NCBI GenBank assembly: GCA_963924565.1
Contig: OZ004607.1
Coordinates: 6,448,001-6,512,000 of the forward strand
Source of the DNA: Ascidiella aspersa
Lineage: Eukaryota
DNA: 64,000 nt
Reading direction: 5' to 3'
How positions within the stretch are numbered: the first letter of the stretch is position 1; each line of letters opens with the position of its first letter. The notes below the pieces were generated by a model. It worked only from the letters and a program-made list of their open reading frames with translations, was not told where the DNA came from and did not search any database. Both the position numbers and the translations under genes were made by a program. Positions 1-64,000 of this stretch are shown in pieces.

Positions 1-19
1 CATTGTACTCGCGTTGCAG

Positions 20-3000
20 ATATTGCTCTCTCGTAATCCCGCCACTACCTCGGCCCTCGTTCTGCCCAACAACATCAACAACAACAACAAAAATAAAGCG
101 ACCTCTGGTGCTGCTGCTTCCAAAACCAACAACAACAACAACAACAATAACAAGTCGGCCGAAAAGCCTGCGCCTGCCGCAACCAAATCAAATCCCGCTG
201 GTGCTGGTGAGTATGCGAATATTGGATGTTTTTGATTCAGTTCTGGTTGCGTTAATCGGGCTTGAACACAACGAATCACGCGTCTTTTCCATGTTCTTAA
301 ACTGAGGTCCATGGACCCCTTGGGGGGTACGCGAACTAACTTTAGGGGTTCCATGAAGCCCTAATTGAAATATTAGTGCATATTTGAAAAGCAATTGTTT
401 TTTTGGAGAAAAGAAATTTTTAAGAAAAGTGTTGAATTAAAAATAAAACGTTTTTTGCACTGAATTTATATTGAGACTCCATTGCGCTTTCACTTTTTTT
501 GGGGACCTGAAACAGCAGATTTTTTAAGTCTATTTGTATTGTGAGATCAATTTTTGCCGTCTTCTTTAAAATTCCTTGCCAACACTGGTTCACGCAAAGC
601 AAAAATATTTTTAGATGTCTGTGGTAAAAAAGTTTTAAGAACCCTGGTCTATTCATATGTGTGATGTAACAATAATTTCGCGCTCTTTCAATTTAAAAAG
701 TCGTCAGTTTAAACACGATTTGGTATCTTACTTTAGCGATCTGAACTGTCAAAATGATTCTGATTGGCACGCAATACTTTCGTCTTCATTTAAATTTCCC
801 TATTTTTTTTCTTCTAGTCCCACGCCTCCCCTTAAAAACAAACGCCACTGTTACGTCACGGCCGCCAAAAGCAGCCCCTGGTGTTCCCCAAGTTGACGAA
901 CCCGAGTTCAACTCGCCTACCGATTCGAATTTGCCCCCGAGTCAAAACGATGACGTCGATTTACCGCAAGCGACGTCCCCCGACACAGATGACGTAAACG
1001 ATGACGACAACACGACCGATGACGTCGCAAACGGTGACGTCACGGAAACGGACATGAGCTGCTTTCAGTTCTTGCAGCAGCTGAACTTGCAACAGCTGGA
1101 GGTGGAATCGGAGTGAGTAGAGTGTGTTCCTTGTTTGTCTTAGGCCGATAATAGGTTCTTTTTCCAAGAAGTACAAGGTAGAGTTGCCTAAAGTTCGTAA
1201 ACAAGGTATACCTTTGTTATACTATATTAAATACAAAGTTTGCATTCCAATAACCATGTTTTATTTAATTATAAACTTTTGTTAGTTTATCTTATTATTA
1301 TTGAATTCGCTATTTATTCAGTTGCTTGTTTTTCAAATAACGATTTTGCTGTCAATACCGATTTATCATTTATTATCGTTTTATCATTCAGTATCGATTT
1401 GGAATTCAATATGTATTTTTTTTTATAAAATATCGATTAATCATCTAATATCAATTTTTTGTTCCAAATTCACACTTTATAACTCAATAATCCACATATT
1501 ATCCTCTCGTTAAGACCGAGTTTGGAAAGCAAAAACGACTTTATACCAGAGCTATTCAGGAATATCAAGTTATCGTTTAATGTTTATTTTATATTCAAAT
1601 TCCTTTTTTATCGTTCGATATAACTAGTTTTCATTCAATATTCATTTCAAATTCAAAATCATTTTTTTTTATTGTTTGGATTTAGACTGAGATCAGAAAA
1701 AAACAGCGACCTTATACGTTTTTTCACTTTTAATATCGATTTCATATTCACATTCCCTATTTTTTCGTTCGTATCAAGCTGAAAAGTAACAACGACTCAA
1801 AACTTTACACGTTTTTACATTCAATATCGATTAATCATTTAATATCGGTTTCATATTTAAATTCCTCTTTTATCCTTCATATCAAGTCGGAAAGCAATAG
1901 CGAACTTCATACATTTTTTACATTCAATATCGATTTATCATTTAATATCGATTTCACATTCATATTCTTCTTTCTATTATTCAGGTCAAGTTCGGAAAGC
2001 AACAGCGAACTTCATACATTTTGTACATTCAATATCGATTTATCATTTAATATCGATTTCACATTCATATTCCTCTTTCTATTATTCAGGTCAAGTTCGG
2101 AAAGCAACAGCGACTCGGAACCCGAGCTGCCACGCGAGGCGTCCTCGTCCGGTGGGAAAACGCGTGCGTCACAAGGCGGAAGTGGCGGACGCAAGAAGAA
2201 GCGCAAGAAGCGACAGCAGCAGCGCGTCAAGGCGATCTCGGCACCGTCCAACGTGCAGGCGGCCAGCATACAGCAGAGGAAAAATGCGGAGGAACAGGCC
2301 GCCAAAGAGGCGCTGAGCAAGCCGAAGGTAAGTTGTGAAAATTTATTGTTGGATCGTGTCACATACTGGTCGTTTTTTCTTTGCTGAAAGACAATTGGTA
2401 TAATAGAGGTACGGCGAGAATTTTTCTTTCTTATGAATGCCACTCTACATGTTAGTAGCTATTTTTTATCTGATAAATTCTAGCTTATACCAATCATAAC
2501 TTAATAGACACAAAATTGAGTGTAAAGTTGCCTTTTTTCGCGTAGCATCCAGTCAACTACCCGGGCTTCGTCAACAAGTACGCCAACCGCAGCAACGGGG
2601 GAATCCCCATATTCGCGCAGGAGCGAATCAAGGAAAGAGCGGCAAGAAGGTAAGGACAAAAATCGATTTTAGAATATATCTTAGAATATGGAGCATAATG
2701 GTTGGAGAATTTAGCTAGGCGTAGGAAAAATATCATTTAAGAATAGATGGCATTTTGCCCATATAGAAGTTGGACGTATTAAGAATATTATATAAGAGTA
2801 TAGGTAGCATTGTGCCCATGTAGGAGTTGGACGTAGTAAAAATATTATATAAGAGTATAGGTAGCATTGTGCCCATGTAGGAGTTGGACGTAGTAAGAAT
2901 ATTATATAGACGTGGTAGCCATTTCTAACGTTTTGAATATATCTTTATTCATTTTTCGAAACGTGCAATATTCTACCTACTTCTATATAGGCTTTGATAT

Positions 3001-6000
3001 TCTTACTGCGTTTTTAGAATACATTTTATGAGCAAAAGGAGCTCACAGTCGGACGACCTTACTTACCAATTTGAATAGTTCTTATGACAAGGTGAACTTG
3101 GAAATGACTTGCTCTAATTATTACTTGACTTGTTATTGATTTAAAAAGGCTTGGCTTGAACTTAAGTTATTTTACAAATGTGTTAACTGAAGCTTAAGTC
3201 ATTTCAAAATGACTTGTTTATAACACTGGAGTGTAGTTTTCGATTTTGGAGTCTAACTACAGTATACATTCTGTAGTATATCATTCTACAACTGATTACT
3301 TGGGGACAGTTTGAAGCTACGATTTTATCCCATTTGTTAACCTGTATTGATCTCCGACAGATTAGCGGAGCTGAAATTAGCCGAGGAGGACCGAAGACAA
3401 CAGGAGCATCAGTTGAGGCAGCAACTTCTCATGGCTGGCATCCAGGACGGACCCAGTGTCACTTACGAGATACAAGTAAGTCCTTTATGCAGTATTTCTG
3501 AACCAGTGGGTCGCCACCCAAAACTGGGTCGCCGACTACAGTAGTTTATGAGGGCAGATTTATTGAGAAGATTATGAGCTAGTATTACCCGAAATTTGAG
3601 AAAATTGAGAAAGCAACACGACGATATGACTTAATTTAATCAAATTCGAATGTTTTTATCCTATTTGTCTTATGTTGAACCATAACGTTAAATGAATAGC
3701 ATCGGGTCGACAAATCTTCACTGTTTTACTTTGTTTAAAAATTGTTTTACTTTTAAGCTTAGCTGTTCTACGTAAAAGGGTTGAGACTGACTTAATATGT
3801 CACTATCTGCTTTACCAGATCAAATATTTTACCTAAAATGGTTTAGACCAGGGATGTCCAACCTTTTAGCAGAGTGGGCCGCATTGCCACTTTAAAAATT
3901 TCGATGGGCCGCCAAACCTCTCAAATTAAAGGGGTGACGTCATAAGTTACGTCATATCGTGACATCATAAAACAATTTACCTTATAAACACCCGCTCTTG
4001 GAGAGTGAACTTATGCGCGAATATGCAAGTAATCTCAACCTTATTTATTAGTTTTATTATGGCGAAGCGCGAAAATTTGAGATTTTTCATCTTTGGGCTG
4101 ATACATTTCCTTAAAACGGTCCGGAAACATACACATTTAGAAAAACACACATCTTGCTTAGCAATGGTGTGTGCACAAAGTGTTCGATGGATGTTTAAAT
4201 GCGACATTAGACTCGATTATAAAAAACACAAGATTATGCCTATACATCAAATACTGCGCGATCTTCACGTTTTGATGATATTCGAAACAACTGTTTTTAA
4301 TAAAGGTTACTGAAAGTGACAATAAGTGGTGGGCCGCACGTAAATGTCAGGCGGGCCGCAGGTTGGACATCCCTGGTTTAGACTGACTTAATATGTCACT
4401 ATCTGCTTAACCAGATCAAATATTTTGCTCAATATGATGTGTTAATTTTATATTGGATTAGGCCATATTGTCATTCCATTAGGTCTAGATTTTTTCAGTA
4501 TTGTTCTTATCACAAAAATACCTTGAATTGGTAGGTATTCTTGTGTCGTCTGATTTCAAAGCTAAAAACCGAAGTGTATGTCAGGTGTAGCTTGCGACGT
4601 AAAAACTGTTTTCAAATGGAAGGCAAAATTAAGTAAAAATGCGTCTAACAAATAAAACTTTGAGCCCTGATCTAACCAAGATATTATTACGTAGTAAGAA
4701 TATCAAAGCCCATGCAGAAGTATATGTAGCGTTTTAAACGTTTCGAATAACTCTTTATTCGTTCAAAGTGACGCCTACTTCTGTATAGGCTTTGATAATC
4801 TTCCTACGTAATAATATCTTCGTTATGGGCACAAACCAACCATTATGCTCTGAAGATATTATTGTTTCGTTTTTATGTCCACGTATTTTACGATTCTTGT
4901 GTAAAACCTTAGCAAGTTTTCCGGACGGACAAGCGACACTTAAGCGTTTAACGTTATTTCTCTTTGCTGTGGCATTTTAGAGTTGTCGTTATTTTTGACA
5001 GGGTTCGAGCGAGTCTGAAGGCCACAACGGATACTCGGAAGTGTGCGGGGTTCGCTACAAGGTGGCGAAAGATCAGCCGAGAAAGTAAGCGCCGCTAGTA
5101 GTGCCGACTTAACGTAATGTACAGCCACTACATGTCACAGGACACCGCGTTTCTATCGGCATTTTACTAAGTATGAAGTATGAAGTGGATTTGAACCACA
5201 AAAACGCCACAGGTGCAAAGTATAAATTTTGGATCACATGGTCGATCGTAAAGGTTCCAAAATACTCAATGTTTTCACCCAGGGCTGCGAAGTCAGTTAA
5301 AAATAACCCAACTCCGGCTTAATTTGCGAATTTGTTGAATCCGGCTCCCACTCTACAGCCTTTTTTACTAACAGAAGGTGTATATTTAGCAATCCCCTCA
5401 TAGGGGTGTCGTACGGTTTATTCACCCGCAATACATGGTTGGAAAATATTCAACCTTATATCATATTCAACTTTTATAAATTACAGTTTGCATACGTTTT
5501 TAAAATTCATGAGTTTCAAATTTTATTACTGCGCAAGCGCACAGCGGACTCGAGAATCGGGTGGTTTACGAAGTCTTACTAGATTCCGAGTCCGAATCCG
5601 ACCCCGCAGCCTTACTTCAATCAACACCAGTTGTTTATGATTCTACAAATTTTAACACCCTCAGCACATTGGACAATACGTTTTGCGCATTTTTAAACAG
5701 TTACTTTATTGGCATTTAAGTTTTTAATCGCAATACTTCAAGCTTGAGCCAGCACCTTCTGTCGAATACCTCCCTACATGGAGTAAAAAAGACATCTTTA
5801 AAATATATAATATTTTTCTAATGTGAAACAAACATGTATAATATCACAGCGCCCCAAAACGACTTTTTACTGAAAACAGAATGCGGAACCAACAAAGTAA
5901 TAACCCCAGGTCATTCCACTCTGGGTTCAATCGTGAAAGTCTCGTGCGAAGGCCCACAGCATTCCGAAAAAAGTCCTTGTTATGCCCCATCAGCCTCTTC

Positions 6001-7687
6001 CAGCCTTTCTACCCCAAACCCATAAACCATGTAACTTTATAATACTTAAATGATCCATTCAAACCCCCCTGCATTGTTCTGCACAGGGTCCAGTACATGG
6101 TGTACAACCCCTACCGTTCGGGGTCCCCTACTTCGTCTAACCCCGACCCCCGACCCATGGTTACGATGCGCTTTTCGCCCCCCACCCAGCTACGACGACG
6201 TAACGCAGACGAGTTGCCCTTCGCCGACCAACAGAAGGCTGTAAACGGCAACGATGGTGGACAGCACAGGTCGGACATCTACACAGCTTACCGCGTCCAA
6301 GCTCCCGGTAAAGTTTAAGTTTTGGCTTTTAACTACTGAACTTAGAGCAATGGTTCCGGCCTTTTGGGGCTTAAGGCTCTCTTTGTAAAATATAAACAGT
6401 TCGCGACAACCTGACTAGCGTTTTCGCCAAGTGGTTAGTTGTGGTGTCACACCAACCTCACTTTTACCATTGTACATCAACTGTACACAAGGGAGAAAAA
6501 TATTCTCGATTTGTTGCACTCCAATCAAACATAAAAAATTCATTGAAGACTATTGAATTTTTTTCCATTCAGTTAATTTTTTTCCTTTATTGATTGTTCA
6601 ACATCTAAATAATAACTTAGTCATAAATAACCCCCGATTGTGTCAAGATTTTCCTGGTAAAGGTCTGCCTAATACAATGGTAAAACGAGGTTGTTCATTG
6701 ATTTTTTTTGCTTATAAAGCCGGGCGCCTTTCCAACCAGCGAGTTCTAAACAGCCTTACCGAGATGTCCGACTCCACCGGCTCGCCCACTGAGCCTTCCA
6801 GCAGCCAGGCAAGTGACGTCACGCCTGCTATCAATGACGTCACAGCGGCGGCGGGGACCAAGGCCGGCGAGGAGAGTTCCCCGGACGGCGACAAGTTCGA
6901 GCCGCGCTCGGTGGTGGTTCCCCTGCAGAAGTACAGCCTGTCGGTGAAGAAGCCCTGGCATCACAACAACAGGACCACTCAGTTCGCGCCGGCGACGACT
7001 CGCGACCCCGAAATCGGCGGGGAAACGAGCGCCGAATCCCCGCCGGCGCGCGAATGCCACCCGAACGTCTCCGAGCTGGTGCTACCGCCCAGCATGGACC
7101 TGAGCGACGTGATGACTGCGCACATGCGCTACCCGGCCCAGGTGCACCGTGTCGAGGCCATGAAGCCGCAAAACCGCGGGCGAACGGTGTCGCGAGGCCC
7201 GCCGATGGTTTTTGGCGAGCCGGTCGTGATGAGCCAGAAGCTAGACGGCCCCCCAGCGCAGCCCCTACCCCCGCCAATGGCGGCGCCGCGCCGGGTTGAG
7301 CCGCGTGCCTTTGTGCGTTCGGCCTCATTTGCAAGCTTCGATGGCGCGAGAGTGGATATGGCGCTGCGCAACCGTCGCGAGCTGACGCTGGACGCTGATT
7401 TCGCGCCTACTGAGCACTCGAAGAAAACCAGCAGCAGCTACGAAGCCCAGCTTCTTGCCACGCAAAGTCTGGATGCCGAAAGCGACCCCGCCGCTTCCGA
7501 AAGGGCCAGGGCGCCCGGGAAAAGGCCGCGCGCCGTTCCGCAGTTCGTGGCGGTGACGCCCAGCAGCAAGAACATCACTTTCTCGACTCGGGAGGCGAAG
7601 GGAGCAGAAATGAGCGGAGTGGGAGGCGAAGGAGCTGAGGGACAGAGCGAAGCCGGAGGTCGACAGCAGCCCTTCACTGTTAGATAG
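20..7687 (+). CDS. Multi-exon gene, 5'-truncated by the window; uncharacterised low-complexity protein. Exons: 20-206, 818-1112, 2090-2327, 2546-2649, 3361-3475, 5002-5084, 6087-6307, 6720-7687 (TAG)
   Basis: All junctions are GT..AG and the phases chain in frame (0/1/2/0/2/0/2/1). Exons are GC-richer than introns and match ORF-track segments 14..235, 754..1116, 3347..3544, 6097..6318 and 6590..7687. The protein has poly-Asn, an acidic tract, an RKKKRKKR basic patch and a short coiled-coil-like stretch. The last acceptor (AAG at 6717-6719) is the weakest. Confidence 0.8.
65..152 (+). repeat. Coding (AAC)n microsatellites giving two poly-Asn tracts
   Basis: aacaacatcaacaacaacaac and aacaacaacaacaacaacaacaataac lie within the first visible exon. 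Confidence 0.85.
289..646. mobile_element. Degenerate hAT-like MITE; a related 5' part occurs at ~21509-21720
   Basis: Left end ccatgttcttaaactgaggtccatggacccc and right end tttaagaaccctg are imperfect inverted repeats; ccaggagttcttaaactgaggtccatag at ~21508 is homologous. Confidence 0.55.
1360..2112 (+). repeat. Degenerate ~105-bp tandem repeat built from the 3' splice site region of exon 2090
   Basis: The unit ...aatatcgatt...tc(a)ggtcaagttcggaaagcaacagcga recurs at ~1515, ~1685, ~1775, ~1880, 1981 and 2086, with similarity rising toward the exon. Confidence 0.75.
2715..2910 (+). repeat. ~59-bp tandem repeat, 3-4 copies, in an intron
   Basis: gttggacgtagtaa(g/a)aatattatataagagtataggtagcattgtgcccatgtagga is repeated. 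Confidence 0.85.
3849..4375. mobile_element. hAT-superfamily MITE with perfect 8-bp TSD
   Basis: TIR CAGGGATGTCCAACCT...AGGTTGGACATCCCTG, subterminal gggccgca motifs, TSD GTTTAGAC at 3841-3848 and 4376-4383. Confidence 0.92.
4688..4810. mobile_element. ~120-bp hairpin (MITE-like) element; other copies at ~2888-3011 and ~19487-19603
   Basis: acgtagtaagaatatcaaagccc...ggctttgataatcttcctacgt inverted ends; shared core aacgtttcgaata. Confidence 0.7.
5280..5614. mobile_element. Degenerate CAGGGCTGCGGAGTC-type MITE
   Basis: cagggctgcgaagtc...ccgaccccgcagcctt ends; internal tactgcgcaagcgca is the reverse-complement homologue of the 8999-9415 element. Confidence 0.6.
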
Positions 7688-7915
7688 TTAGCGCCCGGCA
7701 GTTCCACGCCTTTGGTCGAGTGTTTTTCTTAAGCAGCCCTGAATACCACCCAATTGACTTCTAGTCATGTGCTTGCATTCAATTCAACCGCGAACCCTTC
7801 ACTGTTAGATAGTTGGCGCCCTGGGCGATCTCACGCTTATGGTCGAGTGTCTTTCTAACTGCAGCAACGAATTATGTTCTAGTGATGTGCTGGCATTCAC
7901 GTCAAACACGAGTAT
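7669..7915 (+). repeat. Diverged ~125-bp tandem duplication spanning the stop codon of the + gene
   Basis: cccttcactgttagatagtt(a/g)gcgccc...tggtcgagtgt...ttctagt(c/g)atgtgct(t/g)gcattca at ~7670 and ~7795. Confidence 0.85.
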
Positions 7916-8998
7916 TTGCCTCGGTACGAGTATAGCCGTTTTCTGTTACTCAGTAGAGTCGAGTAAATTTGCCATTTTGACCGAGTTGCTAAGGTAAAGC
8001 TTGTGCCTTTTTCTTACAAACATGCGAAACGAACATTTCATTTAGCAGGAAATGAAAAAGACAAATTGCACATTTGAGATCAATTTTTGAAACGAATTGC
8101 CTTTCTATAACTTCAATATTACCGTCTTTCAAATCGCAAAATAGCGTCGCAATTGAAATTCGGGTACACAGAAGCTTCTAGTATTTTCAGCATATCGTGT
8201 CCCACTAAAGGCGCAACTATAATTTTTGTGTCTTACTAATTATTCCATGCTAGCAGCGAAAACAAAATAACGTTTCCCTTTGCATACGAATCCGCCCTAT
8301 GGGGTTTAAGGACACGCCTCTGCCTTATCTTGTTTGTAGCTGAAGTTTTCAGTAAAAGCACATTTCTCTTACCAAGTTCGTCAGCAAAACTTTAACCAAA
8401 TTGTCCGAGAAATTGTAAAATAAGCATAGATCATTTTTAAGTTATCGCCAAAGCTACCTTCAAATCGAGTAAATTGGTTTTCGCTATGCACTTATCAAAT
8501 CGAGGTTGAAACTATTTTCTGTTAGCGCGTATACTGTCTGCTCATATTGGGCCCGTTCTTGTTTGTTCCTATTTATTAAAGCCTATATATTTTTCTATAT
8601 TGCGACGCTTGTTTATTTCGTATTAAATTCCCGTTATTCAAGACCTTTCATTAAGGTTGATGCCATTTACAGACGAGAAGCAAAAAAACACTGTGAGCCA
8701 AAAACTCTGTAACAAGGCCCTAGGATTCTTAAAAATATGTTAATTTAAAGGAAGGAATTTCCGCTCAGGTGGAATCGTAGCCAATACCGGATGCCAAGTG
8801 ATCGCTTATTGGCAGTCGTCCGATGCTCGGGTTATATCATTGCCGAACCAAATAAGATTGATTTTTGTACAGAATCCTCGGTTTAAATCCATCTCAGATT
8901 TTTTACCTTGAAAGTTGTATATAGAGCAAATCGAGGTAGTGTTTGCGGCCATGGTTCCGAAATTGTTATTGCGCAAGTGCATGTCGACTGCTTTGAAG

Positions 8999-9415
8999 CA
9001 GGACTGCGGAGGACTTTGGACTCGGGACTCGACAGAGTCGGTTTGTTTTGCCGGAGTCGGACTCGGGACTCGAGTTAGACCGCGTAAAACTACCCGATTC
9101 CAGAGTCCGACTTGCGCATGCGCAGTATCAAATTTTAAAACTGTTAAGGCGGCAAAATGTAGGTTGTAAAAGTGTAATAGCCAATGGTTAAATGTTTTTA
9201 AACCATGTAATGCGGGTGGATCAATTATGACACCAATATGAGTGAATTGCAGAAAATCCACCTTAATTTAGTTGCGTAAATCGGTAAAATACATGCTGTA
9301 GAGTCCGAGCTGGACTTGGGACTCGATAAAATCTTACATTTGGCCAGAGTCGGACTCGGGTGTATTTTTTTGGCCGGTCGGACTCGTTTTTTTTTTACCC
9401 GACTCCGCAGCCCTG
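8999..9415. mobile_element. CAGGGCTGCGGAGTC-type MITE with GGACTCGG subterminal repeats
   Basis: caggactgcggag...ccgactccgcagccctg TIRs and many gactcgg/ggagtcgg motifs; fragments of the family recur at ~23380-23475 and in every arm of the array. Confidence 0.8.
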
Positions 9416-10454
9416 CTGTAGTGTTATACGGAGACATATTTCCTTTGTTCTGACCTCTGCCGAATAAAACCGACTTCGTCAGGTCCCCAGTCCATACCTA
9501 CCCCTACAACGTAACCCTATACTTTTCTTTCCAACTTTTCTTTTTTCGTGTCGGACAGCTGTACTTTTTGCTCAAAACATTGTCTATTAGTATCAGAATA
9601 AACTAACAAGTGTCGAAAATTCCCTTCTTCTGGCCAACATATTTGTTTAACACTTCAACTAAGACTGGAAAAGTTAAAGAAATGATAAGCAATAGACACA
9701 TATAACCCTACTTAAACCAATAATTATCAAATGTAAATATTTTCAAAATAGTTTATTTCCACTCTCACTCGAACACACCTAAAGCGCAGATCAGCACAAC
9801 ACTATTCTGATTGATAGAAAAACACCGAATTTTCCACGAACAAGAAAAAACAAAGCTTTTCCAAAGCCACACATAACAAATTAAAAAAAAGCAAAATTTT
9901 TGTACAAATGGCTTTTGGGTTTTTTACCTAAACACGTAGCACACCGATTCGCAAACATTTCTCAAAAAACATCTAAGAATGATACAAAGGTTTATATAGT
10001 TTCAAAAACCGCTTTTCCTTTTATGAACTTAAATATTAGAAAAAAAAATAAGAAAAAGTTTTATCGTTATACAATTCGCCCCCAAAGAAACTTATATGTT
10101 TAAATTCCAAGTATACCATGTTTTATAAAACCAAGCATAATTTTCATTTTATGTATACGTACATCACTACCATTATATATATAGTATTAAGCTAAAGGAG
10201 GGCCAAAAAAAGCCTTAAGATACAGACATGTGCCGACAAATGCAGCAAATGGAGTTTCTTTGACCTCGAAGCGACAAGGACGCGAATTACGTCCGAAAAA
10301 CATTGAGTCTTATTTACAACGGTGCGACTCTCGACAAACTTTACAAAATCAAATTGGACTAAAGTTCACAACATCGACAACGAAAAGAGGCGACGTCCGC
10401 AAAACAGAAAACTACACGAAACGAAGCCAGGCGTCTGTGCAAAGGCCATAGAAA

Positions 10455-10897
10455 AAATTCGTTTGTAGCAACCAGGCGAGATTAGAACAGAACAAATCGT
10501 GTCCAGCAAAAAAAGCGAAAATTGGAACAGGAACTTGAATCATTCGATATCGAGCTGGTTTCTAATCCCAGAAGAAAAACACAAAAAAGCAAAAAAAAAA
10601 TTAAAAAAGGCACTCGTCGATGGAACAGGAACTTGAATCTTTCAAATAATTTCGAGATCGAATCGGTTTCTAATCCCAGCAGAACAACACAAATTTTGAT
10701 CAGAAAGAAAAAGCGAAAATCGATAAAATGCGCTCGTTTACGGAACAGTAACTTGAATAATTCGAGATCGAGCTGGTTTCTGATTCCAGCAGAAAAACGC
10801 AAATTGTGTCCAGAATAAAAAGCAAAATCGAAAAAAAACGCTATTATATGGAACAGGAACTTGAATGATTCGAGATCTATCCGGTTTCTAATCCCAG
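10455..10897. repeat. ~110-bp degenerate tandem repeat, about 4 copies, anchored on the stop codon of the second ODF3-like exon
   Basis: ggaacaggaacttgaat...ttcgagatc...ggtttctaatcccag at ~10523, ~10622, ~10742 and ~10850. Confidence 0.8.
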
Positions 10898-13474
10898 CCT
10901 CCGTCTACGATGAGTGGCGTAATGAACTCCGAGTGCCTGATGCCCATCGAAAACGAGCGACCCCTGTACAGCGACTTATACACACTTTCGGGGCTGTGCG
11001 CGCCCGGCCCTGGTTTCTTTGTACTGTCGCCGGGCATATAGCACCTCCCGGCCAACGAATACAGGGGCGCGCTTCGGCGGTACCGGCCCGGTGGAACCAC
11101 CTTGTACCCCGCCGGGCCAGGGGTGCGCGCCAGGTCGTCCGAGAAGCTCTGGCCCCTGGTCCGGCCGCTCAGGGTGTAGCTGGGGCTGGCGCGTTTATTC
11201 GGTACACGGCAGCCGAGCGCTGAAGGCAGCTTGTAGGCGTTGGGGGCCGGATTGGGGTCGACGCGTCTAAGGCGGGTCCTGGCCGACAGGGAGTACCTCG
11301 GGGCCCGACGTTCGTTAGGGGGATGCACCATCTCGTTACGGTAAGTTCCCGGGCCTGGAGTATTGAAGAGGTCTGCGAAAAGGTATAGCGGGCTGGTTAT
11401 CGACTATAGTTGCACGCGTAATATACTGTGTATTCTTCACCAGGTGAAAGGTTTCAATGCAAACAAGTAGACCTAACCCTAACCCTAGAAATATGAATTT
11501 CTTCATTATTATAGACAATTATCTTATTATTATTATAGCCTCGATAACTTCGTCATTTAATATAGATAGCTTAACACGTCTCATTTATTAAATAAATAAT
11601 ATTCCAAACTAAAGTATAAAATACATATTTTTACAGCCGTTTTAACTGTTTCTTTCGGTCGGGCTCATTAACAACCTTTAAAGACATGCAACAATCAGGC
11701 TTATAATACAAACTTGCCAGCAATGCAAGTATAGACAGTTATACCAAACAACGTTAGCGCTCGTTTTTTCGACAGGTACGTCATTATCTTTTAGAGGTCA
11801 ACTGGTACGTTATAAGGTAAAACGGGAAACACTGGAATAAGGTATAATCAAATACCAGTAGGCCTACCCGAGCGGCCAGCGCCGTCTTCTGGTGCCAAAG
11901 TAAAGTTTGAAGACCATTTCCTATAAGTTTAAGGATAAAAGTAGGAATTCGATTACAACTAGAGGGCTGTTCAAAATTGTTTAGTCTGATTCAATATATT
12001 TGATAGGTTATTTGGTGGCGGTTTTAGTGTCGAGCCTCGACAAGGGTGTAGTTAGAAATACGTCATTTGGGTGTGGCAAGTTTTTATTGAAAAATTAGAG
12101 CGGAATTCGTTACATCAGAAAATAGTCTTGTTAGTCAATGGTCGGCTTAAATTTAAAGTTTGCTTAGCTTTTTTAATGTGAATTCAAACAGATGTTTTTC
12201 GAAAAAAACTAAAAGCAAGTATTCCATACAGTGATTTGTTTAACGAAATTCCTAAAAATTAATGCAATTTTTGAAACAACACATATTTTTTTTTGACGGA
12301 TTGGGTTTGAGTTTGTATGGTATTAAATTGAATAACCTTAGTTTTCCAATTTTGTTATGATTTATGTCCATATCCACAAATGTTGCCTAACTATTCTATG
12401 AACAAAGGCCTGTAGAACGGTGCTTCGCAACCGGTTTCCCGCGAGATTATGCCAGGTGTACCGCGACGTTTCAGGAGGTGGTTTATTTCGTTTTTAAGCT
12501 ATTTTCAATTTTTTCAGCAAAACTAACAAAAAATTATACATCAAGATAGGTATTTTTATCTTATGCAATAATCCAAGTGTAACTTAATGAACTTATTTAA
12601 AACCTATCTTACGTTAATATAAAGCAATTTTTAAACTTTATACCAAAGTGGAAAGGGCGATTATCCATACGCTCAAAACCCATGAAATATTACTTATTGT
12701 AAATGTACTATTAACATTTTGTGATTGTTTAAATTAATCTTGGCTGCTGTCCTGAAAAAACAATTAGGCAAAAAAGTTCAAAGCACAATGTCAGGTTACA
12801 TTTTCCTAGTGTGCTAATAAGCCCTTAATGTTCTCTGATCCAGCATTTCAAGGAAGTAAATTTTTTGGGGATTTGGTACGCTTAAGATATTTTGAGAAAA
12901 CCGTAAAACCTCAAAATCAGAAAATAAAGGAATTTAAAACGTCAAATTGTTGGCGCCTTCGACGCGTTTAATCATAAATCGCTTATTTTGTTCTTGGCTG
13001 CCGAGGACATTTAGGCCTACTTATGTTTTCAATTGTCGATCGAAATATATTTCGCAGGTGTGCCGCCGAATTGTTTTAGCTCTGTTGGTTTGCCGCAAGT
13101 GAATACAAGTTACAGAAAACTTCTGTAGAACATCAGTTAACTCTCTGCTCGGCTTAAAACGAAATATTTTAATCCGGCTTGGAGCCATCGAAGTTGAACA
13201 CGCTTAAATATAGCAACCCTCCATTTCTAGCAGTTTAGCAAAAATCCATACTTAAATATTCTCAATGCTAGTCTATGGGTTTTTACAGTACAACATTAGG
13301 AATTATGATATTACAAGATTAACTATAATAACTAAGAGAAAATTAAGTAGCAGAAATTACTTGCTTTAGTTTATATAGATTAAATAGTGCAATTTAAATG
13401 TCCGTTAAATGTTTTAAAATGCATATTTTTTTGATTTAAAGACAAACTTACCTCGCCGGTTTGAAGTTGCTCAT
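10888..13474 (-). CDS. Short ODF3/SHIPPO-repeat paralogue, predicted 186 aa. Exons 13452-13474, 11868-11920, 10888-11372
   Basis: The last exon encodes PGPG-type SHIPPO repeats (TPGPGTY, TPGPAGY, KPGPGAH...GIRHSEF) and has a ttttcgcag acceptor. ATG..AG|gtaagt (phase 2) and ttatag|..G|gtaggc (phase 1) give MSNFKPARKWSSNFTLAPEDGAGRSDLFNTPGPG in frame. The last exon is high confidence; the two small exons are less certain. Confidence 0.7.
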
Positions 13475-14744
13475 TCCGCGTTTTAATTAATTATTTATCG
13501 CTTAAATTTGACCATTGCAATTTCCGAATATTGTGTGACCGTGAAAAACACATTTTTCATAAGGCAATTTCATAAAACTCTTGAGTGAAGAAAATTGTTT
13601 TACGTTTACAGTATTAATTTTAAATTATAATTTACGTTTGCCAAAGCGTTGTTAGATTCGCTAAGTTATTTTACACTAAAAAATAAATTTGCGTAATAAA
13701 AATTAAACTGGCCCAATAAAAAGTTCTCTTCTGTATCAAATTCAATTTAAGGTTAAAATTTTTGGCGCTATTTAAGAACTGAATTGGATTTCTATGCAAA
13801 TATAAACCATCTCTAAATTCGTCCGATGGTGGATTGTTTTTCACCAATTTGTGTGCCATGTTTTTGTTCAGATTTGGTTAAATACAAATATAATTAACAC
13901 TATGCTGACAATAAGTTTGTGTTAAGTAGGCAACACCGGGCTAAATGGTGTCCTAATTGAATGTAAATTACAGTTCAATTATCGACAGTAGAAATGTTAT
14001 CAGGCAACAAACTTCTTTGGTTTGTGTCCTGTTTTCTCACCGCCGCTAAAAGCTACACACAATGACCACGATTTAATGAAGTTAAACTAATAAATGAGGA
14101 CGATTGCTCTATTGTCTATAAGCAACAGATAAATGGTCGTTGTGGTTTCTTTAGTTGTCATGACGGAAACGAACAGGCTACAATCTCTTGTTCTAAGTAT
14201 CAGTACATAATCAATCGAAACTACGACAACATGCAATTTAGAAGGGCGCAACAAATCAACGGTTGCTTGGTAAGTCATGTATATAGGAAAACAGCAGATA
14301 TATTAGACATGAGTGTTACGTATAGATAAATATCAGAAATGGCTTTGGACGGATCACTAAAAGGTAATCTCAGGAGAATAAATGAAAAATATTTTATGTA
14401 AATGGTTACAAACTGGGCGGTTTTTCAATCACAGGCGACGGTAAAGTGCTTCAGAGTGTAAGAATCGAAACTATTTACACGGTTATAGGAAGTAGAATTG
14501 GTTTTTGAGAATGCGCGAAAAGGGGGCAAAATGACGCGACGTGAAGGATGACGTGTTTTCGGGGTGCGGGTGAAATGAAACAACAAAGCAGGAACTACAG
14601 GAAGCCTTAGGGACGGAAAAGAGAGCGCTGACAAAGCGACAAAACAAAATTCAGTTTCAATTTCAATCGGTTTGTTTTAGGGGGGAGGGGATACAATGTG
14701 AGTGCATGGGTCCATTCAGGTGACGCAACTAGCCGGTGACGTAA

Positions 14745-17700
14745 CTAGTCGGTGACGTCAATGATCAGCGGCGTGATGAACTCCGAGTGCCGGATGCCCA
14801 TCGAGTGAACGGGAGCCTTCTTCTTATTGATGTACACGCTTTCCGGCGAGTGCGCGCCCGGGCCAGGCTTACGTGTGTTATCCCCTGGCATCACGTTGCG
14901 GCCGAGCATGGAGTAGAGCGGCTGCCGGTTACGGTAGATGTTCGGCGTCGTGGTGTTGTACTTGGCCGGGCCGGGCGTGCGCGCCAGGTCCTCGTCAAAG
15001 CCGTTGATCGTAGAGCGGCCGGTCATTGAGTAGGCCGGAAGCGCTCTTTTGTTGATGATCCTCGGACCACACAGCTGAGGCAGCGTGTACGCGTTTGCCG
15101 CCGGGTTTGAGTCGCGCTTGCGGAAGCGAGTACGCGCCGCCATCGAGTACCTGGGTGCGTGCCGCTCGCCCTGGGGGTGAACGCGGTGGTTGTCGTACGT
15201 GCCAGGGCCCGGAGGCCGGAAAAGATCTGCGGGGACGCGAGAGGTTGGGTATTTTTTAGGGCTGTCGTTGGTGAAGTGCTGCTGGTTTTATTTTACCTTG
15301 TATTTTGTCCTTGAGTGTATTGTAAAACGCCCTAAAACGCTTAACATTCCTAAAAAAAAGTCATTTTTGTTGAATATTGAATAGGCCAGAAAACTCGGGA
15401 GTTGGTTGGGCGGTTTTGGAACTGTCGTTTTTGCTGCTGGTGCTACTGGTTTATTTTACCATGTATTTCCTACTTAAGCGAATTGTAAAACGCTTGACAA
15501 TGCCACAAGATTTGATGCACTAGCATTTTAGTTGAATATTACAGGGGCCTGACACCCCGGGACTGTTTTAGGACTGTTTTTGCTGCTAGTGCTGCTGGTT
15601 TACTTTACCATGTATTTCGTATACTTGAGTGTATTGTAAAATGCCCTTAAACGATTAACAAAGCCACAAGATTTAAGGGGTGAGCGAGCAGTTTTGTTGT
15701 ATATTGAAGGGTTCAGAGAGCTCGGAGGTTGGTTGGGAAACTTTAAAATGATGTGCTACTCCTGTAGATCGGATTTGTCTATTCACAATTTATATATATT
15801 TTTAATTAAAAGACAACAGTGATGTTATATAAGGAGTTCGAAATGAAGAGATTCTCGACGACTAGAGAGAAACATTTTCCAAGTACTAGTTCTAACTGGG
15901 GTAGGCTAGAATAGGCTTGTAGGCAAGAAGAATTGGTGAAAATAAAGAGACTTTAAATTAAACGGCACAAGCAAAGAAGGCATAACAAGTAAAATTCAAC
16001 GCGGTTGAAGTTAAAAACACAACTAATTTATTTATTTCTTATATTCGCTTAATATGCAATAATATGCACTTGAGGGTTGCTTTTTAGGGTTGCTGTTGCC
16101 ATTTTGTTTTCAGACGTCCGAGTGTCCGTGTGACGTATATAGGGGAAAGCACGTCACGGGTGTGACGTAGCATTTATTTTCATGGTGTCACGTAACAATG
16201 GATGCACGCGACGTGGTCAACAAAACAAGGAAAGGTACCGCGTTCAAAAAGGCGAAAGTCGGAACCAGAAGAATGGAATACGAGAATTGGCGAGAAATGG
16301 CAGTTAGCTGTTAAGTACTAACGAACTATAATCCAGTTACTGCTACGAATCTAGAGTAGCTACGAATACTTTAATTTTTATAAGCCTACTGCCCAATGTA
16401 GACTAGAAGCGCGCACACTACTTTGCCTAAAGGCAATTAAAGAATTGGCTTTAAAATGGAAACCGATATTAGCGGGGTCTGGCATGGAAATCATTTGCAT
16501 GAACAGAGTTTTTGAACCTCAATATAGAAACTTAGTGTATTAGGAAGCAAAATGTCAGCCAAAATCGGCCTGTCAAATCACGACTATGTTGTAGATTTCC
16601 TTCTCTGTCCATGCAAATTCAATCGAAAAGTCTATTGGGTTACTCCGTTCTTGTTAAACTACATCGTTTACTACGTTAAATTTACATGCAGCTTTAATCT
16701 AACAGCGACTTACTTGGCTCCGGCTGTCTTGCCAGCATAGAATACTTAGGCTCGCCTTCCGGCCCACATCGTGTGAATCTAGGGTCGACGCGGTATTTCG
16801 GGCCAGGGCTGATGTCCTTGGAGAACACTGTGCACAAAAACACAGTTGTCTATTGTTTGTCTATTCGACTAAGCTATGGCCGCCTCGGCGCGAACGAAAT
16901 TGCGGTTAGGAGGCACGACGTGAAAACATGGAGGCCTGGTGTGTCTTGTTGTGAAAAGGCTGTTGAGTAATACACACTGAACAAGTTGCCTTTGAGAAAC
17001 AGAGCGATAAGACAACAAATAAAACCGGCTTGTCTTTATTTCGGTAACTCGCATTTGTTATCCGTAAAACTAGGCCCTTGAAATAGGCTTTTAAATCATG
17101 AAATAGAACCAAACCCGAACCTGAACTTTATGAAGCGGTTTTGGAATACTTTTACCCAAACCTTAACCGAACCTGAATCGTTGTTGACAAAATATGTTAA
17201 ATCTAACGAAACAGATTTTTTGAATGTAACGCCAACCTTAACCGAACCCGAAAAAAAAGATTCACTACAGTATGTAATTTGATGGGTCTGTAATGACGTG
17301 TTTGAATATTGCGTAGTTTTATCATGATTTCGGTTTAAAGGGGGTAAATACTAGGCGATAAAGATGCCAATAAAAGATAAACTTTTCGTTTACGCTATAT
17401 AAACTGTATATCCAACGATACCTGAGGTAACTGACAAAAAATCGTGATGAAGGCAACAAACATGACGGGATATAGATATGGCGGTATCTTTGCTGTCTTA
17501 AAAGTGGCGCATTTCGAATGATAAGTGGCATTTTTAATGTTTAGAAATGCCTTAAGTTACGGAAAAAGAATCTCAAGTAATTGTATGAACGGAAAGAGTT
17601 TCAGTGGGTATAGTTTACTGAAAGACATTTACATTAAACTCGAACCTTAACGTTATAAACCGGTTTTAAATATAACTTTGGTTAAAACAGTTTTTTTTTT

Positions 17701-19115
17701 ATTTCTTCGAACCGTACCCGGAACTAAACAGAATTCTAACAAAACCTTGAACCCGAACAGAACATAAACCGGAAAAAACTAACGGTTCGACTTACTTTAA
17801 AACTACTTTAAAAACTCTTATTCAACCCACACGTGATACTACAAACTGCAACAAATAAAATGCTTAACTTAATACTTCCGACGATGAAAACAGCCTGTAG
17901 GTAAAACGGTGTGCATATAATTTAACAACCAATTTTGCAAAGTTTTGAAAACGGTTTTTAAAGCTTTGGGTACAGGAGATACACAAAACGATTCAATGTC
18001 ACCTACTTGAGTTATCCAGACGCCCTCCCATTGAGTATGCTGGCTTCATGTTCTTGGTAAAGTCATGGGACTTGAAACCCACGGTGCTGGGGAGGGCATA
18101 CCTGCCTGGACCGGGTCCTGTATAACATTGCATCCAAATAAAGAACTTATAAGTCAAATCCTTTGTTTAAATGAGTTAATTCCAAACTAGGTTGTTGGTC
18201 CAATAAGTTCTAGTCATTTATAACAAATATCAAGTAAATCCAAGTTAACCTACCGGTACCTAAATCCAGTCAAGTGTACGGTATTGCCAAAACAAGTCAT
18301 ATCCAAGTCAGACCACTAAAACTTTACCCCCTGCATAGTCGCAAGCAACTACAGTTGTGTGCATAAAACCACTTAAAACGATAAAATAAATAAGCCGAAA
18401 GCGGAAGATTTGTTACCAAAAAACGTTTCGCCAATGGTGGTATTAAATCCGAGTTAAAGGTTTTCGTTTGATACCGTATCGCAAAAGAGTCTCAAAAATG
18501 ACTTTAGGAGATTTGCAATACAAAGGATCGTTTCGGGTTAACTTCAAGCAGCGTGTAGGCTAGGCCTGCTTTCGTATATCAAATATGAAAAACGCTAGTT
18601 TAATTACATGTCACTTTAGAAATTTCAATTGGTATTGAACAAAGAATAATTGGCAAAGACGGCAGAGGTTGAACATTCTAAATTCGCAAATCTCTAAACA
18701 CAATCTTAAATTCACGAAACGCAATAAAACATCTGGAACTGTAGCCTACATGTAACGATCGGGCGTGTTGTTAAGGTGAAAGCTGACAAAGACAATGTTT
18801 GCACAGCTAATACTGCTACACTTTTCAGTTATCGTGGTGTAAGGTACACAAAAACAGCAATAAGCCTACCAAACGGATATGAGCAGGACAAATTATGGAA
18901 ACAGTTTCTTTAAGGCCTATTCGCTTTGCCTAAATTATCCACAAGGACCAGATAATCGCAACAAACGGTGTACACAGAAAATCTCTCGAGGGCTCTTCAA
19001 AGCATCGCCCTATATTCGCAACTGTTAGCTGTAAAACTTTAACTTTAACAGCCAAAGTACGGTTACCTCTTTCTCTGGCCGCTATCATAACTGTCTTTCT
19101 TTCGGTGTCGTCCAT
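14745..19115 (-). CDS. ODF3: Outer dense fiber protein 3-like (SHIPPO-repeat, CIMAP1 family), 251 aa. Exons 19067-19115, 18007-18117, 16714-16827, 14745-15226
   Basis: Three canonical phase-1 introns give MDDTERKTVMIAARERGPGPGRYALPSTVGFKSHDFTK...SPGPKY...PPGPGTY...TPGPAKY...KPGPGAH...GIRHSEFITPLIIDVTD*. The repeated PGP-x-Y and P-x-YSM motifs and the length are typical of the family. Confidence 0.92.
15230..15740. repeat. ~160-bp degenerate tandem repeat, about 3 copies, abutting the acceptor of the ODF3 last exon
   Basis: gtgctgctggttt(a)ttttacc(t/a)tgtattt...ttgtaaaa(c/t)gc...gttgaatatt at ~15275, ~15440 and ~15590. Confidence 0.8.
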
Positions 19116-19282
19116 CTTGGCAGGATAAAATCACAAAACGTTGACAGATTGGCGTCTGGACAGTTAACTAGAAGAGGCAACTGAACTTGCAGCGCACTAC
19201 AGTTAAAGATTAAACAGCTGATACGATCGCCAGCGCTTCGCTTACAGTCGAGAAGGCTTTTGGCGGGTACGCGCCTGACGAG

Positions 19283-19312
19283 GTTGCCATAGACGCCGCG
19301 TTGCCACGCGAC
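19283..19312. promoter_or_regulatory. Two imperfect RFX X-box-like motifs upstream of ODF3
   Basis: GTTGCCATAGACG and GTTGCCACGCGAC lie ~170-200 bp upstream of the ATG in a GC-rich patch. RFX control of ciliary genes is established, but the match to consensus is partial. Confidence 0.45.
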
Positions 19313-19912
19313 GGAGGGCGAGAGAACGCCGCGAGAAAAAAGGGAGAGTGAATAAACGAGAGAGGCGCTGGTTACAAGCTTCGCGTTGTTGCTGGCATGT
19401 GGTAAAAGCACTTGATTTTAGCCCAGTTTACGCGAACATTAGAGCCAGCCAGAATCCCTTTTAATAAAAAAATAAAGTATGTTTTTTAGGAATATCAATG
19501 GCCATACTGAAGTAGGTAGCATTTTGAACGTTTCGAATAGCTCTTGATTCATTTTCAACATCTTAAAATGCTACGTACTTGGGCTTTGATATTCTTATTA
19601 CGTCTTACTACAACCTCCAGCTATTATGCTCGAAAAAATATTATATATTAATAATAGCGTGTTGGATTTACATCACCGTCCCAAAGTCAGTTTAACCCTT
19701 ATTTGGCGAGGTTTGTACATGTTAACGCACAAATAAGTGGGAAAACGTTTATGTAAAAAATTGGAGCCGGCTGATCTGAAGTGGCCTCGTAAACAGTCCT
19801 ATAATAACGAGTGCCTGGCTCGCGTCGAAGAGGCCTCTGGGCAAACAATAGGCTTCTTTGCTTGGGTTGGCCGAGCACACAAGTCACACGCGCACGGGGT
19901 ACGCACACACAC

Positions 19913-20301
19913 CATAGGCGTAGCCAGGGATAGGCACAGGGACCATGACACCCCTCAAACTTATAAATATTTTACCCTTAATAATTTGTTTTGTAGCATT
20001 TATGAGAAGTAACACAACAGTCGATTACAGACACACCACACCTTCAATTGTCATGGACTGTTACGGTACTTCAAAAACAATGTAGTTACAGTAATGTAGT
20101 AATGTTTTACTACTCTTAGTCAGTCTTTGCTATTTGAATATGATTTGAGTATTGCGTTAACACTCAGTCAGTTGCTGCTCGAAACGGTTTGTTGGCATAT
20201 TTATATGTGTTCGTTAGGGCAGTTAATACAATGGCAAAAGCTAAACAAAAAAGTTCAAACTTTTTGACCACCCCTAAAACTTTCGGTAGGCTACGCCACT
20301 G
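19913..20301. mobile_element. MITE with 8-bp TSD inserted in a (CA)n tract
   Basis: CATAGGCGTAGCC...GGCTACGCCACTG imperfect TIRs; ACACACAC at 19905-19912 and 20302-20309. Confidence 0.75.
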
Positions 20302-22455
20302 ACACACACACGCACGCGCGTGATTCCCGCTTCGCGCTGAGACGCGATTTAGGCTGGGCTACTCAATTATGGAAAAACAAAAGCGCTCGCGACGGGGCCC
20401 TTTGCTGTGTGTGTTTAGCCGAGATGCGCGACTATCAGAACAAAATGTTCAAAAGGAGGATGTCTTGGCGGTAATTTAACGCCCGCGTTCCACCGGGGTT
20501 GGTCTATTTTCCAAGCTGCCTCGGCCCTTTCCTACACAGATAATATTTCCGCCGGCCAATGGCCAAGAATGTTTACCCCAGCCCGGGGACATGTCGCCGC
20601 CGTGTTTACCAAACTACCGCTGCTCGCCCACAAAGCACGGCGACACAATAGCCGGGAAATAAGGCTTCTTTTTTTACCGCGCGATATTAACTCACGATGA
20701 AAAACCTTGGAACATATTCGGTTATTCAACCTGGTGTTTGGAAACGCATGTGTCGGATAATAAGCCGTGCAATATAACTGCTAATGCTTTTTTTATTTTT
20801 GTTCACTGCAATTAGGATAATGAAAACATCGCATGCCGCGAGAAACAATCTTTATTTATGAAGTTAAAATATTATTTCTTATTATAGTCCTGGTCCAGAA
20901 TTTATTGCGTCTTTCACCTGCAAAGTGAAATGTGCAAGCTCAAACAGTTTTCAAGTTTTAAATATTTCTACTTTGGCCTGATGAAGCACGGTTGTGCGAA
21001 AGCTTGTCGAGAATTCAATACAATTTGTCTTTACATAGTGCCACTTGATTACCCAAATTTTTAAATACGTTCCTTATTTGTTTAAGTTTATTTTAAGCAA
21101 ACGGTGCCCCTTGACGCCAAACAAAGGGACATGTATGTGTTCTAACACTTGTGACGTTTGTATAGGTCCTGGCAGTAGTAGAAAGAAGCCTTTGAGTAGC
21201 GTGAAGAAGGGGCTATTGTCCTGAATACTTTCTGTAACTGTTTGTTAACTATTGGGTACTGTTTTAAGAAAACGCTAACGTGGTATCTGTGTATAAAATC
21301 TCGTCCAAATATGGATTTGCTATACTATAGGATTGTTGCGACAAATTCGGTCTACTCAATACTTTGACCCGATGAAGCACACTGATAACCATACTTTGAA
21401 TTTAAAGTTTCGTCAATTCAAATGGTCCTATTTCTCCATTTATTTAAAAGAAACCATTAGGTCGACGACGCCACCAGTTATATTTACTCGTTTTCGATGT
21501 GTTTGTACCAGGAGTTCTTAAACTGAGGTCCATAGATCCGTTGGGGCTCTGTGAACTACTTTTAAGGGGCCCACAAATGGAAATATTGGTATGTATTTAG
21601 GAAGTAGTAAATTTTTCAACGAAAAGAGTTTAATTAAGAATTAAACATTTTAGCTGAATGTTTAGACTTCATTTCACTTTCACATTTTTTGACCGAAATC
21701 ATGGGATATCTAAAGTATAGTTACTTTAAACCTGTGCGTTGCTATCTAGGGCTTGTCCTGAACGCCGAAGAAACATAGTTTTAACCCGGCTTGGAGCCAT
21801 CGAAAACAAAACCAATAAAGTAAATTCGTCTATACTTGCGTTATAAATACACACATCATTTTATAGAAGATAAACATTAAAAAATTGCCGTTTCAATACG
21901 TACATTTATTTCTATCCTCTTGTCACGTATAACATATTGCGACTATGAAGCGGTGTTTGATACGTTCACCCAGCGTTCACAGAAAAATTCCGTTTTAGTA
22001 ACCTAACTTCCGACTCTCTTTTAAAGTGCAACCGAACAGAGCGAAATGTACAGGCAGGTGACAAATTTCAAAAAACCGCTGATACAGCAGAATTTTCGTG
22101 GAAAACTACCCGATGTTTACGGAACAACAAAATACGGCGAAATTTTGTTAATCAACTCATTTGCCACTGCCTTAACAGAAATGGATCAAAACGGAAATTG
22201 CTGATTGGATAGGTGCATTTACCCGTTAAACTTGAGGGAATGTTATTGTTTAATTGCGTGCACTTCCAAAAGTGCAAAGACTACAAGAAAAAGACAGGTT
22301 TCCGCAGTACACTTCCCTTGCTTATATTGCAAGCAACTATAGCGTCACAATTTCCTAACCGCAAGTGTTAAGCTGATACTCATTGACCTTTTGGGGAGAC
22401 AATCTACATTATTTATTTCAACATTTGAATATAAGTATCAATAAAAGACATAACA

Positions 22456-22774
22456 CAGTGGTTCTCATCCGGGGTTCCGCTGCACCCTGGGCTGCCATTT
22501 CTAATGCCCAAGGGTGCCGAGAGATATTCAGGAATCTTTAAGAATATGATTTTTTGCTGAACTTTTTGTGTAAGGTTAGAGTGAAATAAATCCAATTAAA
22601 ACTTCCTTCGTTGTGCAAAGTCGATGGGTGTCGTTTTAGTTCCGTTTATTGTCACATTCTATAGTGATTTACCTACGAGAAAATCTTGTAGGGGTGCCGC
22701 AATGTATTTATTATATCTGAGGGGTGTATTTATTAGTATTATTTTCTGAAGACATAAAAGGTTGAGAACCACTG
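22456..22774. mobile_element. hAT-like MITE immediately left of the array boundary
   Basis: CAGTGGTTCTCA...TGAGAACCACTG TIRs; TSD ACATAACA/ACTTAACA (7 of 8 match). Confidence 0.85.
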
Positions 22775-24842
22775 ACTTAACATATTAGAAAAACAGTGGG
22801 TAACGCCAAATGTTTTGATAGAGTTTATAAAACTTTTTTTGCTGTGTATATAACATTAAATATATAGTTCACGACCATTTTATAAACGTTTGAAAAATAT
22901 AAAAAAACTACGTTATAGGTAAAAACACCACAGTTATATTGCCGATAGTAAAATTGTTCAAGTTAAGACAGTCATCAAGGTATTTATAGTTACCTACCCA
23001 AGTGCTCCTTGTCGAGCGACGGGAACCTACATCAAGGTATTCTGAGTGTATGCATTATTCTGGGACAGGTGAAAACTTTTGCAAATCTTCACAAGTCAAA
23101 ATTTTCTATTTATCTCAAAATAAACCTGTTTTTCAATCAAAAGGGTGTCACAGCTATGTCCTACATTAATAGTTTCAATTTTATAACATAGCAGACATTT
23201 TCTATACGCAAAAAAAAACACATTGCAAAAAAAACAAGTAAAGTTTAGCCCTATTTGTCCCTAATTGCCCCTTGCACGCATTGTTAATTTATCTTGCTTG
23301 GGGCCTCGACAAACAATTTAGGAAAAAGGTACAGAATACAATATATAGGGGTAATAACCGCATGCTTCTGGTTTTGAGCAAGGACTGCCGAGTCCAGTAA
23401 AAATAACCCGAGTCCGACTCCGTCAAAAAAAAATGAACCCGAGTCCAGCTCTCGAGTCCCGATTCCGAATCTGGCCAAATGTGCGTTTTGATTGGTGCCG
23501 AGCCCGTCTCTGACTCAGCTCAAAAAAGTTCAAAAATTATACTGAGCACTGATATACACCGGCTGAAAATGGTTAACGATATTCCAGCATCATGCTTCAA
23601 AATGTTTAATCTTAATAACATTTCCTTATCTATTGGCATGATAGGAATTAAAATTTAAAGGAGTTGGTCTTGTTCAATTACAACCAACCTTGTTTGATAC
23701 ATTCATGACCGATTGTACTTTCAAAGAAGCTTTCAACGTTTTCAAAGAACAGAATATAAAGGATGTGACTCAAAGGATATTCTCCAATTACGCTGAACTG
23801 TGCAGATATTTTCTGTTTTTACTTCCTTTATCAATTTCGCAAAAAATAACAAGAAAGTTTAGGTGACAGTTTCCTTCTTATGAACACGTGTCAAAGGGGT
23901 TTAAAATGTGATCTGAGTTTTGTATCCACGTGCAAGGGTATGTCGCCCAAACTATAGTTTTCTACCTATATTATTTAAAAAAGCCCAAACACTTTTTTAG
24001 CTTTGCGCGAATCTTATATGGTTTTGTGTTTAGTATTATACTACCTTTTAATTATTTCGAGGACATTTTTTTAGTACAGCTGCAATTGGGAATGAACCAA
24101 CATTGATCGTGTACCCAATGCCTTGCGTCTTGTTGTAACACAAACGTTTTGTCTATTTCAACCAGCATAATGAGCATATGATTGCAATCTTTAGCAGCGC
24201 TTCACGTTAGCGCTTTATCCCTTTTTAAATATATATATTCGACCAATTATAGAAGATGCACGCGTTCGACCGAAAATAGGAATTTCTAAGGGTAACTTGT
24301 ATCATGGCCTCACGGTAAGACGTAACGTTGGAGCTCAACGTTGGAATATGGGTGGAAAGATATTCGTACACTAGCTTGGGTTCATGGGGTAATTCATAAT
24401 TTGAAAAAAAAATGTACAGAATATATGCATTATTTTAAGCTTTCCGGGTGAAAGAGTGCTGTGTTCCAAAGGCTAAATAGTGTATGCTCCACAAAAGAGG
24501 CTTAATTTTTAACTATAAGGCTATTATTTTGTTATATTTTGGAATTGATTGTGGGACCTTATCCTAGAAAAGATGATTTATATTGGTTTCTTTTTATATC
24601 GAAATAATTAATCTTAAAATTGTAGAGGCGATTTTTTGTAAAGCAACATTGCAAACCAGAAAGGTGATAATACTTAGTGTTAATTGTAAAACCCGAATAA
24701 TTTAGCCGGGAAAATATTCAACGTTATCTGCCACGTTTAAAAACAAACATCGTTGCGATACGACGAAGAAGTTAGGAACGATCGGTCTGTAAATTTCGAG
24801 GAATTTCGACGTCCTAAAACCACAACCCATCTCGCAAAATGC

Positions 24843-24904
24843 TATATAAGCACGTTGAAGCACTTCCCAAATCACACTTTGCATTCAACAAGCAATACTA
24901 CAAG
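24843..24904 (+). promoter_or_regulatory. TATA box and short non-coding exon 1 of array copy 1 (intron 24905-25581)
   Basis: TATATAAG at 24843; AAG|GTAAGT donor at 24904/24905; acceptor tttttttgcag directly before the ATG. Equivalent TATATAAA at 32376, 41805, 51011 and 60444 (+) and 37372-37379, 46736-46743 and 56007-56014 (-). Confidence 0.8.
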
Positions 24905-25581
24905 GTAAGTGATATTTAATTACAAGTGTAAGTTTAACTATCCTAGTTTTTGCGTCGCCGAAGACCTGCAGGTTTTGTTCCTCTGGAGCAACTTTTTAAC
25001 GGCAGACCGCACCTGTGCATCTAAACACGTGGTGGCGCACCTATAGCGCAACTTTTATGTATACCAGTATTTCTCTTGTACTGGCTGTAATTTTTGCTTT
25101 ACATAGGCCTCGTAGTTAAATTATGGTATTTAAGGTACTGTGGGCCCAATAAGCTAATCCAAAGTATTAAGCAAAAATAGTAAACAATATATGTCGTACT
25201 TTTTTTCGTTGGCCCGCGGGCAGCGGTTGGGAAATGCTTCTTTGGGATTTAAGCCATATTAATTTAGGACTGATGTGACCCCTGATAAATTAAAATAAGT
25301 AGGTGTTAATGGATATAAAGGGGTTAGTCACATGGATTACCAAATGTCTTGGTGCATTTATTTAGCAACCTAAAACTATTGGTAATTATTATTATTGGCT
25401 TGCATTACGTAAAAATACTCTGCATCTCCCTTTGTTGATTAAAAATTTGTGATGGTAAAAAAGTAGGCGCCATGACTTTCTTTCCATCTGCAGTGTGTCT
25501 TGTTCAGTCTTATCAACAACAACCGACATTTCTTTCATTTATATTTAGACATTTGACTTGAGCGAAAACTTTTTTTTGCAG

Positions 25582-26151
25582 ATGAACAGCTGCATTTTGA
25601 TTTTGTCCGTTTTGGTTCTTGTCGTCGCTTTTAGCGAGGCGGCCGTGCTGCAGAACCGAAACAAGAGGCAGATTTTTTACAACGGACCAACCGGCATCCA
25701 TGGTAATGGTGCCGCAAGTCTTGGATTAGGACTTGGAGGATTCCAAGCCCAGGCATTGGCCAACGCAGGACTTGGAATTCAAGGATTTGGTGGAGCCCAT
25801 GCCGCGCTTGGCGGAACTGCCTCGATCAATAAGGAAGGGTTAAATGCCGCCGTTCAAGGCCAGGCAGGTATCGGCATTAATCACTTCGCGGGTGTTGCCG
25901 CGAATGCAGGTGGGCAACTTGCGATCAATCAGCACGGAATAGGCGCCGCGGCTAACGCAAATCTTCAAGCAAACCTTGGACCAATTCAAGCAGGAGCTAA
26001 TCTCGGCGGCGTTGCTCAACTCGGACCAAATGGATTGCACGCCGGGCTTCAAGGTGGCTTCAGCCTTGGGGATGAGTTGGGGGCTGCAGAAGGCAGGTTC
26101 CTCGAAAAGGACGGACTTTTAAACCAATATTGGATCATCGGTGCTCCCTAA
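25582..26151 (+). CDS. Secreted Gly/Ala-rich precursor, copy 1 (189 aa, intact, C-terminal variant KDGLLNQYWIIGAP)
   Basis: ATG follows the splice acceptor; hydrophobic signal MNSCILILSVLVLVVAFSEA, then RNKR and a Gly/Ala-rich core; AATAAA at 26232. Confidence 0.92.
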   Translation: MNSCILILSVLVLVVAFSEAAVLQNRNKRQIFYNGPTGIHGNGAASLGLGLGGFQAQALANAGLGIQGFGGAHAALGGTASINKEGLNAAVQGQAGIGINHFAGVAANAGGQLAINQHGIGAAANANLQANLGPIQAGANLGGVAQLGPNGLHAGLQGGFSLGDELGAAEGRFLEKDGLLNQYWIIGAP

Positions 26152-26841
26152 AAAGTAGAAGCGATCATCTTTAATCGCAACAATAGTCATTCTCATGTTT
26201 ACATTTGATGGTTATTTGTCATGGCGGTCAGAATAAAAGTTACAGAAATGTATAAAACAACCATGTTACGGTCAGCAAACTGTTTTAATCGCTCGAAAAA
26301 CGATGTGACTGAACAGAATCTTATACATTTTAGCAGTTAGATCAGTTCATCAACCAACCGATTTTATACTGAAAATTTAAGAAATTGGTGTATATACATA
26401 TAGGCTAGAACCAGTGACCAAATTTGTTCTCGAGACCTCCTTTAAGATATTCCATAACTTACGCGAGACCCTATTTTAGTAGATCACATGTAAACCAGAG
26501 GCAATTAGAATCATATTCAAAATGGCAGTTCGATTACTTGTCTGAATGGGTTGTTTTATTTTGCCAAGAATGTCGTCAAAACTATACAAAACTAACTAAA
26601 ATCAAGGTATAGCGTTTATTCGGGTTATTACGACTTTAATAGAAAAGTGTATTGACCGCTCGCAAAGTAACGAAAATAGGTTTATGGAAACTCGTAATTA
26701 ACCAAACAATATAAGGATTGTTCTACTATTGTATTTCAAAGTATAAAGCAGGAGTCTTGACTTTTTTACCAGTACACTTTCGATTTGTCTGCAAGTAAGG
26801 TGTATCCCATTAGAATAATTATCCCTACTGTTCACCTAAGC

Positions 26842-27047
26842 CAGTGCTTTTCAACCTTTTTGCTGGAGTGGAATCCTATGGAAACATTTCACTGGCTCGA
26901 GGAACCCGAGTGCAATAATTTCACTGGCTCGAGGAACCCCATTGTAATAAACACACCCCAATTAGCTACGCAATTTAGAAATTGCGGAACCCCTGGCCTG
27001 TACTAGCGGAACCCTTGGGTTCATCGGACCCTGGTTGAAAACCACTG
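26842..27047. mobile_element. hAT-like MITE with perfect TSD, present only downstream of + copies (also 34316-34522, 43745-43950, 52951-53156, 62384-62590)
   Basis: CAGTGCTTTTCAACC...GGTTGAAAACCACTG with TSD ACCTAAGC on both sides; the empty site is seen in the mirrored arm (~27870). Confidence 0.93.
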
Positions 27048-27098
27048 ACCTAAGCGTTAGCAACAATTTCCATTAAAATGAACTATCTAGGTCTAGGG

Positions 27099-27359
27099 CA
27101 GTGTTTCTTAATAAGGTGATTGGTTTACCCCAGGGTGAATAAATTTTTTTAAGGGTTGAACCAACCAAAAGGGGTGAATAAGGGTGAACGGTCAGAACAT
27201 GAATAATAGCTTGCGAACAAGGCGGATATTCCGGGTGTTCAGTAAACAGGTGGGAATTACCAAAAACAAAATTAATTCTAAGTTTTTTCACAAGGATGAA
27301 TGAAATCTGTAGATTGATGCTAGGGGTAAACAAAACTAAAAAAGGTTTAAGAAACACTG
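27099..27359. mobile_element. hAT-like MITE present in both arms near each tail-to-tail centre (mirror copy 27572-27825)
   Basis: CAGTGTTTCTTAA...TTAAGAAACACTG; TSD GTCTAGGG/CTCTAGGG; internal gggtgaa repeats. Confidence 0.88.
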
Positions 27360-28574
27360 CTCTAGGGTATGCCCACGTTTTGAGATACCGGATCAAACTA
27401 TATGTAACAGCATTGTCCTACTTTAATACTTATCACAAACCCATCAATAAAATATCACTTCCAAAAAATATCGTCTTATTTTATATTTAAAACAGTTTAG
27501 ACCAGGACCAGCAGTCGTAATCATTTAAGTGACAGGAGTAAGCGAGAGAAATTTGCGCAGATACCCTAGAGCAGTGGTTCTTTTTTTAGTTTTGTATACC
27601 CCTAGCATCAATCTCCAGATTCTATTAACCCTGATGAAACAACTTAATTTAGTTTTTGGAACTACTCACCTGTTCACTAAAAAGGTTGAACACCCGGAAT
27701 ACCACCCTGCTCGCAAGCTATCATCTATTTCTGACGGTTCACCCTTATTTACCCCTTTTGGTTGGTTCACCCCTGCAAAATGTTATTCACCCGGGGTGGA
27801 CCAATCACCTGATTAAGAAACACTGCCCTAGACCTGGAGAGTTTATACCAATATAATATAACTTGTTGCTAACACTTAGGTGAACAGTTGGGATAATTAT
27901 TCTGATGGGATACACCTCCTTACATGCAGAAAAATCGAAAGTGTACTGGTAAAACAGTTCAAGACTCCTGCTGTATACTTTGAAATACAATAGTAAAACA
28001 ATCCTTATATTGTTTGGCTAATTACGAGTTTCCATAAACCTATTTTCGTTGCTTTACGAGCGGTCAATACATTTTTCTATTCAAGTCGTAATAACCCGAA
28101 TAAACGTTATACCTTGATTTTAGTTAGTTTTGTATAGTTTTGACGACATTCTTGGCAAAGTGAAACAACCCATTCAGACAAGTAATCGAGTTGCCAGTTT
28201 GAATATGATTCTAATTGCCTCTGGTTTACGTGTAATCTACTAAAATAGGGTCTCGCGTAAGTTATGGAATATCTTAAAGGAGGTCTCGAGAACAAATATT
28301 TTGGCCACTGGTCTAGCTTACACACATATACACCAATTTTAGAACTTAATGTATAAAATCGGTTGTTTGATGAACTGATCTAACTGCTAAAATGTATAAG
28401 ATTCTGTTCAGTCACATCGTTTTTCGAGCGATTAAAACAATTGCTGACCTTAACATGGTTGTTTTACACATTTCTGTAACTTTTATTCTGACCGCCATGA
28501 CAAATAACCTTCAAATGTAAACATGAGAATGACTATTGTTGCGATTAGGCTGTAAAGATGATCGCTTTTACTTT

Positions 28575-29148
28575 TTAGCGAGCACCGATGGCCCAAATTG
28601 GAATTAGGAAATGATCTACGTCATTTTCGAGGAACCTGCCTTCTGCAGCCCCCAACTCATCCCCAAGGCTGAAGCCACCTTGAAGACCGGCGTGCAATCC
28701 ATTTGGTCCGAGCTGAGCAACGCCGCCGAGATTAGCTCCTGCTTGAATTGGTCCAAGGTTTGCTTGAAGATTTGCGTTAGCCGCGGCGCCTATTCCGTGC
28801 TGATTGATCGCAAGTTGCCCACCTGCATTCGCGGCAACACCCGCGAAGTGATTAATGCCGATACCTGCCTGGCCTTGAACGGCGGCATTTAACCCTTCCT
28901 TATTGATCGAGGCAGTTCCGCGAAGCGCGGCATGGGCTCCACCAAATCCTTGAATTCCAAGTCCTGCGTTGGCCAATGCCTGGGCTTGGAATCCTCCAGG
29001 TCCTAATCCAAGACTTGCGGCACCATTACCATGGATGCCGGTTGGTCCGTTAAAAAATCTGCCTTTTGTTTCGTTTCTGCAGCACGGCCGCCTCGCTAAA
29101 AGCGACGACAAGAACCAAAACGGACAAAATCAAAATGCAGCTGTTCAT
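28575..29148 (-). pseudogene. Array copy 2: a 2-bp deletion creates TAA after RNKRQIF; divergent C-terminus; exon 1 and promoter deleted
   Basis: ccgttaaaaaatctgcc at ~29047 versus ccgttgtaaaaaatctgcc in other copies; the intron is cut at ~29205 and joined to distal upstream sequence. Confidence 0.9.
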
Positions 29149-31725
29149 CTGCAAAAAAAAGTTTTCGCTCAGGTCAAATGTCTAAATATAAATGAAAGAA
29201 ATGTCCAATTCGGATGAATTTTAATTTCTGTCATGCCAATAGATAGGTAATGTTATTAGGACAAACATTTCGAAGCATTATGCTGGAATATCGTAAACCA
29301 TTTTCAGCCGGTGTGTATCACAGTGCTCAGTAACTTTTTTTAACTTGCTGAGTCAGAGACGGGCTCAGCACTCATCGAAATCGCACAATCGGCCAGAATC
29401 GCACTCGGGACTCGAAATTCGGACTCGGATTCATTTTTGTGGATGGAGTCGGACTCGGGTTATTTTTGCACGGCTCGGCAGCCCTGCCTCAAAACCCGAA
29501 ACATGCGGTTATTACCCCTATATATTGTACTTTTTATTTTATTTTCTTAAATTGTTTTTTCGAGACATCATGCAAGATAAACTAACAATGCGTGCAGGGG
29601 CAAAAAGAGCCAAACTTTTTTTTATTTTTTACAATGTTTTTTTTTTGCGTATAGTAAACGTCCGCTATGTTGTAAAATTGAAATTGTTATAGTAGGCTAT
29701 ATAGCTGTGGTAGGCTACCCTATCGCTTGGAAAGAAGTTTTATTTATTTCAAGATAAATAGAAAATTTTGACTTGTGAAGATTTGCAAAAGTTTTCGCCT
29801 GTCTAAGAATAGTGCACACACATTTAGAATACCTGCCTTAATGTACATTCCCGTATTAATTTTATTGACTATATTCGACAAGTTACACTTGGGTATAATT
29901 ATAAATACGTTGATGACTGTCTTAAGTTAGACAATATTACTATCGTCAATATTACTGTGGTGTTTTTACCTATGACGTATTTTTATTTATTCTTGCAAAC
30001 GTTTTTAAAATAGTAAGTCGTGAACAATATTGTCAATGTGTTTTACAAAGTAGAAAAGTTGTTTGGGCTCTTTATAACCACTATCAAATACATTTGGCGC
30101 TATTCACTGTTTTTCTAACCATTTGTCTTTCAATGACACTTGTACATAATGCGAAGCAAATATAGAAAAAGTAATGTAGAGGGTCTCGCCCAAAAAGTCA
30201 AAAGCGACGTGTTAAAGTTTTTGGTCGAAGAGGTGCAACTTTCATTACAAAAGCTGCATTACACACATTTTATCGATTCGCGCAAGCGATAAAACGACCT
30301 TAGGCCTAAATCGTTTAATCTACTTAAAGTGTAATTTTGAGAGATGGGTTATGACACGTACGACGCTTTGGGATAATACATGCGCAAGTGTTCCTTCGAA
30401 ATATAGTGAATAAATTTAATACGGGAACGTTATAGTACATCAAGGCAGGTATATATTCTGAGTGTAGGCCTATGTACTATTCTGGGACAGGTAAAAACTT
30501 TTGCACATATTTACAAATCAAAATTTTCTATTTATCTCAAAATAAACCTGTTTTCCAAGCGATAGGGTGCCACAGGCCACAGCTAGAGCCTACATTAATG
30601 GTTTCAATTTTACAACATCGCAGACATTGACATTTACGCAAAAAAACTCATTGCAATACATAAGTAAAGTTTAGCCCCATTTGTCCGTTATTGCCCCAAC
30701 ACGCATTGGTAATTTATCTTGCTTAATTAGTCTCTCGAAAAACAATTTATGACAAAAAAGTACAGAATACAATATGTAGTGGTAATAACCCCCTGTTTCG
30801 GGTTTGAGGCAGGGCTGCCGAGTCGAGTAAAAATAACCCGAATCCGACTCCGTCCAAAAAATGAACCCGAGTCCAACTCTCGAGTCCCGAGTCCGAATCT
30901 GGCCAAATGTGCGTTTTGATTAGTGCCGAGCCCGTCTCTGACTCAGCTCAAAAAAGTGCAAAAATGTTACTGAGCACTGATATACACCGGCTGAAAATGG
31001 TTAACGATATTCCAGCATCATGCTTCGAAATGTTTAATCTTAATAACATTTCCTTATCTAATGGCATGACAGGAATTAAAATTCAAACGAGTTGGTCTTG
31101 TTCAATTACAACCAACCTTGTTTGATACATTCATGCCCGATTGTACTTTCAAAGAAGCTTTCAACGTTTTCAAATAAAAGAATATAAAGGATGTGACTCA
31201 AAGGATATTCTCCAATTACGCTGAACTGTGCGGATATTTTCTGTTTTTACTTCCTCTATCAATTGCGCAAAAAATAACAAGAAAGTTTAGGTGACAGTTT
31301 CTTTCTTATAAACACGTGTCAAAGGGGTTTAAAATGTGATCTGAGTTTTGTATCCACGTGAAAGGGTGTATCCAGGGGGGAAGGTATGTCCCCCAAACTA
31401 TATTTTTTTACTGATATCATTAAAATAAGCTCAAACACTTTTTTAGCTTTGCGCGAATCTTATATGGTTTTGTACTTAGTATACTACCTTTTAATTATTT
31501 CGAGTATAATTTTTAGTACAACTGCATTTGGGAATGTACAAACATTTATCGTGTACCCAATGCCTTGCGTCTAGTTCTAACATAAAGGTTTTGTCAATTT
31601 CAACCATCTGATCTCAATATTTTTGCGCTCACGCTTTATCCCTTTTCAAATATATACATTGGACCAAGTATCGTAGATGAACGAGTTCGACCGGACATAG
31701 GAATTTCTAAAGGTAACTTGTATCA

Positions 31726-31747
31726 TGACGTCACGTTATGACGTAAC
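31726..31747. promoter_or_regulatory. CRE/ATF-like pair TGACGTCA plus TGACGTAA ~650 bp upstream of the TATA box
   Basis: Perfect TGACGTCA at 31726, 38024, 41154, 47227, 56659 and 59794; mutated to TGACTTCA at 50361; absent in copy 1 (~24305). Confidence 0.5.
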
Positions 31748-33114
31748 TTTCGACCCCTACGTTAAAACAACGCCGGGAAGATATTTGTACTCTAGCGTGG
31801 GTTTATTAGGTAGGTTATAATTTGAAAAAAATGTACAGAATATATCCGTTATTTTAAGCTTTTCAGGGTGAAAGAGTAGTGTGTTCCAAACGCTACAGTC
31901 TATGTTCCATAAAATGGCACAAATTATTAACTTTATGACACTTCTCTTCTGTTTTATTTTGCTATCGATTGTGGGACCAAGCTTTCGCTTGCCCAAATAG
32001 TTTTTTCGAAAAAATAGGCTTTATTTAATTACCAAAACCCCAGAAACGCTCATATTGGTTCTTTCACTGAATTTAAAAGCAAATATATCTAATCAACTAA
32101 ACCAAAAGATGATTATCGGTTTCTTAATATATCGGAATAATTAATCTTAATACAGTTTAGAGGCGATTTTTGTAAAGCAACATTGCAAAACACACAGGTG
32201 GTAATGCTTATTGTTAATTGTAAAACCCGAAAAATTTTGCCGGGAAAATATTCAACGTGATCTGCCACGTTTAAAAACAAACATCGTTGCGATACGACGA
32301 AGAAGTTAGGAACGATCGGTCTGTAAGTTTCGAGGAATCTTGACGTCCTAAACCACAACGCACCTCGCAAAATGCTATATAAACGCGACGAAGCACGTCC
32401 CAAATCACACTTTGCATTCAACAAGCAATACTACAAGGTAAGTGATATTTAATTACAAACGTAAGCTTAACTATCCTAGTTTTTGCGTCGCCGAAGACCT
32501 GCTGGTTTTGTTCCTCTGGAGCAACTTTTTAACGTCAGATCGCACCTGTGTATCTAAACACGTGGTGGCGCGCCTATAGCGCAACTTTTATGTATACCAG
32601 TATTTGGCTTGTACTGGCTGTAGATTTTGCTTTACATAGGCCTCGTAGTTGAATTATGGTCTTTAAAGTACTGTGGGCCCAATAAGCTAATCCAAAGTAT
32701 TAAGCAAAAATAGTAAACAATATATGTCGTACTTTTTTTCGTTGGCCCTCGGGCAGCGGTCGGGAAATGCTTCTTTTGTAATTTAAGCCATATTAATTTA
32801 GGACTGATGTGACCCCTGATAAATTAAAACAAGTAGGTGTTAATGGATATAAAGGGGTTAGTCACATGGATTACCAAATGTATTGGTGCATTTATTTAGC
32901 AACCTAAAACTATTGGTAATTATTATTATTGGCTTGCATTACGTAAAAATACTCTGCATCTCCCTTTGTTGATTAAAAATTTGTGATGGTAAAAAAGTAG
33001 GCGCCATGACTTTCTTTCCATCTGCAGTGTGTCTTGTTCAGTCTTATCAACAACAACCGACATTTCTTTCATTTATATTTAGACATTTGACTTGAGCGAA
33101 AATTTTTTTTGCAG

Positions 33115-33684
33115 ATGAACAGCTGCATTTTGATTTTGTCCGTTTTGGTTCTTGTCGTCGCTTTTAGCGAGGCGGCCGTGCTGCAGAACCGAAACAAGAG
33201 GCAGATTTTTTACAACGGACCAACCGGCATCCATGGTAATGGTGCCGCAAGTCTTGGATTAGGACTTGGAGGATTCCAAGCCCAGGCATTGGCCAACGCA
33301 GGACTTGGAATTCAAGGATTTGGTGGAGCCCATGCCGCGCTTGGCGGAACTGCCTCGATCAATAAGGAAGGGTTAAATGCCGCCGTTCAAGGCCAGGCAG
33401 GTATCGGCATTAATCACTTAGCGGGTGTTGCCGCGAATGCAGGTGGGCAACTTGCGATCAATCAGCACGGAATAGGCGCCGCGGCTAACGCAAATCTTCA
33501 AGCAAACCTTGGACCAATTCAAGCAGGAGCTAATCTCGGCGGCGTTGCTCAACTCGGACCAAATGGATTGCACGCCGGGCTTCAAGGTGGCTTCAGCCTT
33601 GGGGATGAGTTGGGGGCTGCAGAAGGCAGGTTCCTTGAAAATGACGGAGTTTTTAACAAATATTGGATCGTCGGTGCTCCCTAA
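33115..33684 (+). CDS. Secreted Gly/Ala-rich precursor, copy 3 (189 aa, intact; NHL instead of NHF)
   Basis: ORF 33109..33684 with the ATG after the acceptor; donor at 32437/32438. Confidence 0.93.
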   Translation: MNSCILILSVLVLVVAFSEAAVLQNRNKRQIFYNGPTGIHGNGAASLGLGLGGFQAQALANAGLGIQGFGGAHAALGGTASINKEGLNAAVQGQAGIGINHLAGVAANAGGQLAINQHGIGAAANANLQANLGPIQAGANLGGVAQLGPNGLHAGLQGGFSLGDELGAAEGRFLENDGVFNKYWIVGAP

Positions 33685-36071
33685 AAAGTAGAAGCGATCA
33701 TCTTTACAGCCTAATTGCAACAATAGTCATTCTCATGTTTACATTTGATGGTTATTTGTCATGGCGGTCAGAATAAAAGTTACATAAATGTACAAAACAA
33801 CCATGTTAAGGTCAGCAAACTGTTTTAATCGCTCGAAAAACGATGTGACTGAACATATTCTTATACATTTTAGCAGTTAGATCAGTTCATCAACCAACCG
33901 ATTTTATACTGTAAATTTAAGAAATTGGTGTATATACATATAGGCTAGAACCAGTGACCAAATTTGTTCTCGAGACCTCCTTTAAGATATTCCATAACTT
34001 ACGCGAGACCCTATTATAGTAGATTACACGTAAACCAAAGGCAATTAGAATCATATTACACAAAACTAACTAAAATCAAGGTATAGCGTTTATTCGGGTT
34101 ATTACGACTTGAATAGAAAAGTGCATTGACCGCTCGCAAAGTAACGAAAATAGGTTTATAGAAACTCATAATTAACCAAGCAATATAAGGATTGTTTTAC
34201 TATTGTATTTCAAAGTATAAAGCAGGAGTCTTGACTTTTTTACCAGTACACTTTCGATTTGTCTGCAAGTAAGGTGTATCCAATTAGAATAATTATCCCT
34301 ACTGTTCACCTAAGCCAGTGCTTTTCAACCTTTTTGCTGGAGTAGAATGCCATGGAAACATTTCACTGGCTCGAGGAACCCGAGTGCAATAATTTCACTG
34401 GCTCGTGAAACCCCAGTGTAATAAACACACCCCCAATTAGCTACACAATTAAGAAATTGCGGAACCCCTGGCCTGTACTAGCGGAACCCTTGGGTTCATC
34501 GGACCCTGGTTGAAAACCACTGACCTAAGCGTTAGCAACAATTTATATTAAAATGAATTCTCTAGGTCTAGGGCAGTATTTCTTAATAAGGTGATTGGTT
34601 TACCCCAGGGTGAATCAATTTTTTTAAGGGTTGAACCAACCAAAAGGGGTGAATAAGGGTGAACGGTCAGAACATGAATGATAGCTTGCGAACAAGGCGG
34701 ATATTCCGGGTGTTCAGTGAACAGGTGGGAATTACCAAAAACAAAATTAATTCTAAGTTTTTTCACAAAGATGAATGGAATCTGTAGATTGATGCTAGGA
34801 GTAAACAAAACTAAAAAAGGTTTAAGAAACACTGCTCTAGGGTATGCCCACGTTTTGCGATACCGGATCAAAATATGCAACAGCATTGTCCTACTTTAAT
34901 ACTTAAGAGAAAAATAGAATATCACAAACCCATCAATAAAATATCACTTCCAAAAAATATCGTCTTATTTTATATTTAAAACAGTTTAGACCAGGACCAG
35001 GAGTCCTAATCTTCTAAGTGACAGGAGTAAGCGAGAGAAATTTGCGCAGATACCCTAGAGCAGTGGTTCTTAAACTGTTTTTAGTTTTGTATACCCCTAG
35101 CATCGATCTCCAGATTCTATTAACCCTGATAAAAAAACTTAATTTAGTTTTTGGAAATTCTCACCTGTTCACTAAACAGGTTGAACACCCGGAATACCAC
35201 CCTGCTCGCAAGCTATCATCCATTTCTGACGGTTCACCCTTATTTACTCCTTTTGGTTGATTCACCCCTGCAAAATGTTATTCACCCGGGGTGGACCAAT
35301 CACCTGATTAAGAAACACTGCCCTAGACCTGGAGAGTTTATTTAAATAGAATATAAATTGTTGCTAACACTTAGGTGAACAGTTGGGATAATTATTCTGA
35401 TGGCATACACCTTACATGCAGACAAATCGAAAGTGTACTGGTAAAAAAGTTCAAGACTTCTGCTTTATACTTTGAAATACAATAGTAAAACAATCACTAT
35501 ATTGTTTGGTTAATTACGAGTTTCCATAAACCGATTTTCATTGTTACTTCACGAGCGGCCAATACATTTTTCTATTCAAGTCGTAATGACCCGAATAAAC
35601 GCTATACCTTGATTTTAGTTAGTTTTGTATAGTTTTGACGACATTCTTGGCAAAGTGAAACAACCCATTCTGACAATTAATCGAACTGCCATTTTGAATA
35701 GGATTCTAATTGCCTCTGGTTTACGTGTAATCTACTAAAATAGGGTCTCGCGTAAGTTATGGAATATCTTAAAGGAGGTCTCGAGAACAAATATTTTGGC
35801 CACTGGTCTAGCTTACACACATATACACCAATTTCTAGAACTTAATGTATAAAATCGGTTGGTTGATGAACTGATCTAACTGCTAAAATGTATAAGATTC
35901 TGTTCAGTCACATCGTTTTTCGAGCGATTAAAACAGTTTGCTGACCTTAACATGGTTGTTTTATACATTTCTGTAACTTTTATTCTGACCGCCATGACAA
36001 ATAACAATCAAATGTAAACATGAGAATGACTATTGTTGCGATTAGGCTGTAAAGATGATCGCTTCTACTTT

Positions 36072-36640
36072 TTAGGGAGCACCGATGATCCAATTTGAGT
36101 TAAAAACTCCGTCATTTTCGAGGAACCTGCCTTCTGCAGCCCTCAACTCATCCCCAAGGCTGAAGCAACCTTGAAGACCGGCGTGCAATCCATTTGGTCC
36201 GAGTTGAGCAACGCCGCCGAGATTAGCTCCTGCTTGAATTGGTCCAAGGTTTCCTTGAAGATTTGCGTTAGCTCCGACGCCTATTCCGTGCTGATTGATC
36301 GCAAGTTGCCCACCTGCATTCGCGGCAACACCTGCGAAGTGATTAATGCCGATACCTGCTTGGCCTTGAACGGCGGCATTTAACCCTTCCTTATTGATCG
36401 AGGCAGTTCCGCCAAGCGCGGCTTGGGCTCCACCAAATCCATGAATTCCAAGTCCTGCGTTGGCCAATGCCTGGGCTTGGAATCCTCCAGGTGCTAATCC
36501 AAGACTTGCGGACCATTACCATGGATGCCGGTTGGTCCGTTGTAAAAAATCTGCCTTTTGTTTCGTTTCTGCAGCACGGCCGCCTCGCTGAAAGCGACGA
36601 CAAGAACCAAAACGGACAAAATCAAAATGCAGCTGTTCAT
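36072..36640 (-). pseudogene. Array copy 4: 1-bp deletion at ~36511 causes a frameshift and early stop
   Basis: gacttgcggaccattacc versus gacttgcggcaccattacc; span 569 rather than 570 nt; promoter and intron intact. A single-base assembly error cannot be excluded. Confidence 0.8.
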
Positions 36641-39600
36641 CTGCAAAAAAAAGTTTTCGCTCAGGTCAAATGTCTAAATATAAATGAAAGAAATGTCGGT
36701 TGTTGTTGATAAGACTAAACAAGTCACACTGCAGATAGAAAGAAAGTAATGACGCCTACTTTTTACCATCACAAATTTTTAATCAACGAATGTAGGTGCT
36801 GAGTATCTATACGTAATGCAAGCCAATAAAAATAATTACCAATAGTTTTAGGTTGCTAAATAAATGCACCAAGACGTTTGTTAATCCATGTGGCTACCCC
36901 CTTTATATCCATTAACACCTACTTATTTTAATTTATCAAGGGTCACATCAGTCCTAAATTAATATGGCTTAAATCCCAAAAAAAGCATTTCCCAACCGCT
37001 GCCCGCGGGCCAACGAAAAAAAGTACAACATATATTATTTACCATTTTTGCTTAATACTTTGGCTTAGCTCATTGGGCCCACAGTACCTTAAATACCATA
37101 ATTCAACTACGAGGCGTATGTAAAGCAAAAATTACAGCCAGTACAAGAGAAATATTGGTATACATAAAATTTGCGCTATAGGTGCGCCACCACGTGTTTA
37201 GATACACAAGTGCGGTCTGACGTTAAAAAGTTGCTCCAGAGGAACAAAACCAGCAGGTCTTCGGCGACACAAAAACTAGGATAGTTAAACTTACACTTGT
37301 ACTTTAATATCACTTACCTTGTAGTATTGCTTGTTGAGTGCAAAGTGTGATTTGGGACGTGCTTCGTCGCGTTTATATAGCATTTTGCGAGGTGCGTTGT
37401 GGTTTTAGGACGTCGAAATTCCTCGAAACTTACAGACCGATCGTTCCTAACTTCTTCGTCGTATCGCAACGATGTTTGTTTTTAAACGTGGCAGATAACG
37501 TTGAATATTGTCCCGGCTAAATTATTCGGGTTTTACAATTAACAATAAGCATTACCACCTTTCTGGTTTGCAATGTTGCTTTACAAAAAATCGCCTCTAA
37601 ACTGTATTAAGATTAATTATTCCGATATATTAAGAAACCGATAATCATCTTTTGGTTTAGTTGATTAGATATATTTGCTTTTAAATTCAGTGAGAGAACC
37701 AATATGAGCGTTTCTGGGGTTTTGGTAATTAAATAAACCCTATTTTTTCGAAAAAACTATTTGGGCAAGCGAAAGCTTGGTGCCACAATCGATACCAAAA
37801 TAAAACAGAAGAGAAGTGTCATAAAGTTAATAATTTGTGCCATTTTATGGAACATAGACTGTAGCGTTTGGAACACACTACTCTTTCACCCGGAAAAGCT
37901 TAAAATAATGGATATATTCTGTACATTTTTTTCAAATTATAACCTACCTAATAAACCCACGCTAGAGTACAAATATCTTCCCGGCGTTGTTTTAACGTAG
38001 GGGTCGAAAGTTACGTCATAACGTGACGTCATGATACCAGTTACCTTTAGAAATTCCTATGTCCGGTCGAACTCGTTCATCTACGATACTTGGTCCAATG
38101 TATATATTTGAAAAGGGATAAAGCGTGAGCGCAAAAATATTGCGATCAGATGGTTGAAATTGACAAAACGTTTATGTTAGAACTAGATGCAAAGCATTGA
38201 GTACACGATAAATGTTTGTACATTCCCAAATGCAGCTGTACTAAAAATTATCCCCGAAATAATTAAAAGGTAGTATACTAAGTAAAAAACCATATAAGAT
38301 TCGCGCAAAGCTAAAAAAGTGTTTGAGCTTATTTAAATAAAATCGGTAAAAAAATATAGTTTGGGGGATTTAGCTTCCTCCCTGGATACACCCTTGCACG
38401 TGGATACAAACTCAGATCACATTTTAAACCCCTTTGACACGTGTTTATAAGAAGGAAACTGTCACCTAAACTTACTTGTTATTTTTTGCGCAATTGATAG
38501 AGGAAGTAAAAACAGAAAATATCCGCACAGTTCAGCGTAATTGGAGAATATCCTTTAACATCCATTATATTCTTTTATTTGAAAACGTTGAAAGCTTCTT
38601 TGAAAATACAATCAGGCATGAATGTATCAAACAAGGTTGGTTGTAATTGAACAAGACCAACTCGTTTGAATTTTAATTCCTGTCATGCCAATAGATAAGG
38701 AAATGTTATTAAGATTAAACATTTCGAAGCATGATGCTGGAATATCGTTAACCATTTTCAGCCGGTGTATATCAGTGCTCAGTAACATTTTTGAACTTTT
38801 TTGAGCTGAGTCAGAGACGGGCTCGGCACTAATCAAAACGCACATTTGGCCAGATACGGACTCGGGACTTGAGAGCTGGACTCGGGTTCATTTTTTGGAC
38901 GTTATCGAACTCGGGTTATTTTTACCCGACTCGGTAGCACTGCCTTAAAACCCGAAACATGTGGTTATTACCCCTACATATTGTATTCTGTACTTTTTTG
39001 TCATAAATTGTTTTTCGAGAGACCAATTAAGCAAGATAAATTACCAATGCGTGTTGGGGCAATAACGGACAAATGGGGCTAAACTTTACTTATGTATTGC
39101 AATGAGTTTTTTTGCGTAGGCTATAGTAAATGTCTGCTATGTTGTAAAATTGAAACCATTAATGTAGGCTATAGCTGTGGCCTGTGGCACCCTATCGCTT
39201 GGAAAGCAGGTTTATTTTGAGATAAGTAGAGAATTTTGACTTGTGAAGATGTGCAAAAGTTTTTACCTGTCCCAGAATAGTGCATAGGCCTACACTCAGA
39301 GTATATACCTGCCTTGATGTACTATAAACGTTCCCGTATTAAATTTATTCACTATATTTCGAAGGAACACTTGCGCATGTATTATCCCAAAGCGTCGTAC
39401 GTGTCATAACCCATCTCTCAAAACTACCCTTTAAGTAAATTAAACGATTTAGGCCTAAGGTCGTTTTATCGCTTGCGCGAATCGATAAAATGTGTGTAAT
39501 GCAGCTTTTGTAATGAAAGTTGCACCTCTTCGACCAAAAACTTTAACACGTCGCTTTTGACTTTTTGGGCGAGACCATCTACATTACTTTTTCTATATTT

Positions 39601-42543
39601 GCTTCGCATTATGTACAAGTGTCATTGAAAGACAAATGGTTAGAAAAACAGTGAATAGCGCCAAATGTATTTGATAGTGGTTATAAAGAGCCCAAACAAC
39701 TTTTCTACTTTGTAAAACACATTGACTATATTGTTCACGACTTACTATTTTAAAAACGTTTGCAAGAATAAATAAAAATACGTCTTAGGTAAAAACACCA
39801 CAGTAATATTAACGATAGTAATATTGTCTAACTTAAGACAGTCATCAACGTATTTATAATTATACCCAAGTGTAACTTGTCGAATATAGTCAATAAAATT
39901 AATACGGGAATGTACATTAAGGCAGGTATTCTAAATGTGTGTGCACTATTCTTAGACAGGCGAAAACTTTTGCAAATCTTCACAAGTCAAAATTTTCTAT
40001 TTATCTTGAAATAAATAAAACTTCTTTCCAAGCGATAGGGCAGCCTACCACAGCTATATAGCCTACTATAACAATTTCAATTTTACAACATAGCGGACGT
40101 TTACTATACGCAAAAAAAACATTGTAATAAATAAAAAAAAGTTTGGCTCTTTTTGCCCCTGCACGCATTGTTAGTTTATCTTGCATGATGTCTCGAAAAA
40201 ACAATTTAAGAAAATAAAATAAAAAGTACAATATATAGGGGTAATAACCGCATGTTTCGGGTTTTGAGGCAGGGCTGCCGAGCCGTGCAAAAATAACCCG
40301 AGTCCGACTCCATCCACAAAAATGAATCCGAGTCCGAATTTCGAGTCCCGAGTGCGATTCTGGCCGATTGTGCGATTTCGATGAGTGCTGAGCCCGTCTC
40401 TGACTCAGCAATTTAAATAAAGTTACTGAGCACTGATACACACCGGCTGAAAATGGTTTACGATATTCCAGCATCATGCTTCGAAATGTTTGTCCTAATA
40501 ACATTACCTATCTATTGGCATGACAGAAATTAAAATTCATCCGAATTGGTCTTGTTCAATTTCAACCATAACCCTTTAGACATATTCATGACCTATTGCA
40601 TTTTCTAAGAAGTTTTCAACGTTTTAAAAATAAAATAAAAAGGAAGTGCCTTGAAGGATATTCTCCAATTACGCTGAACTGTGCGGATATTTTCTGTTTT
40701 TACTTTCTCTTGCAATTGCGCAAAAAATGACAAGAAAGTTTAGGTGCCAGTTTCCTTCTTATAAACACGTGTCAAAGGGGTTTAAAATGTGATCTGAGTT
40801 TTGTATCCACGTGCAAGGGTGTTTTCAGGGGGAAGGTATGTCCTCCAAACTATATTTTTTACCGATATTATTTAAATAAGCTCAAACACTTTTATAGCTT
40901 TGCGCGAATCTTTTAGGGTTTTGTACTTAGTATACTACCTTTTAATTATTTCGAGGATAATTTTTAGTACAGCTGCATTTGGGAATGTACAAACATTTAT
41001 CGTGTACCCAATGCCTTGCGTCTAGTTCTAACATAAACGTTTTGTCAATTTCAACCATCTGATCGCAATATTTTTGCGCTCACGCTTTATCCCTTTTCAA
41101 ATATATTCATTCGACCAAGTATAGTAGATGAACGAGATCGACCGGAAATATCATGACGTCACGTTATGACGTAACTTTCGACCCCTACGTTAAAACAACG
41201 CCGGGAAGATATTTGTACTCTAGCGTGGGTTTATTAGGTAGGTTATAATTTGAAAAAAATGTACAGAATATATCCGTTATTTTAAGCTTTTCAGGGTGAA
41301 AGAGTAGTGTGTTCCAAACGCTACAGTCTATGTTCCATAAAATGGCACAAATTATTAACTTTATGACACTTCTCTTCTGTTTTATTTTGCTATCGATTGT
41401 GGCACCAAGCTTTCGCTTGCCCAAATAGTTTTTTCGAAAAAATAGGGTTTATTTAATTACCAAAACCCCAGAAACGCTCATATTGGTTCTCTCACTGAAT
41501 TTAAAAGCAAATATATCTAATCAACTAAACCAAAAGATGATTATCGGTTTCTTAATATATCGGAATAATTAATCTTAATACAGTTTAGAGGCGATTTTTT
41601 GTAAAGCAACATTGCAAACCAGAAAGGTGGTAATGCTTATTGTTAATTGTAAAACCCGAATAATTTTGCCGGAAAAATATTCAACGTTATCTGCCACGTT
41701 TAAAAACAAACATCGTTGCGATACGACGAAGAAGTTAGGAACGATCGGTCTGTAAGTTTCGAGGAATTTTGACGTCCTAAACCACAACGCACCTCGCAAA
41801 ATGCTATATAAACGCGACGAAGCACGTCCCAAATCACACTTTGCATTCAACAAGCAATACTACAAGGTAAGTGATATTTAATTACAAACGTAAGCTTAAC
41901 TATCCTAGTTTTTGCGTCGCCGAAGACCTGCTGGTTTTGTTCCTCTGGAGCAACTTTTTAACGTCAGATCGCACCTGTGTATCTAAACACGTGGTGGCGC
42001 GCCTATAGCGCAACTTTTATGTATACCAGTATTTGGCTTGTACTGGCTGTAGATTTTGCTTTACATAGGCCTCGTAGTTGAATTATGGTCTTTAAAGTAC
42101 TGTGGGCCCAATAAGCTAATCCAAAGTATTAAGCAAAAATAGTAAACAATATATGTCGTACTTTTTTTCGTTGGCCCTCGGGCAGCGGTCGGGAAATGCT
42201 TCTTTTGTAATTTAAGCCATATTAATTTAGGACTGATGTGACCCCTGATAAATTAATACAAGTAGGTGTTAATGGATATAAAGGGGTTAGTCACATGGAT
42301 TACCAAATGTCTTGGTGCATTTATTTAGCAACCTAAAACTATTGGTAATTATTATTATTGGCTTGCATTACGTAAAAATACTCTGCATCTCCCTTTGTTG
42401 ATTAAAAATTTGTGATGGTAAAAAAGTAGGCGCCATGACTTTCTTTCCATCTGCAGTGTGTCTTGTTCAGTCTTATCAACAACAACCGACATTTCTTTCA
42501 TTTATATTTAGACATTTGACTTGAGCGAAAATTTTTTTTGCAG

Positions 42544-43113
42544 ATGAACAGCTGCATTTTGATTTTGTCCGTTTTGGTTCTTGTCGTCGCTTTTAGCGAG
42601 GCGGCCGTGCTGCAGAACCGAAACAAGAGGCAGATTTTTTACAACGGACCAACCGGCATCCATGGTAATGGTGCCGCAAGTCTTGGATTAGGACTTGGAG
42701 GATTCCAAGCCCAGGCATTGGCCAACGCAGGACTTGGAATTCAAGGATTTGGTGGAGCCCATGCCGCGCTTGGCGGAACTGCCTCGATCAATAAGGAAGG
42801 GTTAAATGCCGCCGTTCAAGGCCAGGCAGGTATCGGCATTAATCACTTCGCGGGTGTTGCCGCGAATGCAGGTGGGCAACTTGCGATCAATCAGCACGGA
42901 ATAGGCGCCGCGGCTAACGCAAATCTTCAAGCAAACCTTGGACCAATTCAAGCAGGAGCTAATCTCGGCGGCGTTGCTCAACTCGGACCAAATGGATTGC
43001 ATGCCGGGCTTCAAGGTGGCTTCAGCCTTGGGGATGAGTTGGGGGCTGCAGAAGGCAGGTTCCTTGAAAATGACGGAGTTTTTAACAAATATTGGATCGT
43101 CGGTGCTCCCTAA
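42544..43113 (+). CDS. Secreted Gly/Ala-rich precursor, copy 5 (189 aa, intact)
   Basis: ORF 42538..43113; donor at 41866/41867. Confidence 0.93.
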   Translation: MNSCILILSVLVLVVAFSEAAVLQNRNKRQIFYNGPTGIHGNGAASLGLGLGGFQAQALANAGLGIQGFGGAHAALGGTASINKEGLNAAVQGQAGIGINHFAGVAANAGGQLAINQHGIGAAANANLQANLGPIQAGANLGGVAQLGPNGLHAGLQGGFSLGDELGAAEGRFLENDGVFNKYWIVGAP

Positions 43114-45500
43114 AAAGTAGAAGCGATCATCTTTACAGCCTAATTGCAACAATAGTCATTCTCATGTTTACATTTGATGGTTATTTGTCATGGCGGTCAG
43201 AATAAAAGTTACATAAATGTACAAAACAACCATGTTAAGGTCAGCAAACTGTTTTAATCGCTCGAAAAACGATGTGACTGAACATATTCTTATACATTTT
43301 AGCAGTTAGATCAGTTCATCAACCAACCGATTTTATACTGTAAATTTAAGAAATTGGTGTATATACATATAGGCTAGAACCAGTGACCAAATTTGTTCTC
43401 GAGACCTCCTTTAAGATATTCCATAACTTACGCGAGACCCTATTATAGTAGATTACACGTAAACCAAAGGCAATTAGAATCATATTACACAAAACTAACT
43501 AAAATCAAGGTATAGCGTTTATTCGGGTTATTACGACTTGAATAGAAAAGTGCATTGACCGCTCGCAAAGTAACGAAAATAGGTTTATGGAAACTCGTAA
43601 TTAACCAAGCAATATAAGGATTGTTTTACTATTGTATTTCAAAGTATAAAGCAGGAGTCTTGACTTTTTTACCAGTACACTTTCGATTTGTCTGCAAGTA
43701 AGGTGTATCCCATTAGAATAATTATCCCTACTGTTCACCTAAGCCAGTGCTTTTCAACCTTTTTGCTGGAGTAGAATGCCATGGAAACATTTCACTGGCT
43801 CGAGGAACCCGAGTGCAATAATTTCACTGGCTCGAGGAACCCCAGTGCAATAAACACACCCCAATTAGCTACGCAATTTAGAAATTGCGGAACCCCTGGC
43901 CTGTACTAGCGGAACCCTTGGGTTCATCGGACCATGGTTGAAAACCACTGACCTAAGCAGTAGCAACAATTTCTATTAAAATGAATTCTCCAGGTCTAGG
44001 GCAGTGTTTCTTAATAAGGTGATTGGTTTACCCCAGGGTGAATAAATTTTTTTAAGGGTTGAACCAACCAAAAGGGGTGAATAAGGGTGAACGGTCAGAA
44101 CGTGAATGATAGCTTGCGAACAAGGCGGATATTCCGGGTGTTCAGTGAACAGGTGGGAATTACCAAAAACAAAATTAATTCTAAGTTTTTTCACAAGGAT
44201 GAATGGAATCTGTAGATTGATGCTAGGAGTAAACAAAACTAAAAAAGGTTTAAGAAACACTGCTCTAGGGTATGCCCACGTTTTGCGATACCGGATCAAA
44301 ATATGTAACAGCATTGTCCTACTTTAATACTTACGAGAAAAATAGAATATCACAAACCCATCAATAAAATATCACTTCCAAAAAATATCGTCTTATTTTA
44401 TATTTAAAACAGTTTAGACCAGGACCAGGAGTCCTAATCTTCTAAGTGACAGGAGTAAGCGAGAGAAATTTGCGCAGATACCCTAGAGCAGTGGTTCTTA
44501 AACTGTTTTTAGTTTTGTATACCCCTAGCATCGATCTCCAGATTCTATTAACCCTGATAAAAAAACTTAATTTAGTTTTTGGAAATTCTCACCTGTTCAC
44601 TAAACAGGTTGAACACCCGGAATACCACCCTGCTCGCAAGCTATCATCCATTTCTGACGGTTCACCCTTATTTACTCCTTTTGGTTGATTCACCCCTGCA
44701 AAATGTTATTCACCCGGGGTGGACCAATCACCTGATTAAGAAACACTGCCCTAGACCTGGAGAGTTTATTTAAATAGAATATAAATTGTTGCTAACACTT
44801 AGGTGAACAGTTGGGATAATTATTCTGATGGCATACACCTTACATGCAAACAAATCGAAAGTGTACTGGTAAAAAAGTTCAAGACTTCTGCTTTATACTT
44901 TGAAATACAATAGTAAAACAATCACTATATTGTTTGGTTAATTACGAGTTTCCATAAACCGATTTTCATTGTTACTTCACGAACGGCCAATACATTTTTC
45001 TATTCAAGTCGTAATGACCCGAATAAACGTTATACCTTGATTTTAGTTAGTTTTGTATAGTTTTGACGACATTCTTGGCAAAGTGAAACAATCCATTCAG
45101 ACAATTAATCGAACTGCCATTTTGAATATGATTCTAATTGCCTCTGGTTTACGTGTAATCTACTAAAATAGGGTCTCGGGTAAGTTATGGAATATCTTAA
45201 AAAGAGGTCTCGAGAACAAATATTTTGGCCACTGGTCTAGCTTACACACATATACACCAATTTCTAGAACTTAATGTATAAAATCGGTTGGTTGATAAAC
45301 TGATCTAACTGCTAAAATGTATAAGATTCTGTTCAGTCACATCGTTTTTCGAGCGATTAAAACAGTTTGCTGACCTTAACATGGTTGTTTTATACATTTC
45401 TGTAACTTTTATTCTAACCGCCATGACAAATAACAATCAAATGTAAACATGTGAATGACTATTGTTGCGATTAGGCTGTAAAGATGATCGCTTCTACTTT

Positions 45501-46003
45501 TTAGGGAGCACCGATGATCCAATTTGAGTTAAAAACTCCGTCATTTTCGAGGAACCTGCCTTCTGCAGCCCCCAACTCATCCCCAAGGCTGAAGCCACCT
45601 TGAACACCGGTGTGGAATCCATTTGGTCCGAGTTGAGCAACGCCGCCGAGATTAGCTCCTGCTTTAATTGGTCCAAGGTTTGCTTGACGATTTGCGTTAG
45701 CCGCGGCGCCTATTCCATTGTGATTGATCGCAAGTTGCCCACCTGCCCTTCCTTATTGATCGAGGCAGTTCCGCCAAGCGCGGCTTGGGCTCCACCAAAT
45801 CCATGAATTCCAAGTCCTGCGTTGGCCAATGCCTGGGCTTGGAATCCTCCAGGTCCTAATTCAAGACTTGCGGCACCATTACCATGAATGCCGGTTGGTC
45901 CGTTGTAAAAAATCTGCCTTTTGTTTCGTTTCTGCAGCACGGCCGCCTCGCTAAAAGCGACGACAAGAACCAAAACGGACAAAATCAAAATGCAGCTGTT
46001 CAT
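45501..46003 (-). pseudogene. Array copy 6: 67-bp internal deletion and frameshift (97-aa truncated product); ~160-bp upstream deletion at ~46857
   Basis: cacctgc|ccttccttattg junction at ~45746; span 503 nt; gtggcag|gtttagttg junction upstream of the TATA box. Confidence 0.88.
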
Positions 46004-49000
46004 CTGCGAAAAAAAGCGCTTGCTCAGGTCAAATGTCTAAATATAAATGAAAGAAATGTCGGTTGTTGTTGATAAGACTAAACAAGACACACTGCAGATG
46101 GAAAGAAAGTCATGGCGCCTACTTTTTTACCATCACAAATTTTTAATCAACAAAGGGAGATGCAGAGTATTTTTACGTAATGCAAGCCAATAAAAATAAT
46201 TACCAATAGTTTTAGGTTGCTAAATAAATGCACCAAGACGTTTGTTAATCCATGTGGCTACCACCTTCATATCCATTAACACTTACTTATTTTAATTTAT
46301 CAAGGGTCACATCAGTCCTAAATTAATATGGCTTAAATCCCAAAAAAAGCATTTCCCAACCGCTGCCCGTGGGCCAACGAAACAAAGTACGACATATATT
46401 GTATACTATTTTTGCTTAATACTTTGGCTTAGCTCATTGGGCCCACAGTACCTTAAATACCATAATTCAACTACGAGGCCTATGTAAAGCAAAAATTACA
46501 GCCAGTACAAGAGAAATATTGGTATACATAAAAGTTGCGCTATAGGTGCGCCACCACGTGTTTAGATACACAGGTGCGGTTTGACGTTAAAAAGTTGCTC
46601 CAGAGGAACAAAACCAGCAGGTCTTCGGCGACGCAAAAACTAGGATAGTTAAGCTTACGTTTGTAATTAAATATCACTTACCTTGTGGTATTGCTTGTTG
46701 AATGCAAAGTGTGATTTGGGACGTGCTTCGTCGCGTTTATATAGCATTTTGCGAGGTGCGTTGTGGTTTAGGACGTCAAAATTCCTCGAAACTTACAGAC
46801 CGATCGTTCCTAACTTCTTCGTCGTATCGCAACGATGTTTGTTTTTAAACGTGGCAGGTTTAGTTGATTAGATATATTTGCTTTTAAATTCAGTGAAAGA
46901 ACCAATATGAGCGTTTCTGGGGTTTTGGTAATTAAATAAACCCTATTTTTTCGAAAATACTATTTGGGCAAGCGAAAGCTTGGTGCCACAATCGATAGCA
47001 AAATAAAACAAAAGAGAAGTGTCATAAAGTTAATAATTTGAGCCATTTTATGGAACATAGACTGTAGCGTTTGGAACACACTACTCTTTCACCCTGAAAA
47101 GCTTAAAATAACGGATATATTCTGTACATTTTTTTCAAATTATAACCTACCTAATAAACCCACGCTAGAGTACAAATATCTTCCCGGCGTTGTTTTAGCG
47201 TAGGGGTCGAAAGTTACGTCATAACGTGACGTCATGATACAAGTTACATTTATAAATTCCTATGTCTGGTCGAACTCGTTCATCTACTATACTTGGTCGA
47301 ATGTATATATTTGAAAAGGGATAAAGCGTGAGCGCAAAAATATTGAGATCAGATGGTTGAAATTGACAAAACCTTTATGTTAGAACTAGACGCAAGGCAT
47401 TGGGTACACGATCAATGTTTGTACATTCCCAAATGCAGTTGTACTAAAAATTATACTCGAAATAATTAAAAGGTAGTATACTAAGTAAAAAAACATATAA
47501 GATTCGCGCAAAGCTAAAAAAGTGTTTGAGCTTATTTAAATAAAATCGGTAAAAAAATATAGTTTGGGGGATATAGCTTCCTCCCTGGATACACCCTTGC
47601 ACGTGGATACAAACTCAGATCACATTTTAAACCCCTTTGACACGTGTTTATAAGAAGGAAACTGTCACCTAAACTTACTTGTTATATTTTGCGCAATGGA
47701 TAGAGGAAGTAAAAACAGAAAATATCCGCACAGTTCAGCGTAATTGGAGAATGTCCTTTAAGTCACATCCTTTATATTCTTTTATTTGAAAACGTTGAAA
47801 GCTTCTTTGAAAATACAATCAGGCATGAATGTATCAAACAAGGTTGGTTGTAATTGAACAAGACCAACTCGTTTGAATTTTAATTCCTGTCATGCCAATA
47901 GATAAGGAAATGTTATTAAGATTAAACATTTCGAAGCATGATGCTGGAATATCGTTAACCATTTTCAGCCGGTGTATATCAGTGCTCAGTAACATTTTTG
48001 AACTTTTTTGAGCTGAGTCAGAGACGGGCTCGGCACTAATCAAAACGCACATTTGGCCAGATACGGACTCGGGACTTGAGAGCTGGACTCGGGTTCATTT
48101 TTTGGACGTTATCGAACTCGGGTTATTTTTACCCGACTCGGTAGCACTGCCTTAAAACCCGAAACATGTGGTTATTACCCCTACATATTGTATTCTGTAC
48201 TTTTTTGTCATAAATTGTTTTTCGAGAGACCAATTAAGCAAGATAAATTACCAATGCGTGTTGGGGCAATAACGGACAAATGGGGCTAAACTTTACTTAT
48301 GTATTGCAATGAGTTTTTTTGCGTAGGCTATAGTAAATGTCTGCTATGTTGTAAAATTGAAACCATTAATGTAGGCTATAGCTGTGGCCTGTGGCACCCT
48401 ATCGCTTGGAAAGCAGGTTTATTTTGAGATAAGTAGAGAATTTTGACTTGTGAAGATGTGCAAAAGTTTTTACTTGTCCCAGAATAGTGCATAGGCCTAC
48501 ACTCAGAGTATATACCTGCCTTGATGTACTATAAACGTTCCCGTATTAAATTTATTCACTATATTTCGAAGGAACACTTGCGCATGTATTATCCCAAAGC
48601 GTCGTACGTGTCATAACCCATCTCTCAAAACTACCCTTTAAGTAAATTAAACGATTTAGGCCTAAGGTCGTTTTATCGCTTGCGCGAATCGATAAAATGT
48701 GTGTAATGCAGCTTTTGTAATGAAAGTTGCACCTCTTCGACCAAAAACTTTAACACGTCGCTTTTGACTTTTTGGGCGAGACCATCTACATTACTTTTTC
48801 TATATTTGCTTCGCATTATGTACAAGTGTCATTGAAAGACAAATGGTTAGAAAAACAGTGAATAGCGCCAAATGTATTTGATAGTGGTTATAAAGAGCCC
48901 AAACAACTTCTCTACTTTGTAAAACACATTGACTATATTGTTCACGACTTACTATTTTAAAAACGTTTGCAAGAATAAATAAAAATACGTCTTAGGTAAA

Positions 49001-51749
49001 AACACCACAGTAATATTAACGATAGTAATATTGTCTAACTTAAGACAGTCATCAACGTATTTATAATTATACCCAAGTGTAACTTGTCGAATATAGTCAA
49101 TAAAATTAATACGGGAATGTACATTAAGGCAGGTATTCTAAATGTGTGTGCACTATTCTTAGACAGGCGAAAACTTTTGCAAATCTTCACAAGTCAAAAT
49201 TTTCTATTTATCTTGAAATAAATAAAACTTCTTTCCAAGCGATAGGGTAGCCTACCACAGCTATATAGCCTACTATAACAATTTCAATTTTACAACATAG
49301 CGGACGTTTACTATACGCAAAAAAAACATTGTAATAAATAAAAAAAAGTTTGGCTCTTTTTGCCCCTGCACGCATTGTTAGTTTATCTTGCATGATGTCT
49401 CGAAAAAACAATTTAAGAAAATAAAATAAAAAGTACAATATATAGGGGTAATAACCGCATGTTTCGGGTTTTGAGGCAGGGCTGCCGAGCCGTGCAAAAA
49501 TAACCCGAGTCCGACTCCATCCACAAAAATGAATCCGAGTCCGAATTTCGAGTCCCGAGTGCGATTCTGGCCGATTGTGCGATTTCGATGAGTGCTGAGC
49601 CCGTCTCTGACTCAGCAATTTAAATAAAGTTACTGAGCACTGATACACACCGGCTGAAAACGGTTTACGATATTCCAGCATCATGCTTCGAAATGTTTGT
49701 CCTAATAACATTACCTATCTATTGGCATGACAGAAATTAAAATTCATCCGAATTGGTCTTGTTCAATTTCAACCATAACCCTTTAGACATATTCATGACC
49801 TATTGCATTTTCTAAGAAGTTTTCAACGTTTTAAAAATAAAATAAAAAGGAAGTGCCTTGAAGGATATTCTCCAATTACGCTGAACTGTGCGGATATTTT
49901 CTGTTTTTACTTTCTCTTGCAATTGCGCAAAAAATGACAAGAAAGTTTAGGTGCCAGTTTCCTTCTTATAAACACGTGTCAAAGGGGTTTAAAATGTGAT
50001 CTGAGTTTTGTATCCACGTGCAAGGGTGTTTTCAGGGGGAAGGTATGTCCTCCAAACTATATTTTTTACCGATATTATTTAAATAAGCTCAAACACTTTT
50101 ATAGCTTTGCGCGAATCTTTTAGGGTTTTGTACTTAGTATACTACCTTTTAATTATTTCGAGGATAATTTTTAGTACAGCTGCATTTGGGAATGTACAAA
50201 CATTTATCGTGTACCCAATGCCTTGCGTCTAGTTCTAACATAAACGTTTTGTCAATTTCAACCATCTGATCGCAATATTTTTGCGCTCACGCTTTATCCC
50301 TTTTCAAATATATTCATTCGACCAAGTATAGTAGATGAACGAGTTCGACCGGAAATATCATGACTTCACGTTATGACGTAACTTTCGACCCCTACGTTAA
50401 AACGACGCCGGGAAGATATTTGTACTCTAGCGTGGGTTTATTAGGTAGGTTATAATTTGAAAAAAATGTACAGAATATATCCATTATTTTAAGCTTTTCC
50501 GGGTGAAAGAGTAGTGTGTTCCAAACGCTTCAGTCTATGCTCCATAAAATGGCTCAAATTATTAACTTTATGACACTTCTCTTCTGTTTTATTTTGGTAT
50601 CGATTGTGGGACCAAGCTTTCGCTTGCCCAAATAGTATTTTCGAAAAAATAGGCTTTATTTAATTACCAAAACCCCAGAAACGCTCATATTGGTTCTTTC
50701 ACTGCATTTAAAAGCAAATATACCTAATCAATTAAACCAAAAGATGATTATCGGTTTCTTAATATATCGGAATAATTAATCTTAATACAGTTTAGAGGCG
50801 ATTTTTGTAAAGCAACATTGCAAAACACACAGGTGGTAATGCTTATTGTTAATTGTAAAACCCGAAAAATTTTGCCGGGAAAATATTCAACGTTATCTGC
50901 CACGTTTAAAAACAAACATCGTTGCGATACGACGAAGAAGTTAGGAACGATCGGTCTGTAAGTTTCGAGGAATTTTGACGTCCTAAACCACAACGCACCT
51001 CGCAAAATGCTATATAAACGCGACGAAGCACGTCCCAAATCACACTTTGCATTCAACAAGCAATACTACAAGGTAAGTGATATTTAATTACAAACGTAAG
51101 CTTAACTATCCTAGTTTTTGCGTCGCCGAAGACCTGCTGGTTTTGTTCCTCTGGAGCAACTTTTTAACGTCAGATCGCACCTGTGTATCTAAACACGTGG
51201 TGGCGCGCCTATAGCGCAACTTTTATTTATACCAGTATTTGGCTTGTACTGGCTGTAGATTTTGCTTTACATAGGCCTCGTAGTTGAATTATGGTCTTTA
51301 AAGTACTGTGGGCCCAATAAGCTAATCCAAAGTATTCAGCAAAAATAGTAAACAATATATGTCGTACTTTTTTTCGTTGGCCCTCGGGCAGCGGTCGGGA
51401 AATGCTTCTTTTGTAATTTAAGCCATATTAATTTAGGACTGATGTGACCCCTGATAAATTAATACAAGTAGGTGTTAATGGATATAAAGGGGTTAGTCAC
51501 ATGGATTACCAAATGTCTTGGTGCATTTATTTAGCAACCTAAAACTATTGGTAATTATTATTATTGGCTTGCATTACGTAAAAATACTCTGCATCTCCCT
51601 TTGTTGATTAAAAATTTGTGATGGTAAAAAAGTAGGCGCCATGACTTTCTTTCCATCTGCAGTGTGTCTTGTTCAGTCTTATCAACAACAACCGACATTT
51701 CTTTCATTTATATTTAGACATTTGACTTGAGCGAAAATTTTTTTTGCAG

Positions 51750-52319
51750 ATGAACAGCTGCATTTTGATTTTGTCCGTTTTGGTTCTTGTCGTCGCTTTT
51801 AGCGAGGCGGCCGTGCTGCAGAACCGAAACAAGAGGCAGATTTTTTACAACGGACCAACCGGCATCCATGGTAATGGTGCCGCAAGTCTTGGATTAGGAC
51901 TTGGAGGATTCCAAGCCCAGGCATTGGCCAACGCAGGACTTGGAATTCAAGGATTTGGTGGAGCCCATGCCGCGCTTGGCGGAACTGCCTCGATCAATAA
52001 GGAAGGGTTAAATGCCGCCGTTCAAGGCCAGGCAGGTATCGGCATTAATCACTTCGCGGGTGTTGCCGCGAATGCAGGTGGGCAACTTGCGATCAATCAG
52101 CACGGAATAGGCGCCGCGGCTAACGCAAATCTTCAAGCAAACCTTGGACCAATTCAAGCAGGAGCTAATCTCGGCGGCGTTGCTCAACTCGGACCAAATG
52201 GATTGCACGCCGGGCTTCAAGGTGGCTTCAGCCTTGGGGATGAGTTGGGGGCTGCAGAAGGCAGGTTCCTTGAAAATGACGGAGTTTTTAACAAATATTG
52301 GATCGTCGGTGCTCCCTAA
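51750..52319 (+). CDS. Secreted Gly/Ala-rich precursor, copy 7 (189 aa, intact)
   Basis: ORF 51744..52319; donor at 51072/51073. Confidence 0.93.
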   Translation: MNSCILILSVLVLVVAFSEAAVLQNRNKRQIFYNGPTGIHGNGAASLGLGLGGFQAQALANAGLGIQGFGGAHAALGGTASINKEGLNAAVQGQAGIGINHFAGVAANAGGQLAINQHGIGAAANANLQANLGPIQAGANLGGVAQLGPNGLHAGLQGGFSLGDELGAAEGRFLENDGVFNKYWIVGAP

Positions 52320-54705
52320 AAAGTAGAAGCGATCATCTTTACAGCCTAATTGCAACAATAGTCATTCTCATGTTTACATTTGATGGTTATTTGTCATGGC
52401 GGTCAGAATAAAAGTTACATAAATGTACAAAACAACCATGTTAAGGTCAGCAAACTGTTTTAATCGCTCGAAAAACGATGTGACTGAACATATTCTTATA
52501 CATTTTAGCAGTTAGATCAGTTCATCAACCAACCGATTTTATACTGTAAATTTAAGAAATTGGTGTATATACATATAGGCTAGAACCAGTGACCAAATTT
52601 GTTCTCGAGACCTCCTTTAAGATATTCCATAACTTACGCGAGACCCTATTATAGTAGATTACACGTAAACCAAAGGCAATTAGAATCATATTACACAAAA
52701 CTAACTAAAATCAAGGTATAGCGTTTATTCGGGTTATTACGACTTGAATAGAAAAGTGCATTGACCGCTCGCAAAGTAACGAAAATAGGTTTAAGGAAAC
52801 TCGTAATTAACCAAGCAATATAAGGATTGTTTTACTATTGTATTTCAAAGTATAAAGCAGGAGTCTTGACTTTTTTACCAGTACACTTTCGATTTGTCTG
52901 CAAGTAAGGTGTATCCCATTAGAATAATTATCCCTACTGTTCACCTAAGCCAGTGCTTTTCAACCTTTTTGCTGGAGTAGAATGCCATGGAAACATTTCA
53001 CTGGCTCGAGGAACCCGAGTGCAATAATTTCACTGGCTCGAGGAACCCCAGTGCAATAAACACACCCCAATTAGCTACGCAATTTAGAAATTGCGGAACC
53101 CCTGGCCTGTACTAGCGGAACCCTTGGGTTCATCGGACCATGGTTGAAAACCACTGACCTAAGCAGTAGCAACAATTTCTATTAAAATGAATTCTCCAGG
53201 TCTAGGGCAGTGTTTCTTAATAAGGTGATTGGTTTACCCCAGGGTGAATAAATTTTTTTAAGGGTTGAACCAACCAAAAGGGGTGAATAAGGGTGAACGG
53301 TCAGAACGTGAATGATAGCTTGCGAACAAGGCGGATATTCCGGGTGTTCAGTGAACAGGTGGGAATTACCAAAAACAAAATTAATTCTAAGTTTTTTCAC
53401 AAGGATGAATGGAATCTGTAGATTGATGCTAGGAGTAAACAAAACTAAAAAAGGTTTAAGAAACACTGCTCTAGGGTATGCCCACGTTTTGCGATACCGG
53501 ATCAAAATATGTAACAGCATTGTCCTACTTTAATACTTAAGAGAAAAATAGAATATCACAAACCCATCAATAAAATATCACTTCCAAAAAATATCGTCTT
53601 ATTTTATATTTAAAACAGTTTAGACCAGGACCAGGAGTCCTAATCTTCTAAGTGACAGGAGTAAGCGAGAGAAATTTGCGCAGATACCCTAGAGCAGTGG
53701 TTCTTAAACTGTTTTTAGTTTTGTATACCCCTAGCATCGATCTCCAGATTCTATTAACCCTGATAAAAAAACTTAATTTAGTTTTTGGAAGTTCTCACCT
53801 GTTCACTAAACAGGTTGAACACCCGGAATACCACCCTGCTCGCAAGCTATCATCCATTTCTGACGGTTCACCCTTATTTACTCCTTTTGGTTGATTCACC
53901 CCTGCAAAATGTTATTCACCCGGGGTGGACCAATCACCTGATTAAGAAACACTGCCCTAGACCTGGAGAGTTTATTTAAATAGAATATAAATTGTTGCTA
54001 ACACTTAGGTGAACAGTTGGGATAATTATTCTGATGGCATACACCTTACATGCAGACAAATCGAAAGTGTACTGGTAAAAAAGTTCAAGACTTCTGCTTT
54101 ATACTTTGAAATACAATAGTAAAACAATCACTATATTGTTTGGTTAATTACGAGTTTCCATAAACCGATTTTCATTGTTACTTCACGAGCGGCCAATACA
54201 TTTTTCTATTCAAGTCGTAATGACCCGAATAAACGCTATACCTTGATTTTAGTTAGTTTTGTATAGTTTTGACGACATTCTTGGCAAAGTGAAACAACCC
54301 ATTCAGACAATTAATCGAACTGCCATTTTGAATAGGATTCTAATTGCCTCTGGTTTACGTGTAATCTACTAAAATAGGGTCTCGCGTAAGTTATGGAATA
54401 TCTTAAAGGAGGTCTCGAGAACAAATATTTTGGCCACTGGTCTAGCTTACACACATATACACCAATTTCTAGAACTTAATGTATAAAATCGGTTGGTTGA
54501 TGAACTGATCTAACTGCTAAAATGTATAAGATTCTGTTCAGTCACATCGTTTTTCGAGCGATTAAAACAGTTTGCTGACCTTAACATGGTTGTTTTATAC
54601 ATTTCTGTAACTTTTATTCTGACCGCCATGACAAATAACCATCAAATGTAAACATGAGAATGACTATTGTTGCGATTAGGCTGTAAAGATGATCGCTTCT
54701 ACTTT

Positions 54706-55275
54706 TTAGGGAGCACCGATGATCCAATTTGAGTTAAAAACTCCGTCATTTTCGAGGAACCTGCCTTCTGCAGCCCTCAACTCATCCCCAAGGCTGAAGC
54801 CACCTTGAAGACCGGCGTGCAATCCATTTGGTCCGAGTTGAGCAACGCCGCCGAGATTAGCTCCTGCTTGAATTGGTCCAAGGTTTCCTTGAAGATTTGC
54901 GTTAGCTCCGACGCCTATTCCGTGCTGATTGATCGCAAGTTGCCCACCTGCATTCGCGGCAACACCTGCGAAGTGATTAATGCCGATACCTGCTTGGCCT
55001 TGAACGGCGGCATTTAACCCTTCCTTATTGATCGAGGCAGTTCCGCCAAGCGCGGCTTGGGCTCCACCAAATCCATGAATTCCAAGTCCTGCGTTGGCCA
55101 ATGCCTGGGCTTGGAATCCTCCAGGTGCTAATCCAAGACTTGCGGCACCATTACCATGGATGCCGGTTGGTCCGTTGTAAAAAATCTGCCTTTTGTTTCG
55201 TTTCTGCAGCACGGCCGCCTCGCTGAAAGCGACGACAAGAACCAAAACGGACAAAATCAAAATGCAGCTGTTCAT
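54706..55275 (-). CDS. Secreted Gly/Ala-rich precursor, copy 8 (189 aa; the only intact - copy; variant isoform)
   Basis: ORF 54706..55281; differences include QKRNKR, LAPGG, IHG, AQA, VGANA, GNLG, ELRA and FNSNWII. Confidence 0.9.
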   Translation of the reverse strand: MNSCILILSVLVLVVAFSEAAVLQKRNKRQIFYNGPTGIHGNGAASLGLAPGGFQAQALANAGLGIHGFGGAQAALGGTASINKEGLNAAVQGQAGIGINHFAGVAANAGGQLAINQHGIGVGANANLQGNLGPIQAGANLGGVAQLGPNGLHAGLQGGFSLGDELRAAEGRFLENDGVFNSNWIIGAP

Positions 55276-58200
55276 CTGCAAAAAAAAGTTTTCGCTCAGG
55301 TCAAATGTCTAAATATAAATGAAAGAAATGTCGGTTGTTGTTGATAAGACTAAACAAGTCACACTGCAGATAGAAAGAAAGTAATGACGCCTACTTTTTA
55401 CCATCACAAATTTTTAATCAACAAATGTAGGTGCTGAGTATCTATACGTAATGCAAGCCAATAAAAATAATTACCAATAGTTTTAGGTTGCTAAATAAAT
55501 GCACCAAGACGTTTGTTAATCCATGTGGCTACCCCCTTTATATCCATTAACACCTACTTATTTTAATTTATCAAGGGTCACATCAGTCCTAAATTAATAT
55601 GGCTTAAATCCCAAAATAAGCATTTCCCAACCGCTGCCCGCGGGCCAACGAAAAAAAGTACAACATATATTATTTACCATTTTTGCTTAATACTTTGGCT
55701 TAGCTCATTGGGCCCACAGTACCTTAAATACCATAATTCAACTACGAGGCGTATGTAAAGCAAAAATTACAGCCAGTACAAGAGAAATATTGGTATACAT
55801 AAAATTTGCGCTATAGGTGCGCCACCACGTGTTTAGATACACAAGTGCGGTCTGACGTTAAAAAGTTGCTCCAGAGGAACAAAACCAGCAGGTCTTCGGC
55901 GACACAAAAACTAGGATAGTTAAACTTACACTTGTACTTTAATATCACTTACCTTGTAGTATTGCTTGTTGAGTGCAAAGTGTGATTTGGGACGTGCTTC
56001 GTCGCGTTTATATAGCATTTTGCGAGGTGCGTTGTGGTTTTAGGACGTCAAAATTCCTCGAAACTTACAGACCGATCGTTCCTAACTTCTTCGTCGTATC
56101 GCAACGATGTTTGTTTTTAAACGTGGCAGATAACGTTGAATATTGTCCCGGCTAAATTATTCGGGTTTTACAATTAACAATAAGCATTACCACCTTTCTG
56201 GTTTGCAATGTTGCTTTACAAAAAATCGCCTCTAAACTGTATTAAGATTAATTATTCCGATATATTAAGAAACCGATAATCATCTTTTGGTTTAGTTGAT
56301 TAGATATATTTGCTTTTAAATTCAGTGAGAGAACCAATATGAGCGTTTCTGGGGTTTTGGTAATTAAATAAACCCTATTTTTTCGAAAAAACTATTTGGG
56401 CAAGCGAAAGCTTGGTGCCACAATCGATAGCAAAATAAAACAGAAGAGAAGTGTCATAAAGTTAATAATTTGTGCCATTTTATGGAACATAGACTGTAGC
56501 ATTTGGAACACACTACTCTTTCACCCGGAAAAGCTTAAAATAACGGATATATTCTGTACATTTTTTTCAAATTATAACCTACCTAATAAACCCACGCTAG
56601 AGTACAAATATCTTCCCGGCGTTGTTTTAACGTAGGGGTCGAAAGTTACGTCATAACGTGACGTCATGATACAAGTTACATTTATAAATTCCTATGTCCG
56701 GTCGAACTCGTTCATCTACGATACTTGGTCCAATGTATATATTTGAAAAGGGATAAAGCGTGAGCGCAAAAATATTGAGATCAGATGGTTGAAATTGACA
56801 AAACCTTTATGTTAGAACTAGACGCAAGGCATTGGGTACACGATAAATGTTTGTACATTCCCAAATGCAGCTGTACTGAAAAATTATCCCCGAAATAATT
56901 AAAAGGTAGTATACTAAGTAAAAAAACATATAAGATTCGCGCAAAGCTAAAAAAGTGTTTGAGCTTATTTAAATAAAATCGGTAAAAAAATATAGTTTGG
57001 GGGATATAGCTTCCTCCCTGGATACACCCTTGCACGTGGATACAAACTCAGATCACATTTTAAACCCCTTTGACACGTGTTTATAAGAAGGAAACTGTCA
57101 CCTAAACTTACTTGTTATATTTTGCGCAATGGATAGAGGAAGTAAAAACAGAAAATATCCGCACAGTTCAGCGTAATTGGAGAATGTCCTTTAAGTCACA
57201 TCCTTTATATTCTTTTATTTGAAAACGTTGAAAGCTTCTTTGAAAATACAATCAGGCATGAATGTATCAAACAAGGTTGGTTGTAATTGAACAAGACCAA
57301 CTCGTTTGAATTTTAATTCCTGTCATGCCAATAGATAAGGAAATGTTATTAAGATTAAACATTTCGAAGCATGATGCTGGAATATCGTTAACCATTTTCA
57401 GCCGGTGTATATCAGTGCTCAGTAACATTTTTGAACTTTTTTGAGCTGAGTCAGAGACGGGCTCGGCACTAATCAAAACGCACATTTGGCCAGATACGGA
57501 CTCGGGACTTGAGAGCTGGACTCGGGTTCATTTTTTGGACGTTATCGAACTCGGGTTATTTTTACCCGACTCGGTAGCACTGCCTTAAAACCCGAAACAT
57601 GTGGTTATTACCCCTACATATTGTATTCTGTACTTTTTTGTCATAAATTGTTTTTCGAGAGACCAATTAAGCAAGATAAATTACCAATGCGTGTTGGGGC
57701 AATAACGGACAAATGGGGCTAAACTTTACTTATGTATTGCAATGAGTTTTTTTGCGTAGGCTATAGTAAATGTCTGCTATGTTGTAAAATTGAAACCATT
57801 AATGTAGGCTATAGCTGTGGCCTGTGGCACCCTATCGCTTGGAAAGCAGGTTTATTTTGAGATAAGTAGAGAATTTTGACTTGTGAAGATGTGCAAAAGT
57901 TTTTACCTGTCCCAGAATAGTGCATAGGCCTACACTCAGAGTATATACCTGCCTTGATGTACTATAAACGTTCCCGTATTAAATTTATTCACTATATTTC
58001 GAAGGAACACTTGCGCATGTATTATCCCAAAGCGTCGTACGTGTCATAACCCATCTCTCAAAACTACCCTTTAAGTAAATTAAACGATTTAGGCCTAAGG
58101 TCGTTTTATCGCTTGCGCGAATCGATAAAATGTGTGTAATGCAGCTTTTGTAATGAAAGTTGCACCTCTTCGACCAAAAACTTTAACACGTCGCTTTTGA

Positions 58201-61182
58201 CTTTTTGGGCGAGACCATCTACATTACTTTTTCTATATTTGCTTCGCATTATGTACAAGTGTCATTGAAAGACAAATGGTTAGAAAAACAGTGAATAGCG
58301 CCAAATGTATTTGATAGTGGTTATAAAGAGCCCAAACAACTTCTCTACTTTGTAAAACACATTGACTATATTGTTCACGACTTACTATTTTAAAAACGTT
58401 TGCAAGAATAAATAAAAATACGTCTTAGGTAAAAACACCACAGTAATATTAACGATAGTAATATTGTCTAACTTAAGACAGTCATCAACGTATTTATAAT
58501 TATACCCAAGTGTAACTTGTCGAATATAGTCAATAAAATTAATACGGGAATGTACATTAAGGCAGGTATTCTAAATGTGTGTGCACTATTCTTAGACAGG
58601 CGAAAACTTTTGCAAATCTTCACAAGTCAAAATTTTCTATTTATCTTGAAATAAATAAAACTTCTTTCCAAGCGATAGGGTAGCCTACCACAGCTATATA
58701 GCCTACTATAACAATTTCAATTTTACAACATAGCGGACGTTTACTATACGCAAAAAAAACATTGTAATAAATAAAAAAAAGTTTGGCTCTTTTTGCCCCT
58801 GCACGCATTGTTAGTTTATCTTGCATGATGTCTCGAAAAAACAATTTAAGAAAATAAAATAAAAAGTACAATATATAGGGGTAATAACCGCATGTTTCGG
58901 GTTTTGAGGCAGGGCTGCCGAGCCGTGCAAAAATAACCCGAGTCCGACTCCATCCACAAAAATGAATCCGAGTCCGAATTTCGAGTCCCGAGTGCGATTC
59001 TGGCCGATTGTGCGATTTCGATGAGTGCTGAGCCCGTCTCTGACTCAGCAATTTAAATAAAGTTACTGAGCACTGATACACACCGGCTGAAAACGGTTTA
59101 CGATATTCCAGCATCATGCTTCGAAATGTTTGTCCTAATAACATTACCTATCTATTGGCATGACAGAAATTAAAATTCATCCGAATTGGTCTTGTTCAAT
59201 TTCAACCATAACCCTTTAGACATATTCATGACCTATTGCATTTTCTAAGAAGTTTTCAACGTTTTAAAAATAAAATAAAAAGGAAGTGCCTTGAAGGATA
59301 TTCTCCAATTACGCTGAACTGTGCGGATATTTTCTGTTTTTACTTTCTCTTGCAATTGCGCAAAAAATGACAAGAAAGTTTAGGTGCCAGTTTCCTTCTT
59401 ATAAACACGTGTCAAAGGGGTTTAAAATGTGATCTGAGTTTTGTATCCACGTGCAAGGGTGTTTTCAGGGGGAAGGTATGTCCTCCAAACTATATTTTTT
59501 ACCGATATTATTTAAATAAGCTCAAACACTTTTATAGCTTTGCGCGAATCTTTTAGGGTTTTGTACTTAGTATACTACCTTTTAATTATTTCGAGGATAA
59601 TTTTTAGTACAGCTGCATTTGGGAATGTACAAACATTTATCGTGTACCCAATGCCTTGCGTCTAGTTCTAACATAAACGTTTTGTCAATTTCAACCATCT
59701 GATCGCAATATTTTTGCGCTCACGCTTTATCCCTTTTCAAATATATTCATTCGACCAAGTATAGTAGATGAACGAGTTCGACCGGAAATATCATGACGTC
59801 ACGTTATGACGTAACTTTCGACCCCTACGTTAAAACAACGCCGGGAAGATATTTGTACTCTAGCGTGGATTTATTAGGTAGGTTATAATTTGAAAAAAAT
59901 GTACAGAATATATCCATTATTTTAAGCTTTTCCGGGTGAAAGAGTAGTGTGTTCCAAACGCTTCAGTCTATGCTCCATAAAATGGCTCAAATTATTAACT
60001 TTATGACACTTCTCTTCTGTTTTATTTTGCTATCGATTGTGGGACCAAGCTTTCGCTTGCCCAAATAGTATTTTCGAAAAAATAGGCTTTATTTAATTAC
60101 CAAAACCCCAGAAACGCTCATATTGGTTCTTTCACTGCATTTAAAAGCAAATATACCTAATCATTTAAACCAAAAGATGATTATCGGTTTCTTAATATAT
60201 CGGAATAATTAATCTTAATACAGTTTAGAGGCGATTTTTGTAAAGCAACATTGCAAAACACACAGGTGGTAATGCTTATTGTTAATTGTAAAACCCGAAA
60301 AATTTTGCCGGGAAAATATTCAACGTTATCTGCCACGTTTAAAAACAAACATCGTTGCGATACGACGAAGAAGTTAGGAACGATCGGTCTGTAAGTTTCG
60401 AGGAATTTTGACGTCCTAAACCACAACGCACCTCGCAAAATGCTATATAAACGCGACGAAGCACGTCCCAAATCACACTTTGCATTCAACAAGCAATACC
60501 ACAAGGTAAGTGATATTTAATTACAAACGTAAGCTTAACTATCCTAGTTTTTGCGTCGCCGAAGACCTGCTGGTTTTGTTCCTCTGGAGCAACTTTTTAA
60601 CGTCAGATCGCACCTGTGTATCTAAACACGTGGTGGCGCGCCTATAGCGCAACTTTTATGTATACCAGTATTTGGCTTGTACTGGCTGTAGATTTTGCTT
60701 TACATAGGCCTCGTAGTTGAATTATGGTCTTTAAAGTACTGTGGGCCCAATAAGCTAATCCAAAGTATTAAGCAAAAATAGTAAACAATATATGTCGTAC
60801 TTTTTTTCGTTGGCCCTCGGGCAGCGGTCGGGAAATGCTTCTTTTGTAATTTAAGCCATATTAATTTAGGACTGATGTGACCCCTGATAAATTAATACAA
60901 GTAGGTGTTAATGGATATAAAGGGGTTAGTCACATGGATTACCAAATGTCTTGGTGCATTTATTTAGCAACCTAAAACTATTGGTAATTATTATTATTGG
61001 CTTGCATTACGTAAAAATACTCTGCATCTCCCTTTATTGATTAAAAATTTGTGATGGTAAAAAAGTAGGCGCCATGACTTTCTTTCCATCTGCAGTGTGT
61101 CTTGTTCAGTCTTATCAACAACAACCGACATTTCTTTCATTTATATTTAGACATTTGACTTGAGCGAAAATTTTTTTTGCAG

Positions 61183-61752
61183 ATGAACAGCTGCATTTTG
61201 ATTTTGTCCGTTTTGGTTCTTGTCGTCGCTTTTAGCGAGGCGGCCGTGCTGCAGAACCGAAACAAGAGGCAGATTTTTTACAACGGACCAACCGGCATCC
61301 ATGGTAATGGTGCCGCAAGTCTTGGATTAGGACTTGGAGGATTCCAAGCCCAGGCATTGGCCAACGCAGGACTTGGAATTCAAGGATTTGGTGGAGCCCA
61401 TGCCGCGCTTGGCGGAACTGCCTCGATCAATAAGGAAGGGTTAAATGCCGCCGTTCAAGGCCAGGCAGGTATCGGCATTAATCACTTCGCGGGTGTTGCC
61501 GCGAATGCAGGTGGGCAACTTGCGATCAATCAGCACGGAATAGGCGCCGCGGCTAACGCAAATCTTCAAGCAAACCTTGGACCAATTCAAGCAGGAGCTA
61601 ATCTCGGCGGCGTTGCTCAACTCGGACCAAATGGATTGCACGCCGGGCTTCAAGGTGGCTTCAGCCTTGGGGATGAGTTGGGGGCTGCAGAAGGCAGGTT
61701 CCTTGAAAATGACGGCGTTTTTAACAAATATTGGATCGTCGGTGCTCCCTAA
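61183..61752 (+). CDS. Secreted Gly/Ala-rich precursor, copy 9 (189 aa, intact)
   Basis: ORF 61177..61752; donor at 60505/60506. Confidence 0.93.
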   Translation: MNSCILILSVLVLVVAFSEAAVLQNRNKRQIFYNGPTGIHGNGAASLGLGLGGFQAQALANAGLGIQGFGGAHAALGGTASINKEGLNAAVQGQAGIGINHFAGVAANAGGQLAINQHGIGAAANANLQANLGPIQAGANLGGVAQLGPNGLHAGLQGGFSLGDELGAAEGRFLENDGVFNKYWIVGAP

Positions 61753-64000
61753 AAAGTAGAAGCGATCATCTTTACAGCCTAATTGCAACAATAGTCATTC
61801 TCATGTTTACATTTGATGGTTATTTGTCATGGCGGTCAGAATAAAAGTTACATAAATGTACAAAACAACCATGTTAAGGTCAGCAAACTGTTTTAATCGC
61901 TCGAAAAACGATGTGACTGAACATATTCTTATACATTTTAGCAGTTAGATCAGTTCATCAACCAACCGATTTTATACTGTAAATTTAAGAAATTGGTGTA
62001 TATACATATAGGCTAGAACCAGTGACCAAATTTGTTCTCGAGACCTCCTTTAAGATATTCCATAACTTACGCGAGACTCTATTATAGTAGATTACACGTA
62101 AACCAAAGGCAATTAGAATCATATTACACAAAACTAACTAAAATCAAGGTATAGCGTTTATTCGGGTTATTACGACTTGAATAGAAAAGTGCATTGACCG
62201 CTCGCAAAGTAACGAAAATAGGTTTATAGAAACTCGTAATTAACCAAGCAATATAAGGATTGTTTTACTATTGTATTTCAAAGTATAAAGCAGGAGTCTT
62301 GACTTTTTTACCAGTACAATTTCGATTTGTCTGCAAGTAAGGTGTATCCCATTAGAATAATTATCCCTACTGTTCACCTAAGCCAGTGCTTTTCAACCTT
62401 TTTGCTGGAGTAGAATGCCATGGAAACATTTCACTGGCTCGAGGAACCCGAGTGCAATAATTTCACTGGCTCGTGAAACCCCAGTGTAATAAACACACCC
62501 CCAATTAGCTACACAATTTAGAAATTGCGGAACCCCTGGCCTGTACTAGAGGAACCCTTGGGTTCATCGCACCCTGGTTGAAAACCACTGACCTAAGCGT
62601 TAGCAACAATTTCTATTAAAATGAATTCTCTAGGTCTAGGGCAGTATTTCTTAATAAGGTGATTGGTTTACCCCAGGGTGAATAAATTTTTTTAAGGGTT
62701 GAACCAACCAAAAGGGGTGAATAAGGGTGAACGGTCAGAACATGAATGATAGCTTGCGAACAAGGCGGATATTCCGGGTGTTCAGTGAACAGGTGGGAAT
62801 TACCAAAAACAAAATTAATTCTAAGTTTTTTCACAAGGATGAATGGAATCTGTAGATTGAAGCTAGGAGTAAACAAACTAAAAAAGGTTTAAGAAACACT
62901 GCTCTAGGGTATGCCCACGTTTTGCGATACCGGATCAAAATATGCAACAGCATTGTCCTACTTTAATACTTAAGAGAAAAATAGAATATCACAAACCCAT
63001 CAATAAAATATCACTTCCAAAAAATATCGTCTTATTTTATATTTAAAACAGTTTAGACCAGGACCAGGAGTCCTAATCTTCTAAGTGACAGGAGTAAGCG
63101 AGAGAAATTTGCGCAGATACCCTAGAGCAGTGGTTCTTAAACTGTTTTTAGTTTTGTATACCCCTAGCATCGATCTCCAGATTCTATTAACCCTGATAAA
63201 AAAACTTAATTTAGTTTTTGGAAATTCTCACCTGTTCACTAAACAGGTTGAACACCCGGAATACCACCCTGCTCGCAAGCTATCATCCATTTCTGACGGT
63301 TCACCCTTATTTACTCCTTTTGGTTGATTCACCCCTGCAAAATGTTATTCACCCGGGGTGGACCAATCACCTGATTAAGAAACACTGCCCTAGACCTGGA
63401 GAGTTTATTTAAATAGAATATAAATTGTTGCTAACACTTAGGTGAACAGTTGGGATAATTATTCTGATGGCATACACCTTACATGCAGACAAATCGAAAG
63501 TGTACTGGTAAAAAAGTTCAAGACTTCTGCTTTATACTTTGAAATACAATAGTAAAACAATCACTATATTGTTTGGTTAATTACGAGTTTCCATAAACCG
63601 ATTTTCATTGTTACTTCACGAGCGGCCAATACATTTTTCTATTCAAGTCGTAATGACCCGAATAAACGTTATACCTTGATTTTAGTTAGTTTTGTATAGT
63701 TTTGACGACATTCTTGGCAAAGTGAAACAACCCATTCTGACAATTAATCGAACTGCCATTTTGAATATGATTCTAATTGCCTCTGGTTTACGTGTAATCT
63801 ACTAAAATAGGGTCTCGCGTAAGTTATGGAATATCTTAAAGGAGGTCTCGAGAACAAATATTTTGGCCACTGGTCTAGCTTACACACATATACACCAATT
63901 TCTAGAACTTAATGTATAAAATCGGTTGGTTGATGAACTGATCTAACTGCTAAAATGTATAAGATTCTGTTCAGTCACATCGTTTTTCGAGCGATTAAAA

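What the first reader, a model, noticed from the sequence alone, without database searches (positions are those of the whole stretch)
22785..64000. Palindromic, alternating-orientation amplification of an unrecognised secreted-protein gene (at least 9 copies)
Seen: one ~4.5 kb gene module is repeated +,-,+,-... so every junction is either a tail-to-tail palindrome (unique spacer ~27370-27560 and equivalents) or a head-to-head palindrome (spacer ~30120-30420 and equivalents). The +/- pair is then tandemly amplified at ~9.2-9.4 kb, and the 3' flank of a tenth copy is at the window end. Inference: an older inverted duplication followed by recent amplification, consistent with selection for high dosage of a secreted product (defence, coat or adhesive protein).
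Basis: partly seen in the sequence, partly recalled or inferred. Interest (0 to 1): 0.85.

Follow-up and report, generated by a model that had tools for sequence, protein, structure and literature searches.

The report
Inverted-pair tandem array of orphan gene
A sea-squirt chromosome carries ten copies (seven intact) of a short gene for a secreted glycine/alanine-rich protein with no known relatives; the copies sit as five tandem repeats of a back-to-back pair, an ordinary way for gene families to grow, and no expression data could be obtained.

Summary
From window 22785 to about 3.6 kb past the window end lies a 44.8-kb array. It has five tandem units (periods 7533, 9429, 9206 and 9433 bp), and each unit is a convergent pair of about 4.2-kb arms. 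Each arm holds one 567-nt ORF: signal peptide, RNKR furin-type site, then a Cys-free Gly/Ala/Leu/Asn/Gln-rich 160-residue protein with cryptic 15/33-residue repeats.

All five + copies are intact. Of the five − copies, two are intact and three are broken (a 2-bp, a 1-bp and a roughly 67-bp deletion); one of the broken copies has also lost its promoter region. These ten are the only copies in the 308.6-Mb genome, which is a tunicate by its CesA-type GT2–GH6 locus.

Trees, 247 diagnostic sites and a SINE-like insertion found in every + arm and no − arm point to one old inverted duplication. The pair was then amplified in tandem, with later gene conversion and a spacer flip. This is not repeated palindromic amplification.

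The protein has no Pfam, PDB or database relative, and "attacin-like" is analogy only. Selection for dosage is untested. I file it as a new member of a known kind, of moderate interest.

The parts
22785..64000 (.). Array of five tandem units, each a convergent inverted pair. It continues to about 67631 in extended coordinates (L014:1-3631).
25582..26151 (+). P1 CDS, intact. The protein differs from P4 at 5 residues, all in the C-terminal tail. P1 is identical to P4 from -11 to +521.
28579..29148 (-). M1, broken copy: a 2-bp deletion at CDS nt 98-99. Upstream homology ends 57 bp before the ATG (at 29205), so the promoter region is lost.
29205..30384 (.). Rearranged first head-to-head centre: 683 bp of P-type distal upstream (29205-29891) plus the spacer (29892-30384), both flipped relative to the later units.
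33115..33684 (+). P2 CDS, intact. Its distal upstream beyond about -1100 is M-type (mosaic).
36072..36640 (-). M2, broken copy: a 1-bp deletion at CDS nt 130.
42544..43113 (+). P3 CDS, intact.
45504..46003 (-). M3, broken copy: a deletion of about 67 bp starting at CDS nt 258, a further upstream deletion at 46857, and P-type conversion tracts.
51750..52319 (+). P4 CDS, intact; used as the reference copy.
51483..51749 (+). Candidate promoter and 5' leader of P4, from sequence only: TATAAA at about -268, a possible donor TTG|GTAATT at about -198, and the acceptor tttttttgcag directly before the ATG. The acceptor could serve cis-splicing or SL trans-splicing.
52944..53176 (+). SINE-like dispersed element of about 227 bp (88-92% identical to many genomic copies), containing a 32-bp x2 tandem repeat. 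It is present in every + arm and absent from every − arm.
53177..53985 (.). Tail-to-tail centre: two inverted copies of a dispersed repeat of about 300 bp (53177-53479 and 53684-53985, 82% alike) around a 204-bp loop (53480-53683).
54706..55275 (-). M4 CDS, intact, M-type protein with 12 residue differences from P4. It is identical to M5, which lies beyond the window.
58003..58519 (.). Head-to-head spacer of 517 bp, unique in the genome. Its equivalents are 39363-39879 and 48570-49086.
61183..61752 (+). P5 CDS, intact.
63437..64000 (-). 3' flank of the tenth copy, M5. Its intact CDS is at G000:C1:6512142-6512708 (−).

Best explanation
This is a real, lineage-restricted gene array in a tunicate genome. 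A single-copy gene for a small secreted protein was first duplicated in inverted orientation. The gene encodes a signal peptide, a short propeptide ending in a furin-type RNKR site, and a 160-residue Cys-free Gly/Ala/Leu/Asn/Gln-rich mature chain built of degenerate 15-18-residue repeats. The turning point of the inverted duplication lies at a pre-existing inverted pair of ~300-bp dispersed repeats downstream of the gene, which suggests fold-back or template switching (inferred). A SINE-like element then entered the + arm. After that, the whole 9.4-kb convergent pair was multiplied in tandem to five units by unequal crossing-over; the three right-hand units are the youngest. Since then the arms have exchanged sequence by gene conversion, and one head-to-head spacer has flipped by recombination between inverted arms. 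Three − copies have decayed independently. Seven copies can still encode protein: five P-type and two M-type. The product is most likely an abundant extracellular protein, either a self-assembling matrix, coat or adhesive component or a humoral defence protein. That part is inferred from composition and architecture only.
For: - **Geometry and identity tiers:**
- **Copy census:** these are the only 10 copies in 308.6 Mb, and there are no haplotig copies.
- **No assembly gaps:** searches found no N runs.
- **Clades:** P and M form reciprocal clades in the proximal upstream (98/98) and downstream (100/99) segments; the CDS agrees roughly (94/88, with M1 on the P side).
- **Timing marker:** the SINE-like element occurs only in + arms, and in all five of them.
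- **Seed repeat:** the central inverted pair of dispersed repeats is only 81-82% alike, beside arms that are 91-94% alike, and the family has many genomic copies at 81-85%.
- **Conversion mosaics:** P1 is identical to P4 over 533 bp while its flanks are 72-97% identical. Runs of P or M state at 247 diagnostic sites appear in P1, P2, M1 and M3.
- **Flipped spacer:**
- **Gene features:**
- **Protein repeats:** autocorrelation at lag 15 has z = 5.8 and at lag 33 z = 4.0.
- **Tunicate identity:** PF03552 and PF01341 hits lie 2.7 kb apart on one strand.
Against:
- Units 3-5 differ by about 0.6-1%. From general knowledge, that is within the range of allelic divergence in highly heterozygous tunicates, so part of the copy number could be an assembly error.
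- dN/dS of 0.6 rests on 20 substitutions and is not distinguishable from neutrality.
- 3 of 10 copies are broken.
- There is no homologue in any library, so coding status rests on sequence features alone.
- The AlphaFold2 model has low confidence, pLDDT 55.
- The fold-back origin is inferred from anatomy, not demonstrated.
Confidence: 0.62

Rival explanations
1. The copy number is inflated by assembly error. Haplotypes of a highly heterozygous tunicate, or mis-resolved repeats, were laid down in tandem, and the true array is one or two inverted pairs.
For: Units 3, 4 and 5 are 98.9-99.4% identical over 7.7-9.1 kb. From general knowledge, that divergence is comparable to allelic divergence in tunicates. 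No reads could be laid on the region.
Against: There are no gaps in the 74 kb examined. The units differ structurally: the periods are 9429, 9206 and 9433 bp, M3 has its own deletions, and M2 has a private frameshift. Two haplotypes cannot give three near-identical units plus two older ones. No extra copies sit on unplaced contigs.
Confidence: 0.12
2. The array grew by repeated palindromic steps, each step making a new inverted junction. Candidate processes are breakage-fusion-bridge cycles or origin-dependent inverted-repeat amplification.
For: The copies alternate +,−,+,− in orientation. Inverted repeats sit at the tail-to-tail centres. ODIRA is known to give inverted triplications (PMC4689423, abstract).
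Against: Same-orientation arms are much closer to each other (99%+) than to their mirror partners (91-96%). The SINE-like element is confined to + arms in all units; repeated fold-back would have copied it into − arms. All units share the same asymmetric spacers.
Confidence: 0.08
3. The ORF is not a working gene, or no longer is one. The array is then a neutral segmental duplication that spread because inverted and tandem repeats are recombination-prone, with no dosage benefit.
For: 3 of 10 copies are broken, each by a different lesion. dN/dS is 0.6 and not significant. There is no homologue anywhere and no expression evidence. Gly/Ala-rich frames tend to stay open on both strands, and antisense ORFs of about 100 aa are present.
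Against: Seven 189-codon ORFs remain open in 38% GC DNA. The N-terminus is a canonical signal peptide with an SEA|A cleavage motif and a conserved R-x-K-R site in both P and M types. The ATG directly follows a polypyrimidine-AG acceptor, and AATAAA lies about 90 nt after the stop. TATA and donor motifs are conserved between P and M arms. The CDS is more conserved between arms (96-97.5%) than its immediate flanks (90-94%).
Confidence: 0.18

Closest known systems
Sex-chromosome ampliconic palindromes (human Y P1-P8, primate X palindromes)
   Same: Inverted arms surround a unique spacer and carry a gene. The arms show arm-to-arm gene conversion and spacer inversion by recombination between arms, and some are further amplified (PMC8600007 and PMC8327919, abstracts).
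   Different: The arms here are about 4 kb, not tens of kb to Mb, and are only 90-96% alike instead of above 99%. The gene encodes a secreted protein, and its expression pattern is unknown.
Drosophila Hsp70 loci (an inverted pair, plus tandem copies at the second locus), from general knowledge
   Same: An inverted duplication of a short intron-poor gene was followed by tandem duplication, with concerted evolution through gene conversion.
   Different: Hsp70 is a conserved cytosolic chaperone. Here the gene is an orphan secreted protein, and the whole inverted pair is the tandem unit.
Silkmoth chorion gene clusters, from general knowledge
   Same: Oppositely oriented gene pairs are repeated many times in tandem, encode Gly/Ala-rich secreted structural proteins, and are homogenised by gene conversion. 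Copy number serves bulk synthesis.
   Different: Chorion pairs join two different families across a bidirectional promoter of about 300 bp. Here both members are the same gene, the ATGs are 5.9 kb apart, and the close junction is tail-to-tail.
Inverted-repeat-seeded palindromic duplication (fold-back priming, ODIRA; PMC4689423, PMC7999016)
   Same: A pre-existing inverted repeat with a short loop lies exactly at the centre of the tail-to-tail palindrome.
   Different: Only the first step fits this mechanism; later growth was tandem. The mechanism is inferred from anatomy alone.
Insect attacins and other Gly-rich immune proteins
   Same: Both have a signal peptide, a propeptide ending in R-x-K/R-R, and a mature Gly-rich protein of about 160-190 residues without cysteines. 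Both are encoded by clustered multi-copy genes.
   Different: There is no sequence match to Attacin_N, Attacin_C or any other Pfam family, even at E = 10. The host is a tunicate, the mature chain has a net negative charge, and no induction or activity data exist.

Membership tests
Attacin family (Pfam Attacin_N PF03768 / Attacin_C PF03769) | Significant sequence match to the attacin domains | tested here: not met
   hmmscan against Pfam-A gave 0 families at E<=1 for the precursor and at E<=10 for the mature chain of both types.
Attacin family (Pfam Attacin_N PF03768 / Attacin_C PF03769) | Signal peptide plus a propeptide ending in a furin-type R-x-K/R-R site before a Gly-rich mature chain | tested here: met
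   A hydrophobic N-terminus ends in SEA|A, followed by NRNKR (P-type) or KRNKR (M-type) before Gln30. The mature chain is 24% Gly and 19% Ala. The architecture is shared with many unrelated precursors.
Attacin family (Pfam Attacin_N PF03768 / Attacin_C PF03769) | Antibacterial activity or immune induction | not testable with these tools
   No expression or activity data could be reached.
Palindrome with arm-to-arm gene conversion (sex-chromosome type) | Two inverted arms around a unique spacer | tested here: met
   Arms are about 4.1-4.4 kb, with 190-204-bp tail-to-tail loops and 517-bp head-to-head spacers.
Palindrome with arm-to-arm gene conversion (sex-chromosome type) | Sequence exchange between arms | tested here: met
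   Runs of P or M state at 247 diagnostic sites occur in P1, P2, M1 and M3. P-versus-M identity is patchy, from 77% to 98%.
Palindrome with arm-to-arm gene conversion (sex-chromosome type) | Arm identity above about 99% | tested here: not met
   Opposite arms are 90-96% identical.
Tandem array grown by unequal crossing-over | Regular period, with same-orientation copies closer to each other than to their neighbours | tested here: met
   The periods are 9429, 9206 and 9433 bp. P3-P5 and M2, M4 and M5 are 99.0-99.5% identical, and P/M clades are supported.
Iterated palindromic amplification (BFB / ODIRA) | The youngest relationship lies across each inverted junction, and insertions are mirrored in both arms | tested here: not met
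   Mirror partners are older than same-orientation copies. The SINE-like element occurs only in + arms.
Silkmoth chorion-type paired gene array | Two different gene families divergently transcribed from a short shared promoter | tested here: not met
   Both members are the same gene, and the divergent ATGs are 5.7-5.9 kb apart (4.0 kb in the rearranged M1/P2 junction).

The most novel reading that the evidence does not exclude
The orphan could be a tunicate-born, possibly de novo, self-assembling secreted repeat protein. It might be a beta-rich or amyloid-like matrix, coat or adhesive component, or a convergent attacin-like immune protein in a chordate. On this reading its supply is set by an autosomal palindrome array that arm-to-arm gene conversion and unequal crossing-over keep in flux. 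That would make it a small autosomal counterpart of sex-chromosome ampliconic palindromes, with copy number varying between individuals.
Probability: 0.15. Interest if true: 0.65.

Novelty: new member of a known kind. Interest (0 to 1): 0.4.

Why it matters
If expressed, this gene would add a taxonomically restricted, high-copy secreted protein to tunicate biology, where the tunic, egg coat, adhesives and humoral immunity rely heavily on lineage-specific proteins. The array is also a compact, fully resolved record of how a gene family grows: an inverted duplication at an inverted dispersed-repeat pair, then tandem amplification, then conversion, spacer inversion and decay. The architecture itself is a known kind, and the dosage argument is not yet backed by any expression or population data.

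Tried and rejected
- **Pfam:** no family at E<=1 or E<=10 for the precursor, the mature chain or the M-type protein. The other arm ORFs gave only sub-threshold noise.
- **Word-indexed search of 5.8 billion proteins:** nothing.
- **phmmer over 1.84 billion representatives:** one hit, a bacterial Asp/Thr-rich repeat protein (P0001, E = 4.8e-6, 4 stretches). I judged it compositional.
- **Exact-sequence look-up of four variants:** absent.
- **PDB sequences at E<=10:** none.
- **JGI metagenome scan:** none.
- **ESM Atlas:** best score 0.83, below the useful range.
- **Rfam on the window:** no family.
- **AlphaFold2, single sequence:** pLDDT 55 and pTM 0.21, so I did not send the model to fold search.
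- **Six-frame search of the window's own genome at E<=10:** no distant paralogues outside the array.
- **Bacterial promoter/terminator scan:** at chance level, and irrelevant for a eukaryote.
- **Head-to-head spacer:** no notable inverted repeat at its edges.
Full report
**1. Is the repeat there?**

Yes. The repeat finder and a self-BLAST of the window show families of five direct copies with start-to-start spacings of about 7533, 9429, 9206 and 9433 bp. They are interleaved with inverted matches of 0.6-4.9 kb. I fetched the next 10 kb of the chromosome (L014) and searched one unit (window 49074-58506) against the extended sequence. The array runs from 22785 to extended coordinate 67631, about 44.8 kb, and contains no N runs. 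A tblastn of the ORF and a six-frame search of the whole 308.6-Mb assembly place ten copies of the coding sequence. All ten are in this array and none is on another contig.

**2. Anatomy**

Each unit is a convergent pair. The P4 arm has these parts:
- 2.72 kb of upstream sequence, shared with its mirror partner
- a 567-nt ORF at 51750-52316, with its stop codon at 52317-52319
- about 0.63 kb of shared downstream sequence
- a dispersed SINE-like element of about 227 bp, found only on the + side (52944-53176)
- a dispersed repeat of about 300 bp (53177-53479), whose inverted partner (53684-53985) lies across a 204-bp loop

Head-to-head arms are separated by a unique 517-bp spacer at 39363-39879, 48570-49086 and 58003-58519.

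The first unit is rearranged. M1 keeps only 57 bp of upstream sequence. Next come 683 bp of P-type distal upstream and the spacer, both flipped (29205-30384). Those for the head-to-head spacer fall inside the rearranged first one.

**3. State of the copies**

- P1-P5 are intact, and P3, P4 and P5 encode the same protein.
- P2 differs from them by one residue. P1 differs by five, all in the C-terminal tail.
- M4 and M5 are intact and identical to each other, with 12 residue differences from P4.
- M1 has a 2-bp deletion, M2 a 1-bp deletion, and M3 a deletion of about 67 bp.

Seven of the ten copies could therefore be functional, and all three broken copies are on the − strand.

**4. History**

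Across the full arm alignment (2.6 kb upstream to about 0.95 kb downstream of the CDS), P3-P5 are 99.0-99.4% identical to each other. M2, M4 and M5 are 99.4-99.5% identical. P3-P5 versus the M arms is about 92.4-93.1%, and P1 versus everything else is about 91-93%.

Maximum-likelihood trees by segment give reciprocal P and M clades in the proximal upstream (98/98) and the downstream flank (100/99). The CDS gives the same split more weakly (94/88), with M1 on the P side.

The SINE-like element, with its 32-bp x2 tandem repeat, lies in all five + arms and in no − arm. This fixes the order of events: the inverted duplication came first, then the insertion (or a loss in the − arm), then tandem multiplication of the pair. 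Iterated fold-back amplification (BFB or ODIRA; PMC4689423) would make mirror partners the closest relatives and would copy insertions into both arms. Neither is seen.

The two central dispersed repeats are only 81-82% alike, no more alike than unrelated genomic members of their family (81-85%). The adjoining arm sequence is 91-94% alike. The simplest reading is that the two repeats already stood as an inverted pair downstream of the single ancestral gene and served as the turning point of the inverted duplication. This is an inference from anatomy.

**5. Later exchange between arms**

- P1 is identical to P4 over 533 bp (-11 to +521), although its flanks are 72-97% identical.
- P2 is M-type beyond about -1100 and P-type from there on.
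- M3 carries P-type tracts, including -174 to -75.
- M1 has a P-type run inside its CDS.
- P-versus-M identity along the arm is patchy: 77-85% in the distal part, 95-98% from -1650 to -800, 90-94% from -700 to -180, 96-97.5% in the CDS and 91-94% downstream.

Together with the flipped first spacer, this is the behaviour expected of palindromes: gene conversion and inversion by recombination between arms (PMC8600007 and PMC8327919).

**6. The gene**

The ATG directly follows tttttttgcag. A TATAAA lies at about -268 and a plausible donor (TTG|GTAATT) at about -198. An AATAAA lies about 90 nt after the stop. All of these are conserved between P arms and M2-M5. The acceptor could serve a short 5'-UTR intron, or spliced-leader trans-splicing, which is common in tunicates (general knowledge). 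I could not decide between the two without RNA data.

The precursor has a hydrophobic signal sequence ending in SEA|A and a nine-residue propeptide ending in RNKR. The mature chain is 160 residues and starts with Gln. It has 38 Gly, 30 Ala, 18 Leu, 15 Asn and 12 Gln, no Cys, and more acidic than basic residues. BLOSUM autocorrelation of the core peaks at lags 15 (z = 5.8) and 33 (z = 4.0), so the core is built of degenerate repeats.

P-versus-M dN/dS is 0.60, from 13 non-synonymous and 7 synonymous changes. That is too few to distinguish from neutrality.

**7. What the protein is related to**

Nothing could be detected. All of the following were blank or only compositional:
- Pfam at E<=10
- PDB sequences at E<=10
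- the 5.8-billion-protein word search
- phmmer over 1.84 billion representatives
- the exact-sequence look-up
- a metagenome scan
- the ESM Atlas

HMMER's compositional-bias correction may hide distant Gly/Ala-rich relatives, so "orphan" here means no detectable relative. The single-sequence AlphaFold2 model has low confidence (pLDDT 55), and I did not use it further.

The attacin comparison made by other first-stage notes on this window holds for precursor architecture only. The family's defining domains were tested and not found.

**8. Organism and surroundings**

Earlier notes from this scan call the genome a sea squirt. I tested this independently. A cellulose-synthase hit (PF03552) lies 2.7 kb upstream of a GH6 hit (PF01341) on the same strand of contig 5. 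This GT2–GH6 arrangement is characteristic of tunicate CesA. To the left of the array are two ODF3-like exons with SHIPPO repeats.

**9. What could not be done**

True copy number, expression, transcript ends and tissue are therefore untested. Units 3-5 differ by about 0.6-1%, which is within allelic divergence for tunicates (general knowledge). Assembly inflation thus cannot be fully excluded. Against it stand the gap-free contig, the unit-specific lesions and the presence of more than two near-identical units.

**10. Verdict**

The proposed order of events is supported, with the correction that the amplification step was tandem, not palindromic. The dosage-selection claim is open, and is weakened by three decayed copies. 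The array is a new member of a known kind of architecture, and it carries a protein with no detectable relatives. I rate the interest as moderate (0.4).

Noticed in passing
window 10888-11331 (-) and 14745-15143 (-): Two similar ORFs with sperm-tail PG-rich (SHIPPO, PF07004) repeats (E = 3.5e-13 and 6.3e-15). They look like a duplicated ODF3-like exon.
   Followed up: partly
window 6590-7687 (+): A 365-aa ORF lies in a 54% GC island within 38% GC DNA. It has no Pfam match, and long overlapping ORFs run on the other strand.
   Followed up: partly
window 53177-53479 and 53684-53985; 52944-53176: Two dispersed short repeat families, about 270-300 bp and about 210-227 bp, have dozens of copies on most large contigs at 77-92% identity. 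They are probably SINE or MITE families of this genome.
   Followed up: partly
window 51837-52241 (mature chain of P4): The protein core has cryptic periodicity at 15 and 33 residues (z = 5.8 and 4.0). Rows of 33 residues align on a G-[IL]-G-I-x-x-F-x-G pattern.
   Followed up: partly
window 26090-26148 (P1), 52258-52316 (P4), 54709-54767 (M4): The C-terminal tail of about 20 residues is the most variable part of the protein. All five P1-versus-P4 changes fall there, as do five of the twelve P-versus-M changes.
   Followed up: no
G000:C5:19610700-19614090 (+): Cellulose-synthase and GH6 hits lie 2.7 kb apart on one strand, the tunicate CesA-type arrangement. I used this only to confirm the taxon.
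   Followed up: partly
window 1801-2113, 2720-2908, 10645-10898: Tandem repeats with periods of 105, 57 and 108 bp (2.3-3.4 copies each) lie in the left flank.
   Followed up: no
L014:6281-8480 (+): A run of ORFs of 92-134 aa on one strand begins 2.6 kb after the array ends.
   Followed up: no

Follow-up and report, generated by a model that had tools for sequence, protein, structure and literature searches.

A two-faced, glycine-rich secreted-type protein encoded by an amplified gene array of the ascidian Ascidiella aspersa: a possible attacin-like effector or matrix protein

Background

In the ascidian Ascidiella aspersa, a transcribed gene family confined to a single array of ten copies encodes a precursor whose Gly-rich, nearly uncharged core is predicted, from the pattern of its residues, to fold as a four-hairpin amphipathic beta-meander with two chemically distinct faces. 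The copy under study lies in a stretch of 64,000 nucleotides of contig OZ004607.1 (positions 6,448,001 to 6,512,000 of the forward strand), hereafter called the window, in which all positions are counted unless indicated otherwise. The function that we tentatively favour is that of a convergent, attacin-like, acid-boosted and membrane-active effector perforating microbial membranes, and the structural alternative that was already named in the original prediction is nearly as likely. Both readings share secretion, trimming and a two-faced hairpin sheet, and part ways over the partner of the apolar face, which is lipid in the one and a second sheet in the other.

The ascidian antimicrobial peptides treated in the reviews consulted fall into short helices, small modified peptides and disulfide-linked peptides. 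A large, Cys-free and uncharged beta-meander effector would, if true, be a new class for tunicates, and the attacin design would then have arisen twice. The four-hairpin repeat would moreover be a simple test object for the way in which Gly-rich, weakly charged proteins like attacins harm membranes, and for the question whether hairpin repetition alone yields a self-inserting barrel. If structural, the protein would represent a natural tandem-hairpin self-assembling material, relevant to tunic biology and underwater coatings.

Results

Gene and precursor

The 570 bases at 42544-43113 (+) form an open reading frame of 189 amino acids and constitute a genuine gene; the frame is considered to be beyond chance because of its TATA box, exon/intron layout, RNA reads and ten copies (Table 1). 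A stretch of 22 nt around the TATA box is present upstream of eight of the nine copies in the window; upstream of copy 2, both this stretch and exon 1 remained unmatched. The AATAAA listed as candidate polyadenylation signal belongs to a hexamer seen nine times in this AT-rich locus against 8.5 times expected, i.e. not above chance.

Recounting on the translation reproduced every count of the original prediction: a propiece of nine residues (21-29) ending in RNKR, followed by a chain of 160 residues that starts with Gln and holds no Cys and five His, with one Lys and one Glu in its first 134 residues and then a tail opening with DEL. The sole Cys of the precursor sits in the signal peptide, and the RNKR furin-type site is kept in ten of the ten copies. 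The proposed 20-residue signal does contain the hydrophobic stretch (best nine-residue Kyte-Doolittle mean of 3.5 in residues 1-20) and ends in S-E-A; the cut by signal peptidase after Ala20 is deduced from this hydropathy and from the small residues at -3 and -1. The tail, described before as acidic, is so only mildly (five Asp/Glu versus two Lys/Arg in 26 residues).

Table 1. Positions of the gene parts and of the array members
Feature	Position	Strand	Remark
TATA box	41805..41812	+	seen directly in the sequence
Non-coding exon 1, start approximate	41835..41866	+	GTAAGT follows; RNA reads carry the last 17 bases
5' UTR intron	41867..42543	+	GT...polypyrimidine-CAG in the sequence; ATG right after the acceptor
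Predicted signal peptide, residues 1-20	42544..42603	+	hydrophobic core, small -3/-1 residues
Propiece, residues 21-29	42604..42630	+	furin-type RNKR end in the translation; putative cleavage
Core, residues 30-163	42631..43032	+	eight alternating apolar/polar segments, ends in Gly
C-terminal tail, residues 164-189, and stop	43033..43113	+	acidic part, single Arg172, hypervariable 179-186 (43078-43101)
Candidate polyadenylation signal AATAAA	43201..43206	+	position suits
Whole array, alternating inverted segments	22785..64000	.	unit ~7.5-9.4 kb, continues to ~67.6 kb (self-BLAST)
Copy 1, intact	25582..26151	+	different tail
Copy 2, broken	28578..29148	-	2-nt deletion, stop after 32 aa
Copy 3, intact	33115..33684	+	
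Copy 4, broken	36072..36640	-	1-nt deletion, stop after 48 aa
Copy 5, intact	42544..43113	+	gene under study
Copy 6, broken	45501..46003	-	67-nt core deletion, stop after 97 aa
Copy 7, intact	51750..52319	+	protein identical to copy 5
Copy 8, intact	54706..55275	-	protein 94% identical to copy 5
Copy 9, intact	61183..61752	+	protein identical to copy 5
Copy 10, intact	G000:C1:6512142-6512708		same protein as copy 8; just beyond the window

Transcription

The gene family is transcribed and spliced, with exon 1 joined to the ATG. RNA evidence was drawn from a raw-read set of the same species, of which four runs were pooled and about 6% was read (7.8 million records). Nineteen reads match the gene, all oriented as plus-strand RNA would be in a usual stranded library. 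Nine reads end loosely on their 5' side at 42542, and the consensus of these overhangs is identical to the last 17 bases of exon 1; the intron bins at 41905-42514 have zero RNA depth in the same set; a formal splice joint at 42542 was not called by the read-mapping program. At three sites the reads bear the letters of the minus-strand copies (15/15, 8/10 and 3/3), and expression is therefore shown for the family and not for the copy at 42544-43113 itself. A set of contigs, of unrecorded kind, covers the coding exon only.

Two other groups of sequences depart from the assembled gene. Five RNA reads follow the gene through signal and propiece and, from 42627, run into about 57 unlike bases that resemble the core start shifted by one base; this diverging stretch is absent from the assembly in a search allowing one mismatch, so that it would stem from a divergent allele or paralog that is present in other animals or missing from the assembly. 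A divergent paralog, an allele or a broken copy are all possible as source. Contigs of a differently labelled organism break off abruptly from the gene at 41881, 42704, 42840 and 42885, a sign that other animals may carry insertions or rearranged copies.

A ten-copy array of alternating orientation

All matches to the protein in the 309-Mb genome are confined to one array on the 41-Mb contig that carries the window, at about 22.8-67.6 kb on the scale of the window, where seven intact and three broken copies were found. The copies alternate in orientation, with plus-strand starts spaced 7.5-9.4 kb apart, and have coding identities of 95.0-100%; the five plus-strand copies are nearly alike (98.8-99.8%). 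Self-comparison revealed large inverted arms between neighbouring tail-to-tail copies, and these sequence relations suggest that the array originated when a copy was duplicated in inverted orientation and the resulting pair was then amplified in tandem. An assembly artefact was considered and found unlikely, as the five copies on the plus strand and the five on the minus strand are unlike in state and sequence.

Smaller elements recur with the copies. The centre of each tail-to-tail pair (43951-44804 and its equivalents) holds inverted arms of about 330 bases, around 81% alike, possibly a small non-autonomous element that sits on the axis of the inverted duplication. In both head-to-head copies, a perfect CRE palindrome adjoined by a second half-site lies some 650 bases in front of the TATA box, at 41154-41172 and at 38013-38031.

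The core has a two-faced beta pattern

Pattern statistics were calculated on residues 30-163 (134 aa) against 2000 shuffles, with self-similarity scored over 69 offsets. The hydrophobic moment at 180 degrees has a z of 5.1, a value reached by none of the 2000 shuffles, and the helical moment at 100 degrees shows no signal (z -0.24). As controls for alternation, 24 windows of two bacterial repeat proteins gave a maximum z of 1.7, and 114 ODF3 relatives, which are not independent of each other, a maximum of 3.1. Of the 69 offsets tested for self-similarity, 15 (z 5.5) and 33 (z 4.0) stand out as peaks, and the two halves of the core align with 35% identity.

Assigned by eye, the core divides into eight segments of 11-13 residues in which apolar and polar residues alternate. 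In this by-eye assignment, one face consists of A/L/I/G/F/V at 53 of 53 positions, 28 of these being Ala or Gly, and the other face of G/Q/N/A/H/S/T at 43 of 45. Loops that fit the pattern apolar-[N/G]-x-x-G-apolar return at residues 49, 82, 115 and 147, i.e. every 32-33 residues, next to a fifth match at residue 64 that falls out of this spacing; the chain of loops occurred in none of 20000 shuffles, for a motif picked after viewing the sequence. Among the intact copies, three Ala/Val/Gly swaps on the strand faces and one His/Gln swap leave the pattern intact.

These features predict a four-hairpin meander. The segments would be of about membrane-spanning length, with Phe and His at or near their ends, and an even strand number, alternating faces and hairpin loops as in transmembrane beta-barrels are present at the level of pattern. 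Neither of two low-confidence AlphaFold2 models contains the meander: the single-sequence model (pLDDT 43) and the one made with a seven-row alignment of near-identical copies (pLDDT 37), both uninformative, consist mostly of coil and helix, apart from one short hairpin close to the C-terminus in the second.

Searches for relatives

No relative of the protein was found in the collections described below, and we regard it as a low-complexity orphan which is hard to search for, so that its absence from related ascidians is not implied. Pfam gave nothing for the whole protein up to E 1, and for four sub-regions up to E 10 nothing except Lamprin, a lamprey family, at E 1.2 and 9.5 bits against a cut-off of 34, probably a compositional trace. 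The PDB holds no match to the whole protein; two matches to the repeat profile (E 1.7 and 2.3) were attributed to chance. A word-indexed search of 5.8 billion proteins left none of 1827 candidates at E 0.01, and a half-repeat profile run against longer proteins none of 8000 scored at E 0.1, the latter being weak evidence. By phmmer against 1.84 billion representatives, two long bacterial-type repeat proteins matched over short stretches only and were rejected as compositional. In the ESM Atlas the best value was 0.82 for the whole protein, and the core gave nothing usable among the named clusters.

Contig matches to the pattern were confirmed in none of 395 metagenome, 207 prokaryote and 28 viral cases, and horizontal transfer is therefore unsupported. 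One match to the signal peptide on another contig (C2, E 0.3) was rejected; it lies in AT-rich DNA between the exons of another gene and lacks a Gly-rich core. Searches of the open literature, covered through titles and abstract openings, gave no description of the family, and three core motifs occurred in none of the papers; in the abstract on Epi-1 and in passages on Tuphoxin, no link to the protein was found.

Comparison with insect attacins

According to the original prediction, mature attacin chains begin with Gln; the prediction saw in attacins a likeness of layout only and no demonstrable homology. Pfam, the PDB and the protein collections likewise yielded no homolog. The protein has no match to the Attacin_N and Attacin_C profiles of Pfam, and a genome profile search with PF03769, run without a positive control, gave no match either; for want of a profile match, the protein is not filed as an attacin.

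According to PMC7924397, attacins carry a signal, a propiece and an RXXR site. Mature attacins are described in PMC10690985 as Cys-free, with 14-22% Gly and net charges from -3 to +10, and taken together the two sources describe RXXR-processed proteins of about 20 kDa. One attacin has been modelled as a five-strand amphipathic antiparallel sheet forming a trimeric porin-like barrel and was shown to damage outer membranes (PMC10690985); as of that article, no attacin membrane structure had been solved.

The protein studied here resembles attacins in its signal, short propiece and RXXR site (with predicted cleavage) and in a Cys-free, Gly-rich mature chain of about 16-20 kDa; the amphipathic antiparallel sheet modelled for attacins would have its counterpart in the strong sequence pattern of the core. 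Its Gly share (38 of 160 residues, 24%) slightly exceeds the range reported for attacins. It differs by far fewer charged residues, a regular four-hairpin repeat, an acidic C-terminal tail and a chordate host. The remark that the chain is not cationic weighs little as an objection, given the wide charge range of mature attacins. With the beta pattern of the core, the amphipathic sheets modelled for attacins and this charge range, the analogy is, on this comparison, stronger than originally held, and by analogy the protein could work like an attacin without detectable kinship.

Comparison with ascidian peptides

In PMC7387483, ascidian antimicrobial precursors are described as having C-terminal anionic regions, with styelins and clavanins cut before D and DD; Ciona peptide precursors are said there to be without basic processing motifs, in a screen ranging over 50-100 aa, and LPS-inducible Ciona peptide genes to carry putative kappaB sites. 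Amidation requires a C-terminal Gly, and clavanins are amidated (PMC10608444). Clavanin activity is reported to be His-dependent and to occur at low pH (PMC5198042), and acid is stored by tunic bladder cells (PMC5465252). Botryllin has a precursor of 158 aa (PMC9966394).

Clavanins, styelins, Ci-MAM and Ci-PAP share with the present protein a conserved signal, an anionic C-terminal extension starting from Asp, His residues and a likely amidation. They are cationic helices of 20-40 residues, whereas the present core is neutral, beta-patterned and 134 residues long; the furin site likewise contrasts with the Ciona precursors. The parallel with clavanins drawn in the original prediction thus stood for the acidic extension and the His content and fell for the amphipathic helix, of which there was no trace at 100 degrees. 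A cationic amphipathic helix was not found (helical z -0.24, core +0.5 at pH 7), and the precursor, at 189 aa, is not short compared to the 50-100 aa of Ciona and the 158 aa of botryllin. An anionic C-terminal region starting from an acidic residue is present (Asp-Glu start, net about -3).

Charge, processing and the variable tail

Counted over its side chains, the core carries a charge of 0 at pH 8, +0.5 at pH 7 and +3.8 at pH 5.5, and the tail has a net charge of about -3 at pH 7. At their border, Leu-Gly is followed by Asp-Glu, with the tail starting at Asp164. A cut in front of Asp164 that leaves Gly163 to donate an amide is plausible, because ascidian precursors are cut before D or DD and amidation, as found in clavanins, needs a C-terminal Gly.

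The signal peptide has no amino-acid replacement across the ten copies. Among the copies, 24 of 402 columns vary in the core and 1 of 60 in the signal, compared with 70 of 676 intron columns. In the comparison of copy 5 with copy 8, the core has a pN of 0.023 and a pS of 0.049, resting on only seven and five changes, at an intron distance of 0.071. For residues 179-189, pN is 0.15-0.19 and pS is 0 in each of the three comparisons between intact copies, over about seven synonymous sites. Within residues 179-186, 5 of 8 positions vary among the seven intact copies, against 11 of 181 elsewhere (Fisher p 1e-4, for a region chosen post hoc and copies that are not independent). Arg172 and its flanking residues are invariant in all copies. 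A further tail version, with seven residues changed within 179-186, was present in two RNA reads and one contig from other samples.

Discussion

In the effector reading, the precursor would be secreted, lose its propiece by a cut after RNKR and likely also shed the acidic tail, leaving a roughly 133-residue uncharged core whose Gln30 could cyclise to an N-terminal pyroglutamate and to which Gly163 could donate an amide after cleavage before Asp164. This core would be disordered in water; once its five His take up protons, in acidic granules or in tunic fluid, it might be switched toward anionic membranes, on which the core would fold into four amphipathic beta-hairpins, the apolar face inserting and the sheet possibly closing as an eight-strand barrel or a larger oligomeric barrel. 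Microbial cells would likely be permeabilised by the inserted core, and the tail could serve as a removable guard or targeting tag. What favours lipid contact is the length of the strands, the location of Phe and His at their ends, the layout for processing and the array's turnover. The reading also draws on the strict alternation in the core, the attacin parallels, the cuts before Asp in ascidian precursors, the low-pH activity of clavanins and the acid stored by tunic bladder cells. Recent duplication, broken copies and replacement-rich tails are common in defence families, and the reading is helped by the recent duplication, the three broken copies out of ten and the tail with its pN of 0.15-0.19 and pS of 0. 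Against it speak a core that is uncharged at seawater pH, fast change in the discarded tail and not in the core, the lack of a match to a kappaB-type site (two patterns) in 37400-41830, a yield of only 19 RNA reads in 7.8 million, two AlphaFold2 models, both uninformative, that do not show the meander, an apolar face rich in Ala and Gly, and the lack of a homolog in the collections searched.

A self-assembling matrix protein, to which we attach a somewhat lower probability, would use the same trimmed hairpin sheets, packing them apolar-to-apolar or coating an interface, so that a film or fibres of amyloid type would arise. Such structures might form in the tunic cuticle, in egg coats, in feeding mucus, in an adhesive or in blood-cell traps; the propiece and tail might then delay assembly and the many copies provide dosage. 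Lamprin, silk-like proteins, chorion proteins and curli are Gly-rich self-assembling matrix proteins. The present protein is like them in being a secreted-type, low-complexity Gly/Ala/Asn/Gln chain with beta propensity, and is unlike them in having no significant match, long and strictly two-faced strands, predicted processing at both ends and a hypervariable tail. Its Ala/Gly-rich apolar face (28 of 53) is no less fit for packing between sheets than for contact with lipid, and together with neutrality at seawater pH and the absence of kappaB-type sites in the stretch scanned, this is why the matrix reading stays close. The almost uncharged chain, with an Asn/Gln-rich polar face opposite the Ala/Gly-rich one, the 98.8-99.8% likeness of the five plus-strand copies and the lone Pfam trace, Lamprin (E 1.2, far below the cut-off and probably compositional), point the same way. 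Ascidian morula cells, those of Botryllus, are moreover reported (PMC9966394) to have an amyloid-forming secretion together with furin in their granules. The core, on the other hand, offers just one Tyr and one Lys among the cross-linking residues Tyr, Lys and Cys, the product is short and processed, and three broken copies with a replacement-only tail are less expected of a plain structural protein.

OmpA-type outer-membrane barrels have eight two-faced strands with apolar residues outward, polar residues and Gly inward and Phe at strand ends. A bolder form of the effector reading, which we consider unlikely, is that fourfold hairpin amplification gave a self-inserting eight-stranded barrel, switched by acid and by removal of the fast-evolving tail. 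With the same low likelihood, the outer-membrane-barrel design would then have arisen independently in a chordate, and attacins would have a convergent counterpart. The likeness consists in two-faced strands built from repeated hairpins, at the level of pattern only; the present protein differs from such barrels by lacking a PDB or Pfam match, by an apolar face that is half Ala/Gly, and by being a eukaryotic secreted precursor for which no insertion machinery is known.

It is doubtful, and less probable still, that a variable 17-residue C-terminal peptide, freed after Arg172, is the active part in recognition or signalling and the beta-core its carrier or storage scaffold. The concentration of variation at 179-186 (5/8 versus 11/181, p 1e-4, post hoc), the additional tail version in two RNA reads and a contig and the constancy of Arg172 with its flanks would fit such a peptide, but a lone Arg is a weak processing site, an ordered core of 134 residues is costly for a product of 17, and relaxed constraint on a discarded tail also yields replacements, in a comparison of about seven synonymous sites.

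Least probable of all is a young, nearly neutral orphan gene of little function, passively amplified by inverted segmental duplication, to which the lack of relatives in the collections searched, the three broken copies out of ten, the few reads and a core pN of 0.023 versus pS of 0.049 resting on seven and five changes would be congenial, but which sits badly with a full promoter-intron-signal-furin layout, an old fourfold internal repeat whose halves are 35% identical and yet keep the two-faced pattern, and coding columns that vary less than intron columns (24/402 and 1/60 versus 70/676).

Neighbouring loci

Two tandem ODF3/CIMAP1-like genes with SHIPPO repeats adjoin the array at 10888-11403 (-) and 14745-15287 (-), each with a long last coding exon. 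Among the named matches to this ODF3 neighbour, the best are those of Ciona intestinalis (85%) and Styela clava (80%), and named non-tunicates reach at most 69%, which points to an ascidian host, probably a phlebobranch. At 6557-7687 (+), a GC-rich open frame of 376 codons is likely an exon of a low-complexity protein; it gave no significant Pfam match. Just beyond the array, at L014:6200-8477 (+), several long open frames resemble exons of a large helical protein, with no Pfam match at E 10. Elsewhere in the genome, at G000:C2:19659557-19661514 (-) (L044), fragmented LINE-like endonuclease and reverse-transcriptase frames, recognised from their translations only, lie by housekeeping genes.

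Follow-up and report, generated by a model that had tools for sequence, protein, structure and literature searches.

Described systems

The CsgA subunit of curli is small, secreted and uncharged and consists of strand-turn repeats rich in Gly, Ala, Asn and Gln, and the OmpA and OmpX barrels have a girdle of aromatic residues at either end and, on one side, long loops. Mallada egg-stalk silk is named as a cross-β silk in a passage of PMC5099703. Attacins are described in passages of PMC10690985 as Cys-free pre-pro-peptides with 14-22% Gly and a net charge of -3 to +10; for one attacin, the same passages report an amphipathic antiparallel sheet predicted by AlphaFold2 and a measured disruption of the outer membrane. 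A trimeric barrel has been predicted for attacins; PMC12940664 stresses that the barrel is unproven, and the relevant parts of PMC10690985 and PMC12940664 describe these proteins as rich in charged residues. In ascidians, the precursors of styelins and clavanins are processed just before a D or DD that leads into an anionic tail (a section of PMC7387483). Both groups of peptides are amidated, and the clavanins are His-rich and pH-dependent, according to a portion of PMC10608444.

Gene structure and precursor layout

The window analysed here is a 64,000-nucleotide stretch of Ascidiella aspersa DNA (contig OZ004607.1, 6448001-6512000). The gene under study is an open reading frame at 42544-43113 on the plus strand that encodes 189 residues, and the region singled out by the first-pass annotation (42631-43035) corresponds to residues 30-164. 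The following features were read from the sequence unless RNA reads are named.

41807-41812, plus strand: TATA box; the promoter and exon-1 block is kept in nine of the ten copies of the gene
41848-41866, plus strand: 3' end of non-coding exon 1, from nine RNA reads of run X7 with a loose end before 42542; GT donor at 41867
41867-42543, plus strand: intron of 677 nt ending directly 5' of the ATG (GT to polypyrimidine-CAG), its splicing seen in reads
42544-42603, plus strand: putative signal peptide, about residues 1-20 (hydrophobic core, then small-x-small; site placed by eye)
42604-42630, plus strand: short basic propeptide ending in RNKR (furin-type R-x-K-R) and followed by Gln; cleavage and pyroglutamate formation are presumed
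42631-43032, plus strand: mature core Q1-G134, 12.5 kDa
43033-43113, plus strand: acidic tail of 26 residues, starting from Asp after Gly, and stop codon
43201-43206, plus strand: AATAAA polyadenylation signal

The precursor is composed of a hydrophobic leader, a propeptide with the RNKR|Q site, a Gly/Ala-rich core that begins with Gln and an acidic tail that begins with Asp. A comparison of the copies found the RNKR|Q site in all ten. The core contains 25% Gly (24-25%), 20% Ala and 19% Asn plus Gln, and its net charge is 0, with one Lys and one Glu as the two charged residues in 134. It has five Phe, five His and a single Tyr, no Cys or Trp, and no internal basic sites. Its C-terminal boundary reads Gly-Asp-Glu, and the tail that follows has a net charge of -3. 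From this layout the protein is likely secreted and cut by furin. Gly134 is a possible amide donor, and by analogy with the precursors treated in part of PMC7387483 the acidic tail is possibly a cleaved pro-piece.

In RNA run X7, which was chosen by its species label, nine reads contain exon-1 letters directly 5' of the ATG exon and the placed reads are of a single polarity, indicating that genes of this family are transcribed and their transcripts spliced. Altogether 19 of 7,793,684 RNA records of this run were placed on the gene, which corresponds to a low level in that run. Matches in the promoter to consensus patterns (one RUNX-like, one GATA and one CRE half-site) are presumptive and carry no evidential weight. 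The κB-like promoter patterns were defined after inspection of the sequence and are not counted as evidence.

Several other features were noted around the gene. On the minus strand, 10888-11331 and 14745-15143 are two tandem CIMAP1/ODF3-like SHIPPO-repeat exons of apparently paralogous genes; for one SHIPPO-repeat exon, the best named matches among the best 120 of 188 come from Clavelina lepadiformis (68%) and Styela clava (67%). A GC-rich open frame of 336 residues at 6677-7687 on the plus strand has no Pfam match above the cut-off and is likely to be one large exon of an adjacent gene. Upstream of the window, at L005 5429-5776, lies an exon that we take to resemble cytosolic carboxypeptidase. 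The 216-bp element at 43740-43955 is bounded by terminal inverted repeats of 20 nt, contains a direct repeat of 32 nt and looks like a small non-autonomous DNA transposon.

Repeat and strand periodicity

The first-pass annotation had proposed a hidden repeat of about 33 residues in the mature protein, with turn-like motifs about every 16 residues. The best ungapped self-match of the core occurs at lag 15 (score 92, z 10.1), followed by lag 33 (81, z 9.1) and lag 65 (56, z 6.3). The best score was reached by none of 5000 plain shuffles and by one of 5000 parity-preserving shuffles, and by 0, 1 and 4 of 5000 block shuffles with blocks of 2, 4 and 8 residues, respectively. The internal repeat is thus significant, as had been suggested. 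Its four segments, starting at 20, 53, 86 and 118, align exactly as annotated, and the turn motifs GPTG, NKEG, NQHG, GPNG, QGF, NHF and GP are all present. The interval of about 16 residues between turns holds as a mean, but the actual spacing is 15, 17 or 18 and lag 16 gives no self-match signal (z -0.9). Pro at the first turn of the minus-strand copies was confirmed in five of five (GPGG in two, APGG in three), only two of which are intact genes.

Strand starts are spaced by 15, 18, 15, 18, 15, 15 and 17 residues. To hold this layout fixed, residues were shuffled within the classes strand-end, mid-strand, polar-face, link and turn-Gly. Under this class shuffle the signal at lag 33 was no longer significant (z 1.4, 263 of 3000), whereas those at lag 15 (3 of 3000) and lag 65 (16 of 3000) remained. 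The two halves of the core align at 34% identity with one gap, and the same shuffle leaves this alignment at z 2.2 (69 of 3000). Since lag 33 fades when the strand layout is fixed, the 33-residue period is a hairpin of 15 + 18 residues, and the basic unit is better read as a single strand with its turn (15 or 18 residues) than as a separately duplicated 33-mer. The predicted strands are listed below with their positions in the mature protein.

42658-42690, plus strand: strand 1 (10-20), from segmentation and half-fold model
42703-42741, plus strand: strand 2 (25-37), from segmentation and half-fold model
42757-42789, plus strand: strand 3 (43-53), from segmentation and half-fold model
42802-42840, plus strand: strand 4 (58-70), from segmentation and half-fold model
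42856-42888, plus strand: strand 5 (76-86), from segmentation; aligns with strand 1
42901-42939, plus strand: strand 6 (91-103), from segmentation and half alignment
42946-42984, plus strand: strand 7 (106-118), from segmentation and half alignment
42997-43029, plus strand: strand 8 (123-133), from segmentation and half alignment

Hand segmentation divided the core into eight stretches, each 11 or 13 residues long, with Gly/Pro/Asn links of 2-5 residues between them. With this division, face A contains no polar residue among 52, face B contains 24 polar residues among 44, all of them uncharged, and 15 of the 16 strand ends are I, L, F or V. Face A includes 20 Ala and 7 Gly, and Ala or Gly occupy 26 of the 36 positions in its middle, so that large residues lie at the strand ends and small ones mid-strand; the Phe residues are located mostly along one edge. 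Because this first division was made by hand, it was redone by a dynamic-programming search applied equally to shuffled sequences. The automatic segmentation returned the same eight strands, three of them slightly longer (11-15 residues), with z 5.7 and none of 3000 shuffles as good; its apolar face has one polar residue in 55, matched by one of 3000 shuffles. The hydrophobic moment is elevated at 170 degrees (z 4.2, 0 of 1000) and equals chance at 100 degrees (z 0.0).

Predicted fold and structural likeness

A β-meander of about eight strands, forming a barrel or an amyloid-like sheet, had also been proposed, with AlphaFold and Foldseek among the suggested checks. From the single sequence of the 160-residue mature chain, AlphaFold2 gave a helical model of low confidence (pLDDT 43.1). 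A self-alignment of five rows (A2), made of the first half against the second half and paralogue halves, gave four long strands (4-17, 20-33, 36-50 and 53-64) for the first 66 of the 160 residues. This model has a pLDDT of 74.1 and a pTM of 0.46, with four of five models at 65.9 or above, and was run with no control fold. Its two-residue loops fall at the predicted turns, from which antiparallel pairing of the strands is inferred. Homodimer prediction scored 0.00 in both of two runs; the alignment was unused and the controls were unfolded, making this evidence neither way.

When the half model was overlaid on 48161 solved chains, the top four rows were pore-state hairpins of RCD-1 (Z 7.7, rmsd 2.8, 66 residues aligned), C5b8 (7.5, 4.2, 66) and two gasdermins (Z 7.3 and 7.0), spanning 63-66 aligned residues and rmsd 2.8-4.2 as a group. 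The fifth row was a soluble pigment-binding protein (Z 6.4, rmsd 4.5, 61 aligned). All Z scores are below 8, in the range of common arrangements, and therefore point to a long four-stranded sheet and not to kinship, so the likeness is geometric only. A Foldseek search of PDB and viral models with the half model yielded nothing at E≤0.001. Taking together the moment, the automatic segmentation and the four modelled strands, the proposed eight-strand meander gains support from the models, and the core is probably an antiparallel sheet of eight strands, apolar on one face and polar on the other.

The ten-copy array

Genome searches of the 308.6-Mb assembly detected ten copies of the gene, all at one locus, five on each strand and seven of them intact. 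Plus copies start at 25582, 33115, 42544, 51750 and 61183, and minus copies at 29148, 36640, 46003, 55275 and just beyond the window. Apart from the gene described above, the copies are as follows.

25582-26151, plus strand: intact copy with a different tail
28575-29148, minus strand: broken copy, frameshift near the mature start, without the promoter and exon-1 block
33115-33684, plus strand: intact copy
36072-36640, minus strand: broken copy, frameshift in strand 1
45501-46003, minus strand: broken copy, 67-nt internal deletion
51750-52319, plus strand: intact copy
54706-55275, minus strand: intact copy, protein 93.7% identical
61183-61752, plus strand: intact copy
L001 708-139, minus strand: tenth copy, intact, just past the window

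The three broken copies, with two short frameshifts and one 67-nt deletion, are all on the minus strand. Coding DNA is 95-100% identical among the ten copies, and orientation alternates in units of 7.5-9.4 kb with palindromic junctions. Some assembly error in the copy number is possible, but the distinct lesions in the units speak against it. The array extends over 24568-64000 and L001 1-3631 and is palindromic at both the head-to-head and tail-to-tail junctions; between 43113 and 45501 the junction arms are 84-96% complementary. These palindromic junctions suggest that the array grew by successive inverted duplications. The copies fall into two homogenised classes, one on each strand. The head-to-head spacers contain a 167-aa open reading frame on the minus strand (40001-40504, 49208-49711 and 58641-59144) that has no Pfam match above the cut-off and is probably non-coding.

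Variation between copies is higher in the tail (pN 0.085-0.119) than in the core (0-0.023). All seven substitutions that distinguish the cores of intact plus copies from those of intact minus copies preserve the two-face pattern. The core pN/pS values of 0.023/0.039 are based on 7 and 4 changes, making the selection test underpowered and no demonstration of purifying selection. Within the tail, at 43076-43099, clustered changes were observed in copies 25582 and 29148, and in the contig of run X1 a one-base insertion is compensated by a one-base deletion within this segment, indicating that the tail tolerates change.

Relatives and a putative diverged transcript

Homologue searches, all of which are weakened by the low complexity of the core, returned no relative. 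Pfam gave no family for the entire protein or its core (E≤10), nor for the halves and tail (E≤1); there were no hits at E≤0.01 among 1827 word-sharing candidates from word-indexed proteins, none among 8000 proteins (longer ones only) scored with alignment A2, and none in four exact look-ups. None of 395 pattern matches in metagenome contigs was confirmed, PDB sequences matched only at E≥0.21, and recognition in the ESM Atlas was low (best 0.80, no named match). Two matches among 1.84 billion representatives were set aside, since each was a sum of weak matches to a long repeat protein; one of these two proteins has Ig_7/SprB domains. No description of such an ascidian protein was found in the open-access literature searched, and passages of PMC4904370 and PMC13518417 contributed nothing on it.

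At the DNA level, six public runs under four organism labels contain part of the sequence, none of them listed as RNA; of the three that were aligned, one of another organism label has a 302-nt piece with 22 differences and two gaps. Together with the protein searches, this divergent piece indicates that the family reaches close relatives at most. On its sequence, the protein appears to represent a new orphan family without a detectable homologue.

Read depth in run X7 is 15 over the signal and propeptide part, compared to 1.4-1.7 over 42688-42879. Five reads that carry the leader and propeptide leave the reference at 42626 and continue into sequence that resembles a diverged mature N-terminus. 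The drop in depth and these five reads suggest a relative that shares the leader but differs in its mature part, as is known for families of defence peptides. The species' own genome assembly contains no match to a 24-nt pattern taken from the diverged RNA loose end. A weak leader-like match on another contig (C2, E 0.285) was rejected, as it lies in an ATG-poor frame and has no repeat core.

Functional interpretation

Our main reading, with a probability of roughly 0.42, is a host-defence protein, attacin-like but unrelated to attacins, that forms a membrane barrel or pore by closure of its sheet. The precursor would be cut after RNKR and perhaps also before the acidic tail, and the released 12.5-kDa core would be largely unfolded in water. 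On a membrane, the Ala/Leu/Ile/Gly face would turn to the lipid and the Gly/Gln/Asn/His face to the lumen, and the sheet could close as a monomeric eight-stranded barrel or, likelier for leak, as an oligomer. Low pH would charge the five His. The outcome would be insertion into microbial membranes, defending the animal.

The strict alternation of two faces, the uncharged polar face and the I/L/F/V strand ends would all fit a membrane-active protein, and strands of 11-13 residues are about one bilayer thick when tilted. The overlay of the half model on pore-state hairpins is consistent with it as a geometric likeness only. By analogy, the precursor layout matches that of defence peptides, and the diverged transcript that shares the leader suggests the pattern of a defence-peptide family. 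We also counted in its favour that a core with one Tyr, one Lys and no Cys has few handles for cross-linking. On the other side, a net charge of 0 leaves no obvious LPS-binding patch, and face A, with its many Ala and Gly and without a Trp/Tyr girdle, would make a weak lipid-facing surface. The β model covers 66 of 160 residues at a modest pTM and the single-sequence model is helical, and copies that are 96-100% identical in coding DNA fit dosage rather than an arms race. The Z scores below 8, the empty Foldseek search, the mere 19 placed RNA records and the failure to find the diverged relative in this assembly also weigh against it. A more specific version of the membrane-active reading appears doubtful: a chordate secreted transmembrane β-barrel made from a 15-18-residue strand-turn repeat with no head domain, that is, a stem-only pore former of OmpA/OmpX size, unrelated to attacins, MACPF and gasdermins, uncharged, perhaps acid-switched and palindromically amplified.

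The uncharged core, the apolar face that is half Ala/Gly, the missing girdle and the undiversified copies are the same features that favour a structural or coating protein, the main rival and nearly as likely. Meanders or β-serpentines would stack so that Ala faces meet each other and Gln/Asn/Gly faces do likewise, and would build a cross-β fibre or amphipathic film at the tunic surface, in a larval or egg coat, in an adhesive or in a feeding net, and the propeptide and acidic tail would prevent early assembly. The Gly, Ala and Asn+Gln content of the nearly uncharged core agrees with such a material; the middle of face A is fit for silk-like close packing, and a set of ten near-identical copies would be suited to production in bulk. 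Part of PMC3390340 describes tunicate matrices as containing many secreted orphan proteins that have been duplicated, and low-complexity amyloid-like cements are known in barnacles from a passage of PMC5099703. However, the size of 12.5-15 kDa, the furin-type site and the Gly-Asp boundary recall bioactive peptides, Tyr, Lys, Ser and Cys for cross-linking are scarce, no Pfam family matched, the curlin repeat included, and strand length is uniformly that of a bilayer.

A soluble protein with its apolar face inward, either a barrel or a two-layer sandwich, whose Ala/Gly-lined cavity carries lipid, pigment or lipid A, is quite unlikely. The large strand-end and small mid-strand residues of face A would line such a cavity, and the pigment-binding protein in the fifth row of the overlay is in line with it, but the exterior of Gly, Gln, Asn and Ala with only two charged residues would be poorly soluble, and no lipocalin- or avidin-type Pfam match was found. 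Least probable is a low-complexity, disordered or helical Gly/Ala-rich secreted protein or short-peptide precursor whose strand pattern reflects repeat history: it would accord with the low-confidence helices, the low ESM Atlas recognition and the few changes behind the core pN/pS, but the helical moment is at chance against z 4.2 for the β moment, the core is free of internal basic sites, and two faces and turn glycines persist over eight otherwise diverged units.

If the protein is membrane-active, it would represent an independent chordate origin of an attacin-style β-sheet defence protein, as well as an unusually regular, small and uncharged natural model for how a secreted chain becomes a membrane barrel with neither chaperone nor head domain. 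If it forms a fibre or film, it would provide a defined 12.5-kDa unit of tunicate extracellular material that is easy to express.

Comparison with known systems

Like the attacin/diptericin G-domains (PF03768, PF03769), which passages of PMC10690985 and PMC12940664 describe as Cys-free Gly-rich pre-pro-proteins in tandem clusters, the ascidian protein has furin-type processing (a predicted cut at RNKR|Q) and an amphipathic antiparallel sheet (predicted, with its first half modelled). Its 24-25% Gly is slightly above the attacin range. In contrast to these proteins, its core is almost uncharged (two charged residues in 134) and Ala-rich, with eight regular strands on links of 2-5 residues and an acidic C-terminal tail, and it is from a chordate. 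No Attacin_N or Attacin_C Pfam match was obtained, and a genome search with PF03769 was empty, its control being equally silent.

The styelins and clavanins share with it an ascidian secreted precursor and a C-terminal acidic piece starting at Asp (section of PMC7387483), but they are cationic helices of 23-32 residues, whereas the present core is neutral, β-periodic and about 133 residues long and follows a furin-type propeptide. The helix feature of these peptides is absent from it, with the 100-degree moment at z 0.0, a net charge of 0 and 133 residues.

With the OmpA/OmpX barrels the core would share eight amphipathic strands of bilayer length, as judged from its residues; unlike them it lacks Trp, has one Tyr and five Phe mostly on one edge, and its links are short (2-5 residues). 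With respect to a closed barrel, the 66-residue half is the part modelled with confidence, at a best Z of 7.7. The half model overlays the pore-state hairpins of MACPF/gasdermin stems (Z 7.0-7.7, within the range of common arrangements), although the ascidian mature chain is strands and turns only, without the soluble globular head domain that in those proteins oligomerises ahead of insertion. Neither OmpA/OmpX nor MACPF/gasdermin proteins gave a Pfam or PDB sequence match to it. CsgA and the cross-β silks are likewise small, secreted, Gly/Ala/Asn/Gln-rich strand-turn repeats, from which the ascidian protein differs in its 15/18 period, longer strands, strictly apolar face and lack of a Pfam match. 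On the features tested, it therefore falls outside the attacin, styelin/clavanin, outer-membrane-barrel, MACPF/gasdermin and curlin families; by analogy, it may nonetheless work like an attacin.
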